64,000 nt of DNA. Source: Antedon mediterranea (Eukaryota; Animalia; Echinodermata). How positions within the stretch are numbered: the first letter of the stretch is position 1; each line of letters begins with the position of its first letter. The notes below the pieces were generated by a model. It was not told where the DNA came from, searched no databases, and saw nothing but the letters and a program-made list of their open reading frames with translations. Shown one piece after another: positions 1 through 64,000 of this stretch. The DNA lies in the NCBI RefSeq assembly GCF_964355755.1, contig NC_092670.1, positions 8,608,201 through 8,672,200 on the forward strand, in the 5' to 3' direction. Made by a program: the position numbers and the translations under genes.

Positions 1-241
1 TATGGAGCGCCAAAAGAGCAACAATAATAGTACATGTATAAAAACAGAAAGAAAACGAAACAAAAAAACTTATCATGATTTTTAAATTAAAATTTATTTG
101 CCAGTATTTATTTCTTCGTACTTGCATGATTATACTATTATCATTACAATTTTAATTTTACATTGTTCCATCCACACTGTAGATGGACTCCACAGAGTTT
201 TCAGCCCTCTATATAATTGTTGCTCTTTTGACGTTCCATAG
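1..241. mobile_element. MITE with ~25 bp terminal inverted repeats (left end at window edge)
   Basis: tatggagcgccaaaagagcaacaat at 1-25 versus attgttgctcttttgacgttccata at ~216-240. Confidence 0.6.
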
Positions 242-455
242 AAACAAAAACATTGAACATACTGTATGGGGTAGGCCTACTGTACTGTAGGCTAGTCATT
301 TTGTGTTCGAGAAAAACGTCTTTATATCATTTTAAAAATGTATTTGTTACTTTTTATGTGATTCTCTTTCATGAAAGTGCCAATTCTAAGGTGTGGTATT
401 CAGAATAAATGTTGGGAGTTAAAATACAAGGCAGGTGCGAAAGATATATATTTGT

Positions 456-540
456 AATCTTAGGTCTTGGGTCTTAGCTTTCGTGATCTTAGGTCTTAGG
501 GGGGTCTTAGCTTTCGTGGTCTTAGGTTTCGTGACACCCC
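456..540. repeat. GGTCTTAG(CTTTCGT) short repeats, probable end of a DNA transposon
   Basis: Repeated ggtcttag / ctttcgtg units ending in gtgacacccc. Confidence 0.4.
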
Positions 541-2044
541 CATCTTTGGGCATTATTATGAGCAATCTTGGTATACTTTAGCAGTCACTTGTCTAGCACA
601 TATTCGTTAAAGTGACCGGGTAGGCAACAGCTGCGAGTTGATCGTCTGGGCTCTGATACTGACAATGTAATATCCACATCATGAATGTCAGTTGATGTGC
701 GGACATCATGGGAGAAGTGGTTTCAGAGTCGGCAGTGGTACTGCAGACAATGGATCAACCTAGTATGAGTGATCGGCTGGGATTGGCAGCTTAATTAGTA
801 TTTTAGTGAGTGTTGTCTCAGAAAGATGGTAATCATCAACGCTGTTCGAGTCCTCTTGGTAACACAGTTGACGCCGCTGCGATCGAGGAGATGGTGACAA
901 AGCCTACCTTGTAGCATTCAGTATGGTTGACTTTGTACACTGTACTGACTGTACTGATAGTACTTTTGTTCTGTTTTATTGAATGATGCCGTACCTTGTT
1001 TTTGATTTTTGTATGTTACCTGGAAATTGAATAAAATAAAATAAAATAAAATAAAAAATAGACTAAAGTGCTATCAATTGACGTTACAAGATATGTAGTT
1101 GATGGGCCATGACTTGTTACAATCGGCTAAGACTTTAATATCAGAGCTTAATGAAAAATGATGCGTTGGAGCCTTTGACTTTTCGCTATGTGCATGATTG
1201 ATACAAAGTTTGACAGAATTAAGTGACTGTGTGACAGAGGAATTTAGTCGTTAGTAAATTGGTCGCGTTGCGTCCACATATTGCTAGACCACTGGAACGT
1301 AGTCTAGTGTTTAAGCAAGCCATGGTAATTGTAAGCATTCCGTTCTTTTGTAGGGCCAAGGAGTTCAACATTACGGAATACGGACAGCGTTCTCAGTGAT
1401 TGGGTTCTTATTTGGGTTTTTGGTCCAGGAGCAAGGTTGGCGCGGATTACAGTGTATGGGCCATAATAAGGCCTATAGAAAGGCCGATTAAACCTTAGTG
1501 TAGTAGACTTCCATGCAGTACATGACATTCGCTGTCAATAATGTACACAGCTGTACAGTACATGATGTTACACATTCTCACATCACTAGAATGATTTTAC
1601 ATACATTTGCCGCGAAGGTGGTACCAAACTGGGTTTCCAGTGGACTGCAGGATATCGGTATGTGAGTGCGAAGATGGCATCTCTATGAGAGGTGGAAGCT
1701 ATACCATATTTCTTGACGGCGCACAGTGGGCCAGTCAATTCAAAGTGTGCAAAAAGTCCAAAATGGTAAATGTGGCAATCCAAAATGTTTAATATTGTAT
1801 TAGGAAGAAGACTAAAATTATATATTGTTTAATAATAATTTTATATTTCGTAAATTTAATTGTGTAACCATGGAAAGTGGGAGAAACCATGAAATTTTAC
1901 TTAAAATGAGCAAAAACAATTTGATAAGTTCACTGTTATTTTTTTTAGAAAAAAGCAATGGTTTTGATACTGCATTACATTTTTATCTGTTACTAACCAT
2001 ATATTTGTGACAAACTTTATTGATAACGTAAACAAATTTATTTA

Positions 2045-3150
2045 TGTACTGTAGTTCATCTGACCCACTTAGGCTTCAAAATGAAATAGATGTAAATTTT
2101 AATCAAGTTACTCAATGGCTTAATGATAACCAACTAACATTAAATATTAAAAAGACAAAGCTTATGGTTTTTAGTACTACTCACATCACATGTATACAGT
2201 AGTAAGTTTAAAAATATCTCTGTTTCTTTTAATAACCATATTATTGAGAGAGTAAATTCTTTTAAATATTTAGGTGTAACTTTTGACACTAAACTACTGT
2301 AACATGGGCGGATCATATTGATAGCCTTTCATCAAAAGTTGCCAAACGCATTGGTGTTATACGTCGTATAAAATATTTTATTCCATCAAACACTCTGAAA
2401 ATGTTAGCCAATGCACTAGTTATTCCTTTATTTGATTATTGTAGTTGTGTCTGGTCAAATTGTAAAGTAAACTTTTCAGATTCTCTTCAAATTTTATTAA
2501 ATAGATTTGGTAGAATATTATTATCTGTAGATATCAAAACTCATGTTAGTGATATCCTAAACTCACTTGGTTGGAGTACACTAAAGGACAAATGGAATGA
2601 ACATATTCTAATATTACTTTTCAAGTGCCTAAATGGACATGCACCACCCTATTTATCAACTCAATTTACATTTACTGAAGATAGTCACAATAAAGGTACA
2701 CAAAGTCAAAGTAACAACACTTTGATAATACCTAAATGGAATAATACTCAAGGTAAAAGAACTTTTAATTACAGATCTACAAAGTTATGGAACTTTCTAC
2801 CTAACAAAATAAAAAATGATCTTTATGATATGACAGTATCAACTTTCAAATCACAAATTTCAAAACTTTAATTTTAATTCAAAACTAAATCTAATTAATG
2901 CTCAATGATTAAAACTTCTTTTATCTTGTTTCAAAATCTCAATTATTTCTGTTTTTACCTTTAAATGTGCTTACTTTAATTGTGTTAATTTGATTTTTAT
3001 AATTTTAGGTTTAATTTTATATTTTCTTTTTTCCATTTATATACTGTATTTTGTTTACATTTATGTAGTTAAGAACTGAACCACTTTGGAAATCAGTACA
3101 TTGTATTGAAAGTGTATTTCAGAATAAAGAAAGATTAAATAAATAAATAA
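2045..3150 (+). mobile_element. CR1/L2-group LINE, 3' fragment (RT C-terminus, disrupted)
   Basis: Translated LTLNIKKTK, SFKYLGVTFD, VAKRIGVIRRIK and ORF 2401..2871 (IPLFDYCSCVWSNC...GKRTFNYRSTKLWN); tail aataaa...(taaa)n at ~3123-3150. Confidence 0.85.
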
Positions 3151-3640
3151 ATTTAAACTAGGCAATGATTTTCGATTTTCTCCCTTTTTTCATTTTAAAA
3201 ACTGTTTTCCTGTTTTTATTTGTTATTGGAATTTCTCTGTATGCTCTTTGTACTGTATTTTTTTGATGTGTTTTTTCATTATCATGGTTTTTGATGTTTT
3301 TTGTTATAATTTTAAGAGCTTTGTCTGTGTATATACAAACTTCAAATTTTAAATATTTTATATATTTAACAATAATGCTGTGCAAGCAGCGCATTCATTC
3401 ATTATAAGGGTTGTACTTTACCCCCAACTATACCAAAACAGTGCAAGGGTGACACATGAAATAGGTCAGGTTTGAAACTTAAAAGCATCTTGGTATCGAG
3501 TAAACCATTCCGATTTTATTGTTTTTTAAAAATCGAAATGATACTCACACCATCACAAAAAATAAACAATAGATAACAGTTTAGTAAAGATACTATACAA
3601 TTTTTGTTAATAATCAAACACCAATGTTGTATCTTCGCAG

Positions 3641-3721
3641 ATAATGGAGTCAAGAATACGTCATTATATGCTAAGAGAAGGAGTTAGGCAAGAAACTATT
3701 GATGCCCTTCAAGACAAAAGT
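3641..3721 (+). CDS. SAM-like exon A, upstream duplicate (MESRIRHYMLREGVRQETIDALQDKS)
   Basis: Acceptor cttcgcag, ATG at 3644, donor gttagt at 3722; near-identical to 8439-8519. Confidence 0.6.
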
Positions 3722-4514
3722 GTTAGTGAATAAACATTTAAATTCTATGTGTATTAATTAATTAATTTACTATGTCTCCAGTAGTTTGTAATACAGTATG
3801 CCAGGTAACTTTGCTTCCAATCTTTTCACTGCGTACCCAGTGTAATATGCTGATGCTATAGTTATTTTGAATACCACCTGTACATGATTACTATACAGTA
3901 ATAAACAACTTAATTTGCATCATATGAAGTCTGTATCAATTCATTACAGTAGCAAATATTTTCCCTAAGACTGAACTGCTTAAAAAATAATTGTTTTAAA
4001 TTTTGCCTACCAGTACACCCTCTCTATATTTTTTCTGACTAATTTAAGTTACTTGCAATTCTTGAAAAAAACTTGTTCTTGGACATAGAAGGACTTGCAT
4101 CAGAGATCCACGTCACAGCCTAATCAACTGCGCCCCCTGTCTAGGACTGGCTGGCCAACCAGTTCCAGCTTGCATTCCTTTTGAGAGTAGACATTTCAAC
4201 ATAATGGTGCAAACTAAATCCTATGTTCAGAAATTGTGCTACTGTACATTGATTTATTCATTGAGTCGATCCGGAGAATGGCATTGGTAAAAAGTGAAAA
4301 CGTATCTAAAATCTTGTTCACATCCAAATCCTGTCAAAAATTAAATTTGCGCTAAAACTAGAAAATTCCTAATGGAGTCTTCTGTGGACTAAGTTCTATC
4401 AGTGTAATCAACATTTGGTCAAAATCTGTTCAGTATTTTTGTATTAGTAATCTTACTAACAGACAAATAAAGCATGCAGTAACCTCCATTGTAAACATGG
4501 TTATTCTTTTACAG

Positions 4515-4646
4515 TTGAATTCTGTTGCTCAGATCAACAAGACATCTGACGAGACTCTGTTGACGACTTATGGACTGAAATCAATTGAAATTGAGAATAT
4601 ACGGCGTGGAGTTGAAATGTTTGAATTGCATCACAAAAAAGAAACG
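4515..4646 (+). CDS. SAM-like exon B, upstream duplicate (LNSVAQINKTSDETLLTTYGLKSIEIENIRRGVEMFELHHKKET)
   Basis: Acceptor ttcttttacag, donor gtaaag, open, phase 0-0; paralog of 9331-9462. Confidence 0.6.
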
Positions 4647-4840
4647 GTAAAGTGTGCAGATTTCTAGACATTGTATATTATTAGGCAGTACTGTACTACA
4701 CTGTATACTTCTTTGTGTATTCTATCTATCAGTATGTATTGCCTTTCCATATTTATCTTTGACATTTTTTACACCTACTCTATCAGAATTGTAAAAATTA
4801 TTAAATATGTTTTCAATAATGATTATGTTTTTAACCACAG

Positions 4841-4888
4841 GAAGATAAACCCAAGTCAATTAAGACTGTTGTGTCGTTTCGTTTTTAA
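4841..4888 (+). pseudogene. Truncated duplicate of exon C (EDKPKSIKTVVSFRF*), donor lost
   Basis: Matches 9812-9850, then a deletion removes the rest of the exon and its donor; reads into TAA at 4886-4888. Confidence 0.65.
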
Positions 4889-5184
4889 ATGATCATAAAG
4901 TAAAAAGGCTACAGTACCATTAATAAATAAAATTCCATCTCGGAAATAATGTCATATGGCCATTAGAGTGTGGTGCAGATGCTTCAATGGTTAGTAAATT
5001 TTCCTGCTATCCATTATAAGGGTTGTACTTTACCCCCAACTATACCAAAACAGTGCAAAGGTGACACTTGAAATAGGTCATGTTTGAAACTTAAAAGTAT
5101 CTTGGTATCGAGTAAACCATTTCGATTTTATTGTTTTTTTAAAATCGAAATGGTACTCACCATCACAACAAAATAAACAATAGA

Positions 5185-8100
5185 CTAGACATGAAACTCG
5201 TCACTTTGACGAGTTAGTTATCCGCACCACGACAAACGCCACGTGCACGTCATATGTTGGAATATTGCACACAGATAAAGATTATGGCATTATGACAAGA
5301 ACTGAAGAATATGATATGCTGTTAGTGCTGAATTCTGTCATTTTTGTGTCATATAGTATATACATGCAAACAGTATAATCTGTATACATATTACATACAG
5401 TGTAGAATAGGTGAAATTACGGGACCCGCCATTTATTCCAATTTTTAACATGGCGACATTATCAAAATGAAACAATTAGATAGCAATTTCAGAAGGAAAT
5501 TATCTCAGGAACAACATATTAACGTGTAGAAGAAATTTGAATACGTAAAATATAGATGCGCACCCTTTTAAATGTGATGAACTATTACGCAAAATATGAA
5601 AATACGACTTTTTTTATTCAACTGGCCATATGATGACGTCACAACATCCGATTGGTAAAATGTTTACATGAATTTGTATCTACAATCCAATAGCTTCCAG
5701 AAAACGTTTTAATCGTGATTATCACATTATATTCTTACGAGCTATTACAGATTAAAATTTACTGTAAAGATGAAATTAATGACCCGCGTAATTAAAATTT
5801 TTAGGCATGATGACGTCATAAAAATTAAAATATTTTTATCTCGTGCTAAAGAAAGTTGATTGACCTACACAATATATAAATGTAGGAGAAAAAGGAATAC
5901 AGATAAGCGTGATGCGCTCCATTGAATGTGATGAGCAATAACGAAAGAGACAAAAATCCTATATTTTACATTCGTGTGGCCATACGATGACGCCACAATG
6001 TTTTTTTAGCCTTATCGATGCATGATCCGATATCTACAACTCATCAACTTCTAGATTTTGTAATAAAAATAAACGGTTCACGGTTTACTTTAGAAACTAT
6101 GACTGTTTAAAAAAAGACATCATTTTGACGAATTTTTAAGCTTTTTCATAAAAAAACGCGCATGAATTGTCTAATTCAACGTGTTCGTATGCCGTTATTT
6201 AAATTGGAAAAGGTCTACATTGTTTTAAAAATTACTAGGAAAGGCTTGAAAAATATAATTCAAGAGAAAAAAATATGTTTTTAATGCTACGTGCGCACCG
6301 CGTGCGTAAAAAATTGCGCGCCCGTGCTAAAAATGACATGAAACGCGTAAAAAGTTGATTAGAAATTAATTTTGCGCATTTTGAAATTTTAAATGCGCGT
6401 GCGCGCGTAACTTCTTGTAAAACATGCCATTTTTAATCCGTAGAAAGTTTGCCCCTGATATGACTTAAATTTTGTCAAAGTGTCAATACTAAATGACTTT
6501 TGGTTTTTAATCTATATTCAATCATTGAAATTCATAAAATTGCGCGTAAGTCACGTTGCGCAACTATGACGTCATTCAAAAATAGGAGGTGCACAACTTC
6601 ACGTAAATGACCATATGCTGTCAAAGTTATGAAATGTTATGTTTACACATTTTAGAGAAACGCGACTCACAAAAAGGAAGGAAGGAAACAAGAATAATAC
6701 AGAAAAACTAGATTTGAACTCGTCACTTTGACAAGTTCGGGTTATCCGCGCAAACGCAACATGCACATACTTTAAACTATATGAACTTCGACAATTGTTA
6801 TGCCATCCTATGACATGAATTAAGTATGTTTACAGTGTTGAATTAAACCTATTTTGTAGCATACAGCATATTACAGTATTTACAGAATACATTGTATGTT
6901 ATATACAGTGTAGCATAGACGAAATTACGAGACCCATCTTTTAAATCCAATTATTAACACGATGACGTCATCAAATTGACATATAAAGATATTTTATATT
7001 AAGATAATTATCTAAATAATTACATTAATACAAATTTGAGGAATTTTGGGCACGTAAAAGAGAGATGCGCTCTCGTTTAAACGCAAGGAACTTTTACGTA
7101 AGAGATGAAAATATGACCTTTTGAATTCAACTGCCCATATAATGACGTCACAACATCTGATTGGCAAAATATTCACATGAATTTGTATCTACAATCCAAT
7201 ACCTTTCAGAAAACGTTTTAATCATGATTATCACTTTTTATTCTGACGAGCTATAACAGATTGAAATTTACTGTAAAGATGAAAATAGGTGACCCACGTT
7301 ATTTACATTTTTAGACATGATGACGTAATAAAAATTAAAATATTTTTAACTCATGCGAAAGATAGTTGATTGACCTAGACAGTATTAAAATATCTGAGGA
7401 AATGGAATACGTATAAGCGATATGCGCTCTATTTAATGTAATGAGCAATAGCGAAACAGTCAAAAATCCAATATTTTACATTCGTGTGGCCATACGATGA
7501 CGTCATAACATCCGAGGGGTAAAGATTCTGCATGAATTCATATCTATAACATATCTGCTTACATATTAAATTAAAAAAATTGGGGGTAACGGTTGATCCT
7601 GAGGAGCTATAATAGATTCAAAGTAGGCATAATTTTGACAATATTTTGTCACTTTTGCAACTAAAACGCACGCAAATTGTCTAAATCAACGTGTTCGTAT
7701 GACGTCATTTTAATTTGAAATGATGTAAATCTTTTTTAAAATGACTAAGAAAGGCTGTAAAATCATAATTCAAGAAAAAAACACATGATTTTCATGCTCC
7801 ATGCGCACCTTACGCGTAATTTTTTTCGCGCGCGTGGGAATTTTTGACATGCTAAAAATGTCATGATCAGCGTAGAAAGTTGATTAGAAATTAATTTTGC
7901 GCATTTTTAAATTTTAAATGCGCGTGCGCGCGTAACTTCTTGTGAAACGTGTCATTTTTAATCCATAGAAAGTTTGCCCTTGATATGACTTAAATCTTCA
8001 CCAAGTGTCAATACAAAACGACTTTTGGTTTATAATCTATGACCAATCATTGAAATTCATAAAATCGCGCGTAACTTACGCTGCGCAACTCGAACGTCAT

Positions 8101-8351
8101 ATAACGAAGTTTCTTGCACATCTACAGCTACAGGTCAATCTTTTGACAAAGTTATACAATCTTATGTTGACATGGATGAGAGATATGCGACGCACAAAAA
8201 TCCGGGAAAGAAAGAAGAATAACAAAGAAGATGAAAAAAAAGATATTTACAATCACAAGGGTTATCCGCAACTTAAAGTTGCGGATAACCAAAAATGTTG
8301 ATCTCATACAATAACAAGGAGTTATCCGCTTGGTATACCAAGCGGATAACT
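5185..8351 (-). mobile_element. Non-autonomous Helentron/DINE-like element (outer copy)
   Basis: Absent from the paralogous unit 1 site (aacaatagataacagt). One end has ctag, the hairpin actcgtcactttgacgagt and subTIR gttatccgc; the other has the palindrome gttatccgcttggtataccaagcggataac; no clear TSD. Confidence 0.7.
6708..8290 (-). mobile_element. Related Helentron/DINE-like element nested in the outer copy
   Basis: Same end architecture (ctag...actcgtcactttgacaagt...gttatccgc; ggttatccgcaacttaaagttgcggataacc), internal homology to 5185-6707, inserted in an A-run. Confidence 0.7.
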
Positions 8352-8438
8352 AATAACAGTTTAGTAAAGATACTGTATGTATGTACTATTTTTGTTGATA
8401 ATCAAACACCATTATCAACTAATGTTGTATCTTCACAG

Positions 8439-8519
8439 ATAATGGAGTCAAGAATACGTCATTATATGCTAAGAGAAGGAGTTAGGCAAGAAACTATTGA
8501 TGCCCTTCAAGACGAAAAA
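8439..8519 (+). CDS. Exon A, SAM-like part 1 (MESRIRHYMLREGVRQETIDALQDEK)
   Basis: Acceptor cttcacag, ATG at 8442, donor gttagt at 8520. Confidence 0.75.
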
Positions 8520-11500
8520 GTTAGTGAATAAACATTTAAATTCAATGTGTATTAATTAATTAATTTACTATGCCTCCAGTAGTTTGTAATATATACAATA
8601 TGTCAGGTACTTTGCTTCCAATCCTTTCACTGCGTACCCAGTGTAATATGCTGATGCTATAGTTATTTTGAATACCACCTGTACATGATTACTATACAGT
8701 AATAAACAACTTAATTTGCATCATATGAAGTCTGTATCAATTCATTACAGTAGCAAATATTTTCCCTAAGACTGAACTGCTTAAAAAATAATTGTTTTAA
8801 ATTTTGCCTACCTACCAGTACATGTCACCCTCTCTATATTTTTTCTGACTAATTTAAGTTACTTGCAATTCTTGAAAAAAACTTGTTCTTGGACATAGAA
8901 GGACTTGCATCAGAGATCCACGTTACAGCCTAATCAACTGCTCCCCCTGTCTGGGACTGGCTAACCAACCAGTCCCAGCTTGCATTCCTTTTGAGAGTAG
9001 ACATTTCAACATAATGGTGCAAACTAAATCCTATGTTCAGAAATTGTGCTACTGTACATTGATTTATTCATTGAGTCGATCCGGAGAATGGCGTTGGTAA
9101 AAAATGAAAACGCACCTAAAATCTTGTTCACATCCAATGCCTGTCAAAAATTAAATTTGCGCTAAAACTAGAAAATTCCTAATGGAGTCTTCTGTGGACT
9201 AAGTTCTATCAGTTTAATCAACATTTGGTCAAAATCTGTTCAGTATTTTTGTATTAGTAATCTTACTAACAGACAAATAAAGCAGGGTGATGCAGTAACC
9301 TCCATTGTAAACATGGTTATTCTTTTACAGTTGAATTCTGTTGCTCAGATCAACAAGACATCTGATCAGACACTGTTGAAGACTTATGGACTAAAATCCA
9401 ATGAAATTGAGAACATACGGCGTGGAGTTGAAATGTTTGAATTGCATCACAAAGAAGAAACGGTAAATTGTTCAGATTTCTAGACATTTTTTTTTTATTA
9501 GGCAGTACTACACTGTAGCCTATACTTCTCATATTTTGTTTGTTTTGTCCAGTTACATATTTTCTATACTGTTTTCTTTTTGCTTGGTAAATATTGACAT
9601 TTATTTATTAAATATAAAATATATCATTTAATGAATTATTTATTAATTAGTCTAGTATGTATTGCCTTTCCATTTCATTCCATGTTTATCTTTGACATTT
9701 TTTACACCTACTCTATCAGAATTGTAAAAACTTGATCGAGTAGTTACCTACTGTTTTTCTAAAAAATTATTAAAATATGTTTTGAATAAACGATTATGTT
9801 TTTAACCACAGGAAGATATAAAACCCGAGTCAATTAAGACTGTTGTGTCGAATCCGACTTGGGATCCGACTTTTCAAGAGGCCACCAGCTCTAGAGAAAC
9901 AGAGGTAATGGTTCGTAAGAATGTTTAAATGATCATAAAGTAACAAAGCTACCATTAATAAATAAAATTACCTCTCAGAAATAATGTGATATTGCCATTG
10001 GAATGTGGTGCAGATGCTTCAATGGTAAATTTTCCTGCTATCCATTCATGCAAATTGTACCATGTACATTTTTCTACTACAACCAGATAGATAAAAACTT
10101 GATAAAAATTTTAATAATTTACATTTGTTTATCAGTTGATCTCAAGTTAAGGTTCTCAAAAATTCTTACAAAGATAAAAACAGTGAGAAGTTTGCAAAGC
10201 TACAGTAAATCTGCTATATGAACATGTCCTCAGAGTCGTCATTTTTTTAAGGCTAAATTTGTAATTACTTTGTATACCATTACATAATTTAGCAAATATA
10301 CTGTAAAAATATTAAACTTCATTTTTCTAGTAGTTTAATAGTTCAAGCTTAACCTGGATGATAGATGGTGGTGATATAATGGACAACTGCATCTGAATCT
10401 GACCTTGGAAAGACAGATTAAACAATTAATATCTAAATAGTTGTAATTATGCCAATCACCTATAGTAATTCTATGTACTGTAGTTATGAATTTAACTTTA
10501 GTTGTATCTAAACTAATTTTTTAAATGTTGGAAATTTTGTGTTTACTTTTTATGATTTTAAGGGAGCACATAGCAGTCAGAGACATGAAGATTTCTTAAT
10601 GGGCAGGTGAGTTATTTAATTCTAGACAATAAATTCAAGAAAAATAACGTTTTTAACTTTCCTTATTGGAAAATAAAAATCACAAGAATTTAATTATTGA
10701 ATACCCCTGAATGCTTTGTTTTTTAGAAATATATTGGAAAAGGCTATTGTTGAGGGAAAAGGATTGCAAGAAATTGAAAAAATATGTAGGAATGAACCAC
10801 ACCTTGTGAAAACCATCAATAAGGTATGGCAAATGTATGCATTCACAATTACCAAGAACAAATTGAATTTATTAATTTATTTATGAAACAATATCTATGG
10901 TACCCAAATTATAAAACATATTTAACAAATTATGGTTTATCTGTGATGATTAAAATGAAATTGTGAAAGAATTTCAAAGAAACGGACAGCATTTTTACCT
11001 GTATACCAAACACTACAATACTGCTTATAAAAAGATATGCACAGAACCATCTAGAGAAGAGAACACAAATATTTGTAACTGTTTTTAGTTACAAAGTTAC
11101 AAACAATTACTTATTGGATTGGTTGTTGTGTAAAAGATTTTTAAAGTAATTTTCATTTAGTTTATTCAATTTTACCTTCCAAGAAAACTAAATAAATGTA
11201 TTATATTATAAAAATATTGCTGATTACATGCATTCACATTTAGCTGCCGAGAACGCTAATCAAATTTATTGTATTTAATTTTTACGATTACGTTTTTATT
11301 TCGAAAAATAGAAGTTTAGTGGTAAAAATAATAGAGAATGTAGACCTATCAAAACAGACACTTTTAATTAGTCAACTTGGTATTATCATGTGAAATCCAA
11401 GAAAGTGTTTGCAATTCTTTCTATCCTTAAACATGTAAAACCTTGGATTAATTTAGGTCAACTTTCTCTTTCTCTTGTTCACCAAATTTTGAATACCGCA

Positions 11501-14500
11501 GCAATTATTTTGTCAAACTTGCCTACTACTACTAACTTTAAAAAATGTGGGACAATTGACTTACTGTGTATGAAATGCCAATTTCCTCTCACTGTTTAAG
11601 TTGATGTCACTTGGTTGGTTAAACCTTAGGTACATAATGTGAAAAGATCATCTTATAAGTCTTTAAATGGAGATTTACCCGAATACTGTACCATTCATAT
11701 TTGAAATTTGATAATGAAAATCATGAACATTTTACCAGAAATACAGTATTGTTTCATTTTATTTACTTTGCCTCAAAACAATATATAAAAATACAATACA
11801 TGGAAAAGAAATAAGAAAAAAAAAATAGAGACAGGATTCCTAGAAGAAATATCTTACTCTTTCTAATGATATTTAAAAAAAATTCCTGTTTGACCTTTGT
11901 TACATTTTTAGTCTTTCTTTGTTTATTCACCTTACTTTAATTATTACCATATATTACATTTCTTTTGGAGACTCAACTTAAAGGCTCCTTTTGGTTTATT
12001 TGAGTCACAAGACATAAAACAAAGTGAAGTTAGTTAAATAAGATATGTTTTTACGTTTTTTGTTATTTATTTGAAAAAAATATATAATTAAATGAATTTA
12101 TGAGGTGTATCTTTACTTCTTCGGTAGTTCACACCTAGAGCCCCTTTTTTGACATGCCAATTTTTTATCTACATTTCTGAAGTCTTCTTAAAAAAACAGG
12201 TCAATTTGAATTAGAGATACTGAACAGACTTGTACATCCAAATGCATTAACCACATCAAACAAAGTAATGTACAATACATTTTAACAAAAATAATGTAAA
12301 CCTTGAACATGTCTAATTCTTTTTTCCTGTCATGGAATTAAAGTATAGTGCACCCAATGTAATGACATAACATAGTATTGTATTTCATCTTTATTACATT
12401 ACAAAGTGAGAGAGATACATTTGCAAAATAAATAAAAACATACTGTTACTTTTGTATTATCATGGCAGATGTCTGTAGACTATAGTACTAAATTACAATT
12501 AAATCATAAGTTCAATTATATTATTATAGTAGGCCTTAATGATTATGATTTATTTCAGAATGGAAACACCCCACTACATCTATATCTTAGCATATTCACT
12601 ACAAAGTTTGGCTATCCTCAGATGAGAGGTGTTGAATTAGAGATACTGAACACTCTTGTACATCCAGATGCATTAACCACATCAAACAAAGTAATGTGTC
12701 ACGAAATTTTAACAAAAATAATGTAAACCTTGAACATGTCTAATTCTTTTTTCCTGTCATGGAATTAAAGTATATTGCACCCAATGTAATGACATAACAT
12801 AGTATTGTATTTCATCTTTATTACATTACAAAGAGAGAAAGATACATTTGCAAAATAAATAAAAACATACTGTTACTTTTGTATTATCATGGCAGATGTC
12901 TGTAGACTATAGTACTAAATTACAATTAAATCATAAGTTCAATTATATTATTATAGTAGGCCTTAATGATTATGATTTATTTCAGGATGGAAACACCCCA
13001 CTACATCTATATCTTAGCATATTCACTACAGAGTTTGGCTATCGTCGGATGAGGGATGTTGGATTAGAGATGAGGGGTGTTGAATTAGAGATACTGAACA
13101 CTCTTGTAAATCCAGATGCATTAACCACATCAAACCAAGTAATGTACAATACATTTTAACAAAAATAATGTAAACCTTGAACATGTCTAATTCTTTTTTC
13201 CTGTCATGGAATTAAAGTATAGTGCACCAATGTAATGACATAACATAGTATTGTATTTCATCTTTATTACATTACAAAGTGAGAAAGATACATTTGCAAA
13301 ATAAATAAAAACATACTGTTACTTTTGTATTATCATGGCAGATGTCTGTAGACTATAGTACTAAATTACAATTAAATCATAAGTTCAATTATATTATTAT
13401 AGTAGGCCTTAATGATTATGATTTATTTCAGGATGGAAACACCCCACTACATCTATATCTTAGCATATTCACTACAGAGTTTGGCTATCGTCGGATGAGG
13501 GATGTTGGATTAGAGATGAGGGGTGTTGAATTAGAGATACTGAACACTCTTGTAAATCCAGATGCATTAACCACATCAAACCAAGTAATGTACAATACAT
13601 TTTAACAAAAATAATGTAAACCTTGAACATGTCTAATTCTTTTTTCCTGTCATGGAATTAAAGTATAGTGCACCAATGTAATGACATAACATAGTATTGT
13701 ATTTCATCTTTATTACATTACAAAGTGAGAAAGATACATTTGCAAAATAAATAAAAACATACTGTTACTTTTGTATTATCATGGCAGATGTCTGTAGACT
13801 ATAGTACTAAATTACAATTAAATCATAAGTTCAATTATATTATTATAGTGGCCTTAATGATTATGATTTATTTCAGGATGGAAACACCCCACTACATCTA
13901 TATCTTAGCATATTCACTACAAAGTTTGGCTATCCTCAGATGAGGGGTGTTGAATTAGAGATACTGAACACTCTTGTACATCCAGATGCATTAACCACAT
14001 CAAACAAAGTAATGTACAATACATTTTAACAAAAATAATGTAAACCTTGACCTGTCTAATTCTTTTTTCCTGTCATGGAATTAAAGTATAGTGCACCAAT
14101 GTAATGACATAGCATAGTATTGTATTTCATCTTTATCATATTACAAAGCGGGAAAAATACTGTACATTTGCAAAATACAATAAAGAAATAAACATATAAC
14201 TGATACGTTAATTATTAATTGTAGATTTAATATGAATTGATGGTTTTTAAATAGATAATATTTATCATTGCAGATGTTTGTAGATCAGTACTAGCACTAG
14301 AGCCTTAGCAAAAAGCAAATTCAAAAGAGAAATGAAAACATACTATTTGTTTGTATAGTGATATTTATTTATTTTATAAGAGAATTATATTGTATATATT
14401 TGAGAGAAAGTGTATTTAAAAAAAAAAAAAAAATGTTTATGTATATTAATTTTATTTTAGACAGGTAGCCCTAATTTATTTATATAACTATTTATACTTC

Positions 14501-17500
14501 AATGTTTAGGGGCTGAACTCGATTAGTTTTAACTATTTTTTAGCCCTTCCCTTGATATAATTATTATTATTTGTATATTACAATGTTTATAATTTATATT
14601 TATGGGTAAAATAAAGAAAGAAAGAAAGAATCTTAAAGTAGCAACAGTAAATCAGTAGGCCTAATGAGTATAATTTATTTCAGTATGGAAACACCGCACT
14701 ACATCTATATCTTAGCTTATTCTCTACAAAGTTTGGCTATGATCTGATAAGGGGTGTTAATGAATTAGAGATACTGAACAGTCTTTTACATCCAGATGCA
14801 TTAACCACATCAAACAAAGTAATGTACAATACATTTTAACAAAAATAATGTAAACCTTGAACATGTCTAATTCTTTTTTCCTGTCATGGAATTAAAGTAT
14901 AGTGCACTCAATGTAATGACATGGCATACTAGTACAGTATTGTATTTCATCTTTATCATAATAATTAAAAAGCGGGAAACATACTGTACATTTGCAAAAT
15001 ACAATAAAGAAATAAACTAATGACTTATACAAATAAATTGTTGATTTAATATGAATTGATCATATATTGTAACTTAGGCCTTAATAATTATGATTCTTTG
15101 CAGGATAAAGACACACCACTACATCTATATCTAAGGAGTTCTGAAGTTAAATTAGAAATAGTAAACTGTCTCCTAACCAAAGGTGCATCAACCACATCTC
15201 CAAACAATGTATGTACATTTAATTTTACAAGTAGTTCATAAAGAGTAGGCCAATCCATCCCTTGATAATTATGATTGCAGAATGGATACACACCACTACA
15301 TCTATATCTAGGAAGGAGTTCTGAAGTTAAATTAGAGATAGTAAACTACCTCATAACCAATGGTGCATCAATCACAACTCCAAACAATGTATGTACATTT
15401 AATTTAATACAAGTAGTTTATAAACCATACAGCAATATTCCTAGGTATTAGACATTTCAAGTCTAAACAACACAGCCCCCACTGATAAGAAAGTGCTTAT
15501 TTTCAACAAGCTGGTGTAACACAAATAAAATCCCAAAAATTATGAAACATAGGGGAATCTATAGATCGATAATTATTGGAATGTATGATCAATAGAAATG
15601 TTTTGCATGCACCTGGCCTTCAAGGCTCCTTTTGGTTTATTTGAGTCACCAGACATAAATGTATCTACATTTCTAAAGTCTTCTTAAGACAAGGATCATG
15701 AGATTGAGCACATGCAGTTTAACACATTATATTGCACATTGTGGAAGATACATTTGTAAAATACAGAAACAAATGTAAAGGCCAATTGTATTCATCTAGA
15801 AACCAATCTATCCCTTGATAATTATGATTCTTTGCAGAATGGATACACACCACTACATCTATATCTAGGAAGGAGTTCTGAAGTTAAATTAGAGATAATA
15901 AACTGTCTCGTAACCAATGGTGCATCAATCACAACTCCAAACAATGTATGTACATTTAATTTTATAAATAGTTTATTAACGGTAAGCCAACATTTCTAAT
16001 TGCAATAATAGGTATTAGACATTTTAGATCAAAAAACACAGCTTAAATTAAAAATTGATTAAGTTATAAATTAAATTAATAAAATAAATTAAAAATAAAT
16101 TGATTTAATTAATTAAAATTGGAATACATATTTGATTGATTGATTGACTGAATTTCTTTATTAACCAGATTCGCATAATACATTCAATATAAAAACAATT
16201 AAATCATGAGAAACAATTAAATGTCTGTGAATTACCAATTTTGTTTTAGTAAGACTTTATAGCTAAACAATTTTTTTTAATCGTTGATAATCCAAAGTAA
16301 AAGCCAATTGTATTTCATCTAGTAGCCCTTGATAATTATGATTCTTTGCAGGATGGAGACACACCACTACATCTATATCTAAGAAGTCATGAAGTTAAAT
16401 TAGAGATAGTAAACTACCTCATAACCAATGGTGCATCAATCACAACTCCAAACAATGTATGTACATTTAATTTAATACAAGTAGTTTATAAACCATACGG
16501 CAATATTCCTAGGTATTAGACATTTCAAGTCTAAACAACACAGCCCCCACTGATAAGAAAGTGCTTATTTTCAACAAGCTGGTGTAACACAAATAAAATC
16601 CCAAAAATTATGAAACATAGAGGAATCTATAGATCGATGATTATTGGAATGTATGATCAATAGAAATGTTTTGCCCGCACCTGGCCTTCAAGGCTCCTTT
16701 TGGTTTATTTGAGTCACCAGACATAAATGTATCTACATTTCTAAAGTCTGAAGTCTTCTTAAAACAAGGATCACGACATTGAATAGAACATGCAATGTAA
16801 CGCATTATATTGCACATTGTGGAAGATACATTGCAAAATACAGAAACAAATGTAAAGGTGAATTGTATCTAGAAACCAATCTATCCCTTGATAATTATGA
16901 TTCTTTGCAGAATGGATACACACCACTACATCTATATCTAGGAAGGAGTTCTGAAGTTAAATTAGAGATAATAAACTGTCTCGTAACCAATGGTGCATCA
17001 ATCACAACTCCAAACAATGTATGTACATTTAATTTTATAAATAGTTTATTAACGGTAAGTCAACATTTTTAATTGCAATAATAGGTATTAGACATTTTAG
17101 ATAAAAAAAACACAGCTTAAATTAAAAATTGATTAAGTTATAAATTAAATTAATAAAATAAATTAAAACTAAATTGATTTAATTAATTAGAATTGGAATA
17201 CATATTTGATTGATTAATTGACTGAATTTTTTTATTAACCAGAGTCGCATAATACATTCAATATAAAAACAATTAAATCATGAGAAACAGTTAAATGTCT
17301 TTATCAGAATGCCCTGTGAATTACCAATTTTGTTTTAGTAAGACTTTATAGCTAAACAATTTTTTTAAATCGTTGATAATCCAAAGTAAAAGCCAATTGT
17401 ATTTCATCTAGTAGCCCTTGATAATTATGATTCTTTGCAGGATGGAGACACACCACTACATCTATATCTAAGAAGTGATGAAGTTAAATTAGAGATAGTA

Positions 17501-20500
17501 AACTACCTCATAACCAATGGTGCATCAATCACAACTCCAAACAATGTATATGTACATTTAATTTTACAAGTAGTTCATAAACAGTAGGCCAATAATCCTA
17601 GGTAGACATTTCAAGTCTAAACAACACAGCCCCCACTGATAAGAAGTGCTTATTTTCAACAAGCTGGTGTAACACAAATAAAATCCCAAAAATTATGAAA
17701 CATAGAGGAATCTATAGATCGATGATTATTGGAATGTATGATCAATAGAAATGTTTTGCCCGCACCTGGCCTTCAAGGCTCCTTTTGGTTTATTTGAGTC
17801 ACCAGACATAAATGTATCTACATTTCTAAAGTCTGAAGTCTTCTTAAAACAAGGATCACGACATTGAATAGAACATGCAATGTAACGCATTATATTGCAC
17901 ATTGTGGAAGATACATTGCAAAATACAGAAACAAATGTAAAGGTGAATTGTATCTAGAAACCAATCTATCCCTTGATAATTATGATTCTTTGCAGAATGG
18001 ATACACACCACTACATCTATATCTAGGAAGGAGTTCTGAAGTTAAATTAGAGATAATAAACTGTCTCGTAACCAATGGTGCATCAATCACAACTCCAAAC
18101 AATGTATGTACATTTAATTTTATAAATAGTTTATTAACGGTAAGCCAACATTTTTAATTGCAATAATAGGTATTAGACATTTTAGATAAAAAAACACAGC
18201 TTAAATTAAAAATTGATTAAGTTATAAATTAAATTAATAAAATAAATTAAAAATAAATTGATTTAATTAATTAGAATTGGAATACATATTTGATTGATTA
18301 ATTGACTGAATTTTTTTATTAACCAGAGTCGCATAATACATTCAATATAAAAACAATTAAATCATGAGAAACAGTTAAATGTCTTTATCAGAATGCCCTG
18401 TGAATTACCAATTTTGTTTTTAATAGTAAGACTTTATAGCTAAACAATTTTTTTAAATCGTTGATAATCCAAAGTAAAAGCCAATTGTATTTCATCTAGT
18501 AGCCCTTGATAATTATGATTCTTTGCAGGATGGAGACACACCACTACATCTATATCTAAGAAGTGATGAAGTTAAATTAGAGATAGTAAACTACCTCATA
18601 ACCAATGGTGCATCAATCACAACTCCAAACAATGTATGTACATTTAATTTTACAAGTAGTTCATAAACAGTAGGCCAATATTGAAACCAATTATATCAAT
18701 ATTGAAACCGTGAACTAGGCCTACTGCAATTAATTTGTTTTAGATATTCAACTAATCAATTATATTGATTAAAGGCATTTACTTTACGTGAACTACAAAA
18801 TGTTTTAGTAATTTAACTATTATTGAAGGCCTTTACTTTTACGTGAACTACAATGTGATTTTGTGATTCAACTGAATCGTGAACTAGGCCTACAATTTAT
18901 TTGTTTTATATATTCAACTATCAATTATAAAGGCCTTTTTTACGTGAAATACAATTTGTTTTAGTAATTTAACTAATTATTTATGCTATTTATTAATCAT
19001 TTTATCAAATTTAGGTCCGATTCAATGTTACTATAGGAGGCTAATTGAACTAATTATTTATGCTATTTATTAATCATTTTATCAAATTTAGGTGCGATAC
19101 AATGTTACTATATAGGAGGCCTGGTAGGCCTCGGAGGGAAACACCTTTACTGTTTATATTATCGATTATTTCTATTGCTTGCTCTATTTATAATTATAAA
19201 TGGTGTCTACTACGACCGATATATAAGTAGGCTACGAAAGTTGTTATTTGATCATTTTGTTCCAAAATTAACAAGATGCTGTTGTCATGATATATTGTGA
19301 TCGTTAAAGCCCCACTCACTGTCACCCACTTTGATAACTATGCTTTTGGTCTCTTGGTACGGTCATGTTAGAGACTGTTTCAGTAATTGATGACCCCTAT
19401 TAACGGTTTCCTCCTGTGTGTAACGTTCAGATAATATATATAATAATATAATATGTATATTATACGTATACTGTTCTTTACAATTATATTATTTGCATGA
19501 TTAATACCAATTGTTGTAAAGTTTTTACATCATTACAGGAGAATTAATGTACATTTTGTTTTACAAATAAATAAATCTATTGAGTAACTTTTCCAATTTT
19601 ACGTTCCTATAACGACCGATTGCTGTCAAGTTCAATTTCCAGAGGCGTTGGTCATGTTTTCGAGGACCATTCGGGTACACCCACTAGAGGGTGTGCGCGA
19701 GCGAAACGAGCGAACCCTCTAGTCAAAGTAATTATTTTGGTCAATATTGACAGGATTCCCAAAAAGTTAATCTAATTACTCTAGATTAACTAGTCTCCTA
19801 ATTGCACCGATTTAAAATATATGTAAAATATATATATACATTAAAAATGTGTAAAAATACAACTTTATACTATATTATATTACATACAGAATAATACAAT
19901 GATGATGATGATTTAGTTGCAAACCATTTTTAATAGAAAAATGTAATGCAGAAAACTATATAAGCATTCAATTAAAAGGATATGGCTTAAATATTTTAAA
20001 AAGTAAGAAGATAAGACTAGAGATACATTAACCACAAACAAAGTAATTTACTATAATAGTGCATCCAATGTAATGATATAACACAGTAATACATTATTAT
20101 CATTGCACATTGTGCAAGATATGCACAGTGTGCAAGATACATTTTGCAAAATAAAGAAAACAAACAAACTGTTATTTTAATTGATTTGATATGAATTTAT
20201 ATGGTATTTAAATTATTATTAGTGCAGATGTTTAGATCAGTATTAGAGCCTTTTTTAAATCTTAAAGAAGCAACCATTTTATATTATCTAGTTTTAAACC
20301 AGTAGGCATAAGATAATTATGATCTATATTTGAGTATAGTCCATCATACAGAGTTTAGCTTATCATCTGATAAAGTGTGGTATTAAATTAGAGAAACTGT
20401 CCAGTCTTGTTCATAAAGATGCATTAAAGGGGGGTTCCGGGTTTAAAATGAATAGTAAAAAATGTAAAATATATTTGTTTGTCTCTTGAACGGTAAAAGT

Positions 20501-23500
20501 TTCAATTTATATAAGCGCCCAGTGAAGCAGAACGAAGGCTGTGAAATGAGGCCAGATTGCAAGTGCAGCTACGGCGATATGACACTGTGTTTACAGAATA
20601 GGAAATTCGTGAAATGGTCAATGTTCCGACGACTCGTTATCATTAACCATATCAATTACTTTTGTGAAATTATACTTATCTAAAGTAATTTTAGTCGGTC
20701 TTCCCATTTATAAAGTCAATTTTCTATGAAAATTCATCAAAACAGTGAAAAATTAGATATGTTTGCACTTTACGTTTGCCGATTTTCGCACTGACTTAAA
20801 GAAAGCCTTCAAAATCAATGAAGCGTAACGTATGCATTCCTGCTGAGCGAGACGACGATACACGTGCTCTACCTGCCCATGCCTGGCATGTCACGTGATA
20901 AGCAGATACAGTACAATACCAAACTGGTCGGGTCGAGTATACCCCGTCTATAATCACAACATGAACGATGTACAGTATTTGGTTGAAGGTCGACTCGACC
21001 TACCGGAATGGTATAGATAATATAGCTCGAATGAGAGAGTTGGAATATTTGTTAACATAAGTATATTGCTAATTTTAACAAGCCTATAATACTTTATTAA
21101 AAGGCCTGGTAGTATCAATTCGCATATAGGGTCTATTACACTAGCTAGCTCAATTTTTAACTGGGCCGAATCGGCTAGGTCTCCTTCCTACTACCTGGTC
21201 TACTTGCTTGATGCAGTATCTGCTTTTTTGGAGAGTAAACTAGGCCTATTTTAGGCCTACTTTTAGACGATCGGGACACCATACGTGCGGACGTACCTTT
21301 TTTGCCTCAATATTTACAGCCGATTTTGTAGAATGTTTTAGGTTTAGATTGTTTAGGAGTTTGGTTGATAGGATAGGTTTGGAATCCACCGAGTTTTATT
21401 ATTATGGGCCAATCGTTTAGTAGGCTAGCTAGGCCCATGATGGGCCCCAATGTTTTAACGTAGCCATCGTGGCATGGAATCCCTAGTCAGAATGGCTCTC
21501 ACCCATGAAAACAAATGATTTAGGCTAGGCCTAGCCTAGTACGTGAAGCCGATAATACGATCTGTACTATTCGAGGTATAAAAATAGTATATAATTTAAG
21601 ACTCCGTAATCTTTACTAAATGTTGTATTTATGTCAAATAAATATATGCTACTACTGTTATTATTACACTTTAGGCCTAGCTTAGAAAATCTACAAAAAA
21701 TGTATTTCACAATGATCGGGTGGTTGTCGTTTGACAGGGGAGAGAGATTTGAAGTTAACAAACACAACGTACACTTTTAGATACTGATCACAGAATAGTA
21801 ATCACAACATTCAACTTAAAATGGCATCGCGTTAACAAACAAAACACTAACAAAAACACCAACTTATTTGCATGTGAAAAGCTAGTGACAAGCAAAGAAA
21901 CTAGGAATTTATACGTAGAAAAACTGAAAGAATGCATAGATGTTGTTGTGAAACCGGATCAGCCAACCGTTACATGGCAGGAATTGAAAAGCGTCGTGAA
22001 GGCAGCTGCAAAACATACAATAGGACCAAAACAAAAGGTCGGCTACAACAAAAGGACATACGATGACACAACCCAACGCCTATCAACGCAGCAAAAAGAA
22101 CTTAGACTACAAATAGCTAACTGCAAGTCGGAAATCGAACGTACATCATTAAAGCAAAAAAGAAACAAAATCATGCATGACATTCAAAAAAGAGTAATTG
22201 AAACACGCAACAAAGAACTTGATCAGAAAAGTTTGGATATCGACAAAGCGATAGGGGGCGCCCAAATGTTTAAAGCAGTGAAAGATCTTAGTAGAAAACC
22301 ATTCGAAAATCCAAAAGTGTTTGATGCTAACAAAAAGTTTATTGCCTCACCAAATGGAATAGCGAAAGTAATTGGCAATCACTTCAAAAATAAATTTTAC
22401 GACGGAAGCAAACGAAATATAGATTCATTTGAGGGAAATCCTAGGCCATTAAATAAAGAAATCAGTGAAGAGGAAGTAACCAAGAGTCTTAAACGCCTAA
22501 ACAACAGTCGAGCAACAGGTGAGGATGGTATCCCAGGAGAACTACTAAAATACGGTTCCCCTGTTCTAGCTCCAATGATTTCAGACATTTTAAATCAAAT
22601 ATTTACAAAACATGAATTCGTGGATATTAATAAAGGAACACTCATAGCACTACCAACACCGGGTAAGGAAAAGGGTCCAACTAAGAATTTACGACCTGTT
22701 ATTCTACTTAACACCATACGCAAGTGCCTATCGCTTATAACACTGGATAGAATTACATCGAAAGTAGACGCATTCTTACCACAAAGCCAAAGTGGGTTTC
22801 GCAAAGGCAGAAGCACAAGTGATATAGTTTTTACACATAGATGGCTTATAGCTAAAGCACAAAAAGAAAAAATAAATATTTACATAACCGGTATAGATAT
22901 GTCCAGCGCGTTTGACACAGTGGATAGAAACAAACTCCTCGACATACTCAAACATATTATAGACGAAGATGAACTTAGGATCGTTAGATTTCTGCTGAGT
23001 GAAACCGGACTAAATCTAAAAATAAAAGGTGCAAAAGAACAGCCAATATTCCTAACCAACATCGGCACCCCTCAAGGAGATAGCTTAAGCCCGGTCTTAT
23101 TCACTGTTTACCTTGAGTCTGCGCTACGAGGAATCAGAACAATTATCCAAACAGAAATACCTCAAGAGATATCATATGCTGATGATGTAGATTTTTTTAG
23201 TCTAAATAGCAAGCATAATGTAAACAAATTAGAACGCCATTTATCAACTTTCAACTTAAATGTAAATAAAGAAAAAACAGAACACACTATCGTAAGACGA
23301 GAAAAAGAGGACATACAAGAACAATGGAGAAACACGAAAAAAGTAGGATCGCTCCTTGGGGACAGACAAGACATAATTAGAAGAAAACAACTAGCGCGTG
23401 TAGCAATGACCAAACTAAACTCGATGTGGCTTCGAAAAGATAAAACCAAATTAAAAATACGTATCAAGCTGTACAACTCACTAGTTAAAAGTATATTACT

Positions 23501-26500
23501 CTACAACTCTGAAACATGGGGACTCACAAAAGAAGAAGCACATAAACTCGACACATTTCACAGACAGCAACTTCGCAAAATCATAGGTATCAGGTTCCCA
23601 GACAGGATATCGAACATAAATTACCGATTTCATTAGAAATAGTCGACGCAAGATGGAGACTATTGGGTCACATACTTAGACAAGACCCATGTACACCAGC
23701 CAACACAGCAATAAGCTATTATTTCAGCAACACTACCAATATAAAATTTCGATGAAGACCGAGAACCACCCTACCAATAACTCTCAGCAACGACCTACTC
23801 ACCCTTTATAAGCATAATACAGACATTAAGTATCCCGGGCAATTGAAAACCAAGAAAGACATGAAACAACTTAAAGAACTAGCCAATGAAAGATCAGACT
23901 GGAAGAAACTAGTAAAAGAGATTTACGGAGCAGCCCAAGCGGAAATGTCGGCAGACTTTTCAGCGGAAAGGCAGTAATAATATAATATATACGTACATGA
24001 CGTCGCGAGTTTGGAATCCACTGATGACGTGATTTTGTGAATATCTCATGAATATTAATGAGCTTCCCTAAGCTGCTGAAAAACAGACTTTCCATGAATT
24101 TACCCTAAAATGTATATGAAATTAATTTTTTTTAATTTCTCGTTATTACTTCTTCACTCTGACATGTCTATATTGTTATGATATTTTTTATTTAATAAAT
24201 AAACGATATTTAAAAGCAATTTTAAACCCAGAATCCCCCTTTAATCACATCAAAGTAATGTGCAATAAATGTTAACAAATATATTTTCCCCTTTAAACTT
24301 GCCTAATTCTTTTTCCCTATCATGCAATTAAAGTATAGTGCACCCAATGACATACATATTGTATTTCATATTTTAAATTAAGGATTTAATATGAATTGAT
24401 GGTTTTTAAATAAATAATCATCACCATTGCAGATGTTTGTAGATCAGTACTAGAGCCTTTTTTTAATCTTAAAGTTGCAACATGTCTATTTTATAGCATG
24501 TAATTTTCAACCAATAAGCCTTAATTATGATTTATTTCAGGATGGAAACACCCCAGTACATCTATATTTTAGCTTATTCAGGACAGGTGATCGTCGGTTG
24601 TGGGGTAATATAATTGAATTTGAGATACTGAACAGGCTTGTACATCCAGATTTTTTAACCACATCAAACAAAGTAATGTACAATACATTTTAACAAATAA
24701 TTTAAATTATTTTTATACTGTTTATGAAATTAAATTATAGTGTACCCAATGTAATGGCATAGCAAAGTATTGTATTTCATCTTTATCAAATTACAAAGTG
24801 GGAAAGATACATTTGGAAATAAAAGAAAAAACATACTGTTATTTTTGTATTATGAATTGTAGGTTTAACATTATCGATGGGGCTTTTTTACTATATATGT
24901 TACTACATAATTCATATTTTTAACATTATGGGGTTTTTTTAATCGCTAAAGTTTAAAAAAATGTGTTGAAATTGTATGTTCTTTCATAAGTATTTATCTT
25001 AGACAAACGCAAGTTATTAAAATCACTGATGTGGCTTGAAACTAATTTTTCTTTTGCATTACGGATGGTGTCACGAACTCCTCTCACGTATGTTTCCGAG
25101 CGGTTGAAAATACTTTAGGAACTCCCTTGTGACATAAAAGTATACACACAAAATCCACAAAGTTGTAAAAATAACTCAAAACAAAGCTTTAATTTCAATC
25201 AACTTCAACTTTTAACATTCCAGTAAGCACTTTAAACAACAGCTTCACAATAACTTTACAATATAATATCCAACCTCTAATCCAACAACCTTACAATAGT
25301 TTACATCCCTTTATATACAAGATGCTCCTCCTATCCTTCTAGATCATTCTTTATACTTCTCATTATGACATGATTACAGTTTCTATTAATAGCGCTTCTG
25401 GAATGTTCTTAATTGTTTTTATTAATTATACATGGTTTCTTAAATCAAAACACCTTACTGTATTCTAGAATGTTCATGTAAATACTATGTTACTCTATAT
25501 GTTAGGGAATGGTAATTTATTACACTCCCCCCTCTTTCTTGGAGTTTTGAGGGGCAAGTACACGGACGTGGCAAAATATAACATTTTCGTTCTAGAAACC
25601 CTGTTTAAATATGTGTATATAAATTAAAACTACATTACGTGAAAACCAAATTCTCATTACAAACAAAATGTAAGAAACAAGTAACTTATAAACATTAAAA
25701 CCTATTTTGTCTATTTGTAAAGTAACCCTTGCTTTAAGTTAATGGTTTTCGTGACAACCCGTCAGCATTACCATTAGAAATACCCCTTCTATGTACAACA
25801 GTAAAGCAATAAGGTTGTAAATCAAGACTCCATCTAGTTAGTCTTTTGTTTGTCTCTTTCATTTCAACCAACCATTTGAGTGGTTGATGGTCAGTAACGA
25901 TCTTAAATTTTTTCCTAGTAGATAATATCGGAGACTTTCGACAGCCCGTTTTATAGCTAAACACTCTTTCTCTATAGTTGCATAATTCTGTTCCCTTGGG
26001 AACATCTTACGACTAAGATACAATACTGGATGGTCAGTACCATCAGGACCTAGTTGACTAAGTACTGCACCTAACCCTCGATCTGACGCATCTGTTTGCA
26101 GTATAAACTCTGCATTAAAATCTGGGTTTCGTAACACAGGGTCTGAACATAACGCCTGTTTTAACTTTACAAGTGCATCTTCGCACTCAGGCGTCCATTT
26201 GATTTTATCTGGATGTTTTTTCCCCGTCAGATCAGTTAGAGGTGCTGCAATGTCAGCATAATTAGGAATAAACTTTCGGTAGTACCCTCTCAGCCCAAGA
26301 AAAGATTTAACATCCTTCTTAGTTTTAGGTTTTTCCCAATGTACTACCGCTTCTACCTTAGTCTTTTGAGGACGTATCATTCCCTCTCCAACTACATACC
26401 CTAAATAATGCACTTTACTATATGAAAAACTACATTTTGCAGGTTTGACTGTCAGATTAGCTTGTCTGAAAAATGTCCCTAAGATGATGGATATGACTTT

Positions 26501-29500
26501 CCCAGTCTGGACTAAATATTACCAGATCATACATATAAGCTGCTGCATAAGATTCTTTCTTACGCAACAGTTGATCCATCATTCTTTGAAACGTTGCAGG
26601 AGCCCCATGCAAGCCAAATGGTAAATACTTAAATTGGTACAAACCCATTGGTGTTGAAAAAACTGTATATGGTTTTGACCGTTCAGTTAAGGGAACCTGC
26701 CAGTAACCTTTACATAAATCTAACTTCGTTATAAATTTAGCAGGACCAACCCTGCCTATTATTTCATCTATTCGAGGCATTGGATATGCATCAAACTTGC
26801 TCAGACTATTCACTTTTTTGTAATTTACGCAAAAGCGAGCTGTACCGTCCGGCTTTGGTACCATTATATAAGGAGAGAACCAGGGACTGTGAGACTCCTC
26901 TATTACCCCAAGTTCCAACATAGATTCTATCTCTTCTTTTACTTTGCCTAACTTAGCCTGAGGAATTGGATAAGCTCTTAATCTAACTGGGTGTACCCCT
27001 AAGTTCATTTCAATATCATGCTTTATTACAGTAGTTTTCCCTGGCTTATCCTGTAACACTGAGTCAAATTCAGAAAACACCTCTGCTAAATCTGAAAGCT
27101 GAGATTCATCTAATCCTTCACCAGAATCTAAGGTTAAATTGGAACTAGAAACATTTGACCAAGAAATGTCCTTATGCTGACCCTCGTCTTGTCCAGTTAC
27201 ATCATTTATAGCCAGCATAACCTCCATAGTTCTACGATGAAATTGTTTTAAAAGATTTATGTGGTAGACTTGACTTTTTCCGTTTATCATTAGTTTCCAC
27301 CTCATAGTTTACTGGCATTAATTTCCTTAAAACCTTGTATGGACCTTGCCATTTTGCCTCTAATTCATCGTTACTAGATGGTAAGAGTAATAGGACTTCA
27401 TCACCTGGACTAAATTCTCTACAAACAGATTTCTTATCATATTTGTGTTTTTGCCTTATTTGGGATAGTTCAATGTTTTCCTGGACTAGATCTTTCATTG
27501 AAGTTAACCTATCTCTCATTTTAACAACGTGTGAAACCACACTTTGAGGACTTGTCACCGTGCCTGTCCACATTTCTTTCATTATATCAAGTGGACCTCG
27601 TACCTTCCAACCATACAATAATTCAAATGGGGAGAACCCAGTAGACTCCTGCGGTACCTCCCTATAAGCAAATAATAGGTACGGAAGCAATTTATCCCAT
27701 TCTCGGGGATCATCCTGAACAAATTTCCTTATCATAGGCTTGAGGGTGCCATTAAATCTTTCCACTAATCCATCGGTTTGTGGATGGTAGGGGGTGGTAG
27801 TCAAGCCCTTAATTCAGAGCCATATATATAAAGAGTTACGACATTGAAGATTAGAAGCTATGTTTGTGTCAAAGAATTCGCACGCTGAGGGCGTGCGCGT
27901 CTATTTTGTATAGCGTTTTCCTGTAGTTCATGCATTATTTTTAGATTTTTTTTGTCTATGAAATAACGCTTATATTCCGTTTTTATTTAGTAATTAATTT
28001 TATTAATTTTGTAAACTAACATATATATATTGTGTCTATAATAACAAAAGAATAAATGCTAGGGCCTACATGCAAGTCAGGATACATCAAAGCATGAACC
28101 AATACAAATTCACCCCTCTTTTTATACAGTGTATACTCTCCGTGTGTTTTTGATACAAACTTCATTTCATTTCATTTGTAATAATTTGCCTTTATTATTT
28201 TAATATTGTTCATACCCTATTTAATATATTAACAAATATATCCACGACACTTTCTTATTTTATTTAGTCATCAAAGCATGCATTATGAATTGAAAATATT
28301 ACATAATTGTTATTAATAGGACGTAGTTATGGGATGTTTCGTTCCAAAATCAATAAATCGAACTTTATAATGTACTAGCGCACGCGCGCGCAATATTCTT
28401 TGCCGCAAGTACTTCTGTACGCCGTGCACATCGATATTTCACCGTAAAATGTGCAATTACATGTTTTTAAATATAATAAAAAGTTTGAAGTATTTTCTTG
28501 CTCCTATACTTTACATGAATTAACGGAGACAAGTTTGACACAAATTGATCTGCATATCAGGTGGCTATAATCCAATGTCGTAACTCTTTATATATGGCTC
28601 TGCCTTAATTGAAAGTAACTTATAAATCTGACTCAACAACTTAGAGGTAAAGTTTGAACCTTGATCGGTTAAAATTTCCGTTGGTAAATTTCCCTGGAAA
28701 ATAATTTAATCAACTCATCCGCTATCTTTGGAGCTTCAATACTTCTCAGCGGGATAGCCTCAGTATATCGAGTTGCATAATCACATATAACTGTCGGAGA
28801 CTGAAATTATATTACTATTATTTTGTTACTTTTATTGAGAATGATTCTATTCAATTTATTCATATTTTACACTTAAATAATTATTTTGATTGGAACTACT
28901 TTATTATTATAGAATGTTTGCCTTGGTGATTTTGTACGTATGCGCATTAATATTTATATAGCGTCGTTGTTATAAGGTTGTGGGGAGAGCAATTACCTCG
29001 TGGGAGTTGAGATAAAAGCTCGAGGAGGATAAGCTGTGTTTAAGAAGAGTTTCAAGATTGTTAGTTTGTTATTTTTTGCGAAAAAAACCACTTTAATTAT
29101 GGTTGGTGTTACTGACAATTGCAGACTGCAGTAAATTGAGCTGATTTGAGAGCAACTTGTTTTTAATTGTAACTATATTAAGCTGTGTTAGTGTTACAGG
29201 AGGGCATTGCAGGTATTGTGATTGTTTAATAACATTACTATTTTGAGGACTTGCTATGATATAATTTCCCGAGTTAAAGATGTGTTATTGGCTGAATGCT
29301 ATAATGATGTAAACTGATGGAGATAGATAACTTTGAGAAGTTATTATTTGAGTTGTATTCTTTATGATAAATTAAGAGGTATAAGTTGAAGAGTTTACCT
29401 TATATCATTGTAATGTTATTTTTCTCTGATTGGTATTACAGGGGTGATTGTGTGTTTTAGTCTGTTTAATGATTCGATTTATGGTCCAGTTATAATAAAC

Positions 29501-32500
29501 GTCTTACAACGTAAATACAGAGTCCGAGGTTCATTCTTTTGTTCTTTGTGTGTGGCCCACGACATAACCAAGACATATTTATTTCCTGTCTTACTCCGTG
29601 CTAGTGGACCAACAATGTCCATAGCGATTCGGCGGAATGGTTCACTGATTTATTGGCATAGGAATCATCAGGGCCTTCAATTTAGTTTTATACTTTGAAG
29701 TTTTCTGACAACTCTCACAAGTGTTGCAATATTCCGTCACATCCTTTCTAATACCAGGCCAAAAGAATCTCTGCTTTATCCTATCTAATGTCTTTTTCTT
29801 ACCTAAATGACCTGCCAAAGGAATATCATGTGAGACTTTCAATACACTATGACGGCAAGGGTATGGAACTACTAATTACTCTATTGGTTCTCTCTGGTGT
29901 TTAGTGAAAACTTGCCTAAATAAAATTCCATCCTTACAGACTATCGTTATAGTGTCATCATCTTTCTGTACTAACATCTGTTCTCGAAGTGGAATTAAAG
30001 TTCTATCCTTAACCTGATAATCCTTAATTTTATCTCTGCCAATATCTAAAATGTTTAATTCACTATATTGGCTAGATTGAGCTTCCTTTGTTTTTGCAAA
30101 CTCTTTCCTAACTTTTTGTTTTTCACTTTTGGTTTTATAAACTTTTTCCTTGGGAGGGTTGTCACTGAGTAGTTGGCCATCTAAATGTCCAAATTCTTCT
30201 TGAAAATTAACCACATCATCTAACTGACGTGAAATAACCCCAGAAGCTTTTTCCGAATTTAATTTGTTTTCCTCTTTTAGTTTTTCTTTTCTAGCATGAT
30301 CTCTATTGGCAACAAAACTATGCCTATCATGATTCTTATTCCCCTTCCCTAATAAGTCTCCAAATTTAGGAAAGTCCCTACCAAGAATTACATCTCTTGG
30401 TAAATTGCTGCAAACGCCAACCAGCAAATTATGGTCTTCGTTATTAACCTTAATATTGACGAATGCAGTAGGATAGGCTTGGACATGGTCATGGACGCAC
30501 CTGCATGTAATTTTAGCTTGCTCTGCGCGATTAATTTTCTTAGCCGCTACTAAATCAGAATGAACAAGTGTCATATCGCATCCAGAGTCTATCAAAATTT
30601 CACAATCACATCCTTGAAACAGTATCTGTCTTTGTCGAAAAAAAGCCATCCTTACTTCGACAAAATCGTTCAATATGGCCTACTTTTTTGCACCATCTAC
30701 AAACGAGAGGTTGTCTAGCGTCAGATTGTGATTTCTGAAAGTTATCAGGGGGATTATTATTACCCTTACTGTCAACTTCAGGAGTGCCTTTCACTGTTTT
30801 CTCCTGGTTGTTTCTATTTTCGTGTTTTCTATTTTGAAACTTTTTCTCAAAATCGATACCTTTTCTAGCTTGAAAATAATTATCTGCTAATTCTGCAGCA
30901 TTTAATCCAAAATCTGGCTTATGTTCTTTAACCCAAATTTGTACCCCTGTGGGCATAATATCTATCAATTGCTCTAAAATAACAATTTCAGCTAAATCAT
31001 CTTTGCTTTTATCAGCAGGCCTAGCCCACTTAGTAAATAAATCTTTTAACCTATTAACATACATTTCTCTATAACTTTCTTCACTTTTTTTTTTAATTGA
31101 CCTAAATCTTTGTCTATATGTCTCTTCAGTTATGTCATACCTTTGTAATATTGCTTTCTTCACTATGTCGTACTGGTTACTTTCTGTCACTGGTAGTGAT
31201 GCATAGGCTGCCCTTGCTTTGCCTGTCAAATGTGGTATCAGTTTTACTACCCAGTGTTCTTTTCGCCACTAATATGTGTTAGCAATTCGTTCAAACGTAG
31301 TGAGATAATTTTCAATATCATCACTATCAGAAAGTTTTGCAATCTGAACTTCCTTCAATTTCATTATGTCTTTTAATCGTCTCTCCTCACTGTCCTTTTT
31401 TCTTATCCATTAAGGCCATTACTAATGCTTGCTGTTTCTCCATATCTTCCTTACGTCTTTCAATATCTTCTTGACGTAAACGTTCTTGTCTTTCCATATC
31501 TTCTTTGCTTAAACGTTCTTGTTTATTCATATCTTCTTTGCGTAAACGTGCTTGTTGTTCCATGATCTGCTGCATCAAAAGATTCTGTTGTTGCATTTGT
31601 TGCTGCAATTGTTGCTGCATTTGCTGCTGCATCAACAACAAAACATCTTTTGAAGATGAGTCAGCCCCTGTAGGGTTATGTCCACTGGTTGGTCCAGACT
31701 CTTCTACCTGTTGTTCAGGTTGTAGGCCTATTGACTGAACCAATTCTACATCAGAATCAGATTCATCGCCGCCGCTGTATTTTCTACCGGATCTTGTTGT
31801 TGATTGTTTATCAGCCATATTTTAAATCTGGATGAGGGTCTTGTTACTAGTTAATCGTAGTTACCGAGACGTTCACAAGTCTACTGTTCCAAATAAATAA
31901 TGTACTGTTCTTAAAACAATGTTTGTGTACTTACGATTAAACAAAACGTAGCACCACGGCTTCCGTAAAATATCACAGTATCGTAAGTACCGCTTTCACA
32001 AAATATCAATAAAGTACAGTTGATCCTAAAACAGTCACCAATCTATGGCAAAATACAGTAGATCAAACTGCTACCACAAAATATCACAACAGTACTGTAG
32101 ATAAATACACAGTTACGTCGAACAGTAGATCGAAATAACCGCTGCCACCAAATTATGTCACGAACTCCTCTCACATATGTTTCCAAGCGGTTGAAAATAC
32201 TTTAGGAACTCTCTTGTGACATAAAAGTATACACACAAAATCCACAAAGTTGTAAAAATAACTCAAAACAAAGCTTTAATTTCAATCAACTTCAACTTTT
32301 AACAATCCAGTAAGCACTTTAAACAACAGCTTCACAATAACTTTACAATATAATATCCAACCTCTAATCCAACAACCTTACAATAGTTTACATCCCTTTA
32401 TATACAAGATGCTCCTATCCTTCTAGATCATTCTTTATACTTCTCATTATTAAATGATTACAGTTTCTATTAATAGCACTTCTGGAATGTTCTTAATTTT

Positions 32501-35500
32501 TTTAATTAATTATACATGGTTTCTTAAATCAAAACACCTTATTCTAGAATGTTCATGTAAATACTATGTTACTCTATATGTTAGGGAATGGTAATTTATT
32601 ACAATGGAGTAACCGATATTGAACTTATATACCAAGTTTGAAATATTTTTGAATTCGAGAAATATTTTTTCTAGAAGTTTTTGTATGTGACTATTTCCCT
32701 GTGCCCATTTCCGCATAATTCTATCTGACTTTGCCTGTTCCACATCAGATTTTAGTTTCCTCCTTTCTTCCAATAATTCCCATGACTCTTTGCTGATCCA
32801 TGGTTTGTTCCCCTTCTTTTTGTAACCAAGAACTGTTTTTGCTTTTTCTTTGTAAGCATCCTCAAATTTTTGCCATAGTCTTTGAGTTCTATTGTAAATT
32901 TGGCTTTAACATTGGATATCTGTAGTTTAGTAGTGTCAAATTTCCTTCTGCTCAGTTTTTGATGCCGCTTTTGTTTCAGTTTGAGTTGAATTTTAGTGCG
33001 AACTAATTGGTGATCACTAGCTATGTCTGCTCCCCTCATGGCTCTTGTGTCCCTTATAGATGTTCTATGTTGCCTTCAAACTAAAACATGGTCAATTTGG
33101 TTATGTGTCCTTCCTTCTGGAGAAATCCATGTTACCGTGTGTATTCGTCGGTGGCAGAAGATGGTTGCTGTTATTACAAGGTTTTTGATACCACAGAAAT
33201 CAACTAATCTATCCCCATTATCATTTCTCTCCCCAATACCATGTTTTCCCATGATGCTTTCAAAGCCTGTATTGTCCTCGCCAACCTTAGCATTATGGTC
33301 TCCCATCACAATGAGAATGTCATGTTTGGGGGTTTTGTCTACAATAGATTGCAGCTGATCATAGAATTCATCTTTCTCTTCCTCACTTTTATCATTTGTA
33401 GGCGCATATGTTTGAATGATAGTTAACCTTCATAAATTTGGAGTAAAATCTGGCATAAATGAGTCTTTCGTTGATCGGTTTTCATTCTAACAGCGATTGC
33501 TCTACATTTTTTGACATCATAATTGCAACTCCCTGATTGTGCAAGTTGTCATCCCTTCCAGAAAATATGTCACTTTTGCCAGTGCTCAACTTAACTTTTC
33601 CTTGTCCTGTCCACCTACACTCACTAATTCCAAGGATATCGATGTTATACCTTGCCATGTCCACAGCTAGTTGTGCTGATTTTCCGATTGAATATAGTGT
33701 TCTTACATTCCAAAAACCAATATTTTATAATTTCTTTTGGCTTGGTTATCGACGTATTGGGCCGCTGAAGTTCCTCTCGGCTTTGATCCAGAAGCGTCAT
33801 ATTGGCTGCCATTTTGTGTTAATCACCATGTTGTTGTCATAGGCCTATCATTTTATGTGATTTCAATCAATTATTATACATCCTAAAGAAACTAAATCAG
33901 CTGGAATATTGCTTTTAACAAAAAAATGACACAAAATTACAATTGTGAATCAAATGTAGGCCTTGGCTTGGCCTACCTTTTATTTCATTCAAATGACAGG
34001 AATCTATTTTGATGTTATTTATATAAAACAAACAATAATGTTTCATATTCATGTAATGGTATAATGGAATTTGGTGAATGATGAAAGGTTATATCAACTC
34101 GGTTTCGCCTAGTTGAAATATAACCTTTCATCAGTCACCACATGCCATTATTTGTACCATTCCACTTTTTAAACATTCATTGTTTGTATACTATACTGCA
34201 GTTTACACTGTTACGAGCCGTACTACTATAACATTAGGTGTGTAAACATGTGCAACCAAACAGCAACTGAGCTAAGTAAAACGAATACCAGCTACAGTAA
34301 CATCTAATATAAAACAAAGGAACAAAAGAAATTCAAAACAAAAGGCCAACACACTGTGCTAGCATGGTGTCCTCCTAAACACCAAGCCCAACTAAGCCCT
34401 ATCAATTATAACCAAGCCCTATCAATATGAAATGTAAATTATACAAAATAGGATGTGTATGTGTTAATTTCATTTTGGTGTAAAAAATTTAAAAAAATAA
34501 TCGATCAAGAGCCTCGAGAATGTACAATCCGTCAGAAATGTGCAATAGGTGTGGTGAATTTTGTCCAAGATGGGGAAATTTCTGTCCAGAATGGGGAAAT
34601 ATTTTGTCCAGAATAAGGACAAAAGCGATAGGTGGCGCTATAATCGTGTCCAAGATGGGGAAGCTGTCCAATACAGAGAAATCCGATTTGTCCAAAATGG
34701 GGAAATTTCTGTCCAAGATGGGGAACTGGTGGCGCTATATCGTGTCCAAAATGGGGAAATTTCTGTCCAGGATGGGGAAGTGGTGGCGCTATATCGTGTC
34801 CAAAATGGGGAAATTTCTGTCCAGGATGGGGAAGTGGTGGCGCTATATCGTGTCCAAAATGGGGAAATTTCTGTCCAGGATGGGCTTATGCTGTGTCAAA
34901 AATAGGCAAGCTGTCCATATAGAGAAATCAGATTTGTCCAAAATGGGGAAATTTCTGTCCAGGATGGGGAAATTTCTGTCCAGAATGGGGAAATTTCTGT
35001 CCAGAATGGGGAAGTGCTGTGTCCAAGACGGTGGAGCTGTCCAATATAGAGAAATCCGATTTGTCCAAAATAAAGACATTTCTGTCCAAAATTGGGAAAT
35101 ACTGTGTCTAAAATAGGGAAGCTGTACAATATAGAGAAGGCAAAACATTAACAACATAAGAAAATTTTTTTTGTTTTAAAAACTTTAATTAAGTTCACAC
35201 TTCTAATCTGAAAACATTACAAAATGTACACAATAATAACAGTACTATGTTAACAGTTTAAAAGTACATTTGAAGTGGAAAGTGTTCTATTAATTAAATA
35301 ATTAACACCGTTATCAGCTAATTTTAAGTATAACAAACATTTAGTGAGGGATGTGGTTTCAATTTACTTCTAAAGTAAATTTTCACTGAATGTACACATT
35401 TATCTGACGTTAAAAACTACAGTATATTATATTAAATTCCAACCATAAAAACCACAACAGAAAGTAGTACCGTCACCGCCCTTATTATACCACATCAAGA

Positions 35501-38500
35501 AAGAGTACAGGATATTTATTAATATAATTAATACAGGTTGTCACTTCTTCTTTTTTATCATCTTCAATTTCTTTTTATTTCCTTCTCTATCTCTACCTTT
35601 TTATCTTTTTTTTAACCCTTTTTTCGACCACAGACCACGAGTATTAATCTATCGTCCCACAGGTAAAATTCAGGCTCAAAATAGGCTCTTATCCCCTTAA
35701 AATAATTACGGTACTCAGCCTGGAAACAGTTTCAAAGTACAGGTTGGTAAATATGTGACACCTTTATCAGCTATTTTTAAGTATAATGAACATTTATTGA
35801 GTGAAATGGTTCCAATTTACCTCTAAAGTAAATTTTCACTGATTCTATACATTTTTATCTAACGTTAAAAACTACAGTATATTATATTAAGAGTACAGGA
35901 TATTTATTAATATAATTAATACAGGTTGTCGCTTCTTTTCCTTCTTTTTATCCTTTTTCTTTTTTTTATTTTTTCCTTTATTTTTTTATATATTTTTTTT
36001 ACCACAGACCGCGGGTATTAATCTACCGTCACATGCAGTAATTCCACATGGAATTTCGACCACATGATGGAATCCTTGAGTTATTATAGTAACTCAATGG
36101 TTTAAAATCAAACGTACACGCCGAATCATTAATTTCCAGCTATAAACAAAGTGATATCATTGACAAATCTGCAATATTTGGCCTAATTTTTCTCATTTTA
36201 CAATAGTATACGAGTGTTTGCATATTAGTAACATTAGTGCTTTAATTGCGTTATTTCCTACTCCAAATAGGCATAGTTTAGGGCTAGTAATTATGTTGAT
36301 ATTAAAATATGATTACAGCCAGTGCTTCGCATTTTCTGTAAGGTTTATCATGCTCAATTAGATTTATTTTTTTTTTACATTTCTCTCAAAAACTTTGTGT
36401 CTATACAAATGTTATTAGTGAGCAACTATTCTATCAATGTGTATTCCTTTAAATTTACCAGGGAGTGAATTGCTATGCTGATTTATTATGTCTACTTATG
36501 TTAATCGTTAAAAACTACAGTATATTATATTAAATTCCAACCATAAAAACCACAAAAGAAAGTAGTACCACATCAAGAAAGAGTAGGCCTACAGGATATT
36601 TATTAATATAATTAATACAGATTGTCGCTTCTTTTCCTTCTTTTTATCCTTTTTATTTATTTTTTTTTCTTTCTTTGTTTTTTATTTATTTATTTATTTT
36701 TTTTTTACCACAGACCGCGGGTATTAATTAATAAACAATCAATGATTACAGTAGCCTATTCAATACAAACATTACATTACAAAATGTACCGGTACTGACA
36801 AGTGTTCCTCTTGCAAAACTTTATCAGTGGCCCTACGAATAACAAATAACCAATCAAAAGCACCTGTTAATACAAAAAAAAACAATGAAAATGATGTGAC
36901 TACTTATTCTAATAAAATTACATAGAATTGTAATAAAATGAAAATATTTTACTAGGATATGGATTTATATATTATTTTATCATCAGGATACAATGATTGT
37001 TTTTTTATTTCAAAGTAAAATACTCCAATTCACGTTTATAGTTCATTAATTAAATTAATAGATCATAATTTTTTTTAAATGTCACCAACCAAATATACAG
37101 TACACTCATCTTGACCAACTTAATTTACGACATGCATTTACTTGCATTTACATATTATGCAGATCGGAATATTATATCACTCTTAGATATGATAAATAAT
37201 TACTGTATGTGATTTTAAACAAACTATTCTTGAAAAGACCTAATAATAAACAGTAAACAACATGTAGTTACCATTAGTACTTCGAAAATCTTATTTGGTT
37301 AATAATAGCTTTGAAAACAAGTAAAAACCAACATAAATAAAACAATCACTATTTACAAATTTAGGTTTAACGATTTGCCCCAAATAGGGGTGTTTTCCGA
37401 TCGTGGTATACACTGTCTAATGAATGTCTATCTTGAAAATACCCTTACACAGTAATACAAGGATACTTTGCATTTTCCTATCTCCTCCTTCCTAAGATAA
37501 TTGTTTTTAATAGCTGAAAACCGGTTGAACAGCTTGAATACAGCATCATAATGTTGATGACAGGCCGATTTTCTTAAAAAAATACTATTTTGATAGATTT
37601 AATATACGTTTATACAAATGTATTGACTTGCGATGAATGAAACATTCCAATCTCTGTTCCAAAAGTGTCTATTCCCTCAGGCGGAGAACGAATAGAAATA
37701 ATGTACATGTTAACCTTAAATATACAGTTCAAATTACACTTAAACGTGGAAATTTTAAAACTCTAAATAATATTTGAACTAATTTAATTGTTTAACGATA
37801 TAAAATTTTTATTGGGTTAAAATGGCTGTGTTAAAAGCAATACATTCTGCTCGGCGTTTGAATGCAAGGAAGACTAAGCTGCTGTTCCACCAGGATATTC
37901 GTCATCCTCCCCTAACCGCTGTTGTGTGTCGTAAAGTCCCTAATAATGTTAACTATAAACTGTACATCTGTAATAATACTGTTACATTTCTAAGGGTACA
38001 ATCAATAGCATTATAGTGTAACCGTGTGTCTACTTTTAAACAACAGAAAACCAACAAGTTTTGTCTAAAACAGTGTTAAAACATTTATTGACAATGAACA
38101 TGTACTACAGTAACTCAAAACATTTCCAACATCAAAACAGTATTCATTCACCATCATATTTATTGATTTTCTTTATCATTAAGTGAATGACTACAGTAGT
38201 TAGGAACATGAATACTTTTTTCACATTGCTGCTCTAGCCTGCTATGTCCCATGAGGATATATTCATTAAGAAGCTAAAGCAAGTAGCAGTTATAGTATCT
38301 TAAGGCTATAATTTATAGGTCCCAGCTGCTGGACCCAAAAAACGTCTGGAAAATGAAACAAAATTATCAGAATCAAAGTATTTAATGAACACATGATGTA
38401 ATTTCGACAGTTTGAAAAAGAAAATGGATTTTGCAAATAATATTTTTATTTATTACATATTTCTATGGTAACAAAAAGTTGAAAATTGTGTATTTATTAT

Positions 38501-41500
38501 ACAATTAACTGGTGAAAAAATGGGCATGATGTGATTTATAATTAAATTGTATGTTAGATTTTGTGTATTTTTGCAATTAACCAACATAATTTTTTTTTTA
38601 CACGTTTCCATGGTAACAAAAACACATTTTCCATAAATTTTTAAAAATTGTGTGTTTATAGTATACAATTAACTAGTGAAAAAATGGGCATAATGTGATT
38701 TATAATTAAAGATTTGTATGTATTTTTGCGATTAAAGGACATCTTTTTAATAATTAATCATTTACTATAATATCTGATGAAAGAACAATGAATGAGCGGC
38801 GTTTTTTGTAAGAAATAGTTCTTGTTTAATTTTGCAATCATTCATTCAGTTATCCAACATACCCTTGGTGTCAATTTCTATTCAGATTTAGCCATCAAGA
38901 GTCACTGTATTAAAAATCTACTTCTTTCAATATTTACTTTTTGCATCTATAAATCGTGTTTAGTAATAAGAAAAGAAAAAGAAACAAAATCAGGAATCAA
39001 AAATAATTTGGAGATTATTTTACTATGAATTAAAGCATTTATTAACAAATGAATTTATGAATAATTTACATAAGGCTCAGAAGAAATGGACGAATAACCT
39101 AAAAGATAAATTATTAAAACTATCTAAAGACTTGATGTTAATAATTTAATTATTTTATCGATTCCTTTTTCTTTCTTACCTTATCATAATGGACACAAAT
39201 CCTGCATATCAACGTAAAATCTGTTTATAAGCATCACATACAGTATACTTTTTTAAGATGACAATAGTTCAAATACATGTAGCATGTCAATATAATCTGT
39301 ATGTATTGGTATTTGTTTAACATATCTTTCTATATTTGCATTATTTTATATCGTATACGTGTCAATTTAATCTATAGGTATGTGTATTTGTTCAATATAT
39401 ATACTTCTATACTACTATAATATGTTATACCGTAAATACAAATTGTAAGTAGTAGTTGTACTAAGATGACATCGGGTATGAAGCGTCTCACATACACACA
39501 GAGCCAAAATTGCATCTTGGACTTGCACCGTGTATGGACTCTCCCCTTACGGTTTCCATTAAATATACCATTTCATGCTATCATTCTAAATAACTAACTT
39601 TCAACCTACTGCATTCCTCTTTTTTTCATACATCCATCTTATCTTGGTGAAAAGGGAGGATACTACATTTTCCTCCCCTGAGTTTATAGCCTCTCTACTC
39701 GAACACAAACTCGAACACAAATAAGATCACAAATAATAATAATCATGTATTTTACCGCCATTTTTCATTTCTACATTTTAATTAACATCGTATCTAAAAT
39801 TTTAAATGAGAAAATATATGGGTCATTCCATCTCAGTTCACCCAAAAAAAATGGAATTTTAAACCCTACCTCTTCCAATTTTGATGAAATTTGGTATATG
39901 GGTGATTCATAGCAATTAAAGCCAAAATTTCAAATTTTAACTTTATCGGACCAACGGTTTTCAAGTTATCGCAATTTCAATTTTCGGTTTTTACGCAAAA
40001 AAGCGCGCGGCCGCCACGTTTCAAAGAGCTGTATCTCTGGAACTATAGGTTCGATTTTAAAAACAAAGGTATTTTTGTAAAGGGGAGACCATAAGGAACC
40101 TAAATATACTAATTGTGTGTGTTTTATGTTAATTTTAAGTTGAATAAAACTTTGACATATATTTTGACCTTGAAATTGACCCCGTGGAACACGCCCGATT
40201 TGTTGGTGACTATCACGAAAAATGTAGCCCTACGTGTCAACTACAACATATAAAAAAATTGGAGGGGTTTTTTTCTTTGTTTCCATGAAATTACAATTTG
40301 AAGTTGACATACCTCTTCCTTTTAGTGTATTTTTGGTGTTGTTATACTTATACACAGTGTGAACACTAACTGTTAAGGTGTCTTATTGTTACGCTTTCTC
40401 ATCAGGCCCACTTAAACAGTAGATATATTTTGATATGAGAAATACTGGGTAACTCAAATACTTTTCAAATCAATTTTGACACATAGTTTAGTGTCCTTAC
40501 TATGTTATTATGCACATTAACATATGCATAATAAGTGATTGCAGAGAACATACAACAGTCACTGTATATGCCTTTTTAAAGGTTGCCATCCCCTATATAA
40601 AAACAAAACTACCAACCATGAAAAAAGTTCATTATTCACAGATGGATGTGGCGGCCAATACAAAAACAAATATAACTTTATTAACCTTTGCCACCACCAG
40701 GAAGATTTTGGTTTAGACGCCGAGTGGAATTTTTTCGCTACATCACATGGCAAGAGTGCGTTTGATGGCATAGGTGGAACAGTTAAGAGGCTTGTCACTA
40801 AGAGAAGCTTACAGCGTTTGACTGAATGTCATATTATCACATCTCTCAGTATGTTCGACTACTGTGTAATTTTTTATTTTTATTTTATGTCTTTAGGCAA
40901 TGTGGCCAAGGATTATCAATGGTGAATTAATCACTGTCCTATCAGATAGGTGGTAATCCCCCTGATACAGGGGCTATTGTGTGAACCAGTTCACCGGGGT
41001 AACCCCCTACTCTTTTTCGAATAATGAACTGGGTTCTTTAAAGTACACACATGTTATAACTGTGTACACTGGACCTACAGTTTATAGTCCTTATCCGAGA
41101 AGACTTGTTCCACCACCAGAACGGAGCGAGTCGGCCTCGAACCCTTGCCGATGTTGTTGTTGGCTCTTTTAGGTACGGTAAACGGCGCCCCTGCCTTAAC
41201 CGCTCGGCCATATGACTCGCTCATATGGACATTCCAGGCATCAACTTTTTTCATGTGGGAATAGATGAGGTATCTACTGTGGAAAAAGAAATAAAGCCGA
41301 GATTCAACCTCGCCCAGACCATCAAGGGTACATTACAATATCATCGCTTTGTTCCCGTTTCTCTGGCACAGATGCAGGTCTACAAACTTAGTACCCAGAT
41401 AAACCCTCCGGATGTGGTAGTGATTCAAGAATCTTTCAGTGATGAAAATGAAATTGTTGCTGATACACAACCCACCATTATTAGAATTCAGAATTTTGTG

Positions 41501-44500
41501 TGCTGTAGTTATGATGGTGTCCCATGGATTGGTTTGGTGGTGGATGTCTCACTCTCAGAAGAGTTTGGGGATTTTCAAATTAAATTTATGCATCCTCATG
41601 GGTCAGCGAAAACCTTTTATTGGCCGTCCAAAGAAGACTGTTGTTGGATTCCTGAATCAAATGTACATTGTATTATAGCCTCTCCGTTTATAAAATCCTC
41701 TTCGACTAGGAATTAAAGTATTTCCCAAAATGATCGCCACAACATTTCTAAATACTGTTTGAATTGTCCAGATGACAAGGAGTAAAGGCCAGACATAGAC
41801 AATTGTAACATTATAATAATATTTAGTTTGTAAATAAAATTAATTTTGGAATACATCAAATTGACATTGAAGTAATGCATGGACAGACACCAAAAATACA
41901 CTAAAAGGAAGAGGTATGTCAACTTCAAATTGTAATTTCATGGAAACAAAGAAAAAAACCCCTCCAATTTTTTTATATGTTGTAGTTGACACGTAGGGCT
42001 ACATTTTTCATGATAGTCACCAACAAAACGGGCGTGTTCCACGGGGGAAATTTCAAGGTCAAAATACATGTCAAAGTTTTATTCAACTTAAAATTAACAT
42101 AAAACACACACAATTAGTATATTTAGATTCCTTATGGTCTCCCCTTTACAAAAATACCTTTGCTTTTAAAATCGAACCTATAGTTCCCGAGATACAGCTC
42201 TTTGAAACGTGGCGGACGCGCCCTTTTTTGCGTAAAAACCGAAAATTGAAATTGCGATATCTTGAAAACCGTTGGTCCGATAAAGTTAAAATTTGAAATT
42301 TTGGCTTTAATTGCTATGAATTACCCATATACCAACTTTCATCAAAATTGGAAGAGGTAGGGTTTAACTCATTGGGTGATCTGAGATGGAATGACCCATA
42401 TGGTTAATATAATGAATTCTGGCATCTTATTATGTAAATATACCGGTATTTTAACTACTCTAAACACTTACTTTTAATTGTCACAAATGTACTTATATGT
42501 ATATAATATATTCATCAATGAGAATTTAAATAAACGTGAGAAGAACTCACACAAGACAAAAAAAAAAAAATCTACTTTGTGAAACATTTTCTATTGTCGT
42601 ACATCCTAATTCTATCATAAACCTACTCTTTTTGTAATCTATTATTATTATATGAAGATTATTATATGAATTTTTTAATTTCCTTCTTTTTTAAAACAAT
42701 TATCATTATTCGGACCTAAGGGCCCCATAATTGTCAAATAGTGTATTTTGCTGAATATTATTTTTTTATTTAAAGATGTATTGTCCCTTTGACTAATTCC
42801 AAAAAAATTTTTTTTTTAATTTTGAAAAAAAGTGGGTCATTTTGAAGTATCATAATAGTTATAAAAAAATTAGTCGAAAAAAAAAAAAAAATTAACCGAA
42901 ATACAGATGTTTTTTTGTTCAAAAAAAAACTTTGACTTCCAGTCAAAGTTTTCAATCAAAACATATCTCATAATGCAACGCACTTATTTGGCTACTCTGT
43001 ATGCATAATCATAAAACTTCCTTGCGATCTGTGTGAAAACACCTTCTCAACCGTGAGAAGTTGTAAACAATCCTAATTAGCATAATGCATACTCATGGTT
43101 TGAAATCTGTGTTTACTTTCGCTTGCGACGATTTCCTAGATGAAATGTAATCTAATTAATTTACCTGTTAATTACGTAAAATTGTTGTTTTTGGCTCGAA
43201 TTTTCGACTTAAAGTGAATAACTTTAATATTACTTTGATATGGCCAATTTAAATTTAGAATATTTTTTTTTTCATTTTTTGTGTTTCAAGGGACACTACA
43301 TCTTTAAGTTGTTAACAAATTATCATCATCATATTGCAAATGTTTGTAGGTCAGTACTCACACCTTTTTAAAATCTTAAAGCAAAATTCCAATTTATAGC
43401 TAGTTGTAAACCAGTAGACTTATTATGATTTCTTGCAGGATGGAAATACCCCACTACATCAATATCTGAGCATGTTCAATACAGAGTTTGCTGATCATCT
43501 AAAGGAGGATGTTATTAAATTAGAGATACTAAATATACTTGTACATCAAGAGGCTTTAACCACAACAAACAAAGTAATTTACATCAAATGCAGATGATTT
43601 AAATTAAAACCTTTTTAAAATCAATATTTTGACTCGGAGTCTCCTTATAAGGCACTGCCTGAGTTTCAATCAGCCTTTGCAACAAATAAAAGTTGAGCTT
43701 AACTGAAAAGTGTGAAATATATAACAATATAAGAAATAAATTTTAATAGATCTTGTGGTGTCAACTAAATATTTCTGTGCACAATTAAATAAAATTTGAG
43801 GGCGTGTTGGACATTGGACTACTAATCGTGAGATCGAGGTTCGAATCCAACTCCCGCCGCATTGCTTGTATCCGTAGGCAAGATACTTTACTTACGTTTG
43901 CCTCTCTCCACCCAGGTATATAAAATGGGTACCCGGGTTAGATCAAGACACAACTTTGCGCTGATTACTAGTTGCATTATGGGAGTATGTTTCAATACGT
44001 GTTTGACAACAAAAAAATGACTGGGGTAATAATGTTTTAGCGCTTAGAGGTTTCACATTTTGCTACCTATATAAATTCAGGATATTATTATTATTAAAAT
44101 AATATTGTTGAAAGAACAGTTGATCCAAAAATAAAGATATTATAAATTGTAAATAGGAGAAGAGTCTTGATCAAGTAAATATTTATCCATTTTGTTAACA
44201 CTGGTGATTCGTTCCTTTTTAAGGGCATTATTATGAGAGAAATAGTAGATAGTAATTTTTAACATGATGTAAATTTAGAGAATTTGAGGTCTTGTTACAA
44301 AATTTACATCTGTTTGATTGAAGTTATAGTAGGTGGAACGGCTTTTTTTTAGGGAATAACATTGATTAGTTTTATTTGTATAAAATGGTACTTTTCATTT
44401 ACTTTCCTATTTTGCAATTTTAATTAAATCACTGTTTATCCTTTGTTCAAAGATCTGTACAATAATACATGTATCATGTATGATCATCAGCATATAAGCT

Positions 44501-47500
44501 GACATCACATTGAAGATTTATCGACAATATAATTATTAACAGTTTTAACTGAAAAAAAAAAATGTTTAAAAACATAATCAGGCTGTTATTTTAATTATGC
44601 TGTTTGTAGATCAGTACCAATCTTAAATTAGCAAATGACCTTTTTTAATATCATCTTATTTTAAATTATGATTATGATTAATTTCAGGATGGAAACACCC
44701 CACTACATCTATACCTGAGCATATTCACTACAAAGTTTGGCTATTATCATATGCATCGTGGTATTAAATTAGAGATACTGAACAGTCTTGTACATCCAGA
44801 TGCATTAACCATATCAAACAAAGTAATGTAACATAAATCATGTAAACAAGTAATTTTAACCTTAAACATGTACTATATATATATATATATATACACATTT
44901 ATAATAAAACTAAAATATTGTAATGTAATAAGGTAACATAATTTTGCATTATTATCATAGTATTACACATTGTGACAGATACATTTGCAAAATAATGAAA
45001 ATATTACTTTTATATAAATTGTTTGTTTAATATGTATGAATTGAAACTATTTTTTGAATAATCATCACAGCCATTTTTAAATCTAAGTACAAACATGCCA
45101 ATGTTATATCATCTAGTTGTATTAAACCATTAGAAGAAGTAAATGATTATGATTTCTTGCAGGATGGAAACACTCCACTTCATCTTTATCTGAGCATATT
45201 CTATAAAGGGTTTGCCTTTTTAATGATGGAGCGTGGTATTGAATTAGAGATTCTGAACAGTCTCATACATCAAGATGCATTAACCACAACAAACAATGTA
45301 ATGTACAATAAATGTTAACAAATACAATTGTTTTATTAATTTAATAAAATTAAAGTATAGTGTATCCTACATTGCATTATTATCATAATTATTGCATAAC
45401 ATATATTACTGTTGTTTTTATAATGAATTGTAGTTTTACAATGCATACATTTTCAATTATTATCATTGCAGCTGTTTAGTTTAGTACTAGAGCCATTTTT
45501 ACAATCTTAAAGTAGCAGCATGCCAATGTTATATTATCTAGATTATGATTTATTGCAGGATGGAAACACACCACTTCATCTATATCTAAGCATATTCTAT
45601 AGAAGGGTTTTATTTTATCCAAAGGAGCGTGGTATTGAATTAGAGATACTGAATAGTCTCATACATCAATATGCATTAACCACATCAAACAAAGTAATGT
45701 ACAATTTTATGTTTTTTTATTGAACCATGTTTCATAATAGACCAGTCGGATCTGGAGGCAGGTGTCACTTTTCTGCAGAATTTTCCAAACCAACTTTTTC
45801 TAGTGCATTTTTTGACGTAGATTACGAATCTGGTTGTTGATCGGACTAACGTGGGGGCTTTTTAAAGATATAAACGTTTAAAATCTTGATTTTTCAGAGC
45901 CGAAATTAATCAAAATAAAACAAATTTAGACAATAGAGGGCGCACTTTCTATATAATCATGAGTAAATTGGATTAAAAAAGACTTCGTTGCTGTGAATTT
46001 TATTCACGTAAATGTGAAAATAATTTATAAATCTGATCGGTTTTATATGCTGAAATTGTTTTAGTAATACACTGTGTAGTATAAAGTTAGTTAGAACTTT
46101 TCATTTTCGCGTTTTCAGTGATCAAAAATGATATTGTCTAGGCCCGAATATGAATGCTTCCAGCGTACGACGTATGTAAACAAAGGACGTGTAAACCGCG
46201 ATGACCGCATATAAAGTTCGCTCAAGTGAATAGTGGGTAGGCTTTTACTAGCCTAGCGTATTATGACCGTATGCATGAAACATCTTTCTCTAGCTTATTT
46301 TGCATGCAGCGCTAGCTTTACATAAACATGTGTACTACTGTTTTTAAATTTTTTTCCCCCGATTTTTAGGTGGTGTAGGCCTAGAACTTATATTATTATT
46401 ATATTAGTATTACTGACAGGCTTCTAGAGTAGGCTACTACTACTAGGCCTAGTACTGCTGTAGTAACTAGTTGGCATAACAATAGCGTAGGTGTAGATGT
46501 ATTATGGTGTCGTGTGTGTAGTCTTACAGCTAAAACATTTATTTTTGTATAAATAAATCTAATAAATGCTGTGTACTACTACCCGTATATTCAGCTGATT
46601 ATAACAATACATTCAGCAACCCTATCAACCAACGATTTCTCACAGGTGACATCATTGTTCAGGTGGAAACATTGTGAAAATACTACAACGATATTGAATG
46701 TATTATTTATTACGAAAGCTGCATCTAGCATGAACATATTTCCTCTCTGACTCAGATCATGTTTTAAACAATAAAAGAAAATAAGGTTGCCCTAAAGAAC
46801 TAGCTGTAGAAAATCACATAAAACAATAAACATGGCTATATCATACCAAATGTATTCTACAAAATAAACAGCCAGCATCATATAATAATTATGGTTTAAA
46901 ATGTCAAAGACCAACTGATAAATGTGGAATTTGCGTGTATGGTGGTTTGATTCCATAATAGTAATACTGTATATTGATGATGCCAACTATTGCATTTTCT
47001 ATGTATATGTACAGGCGCGTAGCCAGGGGGGTTTTATGGTTCGGGCGAACCCCTATTCCCGACATGCCCAATACCTCACCCTCATCTCTGAAAATCCTCC
47101 AAATACGTGCCCCAAACAGTACAAAAGGTTAATTTGAAAAATTCGTTCGTGAATAACTCGATACCCTCTTCACTGTATGAGCGTATGTCGAGCGATACGT
47201 GTCTGTAAATTTACGAGTTGCAAATGAATTGCCGATTTTCACCTGAAATCCCTTGATGTAACATGATATTGATGCGTGTATCGTACTCATAAAGTGAGCT
47301 GGGGCACGAACGATTCGTACAAAGGACACCGCCAGACAATAGCGTGACGTACCTATATTGTTTAGATCACGGCAGTCAGCATGCATAAAGTATACCGTAA
47401 ATCTTCTAATTGTAACCCTGGGTTATTATATTATTCTTTGATTGTTTTTTAGGGTGGGTTACTATTAGAAAGGGATTACTATTAGAGTAGTGGTTACTAT

Positions 47501-50500
47501 TACTTGAAAATAGTAACCCACCCCCAACTATTCCGGTCAGCAGCTCATAGCAAAATAATAAAACAGTACGGATAAACACATTTGTTTGAACAGAACTAAC
47601 TAACTAACTAACTAACTTATAAACTCAAAAACACTCAATCCTCCCCCCACACCCGAGATCAACATGCATTATCTCCTTATTACTATTAGAGTAGTGGGTT
47701 ATTATTATAGATTGACTATTGACTGGGTTACACTATTACTATTAAAAGGAGGGTTACTATTATTAGAGTGTGGGTTACTATTAGAAGATTGATTAATATT
47801 TAATTTCTTCAAATTTCTGTAAATAAATATAGGTAGAGCTATAATAAGCATTGAATTTGCCTTCTCACACAAAGTGCTTTTTTTGGGGATTCCCCTAGAC
47901 GTACGTACGTTGACATTGAACTTGAACGCAAGTGAATGATCAAAAAAGGTACGAATACGATCGTTTTGGCTTGCTCATTGGTAGCATGCTGCATGAGAGT
48001 GTCTTTTCCGACTAATTAGAGGTGCTATTTATCATGAATGTTATGTGCGAGAGTATACCATTTCCGGCCATCTAGAGGTGTCATTTAACCAAATTTGCTT
48101 CGCCCCTCCAGATTTAGGATGGCTTTTAGGTAAGGGTGGAATTAAACGACTTAAAACTCATTACAAACGTATCAGATTAACATAATTCGTTTTTGCTGTA
48201 GCATACGTCGATACACAGTACATAACGTAACCGTCAGTAAACTTCGCCTGGAAAGTAATACTACGACACATTTTGGTCCCTGGATGGAATATGATATCAC
48301 GCGTTTGGACACAACGTTGAACGATTCGTACAAAGGGATACCGCCAGACAAGTGCGTACCTATTGTTTAATAGTTGGATAGCTGGCAATAATGAATGCAT
48401 AATAGCCCTCTGGACGTACTCGCGGTCAATGGAACGTCGCGGTTTTCTAGGCGCTGAAGCTACGAAGTGAACGCCAACGATTTTTACAGTATTCCCCGAC
48501 TCGACAAAAAGTACCTGTGTTCCCTCCTTCCCAGATATGGGATAGGCTCCCCGACGAGGGGATAGATAGAGCCCATGCGGATACACAGTTGATGATCTTA
48601 ACCTGGATGTTTTACTATTTTCATGAGATTTAAAACATATGTTTTCTTAGAATATGCCAATTGCGCATTCTTTTGACATCATACTTTACTAACTTATGAC
48701 GTCATAGGTACGTTATATGGTAATTTAAATATTAATTGGAAAGTTTAATACCACATTTAAATAGCGGGTATTCTGAATTTATGCTAATTAACCTTTAGTT
48801 TTTGATGTCTGACCGTATCATGTTCATTTCAACAGGAAAATGTTAGAAAATTGTTTTCCTGCGGTTTCTACATTTTTTTTAGCATAGGATAATGTCATTT
48901 AAGCAGTTATAACATAATATATGACGTCACAACTACCTTATGACGTCATAGTTACGTCATATGGTAATTTAAATATGCTAGTTTGAAAGTTTAATGTCAC
49001 ATTTATATTTACTCGTAATGCACTTAGGTGGTCTAAAATCAACCGTTGAGGAGATATGGGAACTTCAAATGGTAAATGGCGGCCATTTTGAAATTATGCC
49101 AATTAACCCACTTTCCGGTGTCCGATTTCGATAAATTTTGGATATGATGTTTATTTGGACCATATCAACTAGACAACACATTTCTGTTGCATTTAACATA
49201 TCTAAACGATTTCCTCTTCATAAAATGACTTATTTGACCTAATTTGAGCTTTGACCCTTCATATCTCAAAAACGCCCCCTCCCCGTCGCCCTTCATATTC
49301 GTATTCTACAGCCAAAATTACCCCAGAAAAAATACATGAAGTAAATTCTGAAAAAAGTGACACCTACACCTCAAATACGACTGGTCTATAAGGGTAGGGA
49401 AATACATATCATAACAATTCAAATAAATAAAACTACAATAAAATATATAAATTGTAATACAAGTTCCATAAAATTCAAAATTAGCTTTAAAATTATTTAA
49501 ATTTAATACAATATTTCGATATATACACAAAGGTTCAAAATGCAATGTATTTAAAATATTGCATATTGCACTATTACCATTATATAGCATTTTACCATTG
49601 AAAGATTTTGTAAACTTTATGCTAAGAGACCTTGGAAAAAAAGATCAGAAATTAAACATATTCAATCTTTATTAAGATTAGGATCTGTATTACTGAACAT
49701 CAGTTTTTTCTTTTAATTTATGTTTTAAATTATTATTTTGTTGGAGACATGAACATTTTTGTTGGTTTTCAAGAGCTATCTGCTCTATCATTTCAGTGAT
49801 TTTTTAATATATTTAGTTAAGACTTCATGTGTGTTTATGCATATTTTTCTTGTTTTACATATTTGTTTAGTTAAGTTTGTGAGTTTGTAACTTTTTATTT
49901 ATGAATGCACCAATGGTCATTGATTGAGTGCCACCGATCTAAAGGTGTAAGTTCAAATATATAAATAAATGGCACATGTGAAGTAAATACATTTGCAAAT
50001 TGGAGACAAAATATATTACTGTTATTTTTTTATTATGAATTAGGTTTAATAATGTATGATTTGATACTACAGTAGGACCTCTTCTTTGGGACATCTCTAT
50101 TCAGAGGATGCCCCCTATTAGGGAGACACTTTCCGACAAAAAAAGGGGAAATATAAGTTTTAACTTGACAGTCAAATGTACAGTATTTTTGAAAGGATGA
50201 CTGCTAATTATTATTCATTTTGGTATTTATGTATAGTTTTTTCCTGCGAAAATCCCTATTAAAGGGACAATTTCAGATTTTGGTTAGTGTTCAAATGGTT
50301 CTACTGTATTCTTAAATAATCATCATTGTACTTGCTTGTATACTTGCTCAATTCTGTAATTATTGCCTTAGTTAGTTAGTCTACCAATCACAGTACAGTA
50401 GTCTAACAATCACATTTTTTTCTGGAAACTAGAATTGTAAGAATGATTTGCAGAACATCAGATAAAAATAATGTGGGTTGTCATGGGGCGGGTGGGTACG

Positions 50501-53500
50501 TAAATATGGATTTTGAATCAACCAATGATAGGGACGTAATTTTAGTTTCAAAAGAGTAGGCCTATGTATAAAACGAGTAAGACTTTAGTTGAAACTGCTG
50601 AGATAACACTTTTTGCAGGTTAAAATTTAATTTTGACAGGGTTATTATCAAATTTTTGTGTTAACATTTATAAAGTCTAGGCCTCTACCTATGCCTCATA
50701 TGAGCGGACTGCAAAATAAAACACCAATATATACCACCATCAGGTACTATAGGCAGCCAGAGAGCATGGTCAGAGTAGGAATTAATATAATTCATATTAA
50801 CTCTGCATATTAATAAGATCAATTGTATGATTGTTTGTGGAGAAGCAGCCTCAATCAAGCAAGACAAGTTGTACTCTTCTAGCTAGGGGAAACATCATCA
50901 AATGTTTTACTAAACTACCTACTGTAGGCCCAGAATCTTTCATCATCACATCATTTCACAACAAACAAGTTGGAGTTTGTGTACCCAGACGTACATGTTG
51001 GGCGTTCACGTTGTCAAAATGCATACACATCATCTTAGGTGTTGAATCTCTGAAATTTCTAAGCATGTATAATAAAATATTTCCAAGTAAGTAGTCAATC
51101 GCATGTGGCTGAACCTGGTTAACTGGATAATTGTAGAAACCATAAATAATTGAATGTGTTTTTCTAGATAATACTGTGTTTCGAGCTAAAATATTATAGG
51201 TATACTATTCTTTGACCATTTTTTTGTTTCTGTCTTGAAACCCAACTACTGTTTGTAGATCAGTACTAGAGCCATTTTGTAAATGCTAAAGTAGCGACAT
51301 ACCAATGTTATATCATCTAGTTGTAAACCATTATAAATAGATTATTATGATTTCTTGCAGGATGGAAACACTCCACTTCATCTTTATATGAGCATATTCC
51401 ATAAAGGGTTTTACTATTATCCAAGGGAGCGTGGTATTGAATTAGAGATACTGAACAGACTTGTGCATCAAGATGCATTAGCCACATCAAACAAAGTAAT
51501 GTACAATAAATCACAATAAAACACAATATCAAAAAATGATAGTAGATAAATTTTAGATAATGGCAGTCAGTAAATTCTACTACAAATACAATGTATGTAT
51601 GTATGTATAATATATATATATATAATGCATCTGTCAAGGGGCGTTTATTCGAGAGGCCGTTTATTCAAAATGATGTTCTATGGGGACGTTATTCGAGAGG
51701 GCGTTTATTTTAAGTAAGGCGTTTATTCTAAGTAAGGCGTTTATTCAAATGAATACGCTAACATAGTATTCCATTATTATCATTATTATTGCAAATTGTA
51801 AAATATACATTTGCAAAATAAATAAAAATGTAAAATTACTGATGTTTTCACTTTTAGTACTAGATCTGTACTAGAACCATTTTGTAAATATTAAAGTATC
51901 AACATGCCGATTTTATATCATCTAGTTGTAAACAATCATGTCTTGATGATTATGATTTATTTCAGGATGGAAACACCCCACTTCATCTTTATCTGAGCAT
52001 ATTCAATACAAAGTTTGGCTATTATCTAATGGAGCATGATCAATTTGAATTAGAGATACTGAACAGACTTGTACATCAAAATGCATTAACCACATCAAAC
52101 AAAGTAATGTACAATAAATGTTAAGAAATTTAAACCTTAAACCTGTCTATTTTAGTACATCAATGGAGGAAATAAATATATATAGATATTTCCTCTATAT
52201 GGTACATCCAATGTAATGGATGAAGATATACTATAGAAAGCATATTTTATTTTGAATTGTAGGTTTAATATGTATGAATTTATACTATTTTAATAGTAAT
52301 CATTGCAGCTGTTTCTGCAGTAAAATCATTACTAGAGCCATTCTATTATTTATTATTTTATTTATTTATTTACTTTAATTATTTAATTTATAGATATTTA
52401 TTTTAGAACAGACTTGACAGTGGTATATTTTTTTTTAATATATTATTAGTTTGATTTTGGTTTAGATAGCAAAATCAATTTATGTCTTAACTTGTTTATA
52501 GAAAGGAAAGACGCCAGTGTGTATTTTAAAAGATAATGATCAGATGGACCTAGAAGTAAAACACACGATTTTGAAGTTATTTGACAGTAAGTTAATGTTT
52601 TTAAAATAATTTAACCCCCTGAATGTCAACCTGTAGTTCTAAATTAAAAACAAGTTTCGTACTATTTAATTTGACTGTACAAAAAGTAAAGTACAAAAGG
52701 TAAAAGGTTTGGGAATACACCATTTCCTGCTGTTTTGATATTAGTAAACCTAAACCTGTTTACCAGAAGGTGGCAAACGAGACATATGAAAATCAATCTA
52801 AAACAAGAGCGATATCAAAACTACTGACACTATGCTTTCAATGTCAGAAAGCATTCGACATTATATAATAAAATAATACAAACTAAAGTCAACATTTTTT
52901 AATCTTCTGTTTAACTGGATATTGAGAAAATTCGGATTATGCCCTTTGCATACCTTATTTCTAGTAGTGTACATTCTTTGTGCACATGAAATTTGTGAGT
53001 ACACAAAACTATTGTTTTGGCGTCCCTGACACAAGCTTTTGCTTTTTTGGTGACGCCACCATTTTGGAAATAAATGTTGATTTTGATTGATTGTAATTGC
53101 TTCATGTCCCATCCATAGGATGACACAGTGAGAATAAGTATCTTGCGTGGATATAACGAATATTGCACAAACAGGTTTCGAATACATTCCCATTGCATAC
53201 AAGTCTGCTTCTTTACTTTGATGCCATACTTACAATCTAATTATTTGCGTCCAATAAACTTGAACATCATTTACTGGATATTTATCCACATACACATATC
53301 ACTTTTATTTGATTTCTGTGATCACTGAATTGTATTTTCAATGTTTTGAACAAAATCCTCTACTTGATAAGGCAGAAATTGAAATTCTTTTGATTTTAAG
53401 ATGTTTATTAATGCATTTTATTGAAATACAAAATAAAGAAAATGTACCTTGCATTTAAATGTGTTTATTATTGTTAGCTCAACAGTCTAAAATGGATCAA

Positions 53501-56500
53501 ATGACACCAGAGAGTCAAGCAGCAAGAACTACTACTGAAAAAGAATCTGAAGAGACTGTATCTGTCACAACTGTTGGCCTGTCACCGCCTAGAAAAAGGT
53601 TATCATGTAAGTCTATAATGAAATGTAACAAATAATACAAATAAAGTGCAACCAAAGATTAATGTTAAACTAGAAGTTTTTGAAGTTATGTAAGAGTAAA
53701 TTTTTAGGGTTAAACACAAATCTTTCACTTTTTGTACTGTTATATAATGTTATATAAGACTGAGTCTTCGAGCAAACAACAAAAAACTTGATAATCCTCC
53801 GCCATATTATTGGAAGTCCTTAATACACGATGGTAATACCCTCGTGCGGTTCACCATTGAAATTAGAAATCGATTTGATGCTCTCCAAGATGAAAGTGTG
53901 ATCGACAATCCTGATACCACCTATGAAAACTTTGTGAAAGCACACTGTGAAGCCGCTTCCAACTGTATTCCCTTGAAACCTAAAAAACGCAAAAGAGTAC
54001 CCTGGGAAACGCAGGCTATTCAAGACCAACGAGAGAGGATCAAACGATCAGCAACTTGTAAAAATGCTAACCCTACACCCCAAAACATCTCAAAATTCAA
54101 CAGAGAGAAGTTAAAGTTGACGAGGCTCTATCAAATCGAACTGGAAACCTATCTGCAAACTAAGATTGACTCGATTAAGCAATATTCGGTGAATAAGCAA
54201 TCATCGATGGCCTGGGATACGATTAATGAAATCTCGGGTAGAAAGCGCATCAGTCAAGCAAAGCTGAAAGCCACCAGTCAAAATGATCGTCTAAATCAAT
54301 GGAAAAACCACTTCAAGAACCTTCTTGGCAACATTCCCAATATAACCAATGTGGAAACCATTGAGCTATTTCCAGCACAGACTGAATCTAACATCAAAAT
54401 CGGTCCTTTTAACGACGAAGAGTTAAACAAAGCACTCACAAAAATGAAAAATGGAAAATCCCCAGGACTTGATGGGATTCCTCCAGAAGTGTGGAAAACG
54501 AAACATTTTAACAACGTACTCTTGAAGTGTTGCAATGAGGTCTATGAACAAAGACCTATTCACTACTGAACAAGAGGCTGCATACTACCATTTCCAAAAA
54601 AAGGAGATCTTGGAAAGGCCGAAAACTACAGAGGAATAACTCTCACCCCCATTGCTGCCAAGATCTACAATCTTATGCTCTTGAATAGAATACAACCATG
54701 GATCGAGACAATACTTCGTAAAAACCAAAATGGTTTTAGACAGGGACGCTCAGCAAGCAGCCAGATTCTCACAATTAGGAGAATACTTGAGGGAGTGCGT
54801 GACAAAAATCTTCCTGCAGTCCTCCTCTTTGTAGATTTCGCAAAAGCCTTCGATTCTGTCCATCGTGAAAAGATGCGTGAAATTCTTCTCGTCTACAAAA
54901 TTCCACCTGAGATTGTCAATGCCATAATGATGCTGTACAAAAACTCAAGTGCCCTGGTTCGTTCTCCAGATGGTGATACTGATCCGTTTCAGGTAAAAGC
55001 AGGCGTCCTTCAAGGAGATACTCTCGCTCCCTACATCTTCATCATATGTCTTGATTATGTTCTCCGCTCGGCTATTGATCCACTCAACAAACACGGCTTA
55101 ACATTGAAGCCAAGAATCAGCAAGAGGTTCCCTGCGACATTGGTAACTGACGCTGATTATGCTGACGATATAGCCCTGTTGTCGAACACGATTGCTGGAG
55201 CAAAAACCCTCCTACACGCCCTTGAAAATGCTGCATCCTCAATCGGCCTCCACATAAATGCCAAAAAGACAGAAAGTATGAACGTAAACTGTCAAGGTCA
55301 AATTCAAACTAGCTCCGGATACGCTCTCAATCAAGTCGACCAGTTCACCTATCTTGGCAGCAACATTGCCTCAACAGCAAAAGACGTTGATATACGTATC
55401 AGCAAAGCCTGGTCAGCTCTCAAACGCCTGACTGTCATATGGAAGTCCAACATCTCAAACAACATGAAGAAAAATTTCTTCAAGACCACAGTCGAGTCTG
55501 TCCTTCTCTACGGGTCATCGACATGGACCCTAACTAAGAAACTTGAAAACACTCTAAACGGAACATATACTAGGATGCTACGAGCCGTTCTTAACGTTTC
55601 GTGGCAAGATCACCTCTCCAACGCTCAGCTATATGGGAATCTTCGCAAGATCACCGATGTTATCAAAGAAAGAAGAGTCCGCTTTGTTGGACACTCTTTC
55701 CGCAACAAAAGTGAACTGATAAGCGAACTTATGCTCTGGATGCCATCACATAGGACAAGAAGACCAGGCAGGCCCCCAAAATCATTCATTGACCAACTAG
55801 TTGCGGACTCCGGCCATACAATTGAAGAGCTACCAGGAGCAATGATGAACAGAGACGGCTGGAAAGAAGTAGTCAAAAGGATCCGAGCAAGCTCGACGCA
55901 GTATATAGTAGTAGTAGTATATTTTGTACAAAACTGAATTGTAACTTAATTCATCATATTAAGCACATCTCCTAAATGTATGTATTAATATTCAAAGCTT
56001 GATTTTTTTATCATTGTGTTTTAAATATGTGATCATTGTCATTCAAAAACAGGTGATTCTGAGACAAATTACACATGCAAATTAAAAAAAAAAAATTAAA
56101 TGTTTAAGATTCAATTCAAGTTTCATTAAAGACCCATTCTCTACAATTGTTGACGTTTTGTAAAAATAATGCATATACTGTATATTACTTTCAAAACATT
56201 AAACCAGGTCATTAAATGTATGTTTTATTGTAAATTATGATAAAACGAGAGAAACAATGCACTACTTAAGTAGTCCGCGTTGAATGTCCTTTAGTTTTGT
56301 AGGCCTACTGGTAAACAGCAGTAACGTACGGACATCGTACACTTACTATAGGCCTATTGTAGCCTGACGTTGCAAATTGGGAAAACCCGGTAATTTAAGT
56401 ATACGATTCTTACACTTGTTTTGACCTTCAAGATCGATCGAACATGGGTGAATCCCAGAAGAAAAACGAAAAATTAAGTAGATAATCATAATATATGTAC

Positions 56501-59500
56501 TTGCAATCAAATAAACAAACCTGCTCATTATGGAACTAGAAGAAAAACTATGCATATGAAAATGAAGCTTTAAAATCTTATGGAAATCGAACAATAACTT
56601 TTTCAGCTTAATCCTGCTAACAACTAAAGGAAAAAAACACCCAGACACAATCGACCTCATCATAACCATTCTGGCAAAGTTAATAAAAGGTTATTTATAG
56701 ACGAAAAATAAGGAATTTTCTACAAAATTATATAATTTGGAACTGATGATATGGCTCTTACAATTTTCAAATCTTTTCTTTAGAACCATTCTGTTTTTCT
56801 TTTACCGCATACTTATTATAGTTAATTTTATTTCCAGTATATCACCAGCCACTTTTCTCTATGCTTGTAAATTTTTAAAATAAATTGTTAGCTCAACAGT
56901 CTGTAGTCGATCAAACAACACCAATGAGTCAAGCTGCAGGGTCTAGCAGTACTACTGGAAGAGAATCTGAAGAGATAACATCAATGTCTGAAACTACCAC
57001 AAATGTAAGACGGTCGACAAGTAGAGAAGAGTTACCATGTAAGCCCGTTCAAAGTTAACAATGTTTTGTAAGAATTAGTTCTTTGATGGTAAAAAAAAAA
57101 TACATGTACAAATGAAACTGAACTGAACAAGTTAATTGTAGCTAACCAGATATCATTAGTTTCATAATATTGTAACTAAAATTACATTAGTAGCGGCAAG
57201 TTCCTATTATCGTACTCAAAACACCACGTCTCCTTAGTTTGCTGGTATAAATCTGTATTATAACAATTCTCATTGTCATTAAAGTATAAAAACACACTAT
57301 AAAATATAATAATTTTATTATAAAACTCAGAACGGTTCTTCTGCACAATACCGTAATTCTTTTTATAATACTTTATTTTTTTCTAGATATTCTGACACTA
57401 CATCTCAAGAGAACTCAAGGTCCACCATATCCACAGTATGTTGTAGACATATTTGAGGACATTTTTAGTGGAAAAGATGTTATACATGCTGAGAATCTGC
57501 CAGAAAAAAGTGACACAGTTAAAAAACTTGTTCAAGTGATGGGGGACATTGGTTTTACTATTGCTTCCCTCAAACATAATTGTATATCATTTTATCTTTG
57601 TGTATTACATTTAAGTTCTCTATTTCTCATATGGAGCTTGTATAATAATGGAAGGCTTCTGAGATTGTTAAGTAAAGTATTAGCTCCCGAAGAACATCAG
57701 TCTGAATTCATTTCTCAATGGACTTTGCTAATCGAGCAACATGAACAAGTTTTCAAGAGTATGCAACTTAATGGTAAGTTAAAATTATTTGATTAGTCAA
57801 ATTGTATTTTCGCATGAATAGTGATTAAACCTTGCTTTCAGTTTTGTAATTATCAGAAAAACTATACATTTTTTTTTTAAAGTATGTGAACAATATTGTT
57901 TTTAATTTATTTTGATTTGTGCAATTTGGATCCAGAAAATATAAAAATAAAGAAAACCACTTACGTATAGCATAGAGGCTAAATATAAGGCAAAAATCAT
58001 AATAAAAAAATAAAAATTATCAAACAATAATTGAACAAATAATACTATCCACTCCTTTACCGGTTTTGTATACTTATTGTTTTCAGAACTTTCAACACCA
58101 AGATTGACGTCACCAATAACACCCTCAATACGTAAGTTAGCAATATATGTTAGTATACACATTAACATATATGAGTGCAATGTGGCAAATAATTTCATGA
58201 GGTGAAAGATAAAAGTATATATTTTTACGAGACATATTTTATCTTTCACAGAATGAAATTGTTGTATGCACGAATATAAAACATTCATTATTTTTTTATA
58301 ACACACCTACTGTGAATTATGTCAACAACCGAACATATTCATAGGCCTGCTAGCCCAGGCTGGTACTAGCAACACTAAAATTGCTAGGCAACCATAAAGA
58401 TATTCTTTTTCCCCTGAAAATAGTCAAATTGGCTGCCAGCCAATGAGTTTTTGGTTGAATTTAACGATTTATTTGGTAATTTTATAAGTGAAAACATTAT
58501 TTTTTTTCGTTTTTTTATTCGATGGAAGAGATTGACTTTATTAAAACTACAAAATAGTCTATTCAAAGTCTGATTTTATTAATCTTTATTTTTCATGTTT
58601 TTGGGGGACAATACATCTTTAAACTTAATTAAATGTGATGTGCCCATATATGGACATGATGATGTCATATCGACAAAGGGCATTGTTGTCCATCCAGCAA
58701 AAAGGTCGACCACTCCAGACCCCTACAGCAGCAATCAATTTTTAGTAGCAGCAGCAGCAATAGATTAGTAGCAGCAGCAGCAGCAGCAGCAGTAGTGCTT
58801 AACCTAAGCTCAATGTCCACCTCTTCTACCATGTCTCAAAAAGAAATGATGATGGTAGTGTGTTAGGATTCATAGAATGTACCATTATCATTTTGATTAT
58901 CTGGTTTATATATAAAAGTTAAATATATTTTAGTTGTAGCTCTCTTCTCGGAGAGAATAGGCCATTGTCGGTTTATCCATAGATATAGATAGTCACAAGG
59001 ATATATGTATCAATGGTGACATTAAGTAAATTTATTTTGTATTATGTTGAAGACTTTCCACTGTTTTCAGTAAACTCAATATCTAAAGCTCTTTCCAATT
59101 TATAATAAAAATTTAATTTTTAATATACTAAGTATTAAGTCCAATAGAGGTTGTAACAATGATATGTCATCAAGCAAATGATTGACATAATACAGTCACT
59201 GTATAGCTCAACAAATGTATACCTTTCTGATGATGATCCTAATGATCAATTTGAAACATTGTCCGGCGTTCGTCAAGGAGGTGTTGGTACTACCACCATA
59301 TTTAACCAATACTTGATTACGTTATTAGAGTGTTCAAACAACGCTGTCAATAAGCATATATCATCAATTGTCTCTGGATGTCAATTTCATTTAGGTTGTT
59401 CTTAAAAATTAAATGCATCTTTTCAGAATTTATTTTTAAACTTTGGAATAACCTTTAAAATTATATATTGAATGACATATTGTTATTGTTTTTAATAACT

Positions 59501-60107
59501 TAACTCAAAAATATAAAAGTAAATTTAACTGTTGTTTAATAGTTTAATAGTGTATAATTATTTTTATTTTTTTTTCTCTAAAGAACATTCCACAGAACAA
59601 TTGATTGAGCTGATTGTTGATGTCAATTCTTTCTGGAAAGATTATGGAAATGTTAATCTCCTGAAATTATTACTATACGAGTTTCAAAACAAAGTGCCTT
59701 TAATTGCAATACAGAAGGGTAAAGATGCACATGGTCTGTTCAAGCTACTTGTGGGGCCAGCGATTCTCAATAAATCCGATGTAACTGTTCTTATTGAAGC
59801 GGTTTATTTGAGTTGTTTACGTAGTTTAGAATCAAAGATAATGGATATGGTACCGTCATTTAAAGGATTTAAGAATTTTGAGGTTCGTAAATTCTCAAAA
59901 CATCGAAAAAATTTAATTAAATTTGGTTTTATAATAAGCATTGACACAATGACATGGATTGACCAATTTTACAATGTTAAGCCAGAAGATCAATGGGATT
60001 TGATATTCAAAATTGAAATATTAGGTAAATTGCCATCTTTAGTTGAAAAGCTTAAACGAGAAAACATGATGAAGGAGTATGAAATCATAACATCATCTGA
60101 TAACTAA
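8442..60107 (+). CDS. Multi-exon gene: SAM-like / 20 ankyrin cassette exons / TRADD-N-like / tandem DED-like protein (~1420 aa if all exons are joined)
   Basis: 31 GT-AG exons read manually join in one frame with matching phases: 8442-8519, 9331-9462, 9812-9904, 10563-10606, 10727-10823, 20 ANK exons (12559 to 52103), 52502-52586, 53478-53606, 56892-57038, 57387-57773, 58087-58131, 59584-60107 (TAA). AATAAA at ~60371 and ~60555. An upstream exon may exist because the ATG exon has an acceptor. Confidence 0.8.
9331..9462 (+). CDS. Exon B, SAM-like part 2 (LNSVAQINKTSDQTLLKTYGLKSNEIENIRRGVEMFELHHKEET)
   Basis: ttttacag / gtaaat; pattern resembles SAM helices 3-5. Confidence 0.75.
9812..9904 (+). 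CDS. Exon C, linker (EDIKPESIKTVVSNPTWDPTFQEATSSRETE)
   Basis: aaccacag / gtaatg, phase 0-0, open. Confidence 0.7.
10563..10606 (+). CDS. Exon D (GAHSSQRHEDFLMG)
   Basis: ttttaag / gtgagt; phase 0-2, matching the next exon. Confidence 0.65.
10727..10823 (+). CDS. Exon E, ankyrin N-cap-like (RNILEKAIVEGKGLQEIEKICRNEPHLVKTINK)
   Basis: tttgttttttag / gtatgg; phase 2-0; ends -INK like the ANK exon junctions. Confidence 0.75.
12200..12264 (+). pseudogene. Half ankyrin exon (QFELEILNRLVHPNALTTSNK), 5' part and normal acceptor deleted
   Basis: Donor gtaatg intact; no GNTPLH; closest to the 3' half of exon 51966-52103. Confidence 0.7.
12559..12690 (+). CDS. ANK exon 1, type A (NGNTPLHLYLSIFTTKFGYPQMRGVELEILNTLVHPDALTTSNK)
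   Basis: tttatttcag / gtaatg; GxTPLH; phase 0-0. Confidence 0.85.
12986..13138 (+). CDS. ANK exon 2, type A with 7-aa loop duplication (...FTTEFGYRRMRDVGLEMRGVELEIL...)
   Basis: ttcag / gtaatg; 153 nt. Confidence 0.85.
13432..13584 (+). CDS. ANK exon 3, type A, identical to exon 2
   Basis: 446 bp after exon 2, with near-identical flanking intron. Confidence 0.85.
13877..14008 (+). CDS. ANK exon 4, type A (DGNTPLHLYLSIFTTKFGYPQMRGVELE...)
   Basis: ttcag / gtaatg; 132 nt. Confidence 0.85.
14684..14818 (+). CDS. ANK exon 5, type A (YGNTALHLYLSLFSTKFGYDLIRGVNELEILNSLLHPDALTTSNK)
   Basis: tttatttcag / gtaatg; 135 nt. Confidence 0.85.
15104..15208 (+). CDS. ANK exon 6, type B (DKDTPLHLYLRSSEVKLEIVNCLLTKGASTTSPNN)
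   Basis: ttctttgcag / gtatgt; canonical-length ANK with LLxxGA. Confidence 0.85.
15281..15388 (+). CDS. ANK exon 7, type B hybrid (NGYTPLHLYLGRSSEVKLEIVNYLITNGASITTPNN)
   Basis: gattgcag / gtatgt; preceding intron only 72 nt. Confidence 0.75.
15838..15945 (+). CDS. ANK exon 8, type B-N (NGYTPLHLYLGRSSEVKLEIINCLVTNGASITTPNN)
   Basis: ttctttgcag / gtatgt; 108 nt. Confidence 0.85.
16352..16456 (+). CDS. ANK exon 9, type B-D (DGDTPLHLYLRSHEVKLEIVNYLITNGASITTPNN)
   Basis: ttctttgcag / gtatgt; 105 nt. Confidence 0.85.
16911..17018 (+). CDS. ANK exon 10, type B-N
   Basis: Same peptide and splice sites as exon 8. Confidence 0.85.
17441..17545 (+). CDS. ANK exon 11, type B-D (DGDTPLHLYLRSDEVKLE...)
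   Basis: ttctttgcag / gtatat. Confidence 0.8.
17996..18103 (+). CDS. ANK exon 12, type B-N
   Basis: Same peptide and splice sites as exons 8 and 10. Confidence 0.85.
18529..18633 (+). CDS. ANK exon 13, type B-D
   Basis: Same peptide as exon 11; gtatgt donor. Confidence 0.85.
18690..19722 (+). mobile_element. Helitron-like non-autonomous element (5' boundary uncertain)
   Basis: Internal short tandem repeats (gtgaactaggcctac; ~80 bp duplication near 18970-19120); ends in the hairpin actagagggt...gcgagcgaaacgagcg...accctCTAG followed by T. Confidence 0.45.
20428..24240. mobile_element. Kolobok-type non-autonomous DNA transposon
   Basis: TTAA TSD (20424-20427, 24241-24244); TIRs aggggggttccgggtttaaaat / attttaaacccagaatccccct; RR...YY termini. 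Confidence 0.8.
21774..23990 (+). mobile_element. RTE-group LINE, 5'-truncated, nested in the Kolobok element
   Basis: Begins at the endonuclease end (DTDHRIV); ORF 21885..23636 has QSGFRKGRST, DMSSAFDTV, PQGDSLSP, YADD; out-of-frame RWRLLGHILR; AT-rich tail; TSD ACGTACA at 21767-21773 and 23991-23997. Confidence 0.92.
24541..24672 (+). CDS. ANK exon 14, type A (DGNTPVHLYFSLFRTGDRRLWGNIIEFEILNRLVHPDFLTTSNK)
   Basis: tttatttcag / gtaatg; 132 nt. Confidence 0.85.
27815..28602. mobile_element. MITE with 8-bp TSD (P-element-like or hAT) inserted in the Gypsy integrase
   Basis: TIR cagagccatatat(at)aaagagttacgacattg at both ends; TSD CCTTAATT at 27807-27814 and 28603-28610. Confidence 0.88.
28792..29564 (+). 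mobile_element. Solo LTR of a different element inserted in the Gypsy integrase
   Basis: TGTCG...CGACA ends, TSD TAAC, internal AATAAA near 29494; removing it restores integrase KYVLVICDYATRY. Confidence 0.85.
32690..33725 (-). mobile_element. RTE-clade LINE fragment (APE endonuclease), degenerate
   Basis: IGFWNVRTL, ILGISECRWTGQG, MGDHNAKVG, NQIDHVLV, RGADIASDHQLV across frameshifted ORFs. Confidence 0.9.
34021..34192. repeat. Imperfect ~170 bp palindrome (hairpin MITE-like)
   Basis: Core tggtga.tgatgaaaggttatat.caact...agttg.atataacctttcatca.tcacca at 34072-34140, with outer arms acaaacaat / attgtttgt. Confidence 0.7.
34560..35135. repeat. Composite minisatellite built on a 21-bp unit TGTCCARRATGGGGAAATTTC
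   Basis: About 20 tgtcca-anchored units mixed with ggtggcgctatatcg and gctgtccaatatagagaaatccgatt sub-units. Confidence 0.9.
35305..36730. repeat. Dispersed, partly triplicated ~250 bp block
   Basis: cgttaaaaactacagtatattatattaa...caggatatttattaatataattaatacag...accacagacc recurs near 35408, 35863 and 36506. Confidence 0.7.
39820..42397 (+). mobile_element. Sola2-type DNA transposon, internally deleted, with transposase remnant
   Basis: ~520 bp TIRs (39820-40339 and 41887-42397) with GGG...CCC termini; TSD ATAT; DGCGGQYKN...WNFFATSHGKSAFDGIGGTVKR in ORF 40539..40925, continuing at 41225..41716. Confidence 0.88.
40869..41222 (-). mobile_element. tRNA-derived SINE with Deu/Nin-like central domain, nested in the Sola2 transposase
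   Basis: Minus strand: A box tggccgagcggttaagg, B box ggttcgaggcc, core aaagaacccagttcattattcgaaaaagagtagggggttaccccgg, A-rich tail. Confidence 0.8.
42774..43303. mobile_element. Kolobok-type MITE
   Basis: TTAA TSD; TIR agatgtattgtccc / gggacactacatct. Confidence 0.8.
43439..43573 (+). CDS. ANK exon 15, type A (DGNTPLHQYLSMFNTEFADHLKEDVIKLEILNILVHQEALTTTNK)
   Basis: tttcttgcag / gtaatt; 135 nt. Confidence 0.85.
43798..44096 (+). mobile_element. tRNA-derived CORE-like SINE
   Basis: B box ggttcgaatcc at 43838; taggcaagatacttt...tgcctctctccacccagg...aaaatgggtac; (tat)n tail. Confidence 0.75.
44688..44822 (+). CDS. ANK exon 16, type A (DGNTPLHLYLSIFTTKFGYYHMHRGIKLEILNSLVHPDALTISNK)
   Basis: atttcag / gtaatg. 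Confidence 0.85.
45163..45297 (+). CDS. ANK exon 17, type A (DGNTPLHLYLSIFYKGFAFLMMERGIELEILNSLIHQDALTTTNN)
   Basis: tttcttgcag / gtaatg. Confidence 0.85.
45559..45693 (+). CDS. ANK exon 18, type A (DGNTPLHLYLSIFYRRVLFYPKERGIELEILNSLIHQYALTTSNK)
   Basis: tttattgcag / gtaatg. Confidence 0.85.
45738..49388. mobile_element. Academ-like non-autonomous DNA transposon
   Basis: TAGACCAGTCG...CGACTGGTCTA ends, imperfect TIR over ~140 bp (shared aggtgtcactttt, gtaga.tacgaat), 3-bp TSD TAA; no transposase recognised. Confidence 0.7.
47395..47790. mobile_element. Tc1/mariner(pogo/Tc2)-like MITE with GGGTTACTATTAG repeats
   Basis: TA|ccgtaaatcttctaattgtaaccc at the left; gggttactattagaagatt at the right (end eroded). 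Confidence 0.55.
50070..50306. mobile_element. pogo/Tigger-like MITE
   Basis: TA|cagtaggacc...ggttctactg|TA. Confidence 0.65.
51361..51495 (+). CDS. ANK exon 19, type A (DGNTPLHLYMSIFHKGFYYYPRERGIELEILNRLVHQDALATSNK)
   Basis: tttcttgcag / gtaatg. Confidence 0.85.
51638..51760. repeat. GGCGTTTATTC repeats, fragment of a Tc/mariner-type MITE end
   Basis: Five to six ggcgtttatt units ending aatacgcta. Confidence 0.5.
51966..52103 (+). CDS. ANK exon 20, type A (DGNTPLHLYLSIFNTKFGYYLMEHDQFELEILNRLVHQNALTTSNK)
   Basis: tttatttcag / gtaatg; 138 nt. Confidence 0.85.
52502..52586 (+). CDS. Ankyrin C-cap exon (KGKTPVCILKDNDQMDLEVKHTILKLFD)
   Basis: ttgtttatag / gtaagt; GKTP motif; phase 0-1. Confidence 0.8.
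53478..53606 (+). CDS. Ser/Thr-rich linker exon 1 (QQSKMDQMTPESQAA...SPPRKRLS)
   Basis: ttgttag / gtaagt; phase 1-1; paralog of 56892-57038. Confidence 0.75.
53757..55920 (+). mobile_element. RTE-group LINE, 5'-truncated, single in-frame stop
   Basis: ORFs 53844..54569 and 54675..55937 share a frame, separated by TGA; QNGFRQGRS, DFAKAFDSV, LQGDTLAP, YADD; (gta)n tail. Confidence 0.93.
56892..57038 (+). CDS. Ser/Thr-rich linker exon 2 (QQSVVDQTTPMSQAAGSSSTTGRESEE...REELP)
   Basis: ttgttag / gtaagc; phase 1-1. Confidence 0.75.
57387..57773 (+). CDS. Exon encoding a TRADD-N-like domain
   Basis: ttttttttctag / gtaagt; 387 nt open; GFTIASLKHNCISFYLCVLHLSSLFLIWSLYNNGRLLRLLSKVL. Confidence 0.8.
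58087..58131 (+). CDS. Short linker exon (ELSTPRLTSPITPSI)
   Basis: ttgttttcag / gtaagt; phase 1-1. Confidence 0.7.
58745..58796. repeat. (GCA)n microsatellite
   Basis: Interrupted agcagcagc runs. Confidence 0.8.
59178..59340 (+). mobile_element. Small degenerate LINE reverse transcriptase fragment
   Basis: IDIIQSLY...FETLSGVRQGG...IFNQY. Confidence 0.7.
59584..60107 (+). CDS. Terminal exon, tandem death-effector-domain-like
   Basis: Polypyrimidine tract plus aag acceptor in phase 1; LLKLLLYEF...KDAHGLFKLL...LNKSDVTVLIEAV...LRSLESKI, then FSKHRKNLIKFG...DQWDLIFKIE; stop TAA. Confidence 0.8.
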
Positions 60108-60882
60108 ATTGTGTTTAGTGCCAGTTTAACAACTTTAGTTATATGCCTATACATTAATGTCACTATTAAATATGTTTTAGTATAGAAAGCTTGGTGGTCT
60201 GTAGGCCCTATTACTGTATATACTTTTATATTTTTAAATTGTATTATATATCTTGTATATTGTCATAAACCTCCTCATTTTATAAAACATATGCAGTTTA
60301 AACATTTTTTTAACAAAAATTTAAAAATGTTTAAAAAAATGTACAAATGTACTGCAAGTTTAAAATACAAAATAAATCTGAATCTAATCGTGATAAATGA
60401 ATTCATATACCGTAGCAGGTATATAATTAAAAAAACTTCATTCAACTAATTGTAACAAGAACTAATCTATTCAATGTTTATATTTAATTTAAATGTAATG
60501 GCTCTATTACAATTTTTTCTTAGGTAATTATTTTTACTATTGTCTACTTTTACAATAAAGGTATTTGTTTTCCATGACGTGTATGAAAGTTTCTTGACTA
60601 TTAAATTACATTGTAAATAGTAAAATATATTATGTTTTGCTATATAATCCTCATCATTCCACAGGATAAGTACATAACTCTATTTAAGTAAATACAAATA
60701 TTTTTGTAATTTTCTGTGTTACACTATTTAGCAATTCTATGTCAACATGAATTTTATTTGGGACAGATAAAATAAAGTATAAATAATTTTAAACTTATTA
60801 AGTCAATAATAGATTCATTTATATTGTTTTTAACATAATTACAGTATTTCAATTATGTCATAATAAGTATGTATAGTAATAA

Positions 60883-61210
60883 AAATGTAGATTGATTGTA
60901 CTTTACTGTTATTGATAATAGAGTTACAACTCTCTGATATAGAGACAACCAAGCAATCACATATACAATACTATTATTAAATGTAGATTGATTGTACTGT
61001 AGGTTTTTTTTTACTGTTATTGATAATAGCAGGGAGTTACAACTCTCTGATATAGAGACAACCAATCAATCACATATACAGTACTATTATTAAATGTAGA
61101 TTGATTGTACTGTAGGTTTTTTTAACTGTTATTGATAATAGCTTGGAGTTGTTACAACTCTCTGTTAATAGAGACAACCAAGCAATCACATATACAGTAC
61201 TATTATTAAA
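60883..61210. repeat. Three tandem copies of a ~100-120 bp unit
   Basis: aaatgtagattgattgtact...actgttattgataatag...gttacaactctctg...agagacaaccaa...atcacatataca repeated three times. Confidence 0.85.
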
Positions 61211-62499
61211 GCTTGGTTTCCTCTTGGAAACACAAGGTCGTAAGCGCAACGTAAGCAAATTGACCAATGATAAACGACTTTTTAGATAATCCATCGCTTG
61301 TGATTGGTCAAATTACTTAGGTTATGTTGCGTCCCTGCTTTAGTTTAATGATCATTCCCCATAATAAAGACATGTTTATTGTTAAATGTCGTTCCCTAAT
61401 CAAACCAGGTAATTCTTTTTTTCCAGTTGGTGGATGTGTTCCACATCTGTTCTTTCTCATTTATAATGTTTACCTAGGGCTACTACACAGTGTGGAACTA
61501 TTAAACTCTTAATTATATTTGTTCTTACTTTTTTCATTTCTTAAATAAAATTGCAAAAACCTATATGAACATGTCTTGCAGTACACTATGTGTTTCTTAA
61601 AGTTGAGTATATCGACGTTTCAGCTGTTACTATCTGTTTTATGAAGTAATTATATAGGTAGGCCTAACTAAACTCTTAATTATATTTGCTTTTACATTTT
61701 TATTTCTTAAATACAATTTCAAAAAAAGATATGAACCTTGCTTGCTATATAGGTAGGCCTAAGCGGAAATGTTGTTTTAATAACTCAATTGGATGCAATA
61801 TGGTTCTACAATACATACAGTTTGAAGAAACTAAGGACAGAAATATTGATAAAATATTTAGTTAAGATTTGAACGTCGTGAAGTGGTTTCCCGAAAGATC
61901 GTAAAATCAAAACGGTACTGGGTATGACCAACTAGCGTTATTGTCACCGGCTAGTCATCCATTCATAGAAGTACTAATGTAGTAGCCTACCTGTACGGTG
62001 ACCATAGAATGTGACCCGAGGCATGACTAACTACGACTTTTAGATGATAGAAAGTTGAGAAAAATTGTTACGAGTAGTTGTACGACATGAAGATGTTTAT
62101 GAAATTATGTTAAAGATGTAAAAACATATACATTAGGCATATAAACAGTAATGTGTGTTAGTAAAAATAATAATATTATGTAAAAAAGATATAAGGAAGA
62201 AAAGCAAAGAGATTATGGAGCGGCTGTACCTGAATATACAATATAAATATTGTAAGGTTAAAAACTAGAAATTTAGGCGATCTTGTCAAAGGTCAAGCGC
62301 CTTCAGCCTGCCACGTTTCGATATTCAATATTGAACTTAAACGTTTCCTATGACTAAAACTTAACGAACCAATTATACAAATTATACATTCTAAACCACT
62401 GTCTACACTATCAAACTTTATGTGAAAAAATTTGATATGCCCAAATATGGTAGTGATATCATCGTGTCCATATTTGGGCACATCACATTTTTTTGTCAC

Positions 62500-62880
62500 A
62501 TAAAGTTTTTTGATCTTGTTTTTTTGTATAAATGTATTAATTCTTTATTTGACTGTAACTTAGTTAGTAATTTTTATCTTAGAGTCCCTAGTCATCGTCT
62601 TAGAAGAAATTCTACTTTTCATATTCCTTTTAGTAGAGTAAATGTTTTAAAAAATGGTTTTATTAGTAGATTAAGTCAAACTTATAATTCTTTTACTTTA
62701 AGAAACCCTGAGTTAGATATCTTTAGTAATAATTTCGTAAGTTTCGTAACATTGTTAGTAGTTTAGTTTAATGTTTTTTTTTTGTATGTGTTCGTGTTGT
62801 CTGTGTTCCCTCCTGTAAGTGGTGAACCATGAGCTCACTGTTGGTTGGGAAATGAATAAATAAAAAATAAAATAAAAATA
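62500..62880 (+). mobile_element. CR1-group LINE 3' end
   Basis: DLVFLYKCIN...RVPSHRLR...FISRLSQTYN, followed by a 3' UTR and an (aataa)n tail. Confidence 0.75.
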
Positions 62881-63214
62881 GTCTAGACAGAGCTTAAGGA
62901 AACGCCTTGTCACTGTAAAAAAAAATCCAATAGCCCTTTCTAAGTATTTGTCATTTAATAAAAGACCAACTTATCCCAAGTTTCACAATTTTATTTAAAG
63001 GTATAGTGTCTTTTACCTCTTAATTAAATAAAAATAATGCAATTCCGTTTTTCAACAATTTTTTTTTGTTTAAAGCCATTATTTTGACTAACTCTGGCGC
63101 TCCTAAAATGTAGTTTACCGCTTTATCATATCCCCTCTTTGTAATAATAGTAATACGATTTTGCATTTGTGATTATTTCTGAAAACTGATCCCACTTTAT
63201 CTAAATTACCCTTG

Positions 63215-63421
63215 AGCGTAGTTCCCACTAGCGATGCAACGTAACGCAAACGACGCAACCTAAGAAAATGCCCTTCCAATAATTTTGTTTGCCCCCGCCT
63301 GCGTGAAATCAAACCTGTGATTTTTGCAGCACTGTTGCATCGTTGGTTCCCACTTGTGATTACGCAATACAGCACTTTGCGTCAATACTTCGTTGCGTTG
63401 CGTTCTAGTGAGAACCACGCT
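63215..63421. mobile_element. PIF/Harbinger-like MITE (a related fragment lies at ~61210-61337)
   Basis: TIR agcgtagttcccactag / ctagtgagaaccacgct; aacgc sub-terminal repeats; TTA on the right flank. Confidence 0.6.
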
Positions 63422-64000
63422 TTAGGGCAAATGTTAATACAATGCAATTATTATGCACTAATTATTGCTATATATGCACACATTATTGTGGTAGTATCAT
63501 CTTATGGGGTCATAGTAAGCATTTATGTCACAAAACTAAGCGGTCCAAATTTTGATATTTTTAGAAAAATGTTCAAATTTCCGATTTTCAATTATTATGC
63601 ACTAATATTGCCATATATGTACATATATTTGTTAGTATCATCTTATAAGCTCATAGTAATCATTTATTTCACAAAATAAAAGTTTAGAAATTTGTACTAG
63701 GCCTATAGTACAAGCATTTTTTCAAAAAAGGGGCAAAATTCCGACTTTTTAAAATGCAATTATTATGCACTAATTATTGTGATATACGCATCTGTATTGT
63801 GTTAGTATCATTTTATGTAATCACAGTAAGCATTTATGTTAAATAATAAAATGGTAGAAATTCGTACATCAATTCCTGTACTAAGTACAGGGTTTTTTTT
63901 TAAATGGGCAAAATTGCGGAGTTTTAACAAATATAACAATGATATACTTTTATTCAAAATATTTGGCTTGTATTTAGACAATATTGTACATTTATATTCG

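What the first reader, a model, noticed from the sequence alone, without database searches (positions are those of the whole stretch)
8442..60107. Candidate variable ankyrin-cassette immune sensor: SAM - (ANK cassette)x20 - TRADD-N-like - tandem DED
Seen: one in-frame gene in which constant 5' exons and constant 3' exons flank 20 intact one-repeat-per-exon ankyrin cassettes, plus at least two dead ones. The ORF track shows only scraps of it. Known: ankyrin stacks are ligand-binding scaffolds, SAM domains oligomerise, and tandem DEDs recruit FADD/caspase-8-type partners. Inference: a cytosolic sensor with an expanding, diversifying recognition module wired to death-fold signalling, an ankyrin analogue of variable LRR/Ig receptors. 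I know of no named gene with this architecture. No signal peptide or convincing transmembrane exon was seen.
Basis: partly seen in the sequence, partly recalled or inferred. Interest (0 to 1): 0.92.

Follow-up and report, generated by a model that had tools for sequence, protein, structure and literature searches.

The report
Crinoid shuffled-ankyrin death-effector immune sensor
A feather-star locus lines up 20 one-repeat ankyrin exons, some with fast-changing inserted loops, in frame ahead of a module predicted to fold like caspase-8's death-effector pair; it is likely an intracellular immune sensor of a recently described class, though this copy is not yet shown to be transcribed as one message.

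Summary
Thirty exons join into a stop-free 1405-aa frame, with 20 intact phase-0 ankyrin cassettes and 4 remnants. The DNA is from the feather star Antedon mediterranea. The last exon is a tandem DED (model pLDDT 96; Z 15.5 to caspase-8). The exon before it is TRADD-N-like. The N-terminal SAM is only SAM/HhH-like.

A paralog, XP_071943401, has 13 cassettes of the same two classes in a different order. The long class carries an aromatic-rich inserted loop with omega 2.5 against 0.4 in the framework. The same tandem DED sits on crinoid NLR, Roco, TIR, caspase-8-like and Rel proteins.

Against the reading: the RNA-like contigs that show cassette splicing carry paralog alleles, RefSeq ends the 5' exons as a separate short gene, and no alternative splicing is shown.

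TRADD-N plus death-fold proteins with variable ankyrin flanks are described (Kaur 2021), as are exon-shuffled repeat receptors in brown algae. This is a new variant, not a new class. The scan had not noted this gene; it noted a sea-urchin ankyrin/death-fold analogue.

The parts
3644..3721 (+). upstream duplicate of SAM-like exon a (intact)
   Evidence: encodes residues 1-26 of XP_071943365.1
4515..4646 (+). upstream duplicate of SAM-like exon b (intact); the duplicated third exon near 4840-4876 is truncated
8439..8519 (+). SAM/HhH-like exon a (acceptor at 8439, ATG at 8442)
   Evidence: fold-level support only
9331..9462 (+). SAM/HhH-like exon b
   Evidence: contigs of X9 and X8 begin exactly at this exon's acceptor
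9812..9904 (+). linker exon (RefSeq uses a later donor at 9914)
10136..10221 (+). alternative terminal exon of the RefSeq 203-aa model
10563..10606 (+). short linker exon (phase 0 to 2)
10727..10823 (+). ankyrin N-cap exon
   Evidence: resembles the N-cap of ANK-Roco XP_071964198
12203..12285 (+). dead half-cassette (3' half of the long class)
12559..12690 (+). ANK cassette 1, long class
   Evidence: GT..AG joint at its donor
12986..13138 (+). ANK cassette 2, long, with a 21-nt internal duplication
13432..13584 (+). ANK cassette 3, long, identical to cassette 2
13877..14008 (+). ANK cassette 4, long
14684..14818 (+). ANK cassette 5, long
15104..15208 (+). ANK cassette 6, short class
   Evidence: GT..AG joint at its donor
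15281..15388 (+). ANK cassette 7, short (upstream intron only 72 nt)
15838..15945 (+). ANK cassette 8, short
   Evidence: Pfam Ank above cutoff
16352..16456 (+). ANK cassette 9, short
16911..17018 (+). ANK cassette 10, short (same protein as 8)
17441..17545 (+). ANK cassette 11, short
17996..18103 (+). ANK cassette 12, short (same protein as 8)
18529..18633 (+). ANK cassette 13, short (same protein as 11)
20018..20055 (+). cassette remnant (3' end and donor)
20322..20427 (+). dead long-class cassette
24238..24275 (+). cassette remnant
24541..24672 (+). ANK cassette 14, long, most divergent
43439..43573 (+). ANK cassette 15, long (after an 18.8-kb transposon-filled intron)
44688..44822 (+). ANK cassette 16, long
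45163..45297 (+). ANK cassette 17, long
45559..45693 (+). ANK cassette 18, long
51361..51495 (+). ANK cassette 19, long
51966..52103 (+). ANK cassette 20, long
52502..52586 (+). ankyrin C-cap exon
   Evidence: 24 of 27 residues identical to the paralog; resembles the Roco C-cap
53478..53606 (+). Ser/Thr-rich linker exon
56892..57038 (+). Ser/Thr-rich linker exon, duplicate of 53478 (79% nt over 92 nt)
57387..57773 (+). TRADD-N-like domain exon
   Evidence: Atlas 0.94, 220 of 256 features, PF20694 clusters; crinoid homologues
59584..60107 (+). tandem death-effector-domain exon, ending in the stop codon
   Evidence: model pLDDT 96.4; Z 15.5 to caspase-8 tDED

Best explanation
This is one copy of a small Antedon gene family whose one-repeat ankyrin exons differ in number and order between copies, and it likely encodes a cytosolic innate-immune sensor: the ankyrin stack would bind a variable ligand, the TRADD-N-like domain would act as the switch, and the predicted tandem DED would recruit DED-bearing partners such as caspase-8-like or Rel proteins.

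Shown: the exon anatomy, two cassette classes, recent tandem expansion, different cassette orders in paralogs, and loop-versus-framework rate differences. Predicted: the tandem DED fold. Inferred: that phase-0 cassettes are gained and lost by unequal crossing-over between look-alike introns, which is germline and evolutionary change, not somatic; that the loop inserted after the first ankyrin helix is the ligand-contacting part; that TRADD-N holds the flanking domains inactive until ligand binds (the model of Kaur et al. 2021); and that DED-DED assembly is the output. The ankyrin stack, both caps and the DED are most like those of crinoid ANK-Roc-COR-DED (Roco) proteins, so the gene likely arose from such a gene with TRADD-N in place of the GTPase switch.
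For: Thirty exons stay in frame with AG/GT sites. In simulation only 7% of copies keep the constant exons intact after 1% neutral divergence (assumed indel rate), and the nearest paralog-like contig differs at 40 of 429 nt. The tandem DED is supported. Of 85 homologues of the last exon, 53 show a Pfam DED hit, 14 NACHT, 9 Roc or COR, 4 TIR, 1 caspase and 1 Rel domain; all 18 that I looked up are crinoid. Seven of the 85 also carry the TRADD-N-like region. Cassette order is 5L-8S-7L here and SLLSSSLSSLSSL in XP_071943401, with no identical cassette shared. Loop omega is 2.5 (p=0.0003 against 1) and framework omega 0.41 on 10 of 12 long cassettes. The loop is 24% F/Y/W/H against 12% in the framework. 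GT..AG joints at predicted cassette borders appear in X8 and X9 and not in X1 or X5. The ankyrin stack is 42% identical to ANK-Roco XP_071964198, and the DED groups with C-terminal DEDs of Roco, TIR and kinase proteins.
Against: No ligand, expression pattern or partner is known. At six single-base amino-acid-changing sites in the last exon, X9's bases give the paralog's residues, and at five of them no X9 contig carries the window's base, so the spliced RNA likely comes from paralogs. RefSeq ends the 5' exons as a 203-aa gene, and no annotated protein for this copy's ankyrin-to-DED part came up within the length ranges searched. This copy has Ala59 where 114 of 131 other modules have Gly, Ser80 (94 Gly) and Lys108 (102 Gln). 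On the five gap-free long cassettes alone, loop omega is 1.5 and not significant (p=0.20) unless the loop is given its own synonymous rate (p=0.014). The loop was chosen after looking at the alignment, and gene conversion or multi-base changes can inflate omega (recalled caveat). The family looks small, about 2-4 loci, not a large receptor repertoire.
Confidence: 0.55

Rival explanations
1. It is an inhibitor or decoy rather than a sensor. Lacking the Roc-COR or NACHT switch, it would use its tandem DED like short cFLIP, and perhaps its ankyrins like IkB, to cap DED assemblies of crinoid caspase-8-like, Roco or DED-Rel proteins.
For: No NTPase or caspase domain is encoded. The fold matches cFLIP and vFLIP tandem DEDs as well as caspase-8 (Z 11.6-13.2). 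Antedon has a Rel protein with this DED at its N-terminus. The closest other DEDs (73%) are annotated as 207-208-aa DED-only proteins.
Against: An inhibitor of a conserved host partner should keep a fixed repeat number and surface (inference). Here the number, order and loop sequence all vary.
Confidence: 0.2
2. This copy is a recently silenced or split duplicate. The 5' exons make a short SAM-like protein, as RefSeq has it, and the ankyrin-to-DED part is untranscribed or decaying and serves at most as a donor of cassettes to expressed paralogs.
For: The RefSeq model ends at 10221. X9 contigs carry paralog residues in the last exon. Conserved glycines are replaced. Introns are loaded with retroelements, one intron being 18.8 kb. 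There are four dead cassettes.
Against: There is no stop, frameshift or lost splice site in 30 exons, and simulated survival of the constant exons is 30% at 0.5% divergence and under 1% at 2%. The N-cap exon lies downstream of the RefSeq end and in frame with both sides. Contigs drop rare transcripts, and alleles may differ between animals.
Confidence: 0.17
3. It is a non-immune scaffold, or acts in self/non-self or gamete recognition, and the repeat variation mostly reflects mutational instability of tandem phase-0 exons.
For: Repeat expansion by tandem duplication is common in proteins (PMC1553488, passages). Recent duplicates here are identical or nearly so. The short cassettes vary little.
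Against: The DED's relatives are dominated by NLR, TIR, Roco, caspase and Rel proteins. The loop evolves much faster than the framework at amino-acid level (p=2e-16).
Confidence: 0.08

Closest known systems
TRADD-N plus death-fold lineage-specific expansions of marine invertebrates (Kaur et al. 2021, PMC8195603; sections 11 and 12 read whole, other passages, and term searches in Figure 4-source data 1)
   Same: A constant TRADD-N plus DED unit next to a variable flank; a single TRADD-N between two domains; a terminal death fold. Ankyrin flanks are listed for Amphimedon (Death+CARD+DED+TRADDN+Ankyrin), Exaiptasia (Ankyrin+TRADDN-DEDD2) and Lingula.
   Different: The order ankyrin stack, TRADD-N, C-terminal tandem DED was not among the rows my terms returned. 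That file is cut in storage and had no Anneissia rows. In the parts read, the paper treats domain-level shuffling, not cassette exons with a fast loop.
Crinoid ANK-Roc-COR-tandem-DED Roco proteins (XP_071964198.1; XP_071944627.1)
   Same: Similar TPLHLYL-type repeats (42% identity), N-cap, C-cap and related C-terminal tandem DED.
   Different: There is no Roc-COR in the window. A TRADD-N-like domain stands in its place, and the long cassettes carry an insert that the Roco repeats lack.
Ectocarpus ROCO-LRR and NB-ARC-TPR exon-shuffled candidate receptors (PMC3341825, passages and section 15; PMC11378527, abstract)
   Same: One repeat per exon, dead exons in introns, different repeat number between recent paralogs (13 versus 17 there; 13 versus 20 here), and diversifying selection inside repeats.
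   Different: Ankyrin instead of LRR or TPR, an animal host, death-fold output, no GTPase or NB-ARC, and no inverted cassettes on the other strand. Alternative splicing is reported there and not shown here.
Caspase-8 / cFLIP / vFLIP tandem DED
   Same: Predicted fold over 150-163 aligned residues, Z 11.6-15.5.
   Different: Only 13-17% identity, C-terminal instead of N-terminal, and no caspase domain.
Dscam and agnathan VLR variable receptors (recalled, from no call)
   Same: Cassette-like repeat units that could be combined in frame.
   Different: Those diversify within an individual by mutually exclusive splicing or somatic assembly and are surface or secreted proteins. Neither was shown here.

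Membership tests
TRADD-N + death-fold LSE proteins (Kaur 2021) | TRADD-N domain | tested here: met
   Atlas feature search 0.94, 220 of 256 shared, 10 of the 10 best family hits agree on TRADD-like_N. No Pfam HMM hit, also none for crinoid homologues. No fold was computed, so support is moderate.
TRADD-N + death-fold LSE proteins (Kaur 2021) | terminal Death-like domain, usually DED | tested here: met
TRADD-N + death-fold LSE proteins (Kaur 2021) | single TRADD-N at the junction of constant and variable regions | tested here: met
   gene model; the paralog has the same order
TRADD-N + death-fold LSE proteins (Kaur 2021) | tiny residue plus Ser/Cys motif in the beta2-beta3 turn | tested here: inconclusive
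   Asn-Cys here and in the paralog, Gly-Ser or Ala-Cys in Anneissia homologues, read by eye
TRADD-N + death-fold LSE proteins (Kaur 2021) | lineage-specific expansion with mixed architectures | tested here: met
   7 of 85 DED homologues share the TRADD-N-like region in different orders; no genome-wide count was possible
TRADD-N + death-fold LSE proteins (Kaur 2021) | assignment to the DEDD2 or NCOA6 clade | not tested
Roco proteins | Roc-COR tandem | tested here: not met
   tblastn of the Roc-COR region of XP_071964198 gave no hit at E<=10; 100 crinoid proteins gave no hit outside the modelled exons, the 12.2-kb remnant and the RefSeq exons
Exon-shuffled repeat receptors (Ectocarpus type; works-like only) | one repeat per symmetric exon, with dead exons in introns | tested here: met
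Exon-shuffled repeat receptors (Ectocarpus type; works-like only) | repeat number and order differ between paralogs | tested here: met
   the paralog's order rests on its RefSeq model
Exon-shuffled repeat receptors (Ectocarpus type; works-like only) | positive selection within repeats | tested here: met
   omega 2.5, p=0.0003 on 10 cassettes; not significant on 5 gap-free cassettes with a shared synonymous rate
Exon-shuffled repeat receptors (Ectocarpus type; works-like only) | LRR or TPR repeats with Roc-COR or NB-ARC | tested here: not met
   ankyrin repeats, no NTPase
Dscam/VLR-type variable receptors | combinatorial splicing or somatic assembly within an individual | tested here: inconclusive
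   joint 15208-18529 has only 22-23 nt on its short side and may be a paralog's adjacent cassettes; contigs only, no long reads
SAM domain | SAM profile or fold match | tested here: inconclusive
   SAM_EPH 19.7 bits, cutoff 27, E 7e-4, behind a DUF1233 hit; structure neighbours are HhH, NusA, alpha-CTD and Rad51-N at TM 0.62-0.71, under the tool's naming bar
Caspase-8/cFLIP-L | caspase or pseudo-caspase domain after the tandem DED | tested here: not met
   the stop follows the DED; the caspase-8-like query hit nothing else in the window

The most novel reading that the evidence does not exclude
The phase-0 cassettes are spliced combinatorially within an individual, so that a few loci yield a large repertoire of ankyrin binders with hypervariable loops, a natural DARPin library, wired to a crinoid-wide tandem-DED hub that also sits on caspase-8, Rel, NLR and Roco proteins. 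That would be an ankyrin-based anticipatory receptor system in a deuterostome.
Probability: 0.12. Interest if true: 0.9.

Novelty: new variant of a known kind. Interest (0 to 1): 0.55.

Why it matters
It gives a concrete, testable case of an animal receptor-like gene whose recognition stack is rebuilt by cassette gain and loss, with a fast-changing loop grafted onto the ankyrin frame, in crinoids, for whose immune genes my searches found no dedicated paper. It also exposes one tandem-DED module shared across crinoid NLR, Roco, TIR, kinase, deubiquitinase, caspase-8-like and Rel proteins, which predicts the wiring downstream. The ankyrin-to-DED part of this copy seems to be missing from the public annotation. 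If splicing is combinatorial, it would be a new route to receptor diversity.

Tried and rejected
No whole genome is held for this window, so paralogs could not be counted or located.

Single-sequence AlphaFold of the last exon failed (pLDDT 43); the 40-sequence alignment worked. Pfam found nothing on the TRADD-N and DED exons. A profile search of PDB sequences gave only non-significant vFLIP rows. Foldseek gave no hit at E<=0.001, though its top rows are all tandem DEDs.

Complex prediction of TRADD-N with the tandem DED returned no verdict (score 0.00, alignments not used); it is no evidence either way.

No RNA holder is on record for this stretch. The first read-laying was swamped by repeats (598 joints not shown), and 59 joints were hidden in the second, so junctions not seen there prove nothing.

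My first reading that XP_071943401 is an ortholog was rejected: it lies on a contig of the same length as the protein the window encodes. The idea of two tandem genes in the array was rejected. The KH-domain Pfam label on the paralog has no significant stretch and is noise. Rfam found nothing. The N-cap similarity score is inflated by nine residues of the first repeat.

No paper describing this gene or family came up in searches; subscription papers are not covered. That many animal ankyrin genes have one repeat per exon is recalled; one search did not confirm it.

Full report
OBSERVATION. The cassettes are real. A profile built from nine of them and run on both strands gave 27 rows, 24 of them at E<0.01, all on the + strand. 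Twenty are intact exons with AG/GT ends, phase 0 at both sides and lengths of 105-153 nt, each a multiple of three. Four are remnants. The caps, the TRADD-N-like exon and the last exon occur once each in the window. The largest intron, 18.8 kb, holds retroelements.

ORGANISM AND ANNOTATION. A search with exon 9331-9462 returned 1 protein of 2 candidates, XP_071943365.1 of Antedon mediterranea. Six window exons encode it letter for letter. That model joins an upstream duplicate (3644-4646) to the exon at 8439, giving two SAM-like units, and ends at 10221 without ankyrins. The last exon found 1 protein among 684 candidates, XP_071943401.1, at 84% identity. It lies on a contig of the same length, so it is a paralog. 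No protein for this copy's ankyrin-to-DED part appeared at 304-2000 aa or 573-1824 aa; shorter models were not excluded.

DOMAINS. The last exon has no Pfam hit alone. It found 85 representatives, of which 53 show a DED hit somewhere on the protein (22 of 30 at E<=0.01; 31 of 55 at E<=0.001 with five families shown each). Folded with a 40-row alignment it gives an all-helical model at pLDDT 96.4. The top nine structural matches are caspase-8, cFLIP and vFLIP tandem DEDs, the best at Z 15.5 over 159 residues and rmsd 2.6; the next row is Z 8.4. The exon before it matches TRADD-like N-terminal clusters at 0.94 with 220 of 256 features, and 7 of the 85 DED homologues share it. The N-terminal unit is only SAM/HhH-like: SAM_EPH is below cutoff and the structure neighbours are helix-hairpin-helix domains. 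The first 30 residues have no hydrophobic stretch. One window in TRADD-N reaches 1.87 and is more polar in the paralog.

VARIABILITY. There are two cassette classes, short (35-36 aa) and long (44-51 aa, with an insert after the first helix). The window reads 5 long, 8 short, 7 long, with 16 distinct sequences. The paralog reads SLLSSSLSSLSSL, 13 cassettes, none identical to one here, and the two sets intermingle on a tree (6 changes each, many forks unresolved). Some duplications are very recent: units 2 and 3 match at 445 of 445 nt and the short dimers at 1050 of 1067. In a codon model on 10 of the 12 long cassettes (the two with a 21-nt internal duplication were left out), loop omega is 2.5 and framework omega 0.41; p is 0.0003 against neutrality, or 0.01 with a loop-specific synonymous rate. 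On the five gap-free cassettes it is 1.5 (p=0.20), or 6.9 (p=0.014) with its own rate. Pairwise counts on those five give 3.5 for the loop against 0.12 and 0.51 for the two framework parts (pairs not independent). The partition was chosen after seeing the alignment, and gene conversion may inflate these values.

TRANSCRIPTION. Nine runs hold the 3' region, none on record as RNA; I laid six of them. In 8300-18800, GT..AG joints at predicted borders (12690-12986 and 15208-18529) appear in X8 and X9 and not in X1 or X5. Contigs of X9 and X8 begin exactly at the acceptor of exon 9331-9462, and one X8 contig of the same depth also covers the exons before and after it. I infer from this that X8 and X9 are RNA. 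An X9 contig starts exactly at acceptor 59584, but differs at 40 of 429 nt, and a second differs at 74 of 397. At six single-base amino-acid-changing sites among the ten last-exon rows shown, X9's base gives the paralog's residue. So the family is spliced as predicted, while this copy is not shown to be transcribed. The joints have 22-23 nt on the short side and cannot show skipping. The SAM-to-ankyrin join and the long intron are untested.

IS THIS COPY ALIVE? For: no disabling change in 30 exons; simulated survival of the constant exons is 30%, 7% and under 1% at 0.5%, 1% and 2% neutral divergence (2000 replicates, indel rate assumed). Against: Ala59, Ser80 and Lys108 replace residues conserved in 114, 94 and 102 of 131 other modules; RefSeq does not carry the gene through; RNA-like contigs favour paralogs.

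ORIGIN AND WIRING. After the paralog, the ankyrin match with the highest identity among the 120 hits listed of 1286 is an Antedon ANK-Roc-COR-DED protein at 42%. Its caps and DED resemble the window's (DED score 80 against a shuffle maximum of 61). No Roc-COR remains in the window. The window's DED groups, at FastTree support 0.94, with C-terminal DEDs of Roco, TIR, kinase and NB-ARC-TPR proteins. The wider set includes 14 NACHT proteins, a caspase-8-like protein and a Rel protein. All 18 of the 85 that I looked up are from Antedon (8) or Anneissia (10). I infer descent from an ANK-Roco-like gene with TRADD-N replacing the GTPase switch; the direction of change was not tested.

MECHANISM. Most likely (0.55) a cytosolic sensor. 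The variable loops would bind a ligand, TRADD-N would release the tandem DED, and DED assembly would recruit caspase-8-like or Rel partners. Diversity would arise in the germline by unequal exchange among look-alike introns. The rivals are a FLIP- or IkB-like decoy (0.2), a silenced or split copy (0.17) and a non-immune scaffold (0.08).

COMPARISON. Kaur et al. 2021 (PMC8195603; passages, sections 11 and 12 whole) describe lineage-specific expansions in sessile marine invertebrates with a constant TRADD-N plus DED region, variable flanks that include ankyrins, and TRADD-N as a proposed switch at the junction. Their source table lists ankyrin plus TRADD-N proteins in a sponge, an anemone and a brachiopod. 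It had no row matching my terms for this order and no Anneissia rows; the file is cut in storage, and I saw only the first eight places per species term. Brown-algal ROCO genes show one repeat per exon, dead exons, paralogs with 13 and 17 repeats, and positive selection (PMC3341825, passages and section 15); alternative splicing is reported in PMC11378527 (abstract only). PMC1553488 (passages) treats repeat expansion as general. The gene is therefore a member of the first class on moderate TRADD-N evidence, works like the second, is not a Roco, and is not shown to be Dscam- or VLR-like. Nine literature searches found no description of this family. The scan had no note on this genome or sequence; an unchecked note describes a sea-urchin ankyrin/death-fold family.

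VERDICT. A real, apparently unannotated gene and a new variant of a known kind. Interest 0.55, with a 12% chance of a splice-generated ankyrin repertoire that would deserve 0.9.

Noticed in passing
P0198 (XP_071955940.1, Antedon mediterranea; not in the window): A Rel-homology transcription factor with the crinoid tandem DED at its N-terminus. This may be a direct death-fold-to-NF-kB link.
   Followed up: no
window 57387-57773 versus P0001: The TRADD-N-like domain is only 57% identical (72 of 126) between the paralogs, against 84% for the DED and 24 of 27 for the C-cap. It may be diversifying or have a mosaic history.
   Followed up: partly
P0121 and P0206 (XP_071947214, XP_071947218): Two 207-208-aa proteins that are almost only this tandem DED (73% to the window's). 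They are either short-FLIP-like or truncated gene models.
   Followed up: partly
window 25069-32603: Ty3/gypsy-type element on the minus strand with a SCAN-domain gag, broken into several frames, between 96%-identical long direct repeats.
   Followed up: no
window 21759-23636, 32560-33730, 53748-55937: Three LINE-type reverse transcriptase or endonuclease insertions inside the gene's introns.
   Followed up: no
window 39816-42401: A 524-bp, 95%-identical inverted repeat pair enclosing two frames with no Pfam hit; DNA-transposon-like.
   Followed up: no
window 15476-15625, 16544-16688, 17669-17773: A very high-copy genomic repeat sits in the introns of the short-cassette dimer and was duplicated with it; it could seed unequal crossing-over.
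   Followed up: no
window 3397-8229: A tandem duplication of the 5' exons (93% over 1178 nt) and a second 1.5-kb repeated block (5167-6704 versus 6687-8229, 75%).
   Followed up: partly
window 10539-10783: Run X1 holds three versions of this stretch (0, 31 and 28 differences). If X1 is one diploid animal, at least two loci carry these N-cap exons.
   Followed up: partly
window 34489-35175: A 21/42/54-bp minisatellite that is open in several frames.
   Followed up: no

Follow-up and report, generated by a model that had tools for sequence, protein, structure and literature searches.

The window analyzed here (the whole stretch of 64,000 nucleotides from the echinoderm Antedon mediterranea, contig NC_092670.1, positions 8,608,201 to 8,672,200 of the forward strand) carries a series of ankyrin exons in which a segment inside the repeat differs from exon to exon. 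This raises the question of whether the segment is diversified by selection, and for what purpose, or whether it is a tolerated part of the repeat that changes without constraint.

An array of one-repeat exons

An initial annotation had placed 12 such exons (type A) at 12559..52103, and all of them are present, in frame, stop-free and bounded by AG/GT, from 12559-12690 through 51966-52103 of the positive strand. Together with 8 exons of a second kind (type B) they form an array in the order AAAAABBBBBBBBAAAAAAA. Each of the 20 intact exons holds one ankyrin repeat, is in phase 0-0 and has splice sites nearly identical to those of the others:

12206..12264, +, type A remnant, 3' half only
12559..12690, +, A1, type A, 44 aa
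12986..13138, +, A2, type A, 51 aa, internal 21-nt duplication
13432..13584, +, A3, type A, 51 aa, identical to A2 in sequence
13877..14008, +, A4, type A, 44 aa
14684..14818, +, A5, type A, 45 aa
15104..18633, +, eight type B exons, 35-36 aa, short link between helix 1 and helix 2, phase 0-0 (starts at 15104, 15281, 15838, 16352, 16911, 17441, 17996 and 18529)
20300..24254, +, decayed type A exon, interrupted by an inserted element
24541..24672, +, A6, type A, 44 aa, 6-nt deletion in the insert and several framework changes
43439..43573, +, A7, type A, 45 aa
44688..44822, +, A8, type A, 45 aa
45163..45297, +, A9, type A, 45 aa
45559..45693, +, A10, type A, 45 aa, insert related to that of A11 by a compensated +1/-1 frameshift
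51361..51495, +, A11, type A, 45 aa
51966..52103, +, A12, type A, 46 aa

Neither kind of repeat has the ankyrin norm of about 33 aa, type A spanning 44-51 aa and type B 35-36 aa. As first described, the surplus of type A separates helix 1 from helix 2, where it forms an insert of 12-19 residues. Spacings of 42-55 aa were also seen in other ankyrin proteins that we compared, as a minority against a mode of 33-34 aa, and long inserts between helices 1 and 2 are present in unrelated ankyrin proteins too. Single type A exons matched Pfam Ank with E values of only 0.02-0.17 (6e-6 and 6e-4 for the two type B exons examined), and a PDB sequence search with a type A profile gave no significant match. 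The repeats do show the TPLH motif and the helix-turn-helix build of ankyrins.

Exon-plus-intron units have been both duplicated and lost in this gene. A1 to A4 lie in a tandem array with a 446-bp unit (4.5 copies, 94% matches), and in the type B region a unit of two exons, about 1.08 kb long, is repeated. The element inside the decayed exon (20428-24240) has a TTAA target duplication, terminal inverted repeats and an open reading frame for a LINE-type reverse transcriptase. At a smaller scale, the 51-aa form of A2 and A3 is a 21-nt tandem duplication that reaches into the start of helix 2.

Alignment of the 11 distinct type A exons (A2 and A3 being identical) gave 14 invariant columns and 8 nearly so, all 22 within the 32 framework columns. 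Since A1 and A4 have a common insert, there are ten distinct inserts across the 12 exons, the same ten that had been quoted at the outset; their 3' half aligns ambiguously. To describe the framework as near-invariant is an overstatement, since a pN of 0.094, a pS of 0.19 and an omega of 0.54-0.78 amount to moderate constraint; the loop change had been overstated as well, part of it coming from a compensated frameshift, a duplicated segment and indels. The proposed enrichment in Tyr, Phe, Trp and Arg is real for the group, which accounts for 31% of the insert (128 residues from 10 exons) and 8.8% of the framework (320 residues), but Trp occurs just once. The canonical concave positions of the ankyrin repeat (1-3, 8, 11, 12, 32 and 33 in Table 1 of PMC8415598, a source that also reports positions 13-14 as enriched in partner contacts) are nearly fixed in type A, so that variability is shifted from the usual binding positions to the insert.

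Gene model and relatives

The only close relative found was P0001, a protein of A. mediterranea. Its RefSeq model joins its repeats in one chain (Pfam Ank, E 1e-44) in the order BAABBBABBABBA, different from that of the window gene, and none of its five inserts is shared with the latter. With the DED-like region described below as query, P0001 alone was retrieved among 362 candidates. A search of representative sequences gave seven weak matches, all generic ankyrins or chance except P0005, a crinoid Ank-Roc-COR-DED protein with related repeats in which Roc-COR is present.

Thirty exons join into one open frame of 1405 aa, which ends with a TRADD-N-like domain followed by a DED-like region. Besides the repeat exons, they are:

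8442..8519, +, putative first coding exon, with ATG and GT donor, phase 0, assigned to the gene by phase fit only
9331..9462, +, putative exon 2, AG/GT, phase 0-0
9812..9904, +, putative linker exon, AG/GT, phase 0-0
10563..10606, +, putative short exon, AG/GT, phase 0-2
10727..10823, +, N-cap ankyrin exon, phase 2-0
52502..52586, +, C-cap ankyrin exon, phase 0-1, 89% identity to P0001 513-539
53478..53606, +, Ser/Thr-rich linker exon 1, phase 1-1
56892..57038, +, Ser/Thr-rich linker exon 2, phase 1-1
57387..57773, +, TRADD-N-like domain exon, 56% identity to P0001
59584..60107, +, last exon, DED-like region and stop codon, 84% identity to P0001

The exons at 8442-8519 and 9331-9462 encode what we take, judging by eye, to be a small SAM-like domain, a putative label for which neither yielded a convincing Pfam family and the second gave no convincing PDB match. 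The N-cap exon resembles the start of P0005, with a score reached in none of 2000 shuffles. The exon at 57387-57773 likely encodes a TRADD-N-like domain, given that its best ESM Atlas matches (0.94) are TRADD-like_N clusters (recognition 2674), although it has no Pfam match. For the last exon there was no direct Pfam match, no usable Atlas match and nothing significant in the PDB sequence search, and its putative DED-like label comes only from homology to the C-terminus of P0005; the two align over about 155 aa (none of 2000 shuffles scored as high), and Pfam DED matches that C-terminus with an E of 7e-6, below the Pfam cut-off. No internal repeat was detected inside this exon, and neither the 30-exon model nor P0001 contains a Roc-COR, NACHT or NB-ARC NTPase domain.

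Two contigs of run X5, which we guess to be RNA, carry related sequence and start exactly at 44688, the boundary of A8, and one starts exactly at 59584, the boundary of the last exon. Transcripts of the family thus appear to be spliced at the predicted boundaries, these contigs being related sequences and not the window's own exons.

Selection on the insert

Selection was analyzed in 10 of the 12 type A exons of this one gene (A3 and A4 were omitted as duplicates), with one copy of the 7-codon duplication of A2 removed. The insert has a pN of 0.41-0.42 and a pS of 0.16-0.18, and with a common silent rate its omega is 3.2-3.8; amino-acid change in the insert is therefore about 3-4 times faster than change at silent sites. 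The comparison of M1a with M2a gave an LRT of 21.2 (p 2.5e-5), and 10 of the 11 sites with a posterior above 0.5 fall in the insert, the only selected framework site being column 34, on the convex face. All five variants with insert columns were significant by M1a-M2a, M7-M8 and M8a-M8 (p 3e-6 to 4e-4), and the framework alone was not; across most variants the site-test p ranged from 1e-5 to 1e-2. Relaxed constraint, against which the initial annotation had proposed site models and an intron comparison, would give a loop dN/dS of about 1 or lower and a divergence no greater than that of the adjacent introns. Neither was observed, and loop divergence exceeded that of the flanking intron in the six pairs with a well-aligned downstream intron. 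The same holds for 35 of all 45 exon pairs, a comparison to which we gave little weight, since the distance is much alike for shuffled introns (distant pairs lie at the noise floor of the aligner; shuffled control, 0.30).

Predicted structure and proposed function

The structure was modeled on the relative P0001 with a 28-row alignment (a single-sequence fold gave a pLDDT of 37). The model has an overall pLDDT of 87.5 and an ankyrin fold, with DARPins and ankyrin-B as Foldseek matches. The inserts reach 52-66, a low confidence that partly reflects lack of data, as the alignment is gapped over them, and in two of the four long repeats the insert partly becomes a longer helix. What is predicted is an ankyrin solenoid whose inserts stay clear of the core and sit at the rim of its concave face; they could act as a recognition loop or paratope.

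Our proposal, to which we give a little better than an even chance, is that the type A exons are phase-0 one-repeat modules whose positively selected insert likely forms the crest by which an intracellular immune sensor with TRADD-N-like and DED-like parts touches its ligands, and that contact with ligands is why the insert diversifies. The inserts would bind variable foreign molecules, and the TRADD-N-like domain would relay this binding to the DED-like region, which may recruit DED-bearing adaptors or caspases. New specificities could arise in the germline when whole exon units cross over unequally and the insert gains point changes, indels that keep the frame, and compensated frameshifts. 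A far bolder version, namely an antibody-like intracellular system in which a bank of in-frame ankyrin exons with individually selected CDR-like inserts is both alternatively spliced and shuffled into a large repertoire of death-effector sensors, with a crest paratope that known ankyrin binders do not use, strikes us as quite improbable.

A dN/dS above 1 fits binding and escape alike, and the insert might instead be selected for escape from, or as bait for, pathogen antagonists, or for self/non-self recognition between individuals. Near-fixed concave positions would suit a groove occupied by an unchanging host partner, next to a variable shield, and column 34 faces the convex side. However, richness in Tyr, Phe and Arg, as found in the insert (31% against 9%), suits binding more than shielding, and the number and order of the repeats vary too, as in proposed sensors. 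We regard escape or self-recognition as unlikely, although worth keeping in mind.

Somewhat less likely is that the insert is free of constraint and simply tolerated, a hotspot of mutation and slippage, set in a framework homogenized by gene conversion, with no selection for diversity. The indels, the 21-nt duplication and the compensated frameshift in the insert would suit such a hotspot, as would the rather high omega of the framework. Three kinds of neutral insert were simulated (n=28 each), and with one evolving at a fast rate (about 2.9 times) the site test reached nominal significance in 10 of the 28. When A6, A9, A10 and A11 were dropped, the remaining six exons were not significant (site test p 0.07, own-rate test p 0.22). 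However, the silent rate of the loop is not raised, being 0.67-1.09 times that of the framework, and a model with a neutral insert at its own rate was rejected in six of six fits (p 3e-4 to 0.04, the weakest under one model). The observed own-rate partition LRT was reached in 0 of 28 simulations at the fast rate, 0 of 28 at the same rate and 1 of 28 with recombination, and the observed site LRT in 2, 0 and 0 of 28, respectively. With multi-nucleotide changes allowed and slipped codons masked, the site test gave a p of 0.014 and the own-rate partition test a p of 0.004. A3 and A4 differ by five amino-acid changes (three in the insert) and no silent one, whereas the introns upstream of them show no difference across 309 aligned sites, and all 12 intact type A exons retain the frame. 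Diversifying selection on the insert, as originally suggested, is supported, though not significant in the six-exon subset.

Least likely, and in our view very doubtful, is a bank of cassettes: transcripts would skip exons, or splice them in a mutually exclusive way, and so use only subsets, or some exons would be silent reservoirs, the 1405-aa product being one of many or never made. The uniform phase and splice sites, the decayed and half exons among intact ones and the alternative splicing described for brown-algal ROCO genes of like build, also with one repeat per exon (PMC11378527), would fit it, but exon duplication by itself yields phase-0 symmetry, the P0001 model chains its repeats, and no skipping joint between the window's own exons appeared among the X5 matches listed (weak evidence, the contigs being short).

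Comparison with known systems

The ROCO genes and NB-ARC-TPR genes of brown algae resemble this one in having a separate exon for each repeat, shuffling of exons, decayed copies within introns and diversifying selection on the repeats of proposed immune receptors. Here, in contrast, the repeats are ankyrins, the host is an animal, the insert varies in length, and there is no Roc-COR or NB-ARC. Fungal NLRs (ANK, TPR, WD) also have near-identical frameworks, a few selected positions and repeat numbers that vary through unequal crossing-over, but their selected ANK sites are reported on the concave inner helix and beta-hairpin (PMC4986451, PMC13449251), whereas the concave positions of type A are nearly fixed, and PMC13449251 gives full ANK repeats of 33-36 aa and a NACHT domain, against 44-51 aa and one exon per repeat here. 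The NACHT-ankyrin family of Tuber melanosporum likewise diversifies an ankyrin sensor through its exon structure, although by alternatively spliced codon-sized microexons (as cited in PMC4986451) instead of whole-repeat exons and genomic changes.

Similar in predicted domain content are the lineage-specific TRADD-N, DED and ankyrin proteins of marine invertebrates, proposed as sensors of invaders (PMC8195603), which combine TRADD-N-like and DED-like parts with ankyrin repeats in sessile or slow marine animals. In that account Death-like and TRADD-N domains are N-terminal to the ankyrins, the reverse of the order in the window gene, and the descriptions compared here include neither exon-modular repeats nor a hypervariable insert.

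Crinoid immunity is almost unstudied. Neither the gene nor the insert turned up in the accessible literature searched; the six papers found on ankyrins and immunity in crinoids include none on such a gene by title or abstract, and a search for the Antedon genome and ankyrin gave nothing. If our reading is correct, positively selected sensors with one repeat per exon, known from brown algae and fungi, would also occur in a deuterostome animal, built from ankyrin repeats and lacking an NTPase switch.

The loop of LoopDARPins reportedly replaces the beta-turn between repeats, on the concave face, whereas the insert of the window gene, between helix 1 and helix 2, lies at the opposite end of the repeat and the beta-turn is nearly fixed. 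DARPins and LoopDARPins share with type A a constant ankyrin framework, variable residues and an added loop, but are engineered libraries, and DARPins vary the concave face (PMC9611651, PMC8401532). The analogy with a natural DARPin library drawn in the initial annotation is accordingly a loose one, apt for the constant framework and variable insert but not for a germline array in one gene and a few relatives with nearly fixed concave positions. The 12-19-residue insert between helices would be a natural variable site of ankyrins, apart from the concave face of DARPins and fungal ANK NLRs, and its position is a candidate new scaffold site for binder design.

Ankyrin repeat exons and their variable insert

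A six-frame scan combined with BLAST recovered 12 intact type A (A1 to A12) and 8 type B ankyrin exons in the window, all on the forward strand. They are modular: each of the 20 is preceded by AG, followed by GT and holds a whole number of codons (44 to 51 in type A, 35 to 36 in type B). Type A exons consist of 13 head residues, an insert of 12 to 19 residues and 19 tail residues. The initial annotation had proposed a near-invariant framework surrounding a hypervariable insert in the 12 type A exons, and this was borne out, except that the framework is constrained only moderately. Among the 11 distinct exons aligned, 22 of the 32 framework columns are invariant (14) or nearly so (8), compared with none of the insert columns, and Tyr, Phe, Trp and Arg make up 31% of insert residues versus 8.8% of the framework. 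Variation in the type B repeats (15104-18633 and in the close relative P0001) is found mainly at the short link between helices 1 and 2, through one-codon indels and substitutions.

The exons also turn over. A1 to A4 form a 446-bp tandem array, the type B exons belong to a unit of about 1.08 kb that recurs, and two remnants show exon loss besides gain:

12206, half exon, type A remnant
20428-24240, TTAA-flanked element interrupting a decayed type A exon

The interrupting element, which we take to be Kolobok-like, has a TTAA target duplication and terminal inverted repeats beginning AGGGGG. Other mobile elements and repeats in the window are:

21759-23636, LINE reverse transcriptase ORF (625 aa), nested within the element at 20428-24240
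25734-31821, minus strand, broken Gypsy-like retrotransposon ORFs (gag, protease, RT, RNase H and integrase by eye), with 456-bp direct repeats at 25069-25524 and 32156-32603
34558-35138, tandem repeat array of 21- and 54-bp units, open in several frames
39816-42401, inverted repeats of about 520 bp (95%) flanking broken transposase-like ORFs (40539-41716)
53748-55937, LINE-type reverse transcriptase in two ORFs, within the intron separating the linker exons, at about 8x single-copy depth in sequencing run X1

Probable selection on the insert

Ten exons were analyzed with codon models fitted by custom code, A3 and A4 being excluded as duplicates. Amino-acid change is in excess in the insert (pN 0.41-0.42, pS 0.16-0.18; framework pN 0.094, pS 0.19). 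M2a was preferred over M1a (LRT 21.2, p 2.5e-5), with omega 4.1 at 25% of sites, flagging insert columns 14, 16, 18 and 20-26 and framework column 34. M1a-M2a, M7-M8 and M8a-M8 were significant in all five variants, which differed in tree, model, alignment or column set, and none of these tests was significant on framework columns alone. Partition fits gave omega 3.2-3.8 for the insert versus 0.54-0.65 for the framework, with similar silent rates (insert/framework ratio 0.67-1.09).

A neutral insert evolving at its own rate was rejected (p 3e-4 to 0.04). Among 28 neutral simulations per scheme, the observed site LRT was reached by none at the same rate, none with recombination and two at a fast rate, and the partition LRT by none, one and none, respectively; under the fast rate the site test was nominally significant in 10 of 28. 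Non-point events occur in type A exons (a 21-nt duplication in A2/A3, a 6-nt deletion in A6 and a compensated frameshift in A10 versus A11), and with their codons masked, p was 0.014 for the site test and 0.004 for the own-rate test. The outcome changed little when multi-nucleotide changes were allowed. Without A9 and A10, p was 0.003 (site) and 0.04 (own rate); without A6, A9, A10 and A11, it was 0.07 and 0.22.

A1, A2, A5 and A6 have downstream introns that align well, and in the six non-independent pairs they form, the insert diverges by 0.11-0.48 and the intron by 0.02-0.12. Distant pairs do not rise above the noise floor of the aligner. Both this comparison and the omega contrast agree with the diversifying selection proposed initially; the insert variation is real, and positive selection on it is likely, judging from a small sample of sequences.

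Relatives and predicted structure

A profile search of longer proteins returned a single match among 7992 scored candidates, the Antedon mediterranea protein P0001 (XP_071943401.1), with identities to the window gene of 89% (C-cap), 56% (TRADD-N-like) and 84% (last exon). Its 13 full repeats are ordered differently, and five are type A, with inserts equal to none in the window; one of these five lacks most of the insert. P0005, an A. mediterranea Ank-Roc-COR-DED protein, has related repeats of 36-38 aa in which the helix 1-helix 2 link again varies, and its exon structure could reveal whether crinoid ROCO genes mirror brown-algal ones.

Run X1 holds window-identical contigs alongside other copies. 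All 17 differences between exon A8 and X1 contigs fall in codons 16-27, i.e., the insert, among the matches listed (40 of 63). On manual reading, two of the X1 variants agree with inserts of P0001 (repeats 10 and 13), whereas a third belongs to neither gene by its insert; run X5 adds two further insert variants. Depth, which does not equal copy number, is 25-33 for the window-identical X1 contigs and 57-63 for the variants, which hints weakly at an array in the window that is specific to one haplotype.

P0001 residues 1-542, aligned with 27 other ankyrin proteins, gave a predicted fold (pLDDT 87.5, pTM 0.83) resembling DARPins and ankyrins. Its four long inserts, where the alignment is gapped, are placed between helices 1 and 2 with scores of 52-66; one is all coil, two partly extend helices, and the model is poor for one repeat. 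Numbered as in PMC8415598, the predicted position lies between positions 13 and 14, at the edge of the concave face, and according to that paper partner contacts are still enriched there. Concave positions 1-3, 8, 11, 12, 32 and 33 are usually some of the most variable in ankyrins. In type A they are nearly fixed; hence, the insert has taken over the variability of the usual face. Type A is not alone in having long inserts at this place, which are found also in P0006, P0014, P0046 and other ankyrin proteins.

Gene model and possible transcription

Adding further exons of compatible phase yields a 30-exon model (8442-60107) that encodes 1405 aa in 4218 nt with a lone stop at the end. Its N-terminus is a small domain that looks SAM-like, though only by eye. 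An N-cap follows, then repeats in the order AAAAABBBBBBBBAAAAAAA and a C-cap, and after two linkers the gene closes with a TRADD-N-like exon and the DED-like last one. Phase alone places the first four exons in the gene, the P0001 model beginning at the ankyrins. Upstream, 3573-4712 is a 93% identical duplicate of 8353-9529, the region of two SAM-like exons, and is possibly an alternative 5' end or an abandoned one; between both copies, at 5167-8229, a 1.5-kb element occurs twice in tandem, the two having diverged (75%).

The TRADD-N-like exon has an Atlas score of 0.94, and its Pfam search gave no match. The label of the last exon is indirect: about 155 aa of this exon can be aligned to the P0005 C-terminus (score 80, reached by 0 of 2000 shuffles), which itself matches Pfam DED below the cut-off. 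Plain BLASTP against whole P0005 gave only E 0.14.

One contig of X5, which we guess to be an RNA run, begins exactly at the last-exon acceptor (59584), with 40 differences and 43 unaligned letters upstream. Two others start at the A8 acceptor, and a loose end identical to the final 24 nt of a type B exon abuts the exon start at 45559. If X5 is RNA, these contig ends suggest splicing of family members at the predicted boundaries. The coverage of X5 includes intron letters too, and the X5 matches listed contain neither a transcript of the window's own exons nor a skipping joint.

Proposed function and comparison with known systems

The gene would best be read as a germline-diversified intracellular sensor, in which an ankyrin solenoid with a variable crest may act through a TRADD-N-like switch on a DED-like output. 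Putative roles in ligand binding, immunity and signalling are suggested by analogy of architecture (PMC8195603). The literature searched contained no account of this gene or its insert. The engineered comparison would be the LoopDARPin, whose loop is located differently from the type A insert.

What the first reader, a model, noticed from the sequence alone, without database searches (positions are those of the whole stretch)
12559..52103. All 20 ankyrin exons are symmetric phase 0-0 cassettes, allowing combinatorial splicing
Each exon length is a multiple of 3 (105-153 nt), each starts at xGxTPLH (one DKDTPLH) and ends at N[KNQ], and all share similar splice signals (att-atgatt-(tattt/ctttg/tcttg)cag; gtaatg or gtatgt). 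Any subset can be joined between N-cap and C-cap without frameshift. Inference: Dscam-like or skip-based isoform diversity, or copy-number shuffling by recombination. Constitutive inclusion is equally possible from sequence alone.
Basis: partly seen in the sequence, partly recalled or inferred. Interest (0 to 1): 0.8.

Follow-up and report, generated by a model that had tools for sequence, protein, structure and literature searches.

The report
Fast-diversifying ankyrin array in feather star
A feather-star gene holds 20 copied ankyrin-repeat exons that have been duplicated, recombined and rapidly changed at one loop; it likely encodes an immune-type sensor whose variety likely comes from inherited DNA reshuffling, and mix-and-match splicing remains untested.

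Summary
In detail: 20 intact one-repeat-per-exon ankyrin exons, all AG/GT and phase 0-0 (12 long, 8 short), plus four relics. Symmetry is not evidence for combinatorial splicing. All exons descend from two ancestral units, and any exon that survives tandem duplication must be symmetric. The window is Antedon mediterranea or identical to it. The inferred gene is SAM/HhH-like module, ankyrin array, possible TRADD-N-like domain, and a crinoid tandem-DED module also found on NACHT, TIR and ROCO proteins. Germline reshuffling is shown: identical exon-plus-intron copies, one exon that is a crossover chimera, and a same-chromosome paralogue with 13 repeats in another order. The main new result is that the long exons carry a 12-19-residue insert between helix 1 and helix 2 with dN/dS about 5-7, against about 0.3 in the framework. 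No docking/selector pairing and no splice junction were found. Best reading: a candidate immune sensor diversified by germline exon shuffling and positive selection, spliced mostly in sequence (0.6). Regulated skipping is open (0.22); Dscam-like one-of-N choice is unlikely (0.05). The closest precedent is the brown-algal ROCO LRR exon arrays.

The parts
3644..4646 (+). First copy of the two-exon SAM/HhH-like module (3644-3721, 4515-4646)
   Evidence: Translate exactly into pieces of XP_071943365.1; 94.7% duplicate of 8418-9509
8439..9462 (+). Second copy of the SAM/HhH-like module (8439-8519, 9331-9462); ATG at 8442
   Evidence: Exact pieces of XP_071943365.1; Atlas structure neighbours HhH/Rad51-N/RNAP alpha-CTD, TM about 0.7, under the naming bar; one contig of run X1 matches 9331-9462 end to end
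9812..9904 (+). Linker exon C, phase 0-0; the RefSeq model uses a donor 10 nt further on and a terminal exon near 10136-10221
10563..10606 (+). Linker exon D, phase 0-2 (inferred from frame and splice sites only)
10727..10823 (+). N-cap exon E, phase 2-0
   Evidence: weak match to the N-cap of ANK-ROCO P0002
12200..12264 (+). Relic: 3' half of a long-type exon with its donor, no 5' half
12559..12690 (+). ANK exon 1, long type, 132 nt
12986..13138 (+). ANK exon 2, long, 153 nt, with a 21-nt internal duplication
13432..13584 (+). ANK exon 3, long, identical to exon 2 including 250 nt of downstream intron
13877..14008 (+). ANK exon 4, long, 132 nt
14684..14818 (+). ANK exon 5, long, 135 nt
15104..15208 (+). 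ANK exon 6, short, 105 nt
15281..15388 (+). ANK exon 7, short, 108 nt; crossover chimera of exon-8 and exon-9 types; 72-nt upstream intron
15838..15945 (+). ANK exon 8, short, 108 nt (identical to 10 and 12)
16352..16456 (+). ANK exon 9, short, 105 nt
16911..17018 (+). ANK exon 10, short, 108 nt
17441..17545 (+). ANK exon 11, short, 105 nt (identical to 13)
17996..18103 (+). ANK exon 12, short, 108 nt
18529..18633 (+). ANK exon 13, short, 105 nt
20018..20055 (+). Relic: 3' end and donor of a long-type exon
   Evidence: E 7e-4
20322..20427 (+). Relic: decayed long-type exon with stops and frameshifts
24239..24281 (+). Relic: 3' end and donor of a long-type exon
   Evidence: E 1e-5
24541..24672 (+). 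ANK exon 14, long, 132 nt, most diverged; lies between introns of 5.9 and 18.8 kb
43439..43573 (+). ANK exon 15, long, 135 nt
44688..44822 (+). ANK exon 16, long, 135 nt
45163..45297 (+). ANK exon 17, long, 135 nt
45559..45693 (+). ANK exon 18, long, 135 nt
51361..51495 (+). ANK exon 19, long, 135 nt
51966..52103 (+). ANK exon 20, long, 138 nt
52502..52586 (+). C-cap exon, phase 0-1
   Evidence: 89% identical to the paralogue's cap
53478..57038 (+). Two related Ser/Thr-rich linker exons (53478-53606, 56892-57038), phase 1-1
57387..57773 (+). Exon H, possible TRADD-N-like domain
   Evidence: Atlas 0.94, PF20694 on 62% of cluster members; not confirmed by Pfam or fold search
59584..60107 (+). 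Last exon, crinoid tandem death-effector-domain-like module, with the stop codon
   Evidence: 85 relatives; 21 of 30 scanned match PF01335 DED; E 9e-12 to the DED region of P0002; no direct Pfam hit for this exon

Best explanation
This ankyrin array was built and reshuffled in inherited DNA by tandem exon duplication and crossover, and its long exons carry a fast-evolving loop; the exons are likely spliced mostly in sequence into one long protein that likely acts as an intracellular immune-type sensor. Shown: the exon anatomy, young exon-plus-intron duplicates, a chimeric exon, relics, a paralogue with another repeat number and order, and dN/dS above 1 in the insert and below 1 in the framework. 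Inferred steps: (1) one repeat per symmetric exon lets unequal crossover add, drop and reorder repeats without a frameshift; (2) the stacked repeats bind a variable ligand, with the aromatic-rich helix 1-helix 2 insert lying next to the binding face; (3) binding clusters the C-terminal DED-like (and possibly TRADD-N-like) module, which recruits DED partners such as the crinoid DED-NACHT, DED-TIR and ROCO proteins or a caspase. Some incidental in-frame skipping is expected and would not change this reading.
For: Duplication units include introns: a 446-bp unit x4.5, a two-exon unit of about 1085 bp, and exons 2=3, 8=10=12, 11=13. Exon 7 follows exon 8 at 18 of the first 20 diagnostic columns and exon 9 at 27 of the last 27, with the switch inside the exon. 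Four relics. The paralogue XP_071943401.1, on a contig of the same length as the RefSeq protein the window encodes, has 13 repeats in order SLLSSSLSSLSSL against LLLLLSSSSSSSSLLLLLLL here, and its repeats do not pair one to one with the window's. Insert omega 4.9-7.0 (p 0.004-0.015) and 6.5 under three codon-frequency models (p 0.002-0.003); 4.3-11.8 on dropping any one of six exons; 0 of 200 neutral simulations reach it; framework 0.27-0.34. The extra residues fall between TPLHL and the second helix in alignments to ankyrin and DARPin chains. Relatives of the last exon: 10 of 10 looked up are crinoid; of 30 scanned, 3 carry NACHT, 3 TIR, 6 Roc/COR and 1 a kinase. All 30 modelled exons join in one 1405-aa frame. 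No docking signal.
Against: No transcript across the array was seen, so consecutive splicing is inferred. RefSeq models only the 5' exons of this locus, as a separate 203-aa gene, and no database protein matches the window's own ANK-DED part. The link through exon D rests on frame alone. Ankyrin donors match U1 at 5-6 of 9 positions against 6-8 for eight flanking exons, which would favour skipping. The dN/dS test uses 13 codons of six exons (or 8 codons of nine), a region chosen after its variability was seen, and a tree that gene conversion violates; exon 14 and identical copies were left out. TRADD-N was not confirmed by Pfam or fold search. An AlphaFold model of the paralogue (mean pLDDT 52, shallow alignment) drew the repeats as beta strands and matched nothing. 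No immune function was tested.
Confidence: 0.6

Rival explanations
1. On top of germline shuffling, exon skipping yields a substantial repertoire of in-frame isoforms from one allele, as reported for brown-algal ROCO LRR exons.
For: 20 of 20 exons are phase 0-0; donors are weak and exon 7 has a shortened acceptor behind a 72-nt intron; exons 14 and 15 sit in long transposon-filled introns; PMC11378527 (passages) reports up to nine transcripts with different LRR combinations in an analogous gene family.
Against: Symmetry and shared splice sites follow from duplication alone. The paralogue has one RefSeq model without an isoform label, which is weak because that model lacks an N-cap. Four of the 20 exons are redundant copies, so many subsets would give the same protein. 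No junction was seen, though contigs break in such repeats.
Confidence: 0.22
2. Dscam-like mutually exclusive splicing: one ankyrin exon is chosen per transcript and placed between N-cap and C-cap.
For: A tandem array of homologous symmetric exons between unique flanking exons; a three-unit cap-repeat-cap domain can fold (N1C DARPins, PMC8229355 passages).
Against: Best median duplex between the 5' flanking intron and exon-upstream flanks was -14.95 kcal/mol, beaten by 6 of 8 shuffles; 3' side -14.2, beaten by 12 of 20. No inverted repeat recurs across exons. 18 of 19 introns are 261 nt or longer, so there is no steric exclusion. No frame incompatibility. Identical exons add no choice. The paralogue model strings 13 repeats together.
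Confidence: 0.05
3. This copy of the array is silent or decaying; the expressed sensor is the paralogue, and the 5' exons form their own short gene as RefSeq has it.
For: RefSeq annotates only the 203-aa 5' gene here; no database protein matches the window's last exon exactly; over 25 kb of transposon-rich sequence interrupts the array.
Against: All 30 exons are open with AG/GT ends; framework omega is about 0.3 among exons specific to this copy; broken relics lie beside intact exons, which suggests the intact ones are kept by selection.
Confidence: 0.1
4. The youngest identical repeats (exons 2/3, 8/10/12, 11/13) are partly an assembly expansion, so the true count is lower than 20.
For: Exon 2 and exon 3 are identical with 250 nt of intron; no laid contig spans the stretch.
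Against: The other copies differ in their introns (2 to 8 differences in about 250 nt, with indels), as real young duplicates would; 16 distinct exons remain in any case.
Confidence: 0.04

Closest known systems
Brown-algal ROCO LRR and NB-ARC-TPR exon arrays (PMC3341825, passages; PMC11378527, passages)
   Same: One repeat per symmetric exon, repeat number and order differing between recent paralogues, inactivated exons in introns, positive selection on repeat residues, candidate immune receptors; splicing and somatic recombination proposed.
   Different: Here the repeat is ankyrin, in an echinoderm, with two exon types mixed in one array and variation concentrated in a length-variable insert; no Roc-COR or NB-ARC domain; no exon on the opposite strand; no transcript evidence.
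Invertebrate DED + TRADD-N lineage-specific expansions (PMC8195603, sections 10 and 11 read)
   Same: A constant death-fold plus TRADD-N unit joined to a variable region; ankyrin repeats are named as the variable part in cnidarians, bivalves and the sponge Amphimedon; nearby retrotransposons.
   Different: Here the ankyrins come first and the DED-like module last; TRADD-N identity is only an Atlas lead; the sections read do not discuss exon structure. The paper's architecture table (Figure 4-source data 1) was not read and may list a similar echinoderm protein.
Crinoid ANK-ROC-COR-DED proteins (XP_071964214.1 = P0002; XP_071944627.1 = P0089)
   Same: Related caps, LHLY-type ankyrin repeats in P0002, and the same DED-like C-terminus.
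   Different: They have few repeats, no long insert, and a ROCO GTPase core that this gene lacks.
Pancrustacean Dscam1 (PMC4244043, passages; docking/selector mechanism recalled)
   Same: Tandem arrays of duplicated homologous exons in a gene with an immune role.
   Different: Dscam picks one exon per cluster; no docking/selector pairing was found here, and ankyrin repeats work as a stack.
Vertebrate ankyrins ANK1-3 (one repeat per phase-0 exon; recalled, not confirmed by searches)
   Same: Ankyrin repeats on separate symmetric exons; best PDB sequence match.
   Different: Their arrays are old, fixed in number and conserved; this one turns over between paralogues and is under diversifying selection.

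Membership tests
Ankyrin-repeat proteins | Tandem 33-residue repeats with the TPLH motif | tested here: met
   Short exons pass the Pfam Ank cut-off (2 of 2 scanned); 2 of 3 long exons scanned match only below it and 1 not at all; paralogue E 1.3e-44; 284 PDB sequences, best ankyrin-1/2 at E 2.8e-51
Ankyrin-repeat proteins | Helix-loop-helix stacked fold | tested here: inconclusive
   The low-confidence AlphaFold model of the paralogue gave beta strands and no fold match
Dscam-type mutually exclusive arrays | Tandem homologous exons of equal phase | tested here: met
Dscam-type mutually exclusive arrays | Docking site pairing with a selector beside each exon | tested here: not met
   Not above shuffles on either side; tested 10824-12200 and 52180-52501 against 220-nt flanks of 12 and 13 non-redundant exons
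Dscam-type mutually exclusive arrays | One exon per transcript | not testable with these tools
   Only contigs were available; no ankyrin junction among the rows shown
Exon-shuffled repeat receptors (brown-algal ROCO/NB-ARC-TPR type) | One repeat per symmetric exon; number and order differ between paralogues; dead exons in introns | tested here: met
Exon-shuffled repeat receptors (brown-algal ROCO/NB-ARC-TPR type) | Positive selection on repeat residues | tested here: met
   Insert omega 4.9-7.0, p 0.002-0.015, with the caveats stated
Exon-shuffled repeat receptors (brown-algal ROCO/NB-ARC-TPR type) | Roc-COR or NB-ARC NTPase core | tested here: not met
   No such domain in the paralogue or in the window's exons scanned; works like this family but is not a member
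Exon-shuffled repeat receptors (brown-algal ROCO/NB-ARC-TPR type) | Several transcripts with different repeat sets | not testable with these tools
   one search shows no junctions either way
DED + TRADD-N expansions (Kaur et al. 2021) | Death-fold domain, usually DED | tested here: met
   By homology: 21 of 30 relatives match PF01335, E 9e-12 to the DED region of P0002; the exon itself has no Pfam hit
DED + TRADD-N expansions (Kaur et al. 2021) | TRADD-N domain | tested here: inconclusive
   Atlas 0.94, 220 of 256 features; mixed alpha/beta model at pLDDT 72; no Pfam or structural match
Somatically assembled receptors (VLR type) | Incomplete germline gene with flanking cassettes lacking splice sites | tested here: not met
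   The germline frame is complete and every intact exon has splice sites

The most novel reading that the evidence does not exclude
A crinoid immune receptor whose ankyrin exons, each with its own positively selected CDR-like loop, are combined by regulated exon skipping (or somatic crossover) so that one allele gives many binders that differ between cells and signal through a death-fold tail: a natural loop-DARPin library in an echinoderm.
Probability: 0.12. Interest if true: 0.85.

Novelty: new variant of a known kind. Interest (0 to 1): 0.5.

Why it matters
It adds an ankyrin-based, echinoderm case to the short list of exon-shuffled, positively selected repeat receptors, and it places the selection on one length-variable loop. 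That names a binding site to test and a scaffold idea for repeat-protein design. Crinoid immunity is little studied, and the DED-like tail ties the gene to a crinoid set of DED-NACHT, DED-TIR and ROCO proteins. One long-read amplicon experiment would settle whether splicing adds a repertoire within an animal. Searches that found no description of this gene or array: (open-access full text only).

Tried and rejected
No whole genome was held, so paralogue DNA and other alleles could not be read. No RNA holder was listed by record. Contigs of four runs were laid on 8300-19400 only: no ankyrin exon-exon joint among 15 rows shown (38 not shown). Contig depth was higher on ankyrin exons than on upstream exons in run X1, but contig depth cannot rank exons, so it was not used. 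Joints 14153-14264 and 14293-15075 looked like loss of exon 5 but can be a longer variant of one intron; rejected. Joint 18697-15080 (runs X2 and X4, not X5; one sample) shows a second copy with another short exon at that point; the paralogue explains it, so it is not counted as allelic variation. Docking/selector search negative; Rfam found 0 matches. The first dN/dS robustness run stalled at its starting values and was discarded (redone). Five distinct short exons gave pairwise dN/dS 1.25 on few changes, not tested further. Fold searches for exon H found no TRADD-N match (best Z 5.4, helical parts only); a profile search of PDB found nothing. The AlphaFold model of the paralogue was not usable. 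Earlier-findings look-ups by place and by sequence were empty.
Full report
Observation. A motif scan found 19 exons and nhmmer a twentieth at 24541. All 20 have AG/GT ends, lengths divisible by three and phase 0-0. They fall into two well-supported clades: 8 short exons (105 or 108 nt, 15104-18633) and 12 long exons (132-153 nt). Four relics lie among them, and 16 of the 20 exons are distinct.

What symmetry means. The exons are copies of two ancestors, duplicated with their flanking introns, so phase and splice signals are inherited and are not 20 separate observations. A non-symmetric exon could not survive tandem duplication; PMC3341825 (passages) makes the same point. Exon lengths differ only by multiples of three while 8 of 36 intron gaps do. 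This shows the exons are coding, and says nothing on whether they are constitutive.

Organism and gene. Six window exons translate exactly into the Antedon mediterranea RefSeq protein XP_071943365.1, a 203-aa model that stops before the array. Five upstream exons, the 20 ankyrin exons and five downstream exons join in one frame of 1405 aa; the link through exon D is inferred. The N-terminal module looks SAM/HhH-like (below the naming bar). Exon H resembles TRADD-N-like clusters in the Atlas, but Pfam and two fold searches did not confirm this. The last exon belongs to a crinoid family of 85 relatives: 21 of 30 scanned match DED, with NACHT, TIR, Roc/COR, kinase or TPR partners, and 10 of 10 looked up are Antedon or Anneissia. 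PMC8195603 (sections 10 and 11) describes invertebrate expansions of DED plus TRADD-N with variable ankyrin regions.

Germline reshuffling is shown. There is a 446-bp unit in 4.5 copies and a two-exon unit of about 1085 bp. Exons 2=3, 8=10=12 and 11=13 are identical. Exon 7 is a chimera: it follows exon 8 at 18 of the first 20 diagnostic columns and exon 9 at all of the last 27. The paralogue XP_071943401.1 is 84% identical in the last exon and lies on a contig of the same 41,379,608-bp length. It has 13 repeats in a different long/short order, with its own identical pair and no one-to-one match to the window's repeats. Contigs of one sample show a second copy that continues with a short exon where the window does not (runs X2 and X4 but not X5); the paralogue explains this. 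Variation between individuals was not tested.

Diversifying selection. Long exons carry 12-19 residues between the two helices, where alignments to ankyrin and DARPin chains open a gap; 20% of insert residues are F, Y, W or H. Among the six gap-free 45-codon exons, pairwise dN/dS is 3.8 in the insert and 0.31 in the framework. Codon likelihood gives 4.9 (p 0.014) and 0.29 (p 0.001), and 6.7-7.0 for the first 8 insert codons of nine exons. A robustness run gave 6.5 under three frequency models (p 0.002-0.003), 4.3-11.8 on dropping each exon, and 0 of 200 neutral simulations as extreme (one search failed and was discarded). Caveats: few codons, a region chosen after inspection, gene conversion, exon 14 and identical copies left out. 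That DARPin randomised positions lie at the end of helix 1, beside this insert, is recalled; PMC8229355 (passages) says only that they lie on the concave face.

Splicing. No Dscam-type docking site was found: the best duplexes were beaten by 6 of 8 and 12 of 20 shuffles, and no inverted repeat recurs across exons. 18 of 19 introns are 261 nt or longer and one is 72 nt. One contig of run X1 (RNA by guess) matches an upstream exon end to end, a hint that the 5' part is transcribed, but no ankyrin junction was listed. In favour of skipping: ankyrin donors are weaker than those of the flanking exons, and the brown-algal analogue has splice variants (PMC11378527, passages). The paralogue has a single RefSeq model with 13 consecutive repeats, which is weak evidence because that model lacks an N-cap.

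Results against this reading. RefSeq does not annotate the window's ankyrin-DED part, so it may be silent. The AlphaFold model of the paralogue was beta-rich at mean pLDDT 52 and matched no structure; I take this as a shallow-alignment failure because sequence matches to ankyrins are strong. No function was tested.

Verdict. The feature is real. It works like the exon-shuffled candidate immune receptors of brown algae but lacks their NTPase core and uses ankyrin repeats with a selected loop. It fails the one Dscam test I could run. Germline shuffling with mostly consecutive splicing 0.6, regulated skipping 0.22, silent copy 0.1, one-of-N choice 0.05, partial assembly expansion 0.04. Novelty: new variant of a known kind; interest 0.5. 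Eight of the ten literature searches looked for this gene or such arrays and found no description; PMC13449251 (fungal NLR repeats) was seen as a listing only, and no supplements were read.

Noticed in passing
window 25069-32603 (- strand): Gypsy-type LTR retrotransposon in the 18.8-kb intron: 456-bp LTRs at 96.3% identity, with SCAN, protease, RT and integrase in broken frames.
   Followed up: partly
window 21759-23636 and 53748-55937: Two LINE-type reverse transcriptase remnants on the + strand inside introns of the gene.
   Followed up: partly
window 39816-42401: Element with 528-bp terminal inverted repeats at 95% identity and broken ORFs without a Pfam hit; likely a DNA transposon.
   Followed up: partly
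window 3620-4692 and 8418-9509: The two-exon SAM/HhH-like module is itself tandemly duplicated (94.7%); RefSeq joins both copies, so exon duplication in this gene is not limited to ankyrin exons.
   Followed up: partly
window 9905-9916: The RefSeq 203-aa model uses a donor 10 nt past exon C that leads to a terminal exon; contigs of runs X2 and X4 show another letter at the G of this donor. It could be a switch between a short SAM-only product and the long protein.
   Followed up: no
window 15480-15700, 16540-16780, 17630-17860: A high-copy genomic repeat sits in alternate introns of the short-exon array and was duplicated with it (depth spikes); it may seed unequal crossover.
   Followed up: no
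window 13048-13092 and 13494-13538: A 21-nt slippage duplication lengthens the insert of exons 2 and 3 by 7 residues.
   Followed up: yes
P0001 residues about 764-868: The paralogue has a Pro-rich 8-residue repeat between the H domain and the DED-like module that the window's model lacks; P0002 has a different repeat linker at the same place.
   Followed up: no
window 34558-35120 and 60902-61210: A 21/54-bp minisatellite in the long intron and a 113-bp tandem repeat downstream of the gene.
   Followed up: no
window 5388-6704 and 6896-8229: Two 78%-identical copies of an unidentified 1.3-kb element between the duplicated 5' modules.
   Followed up: no
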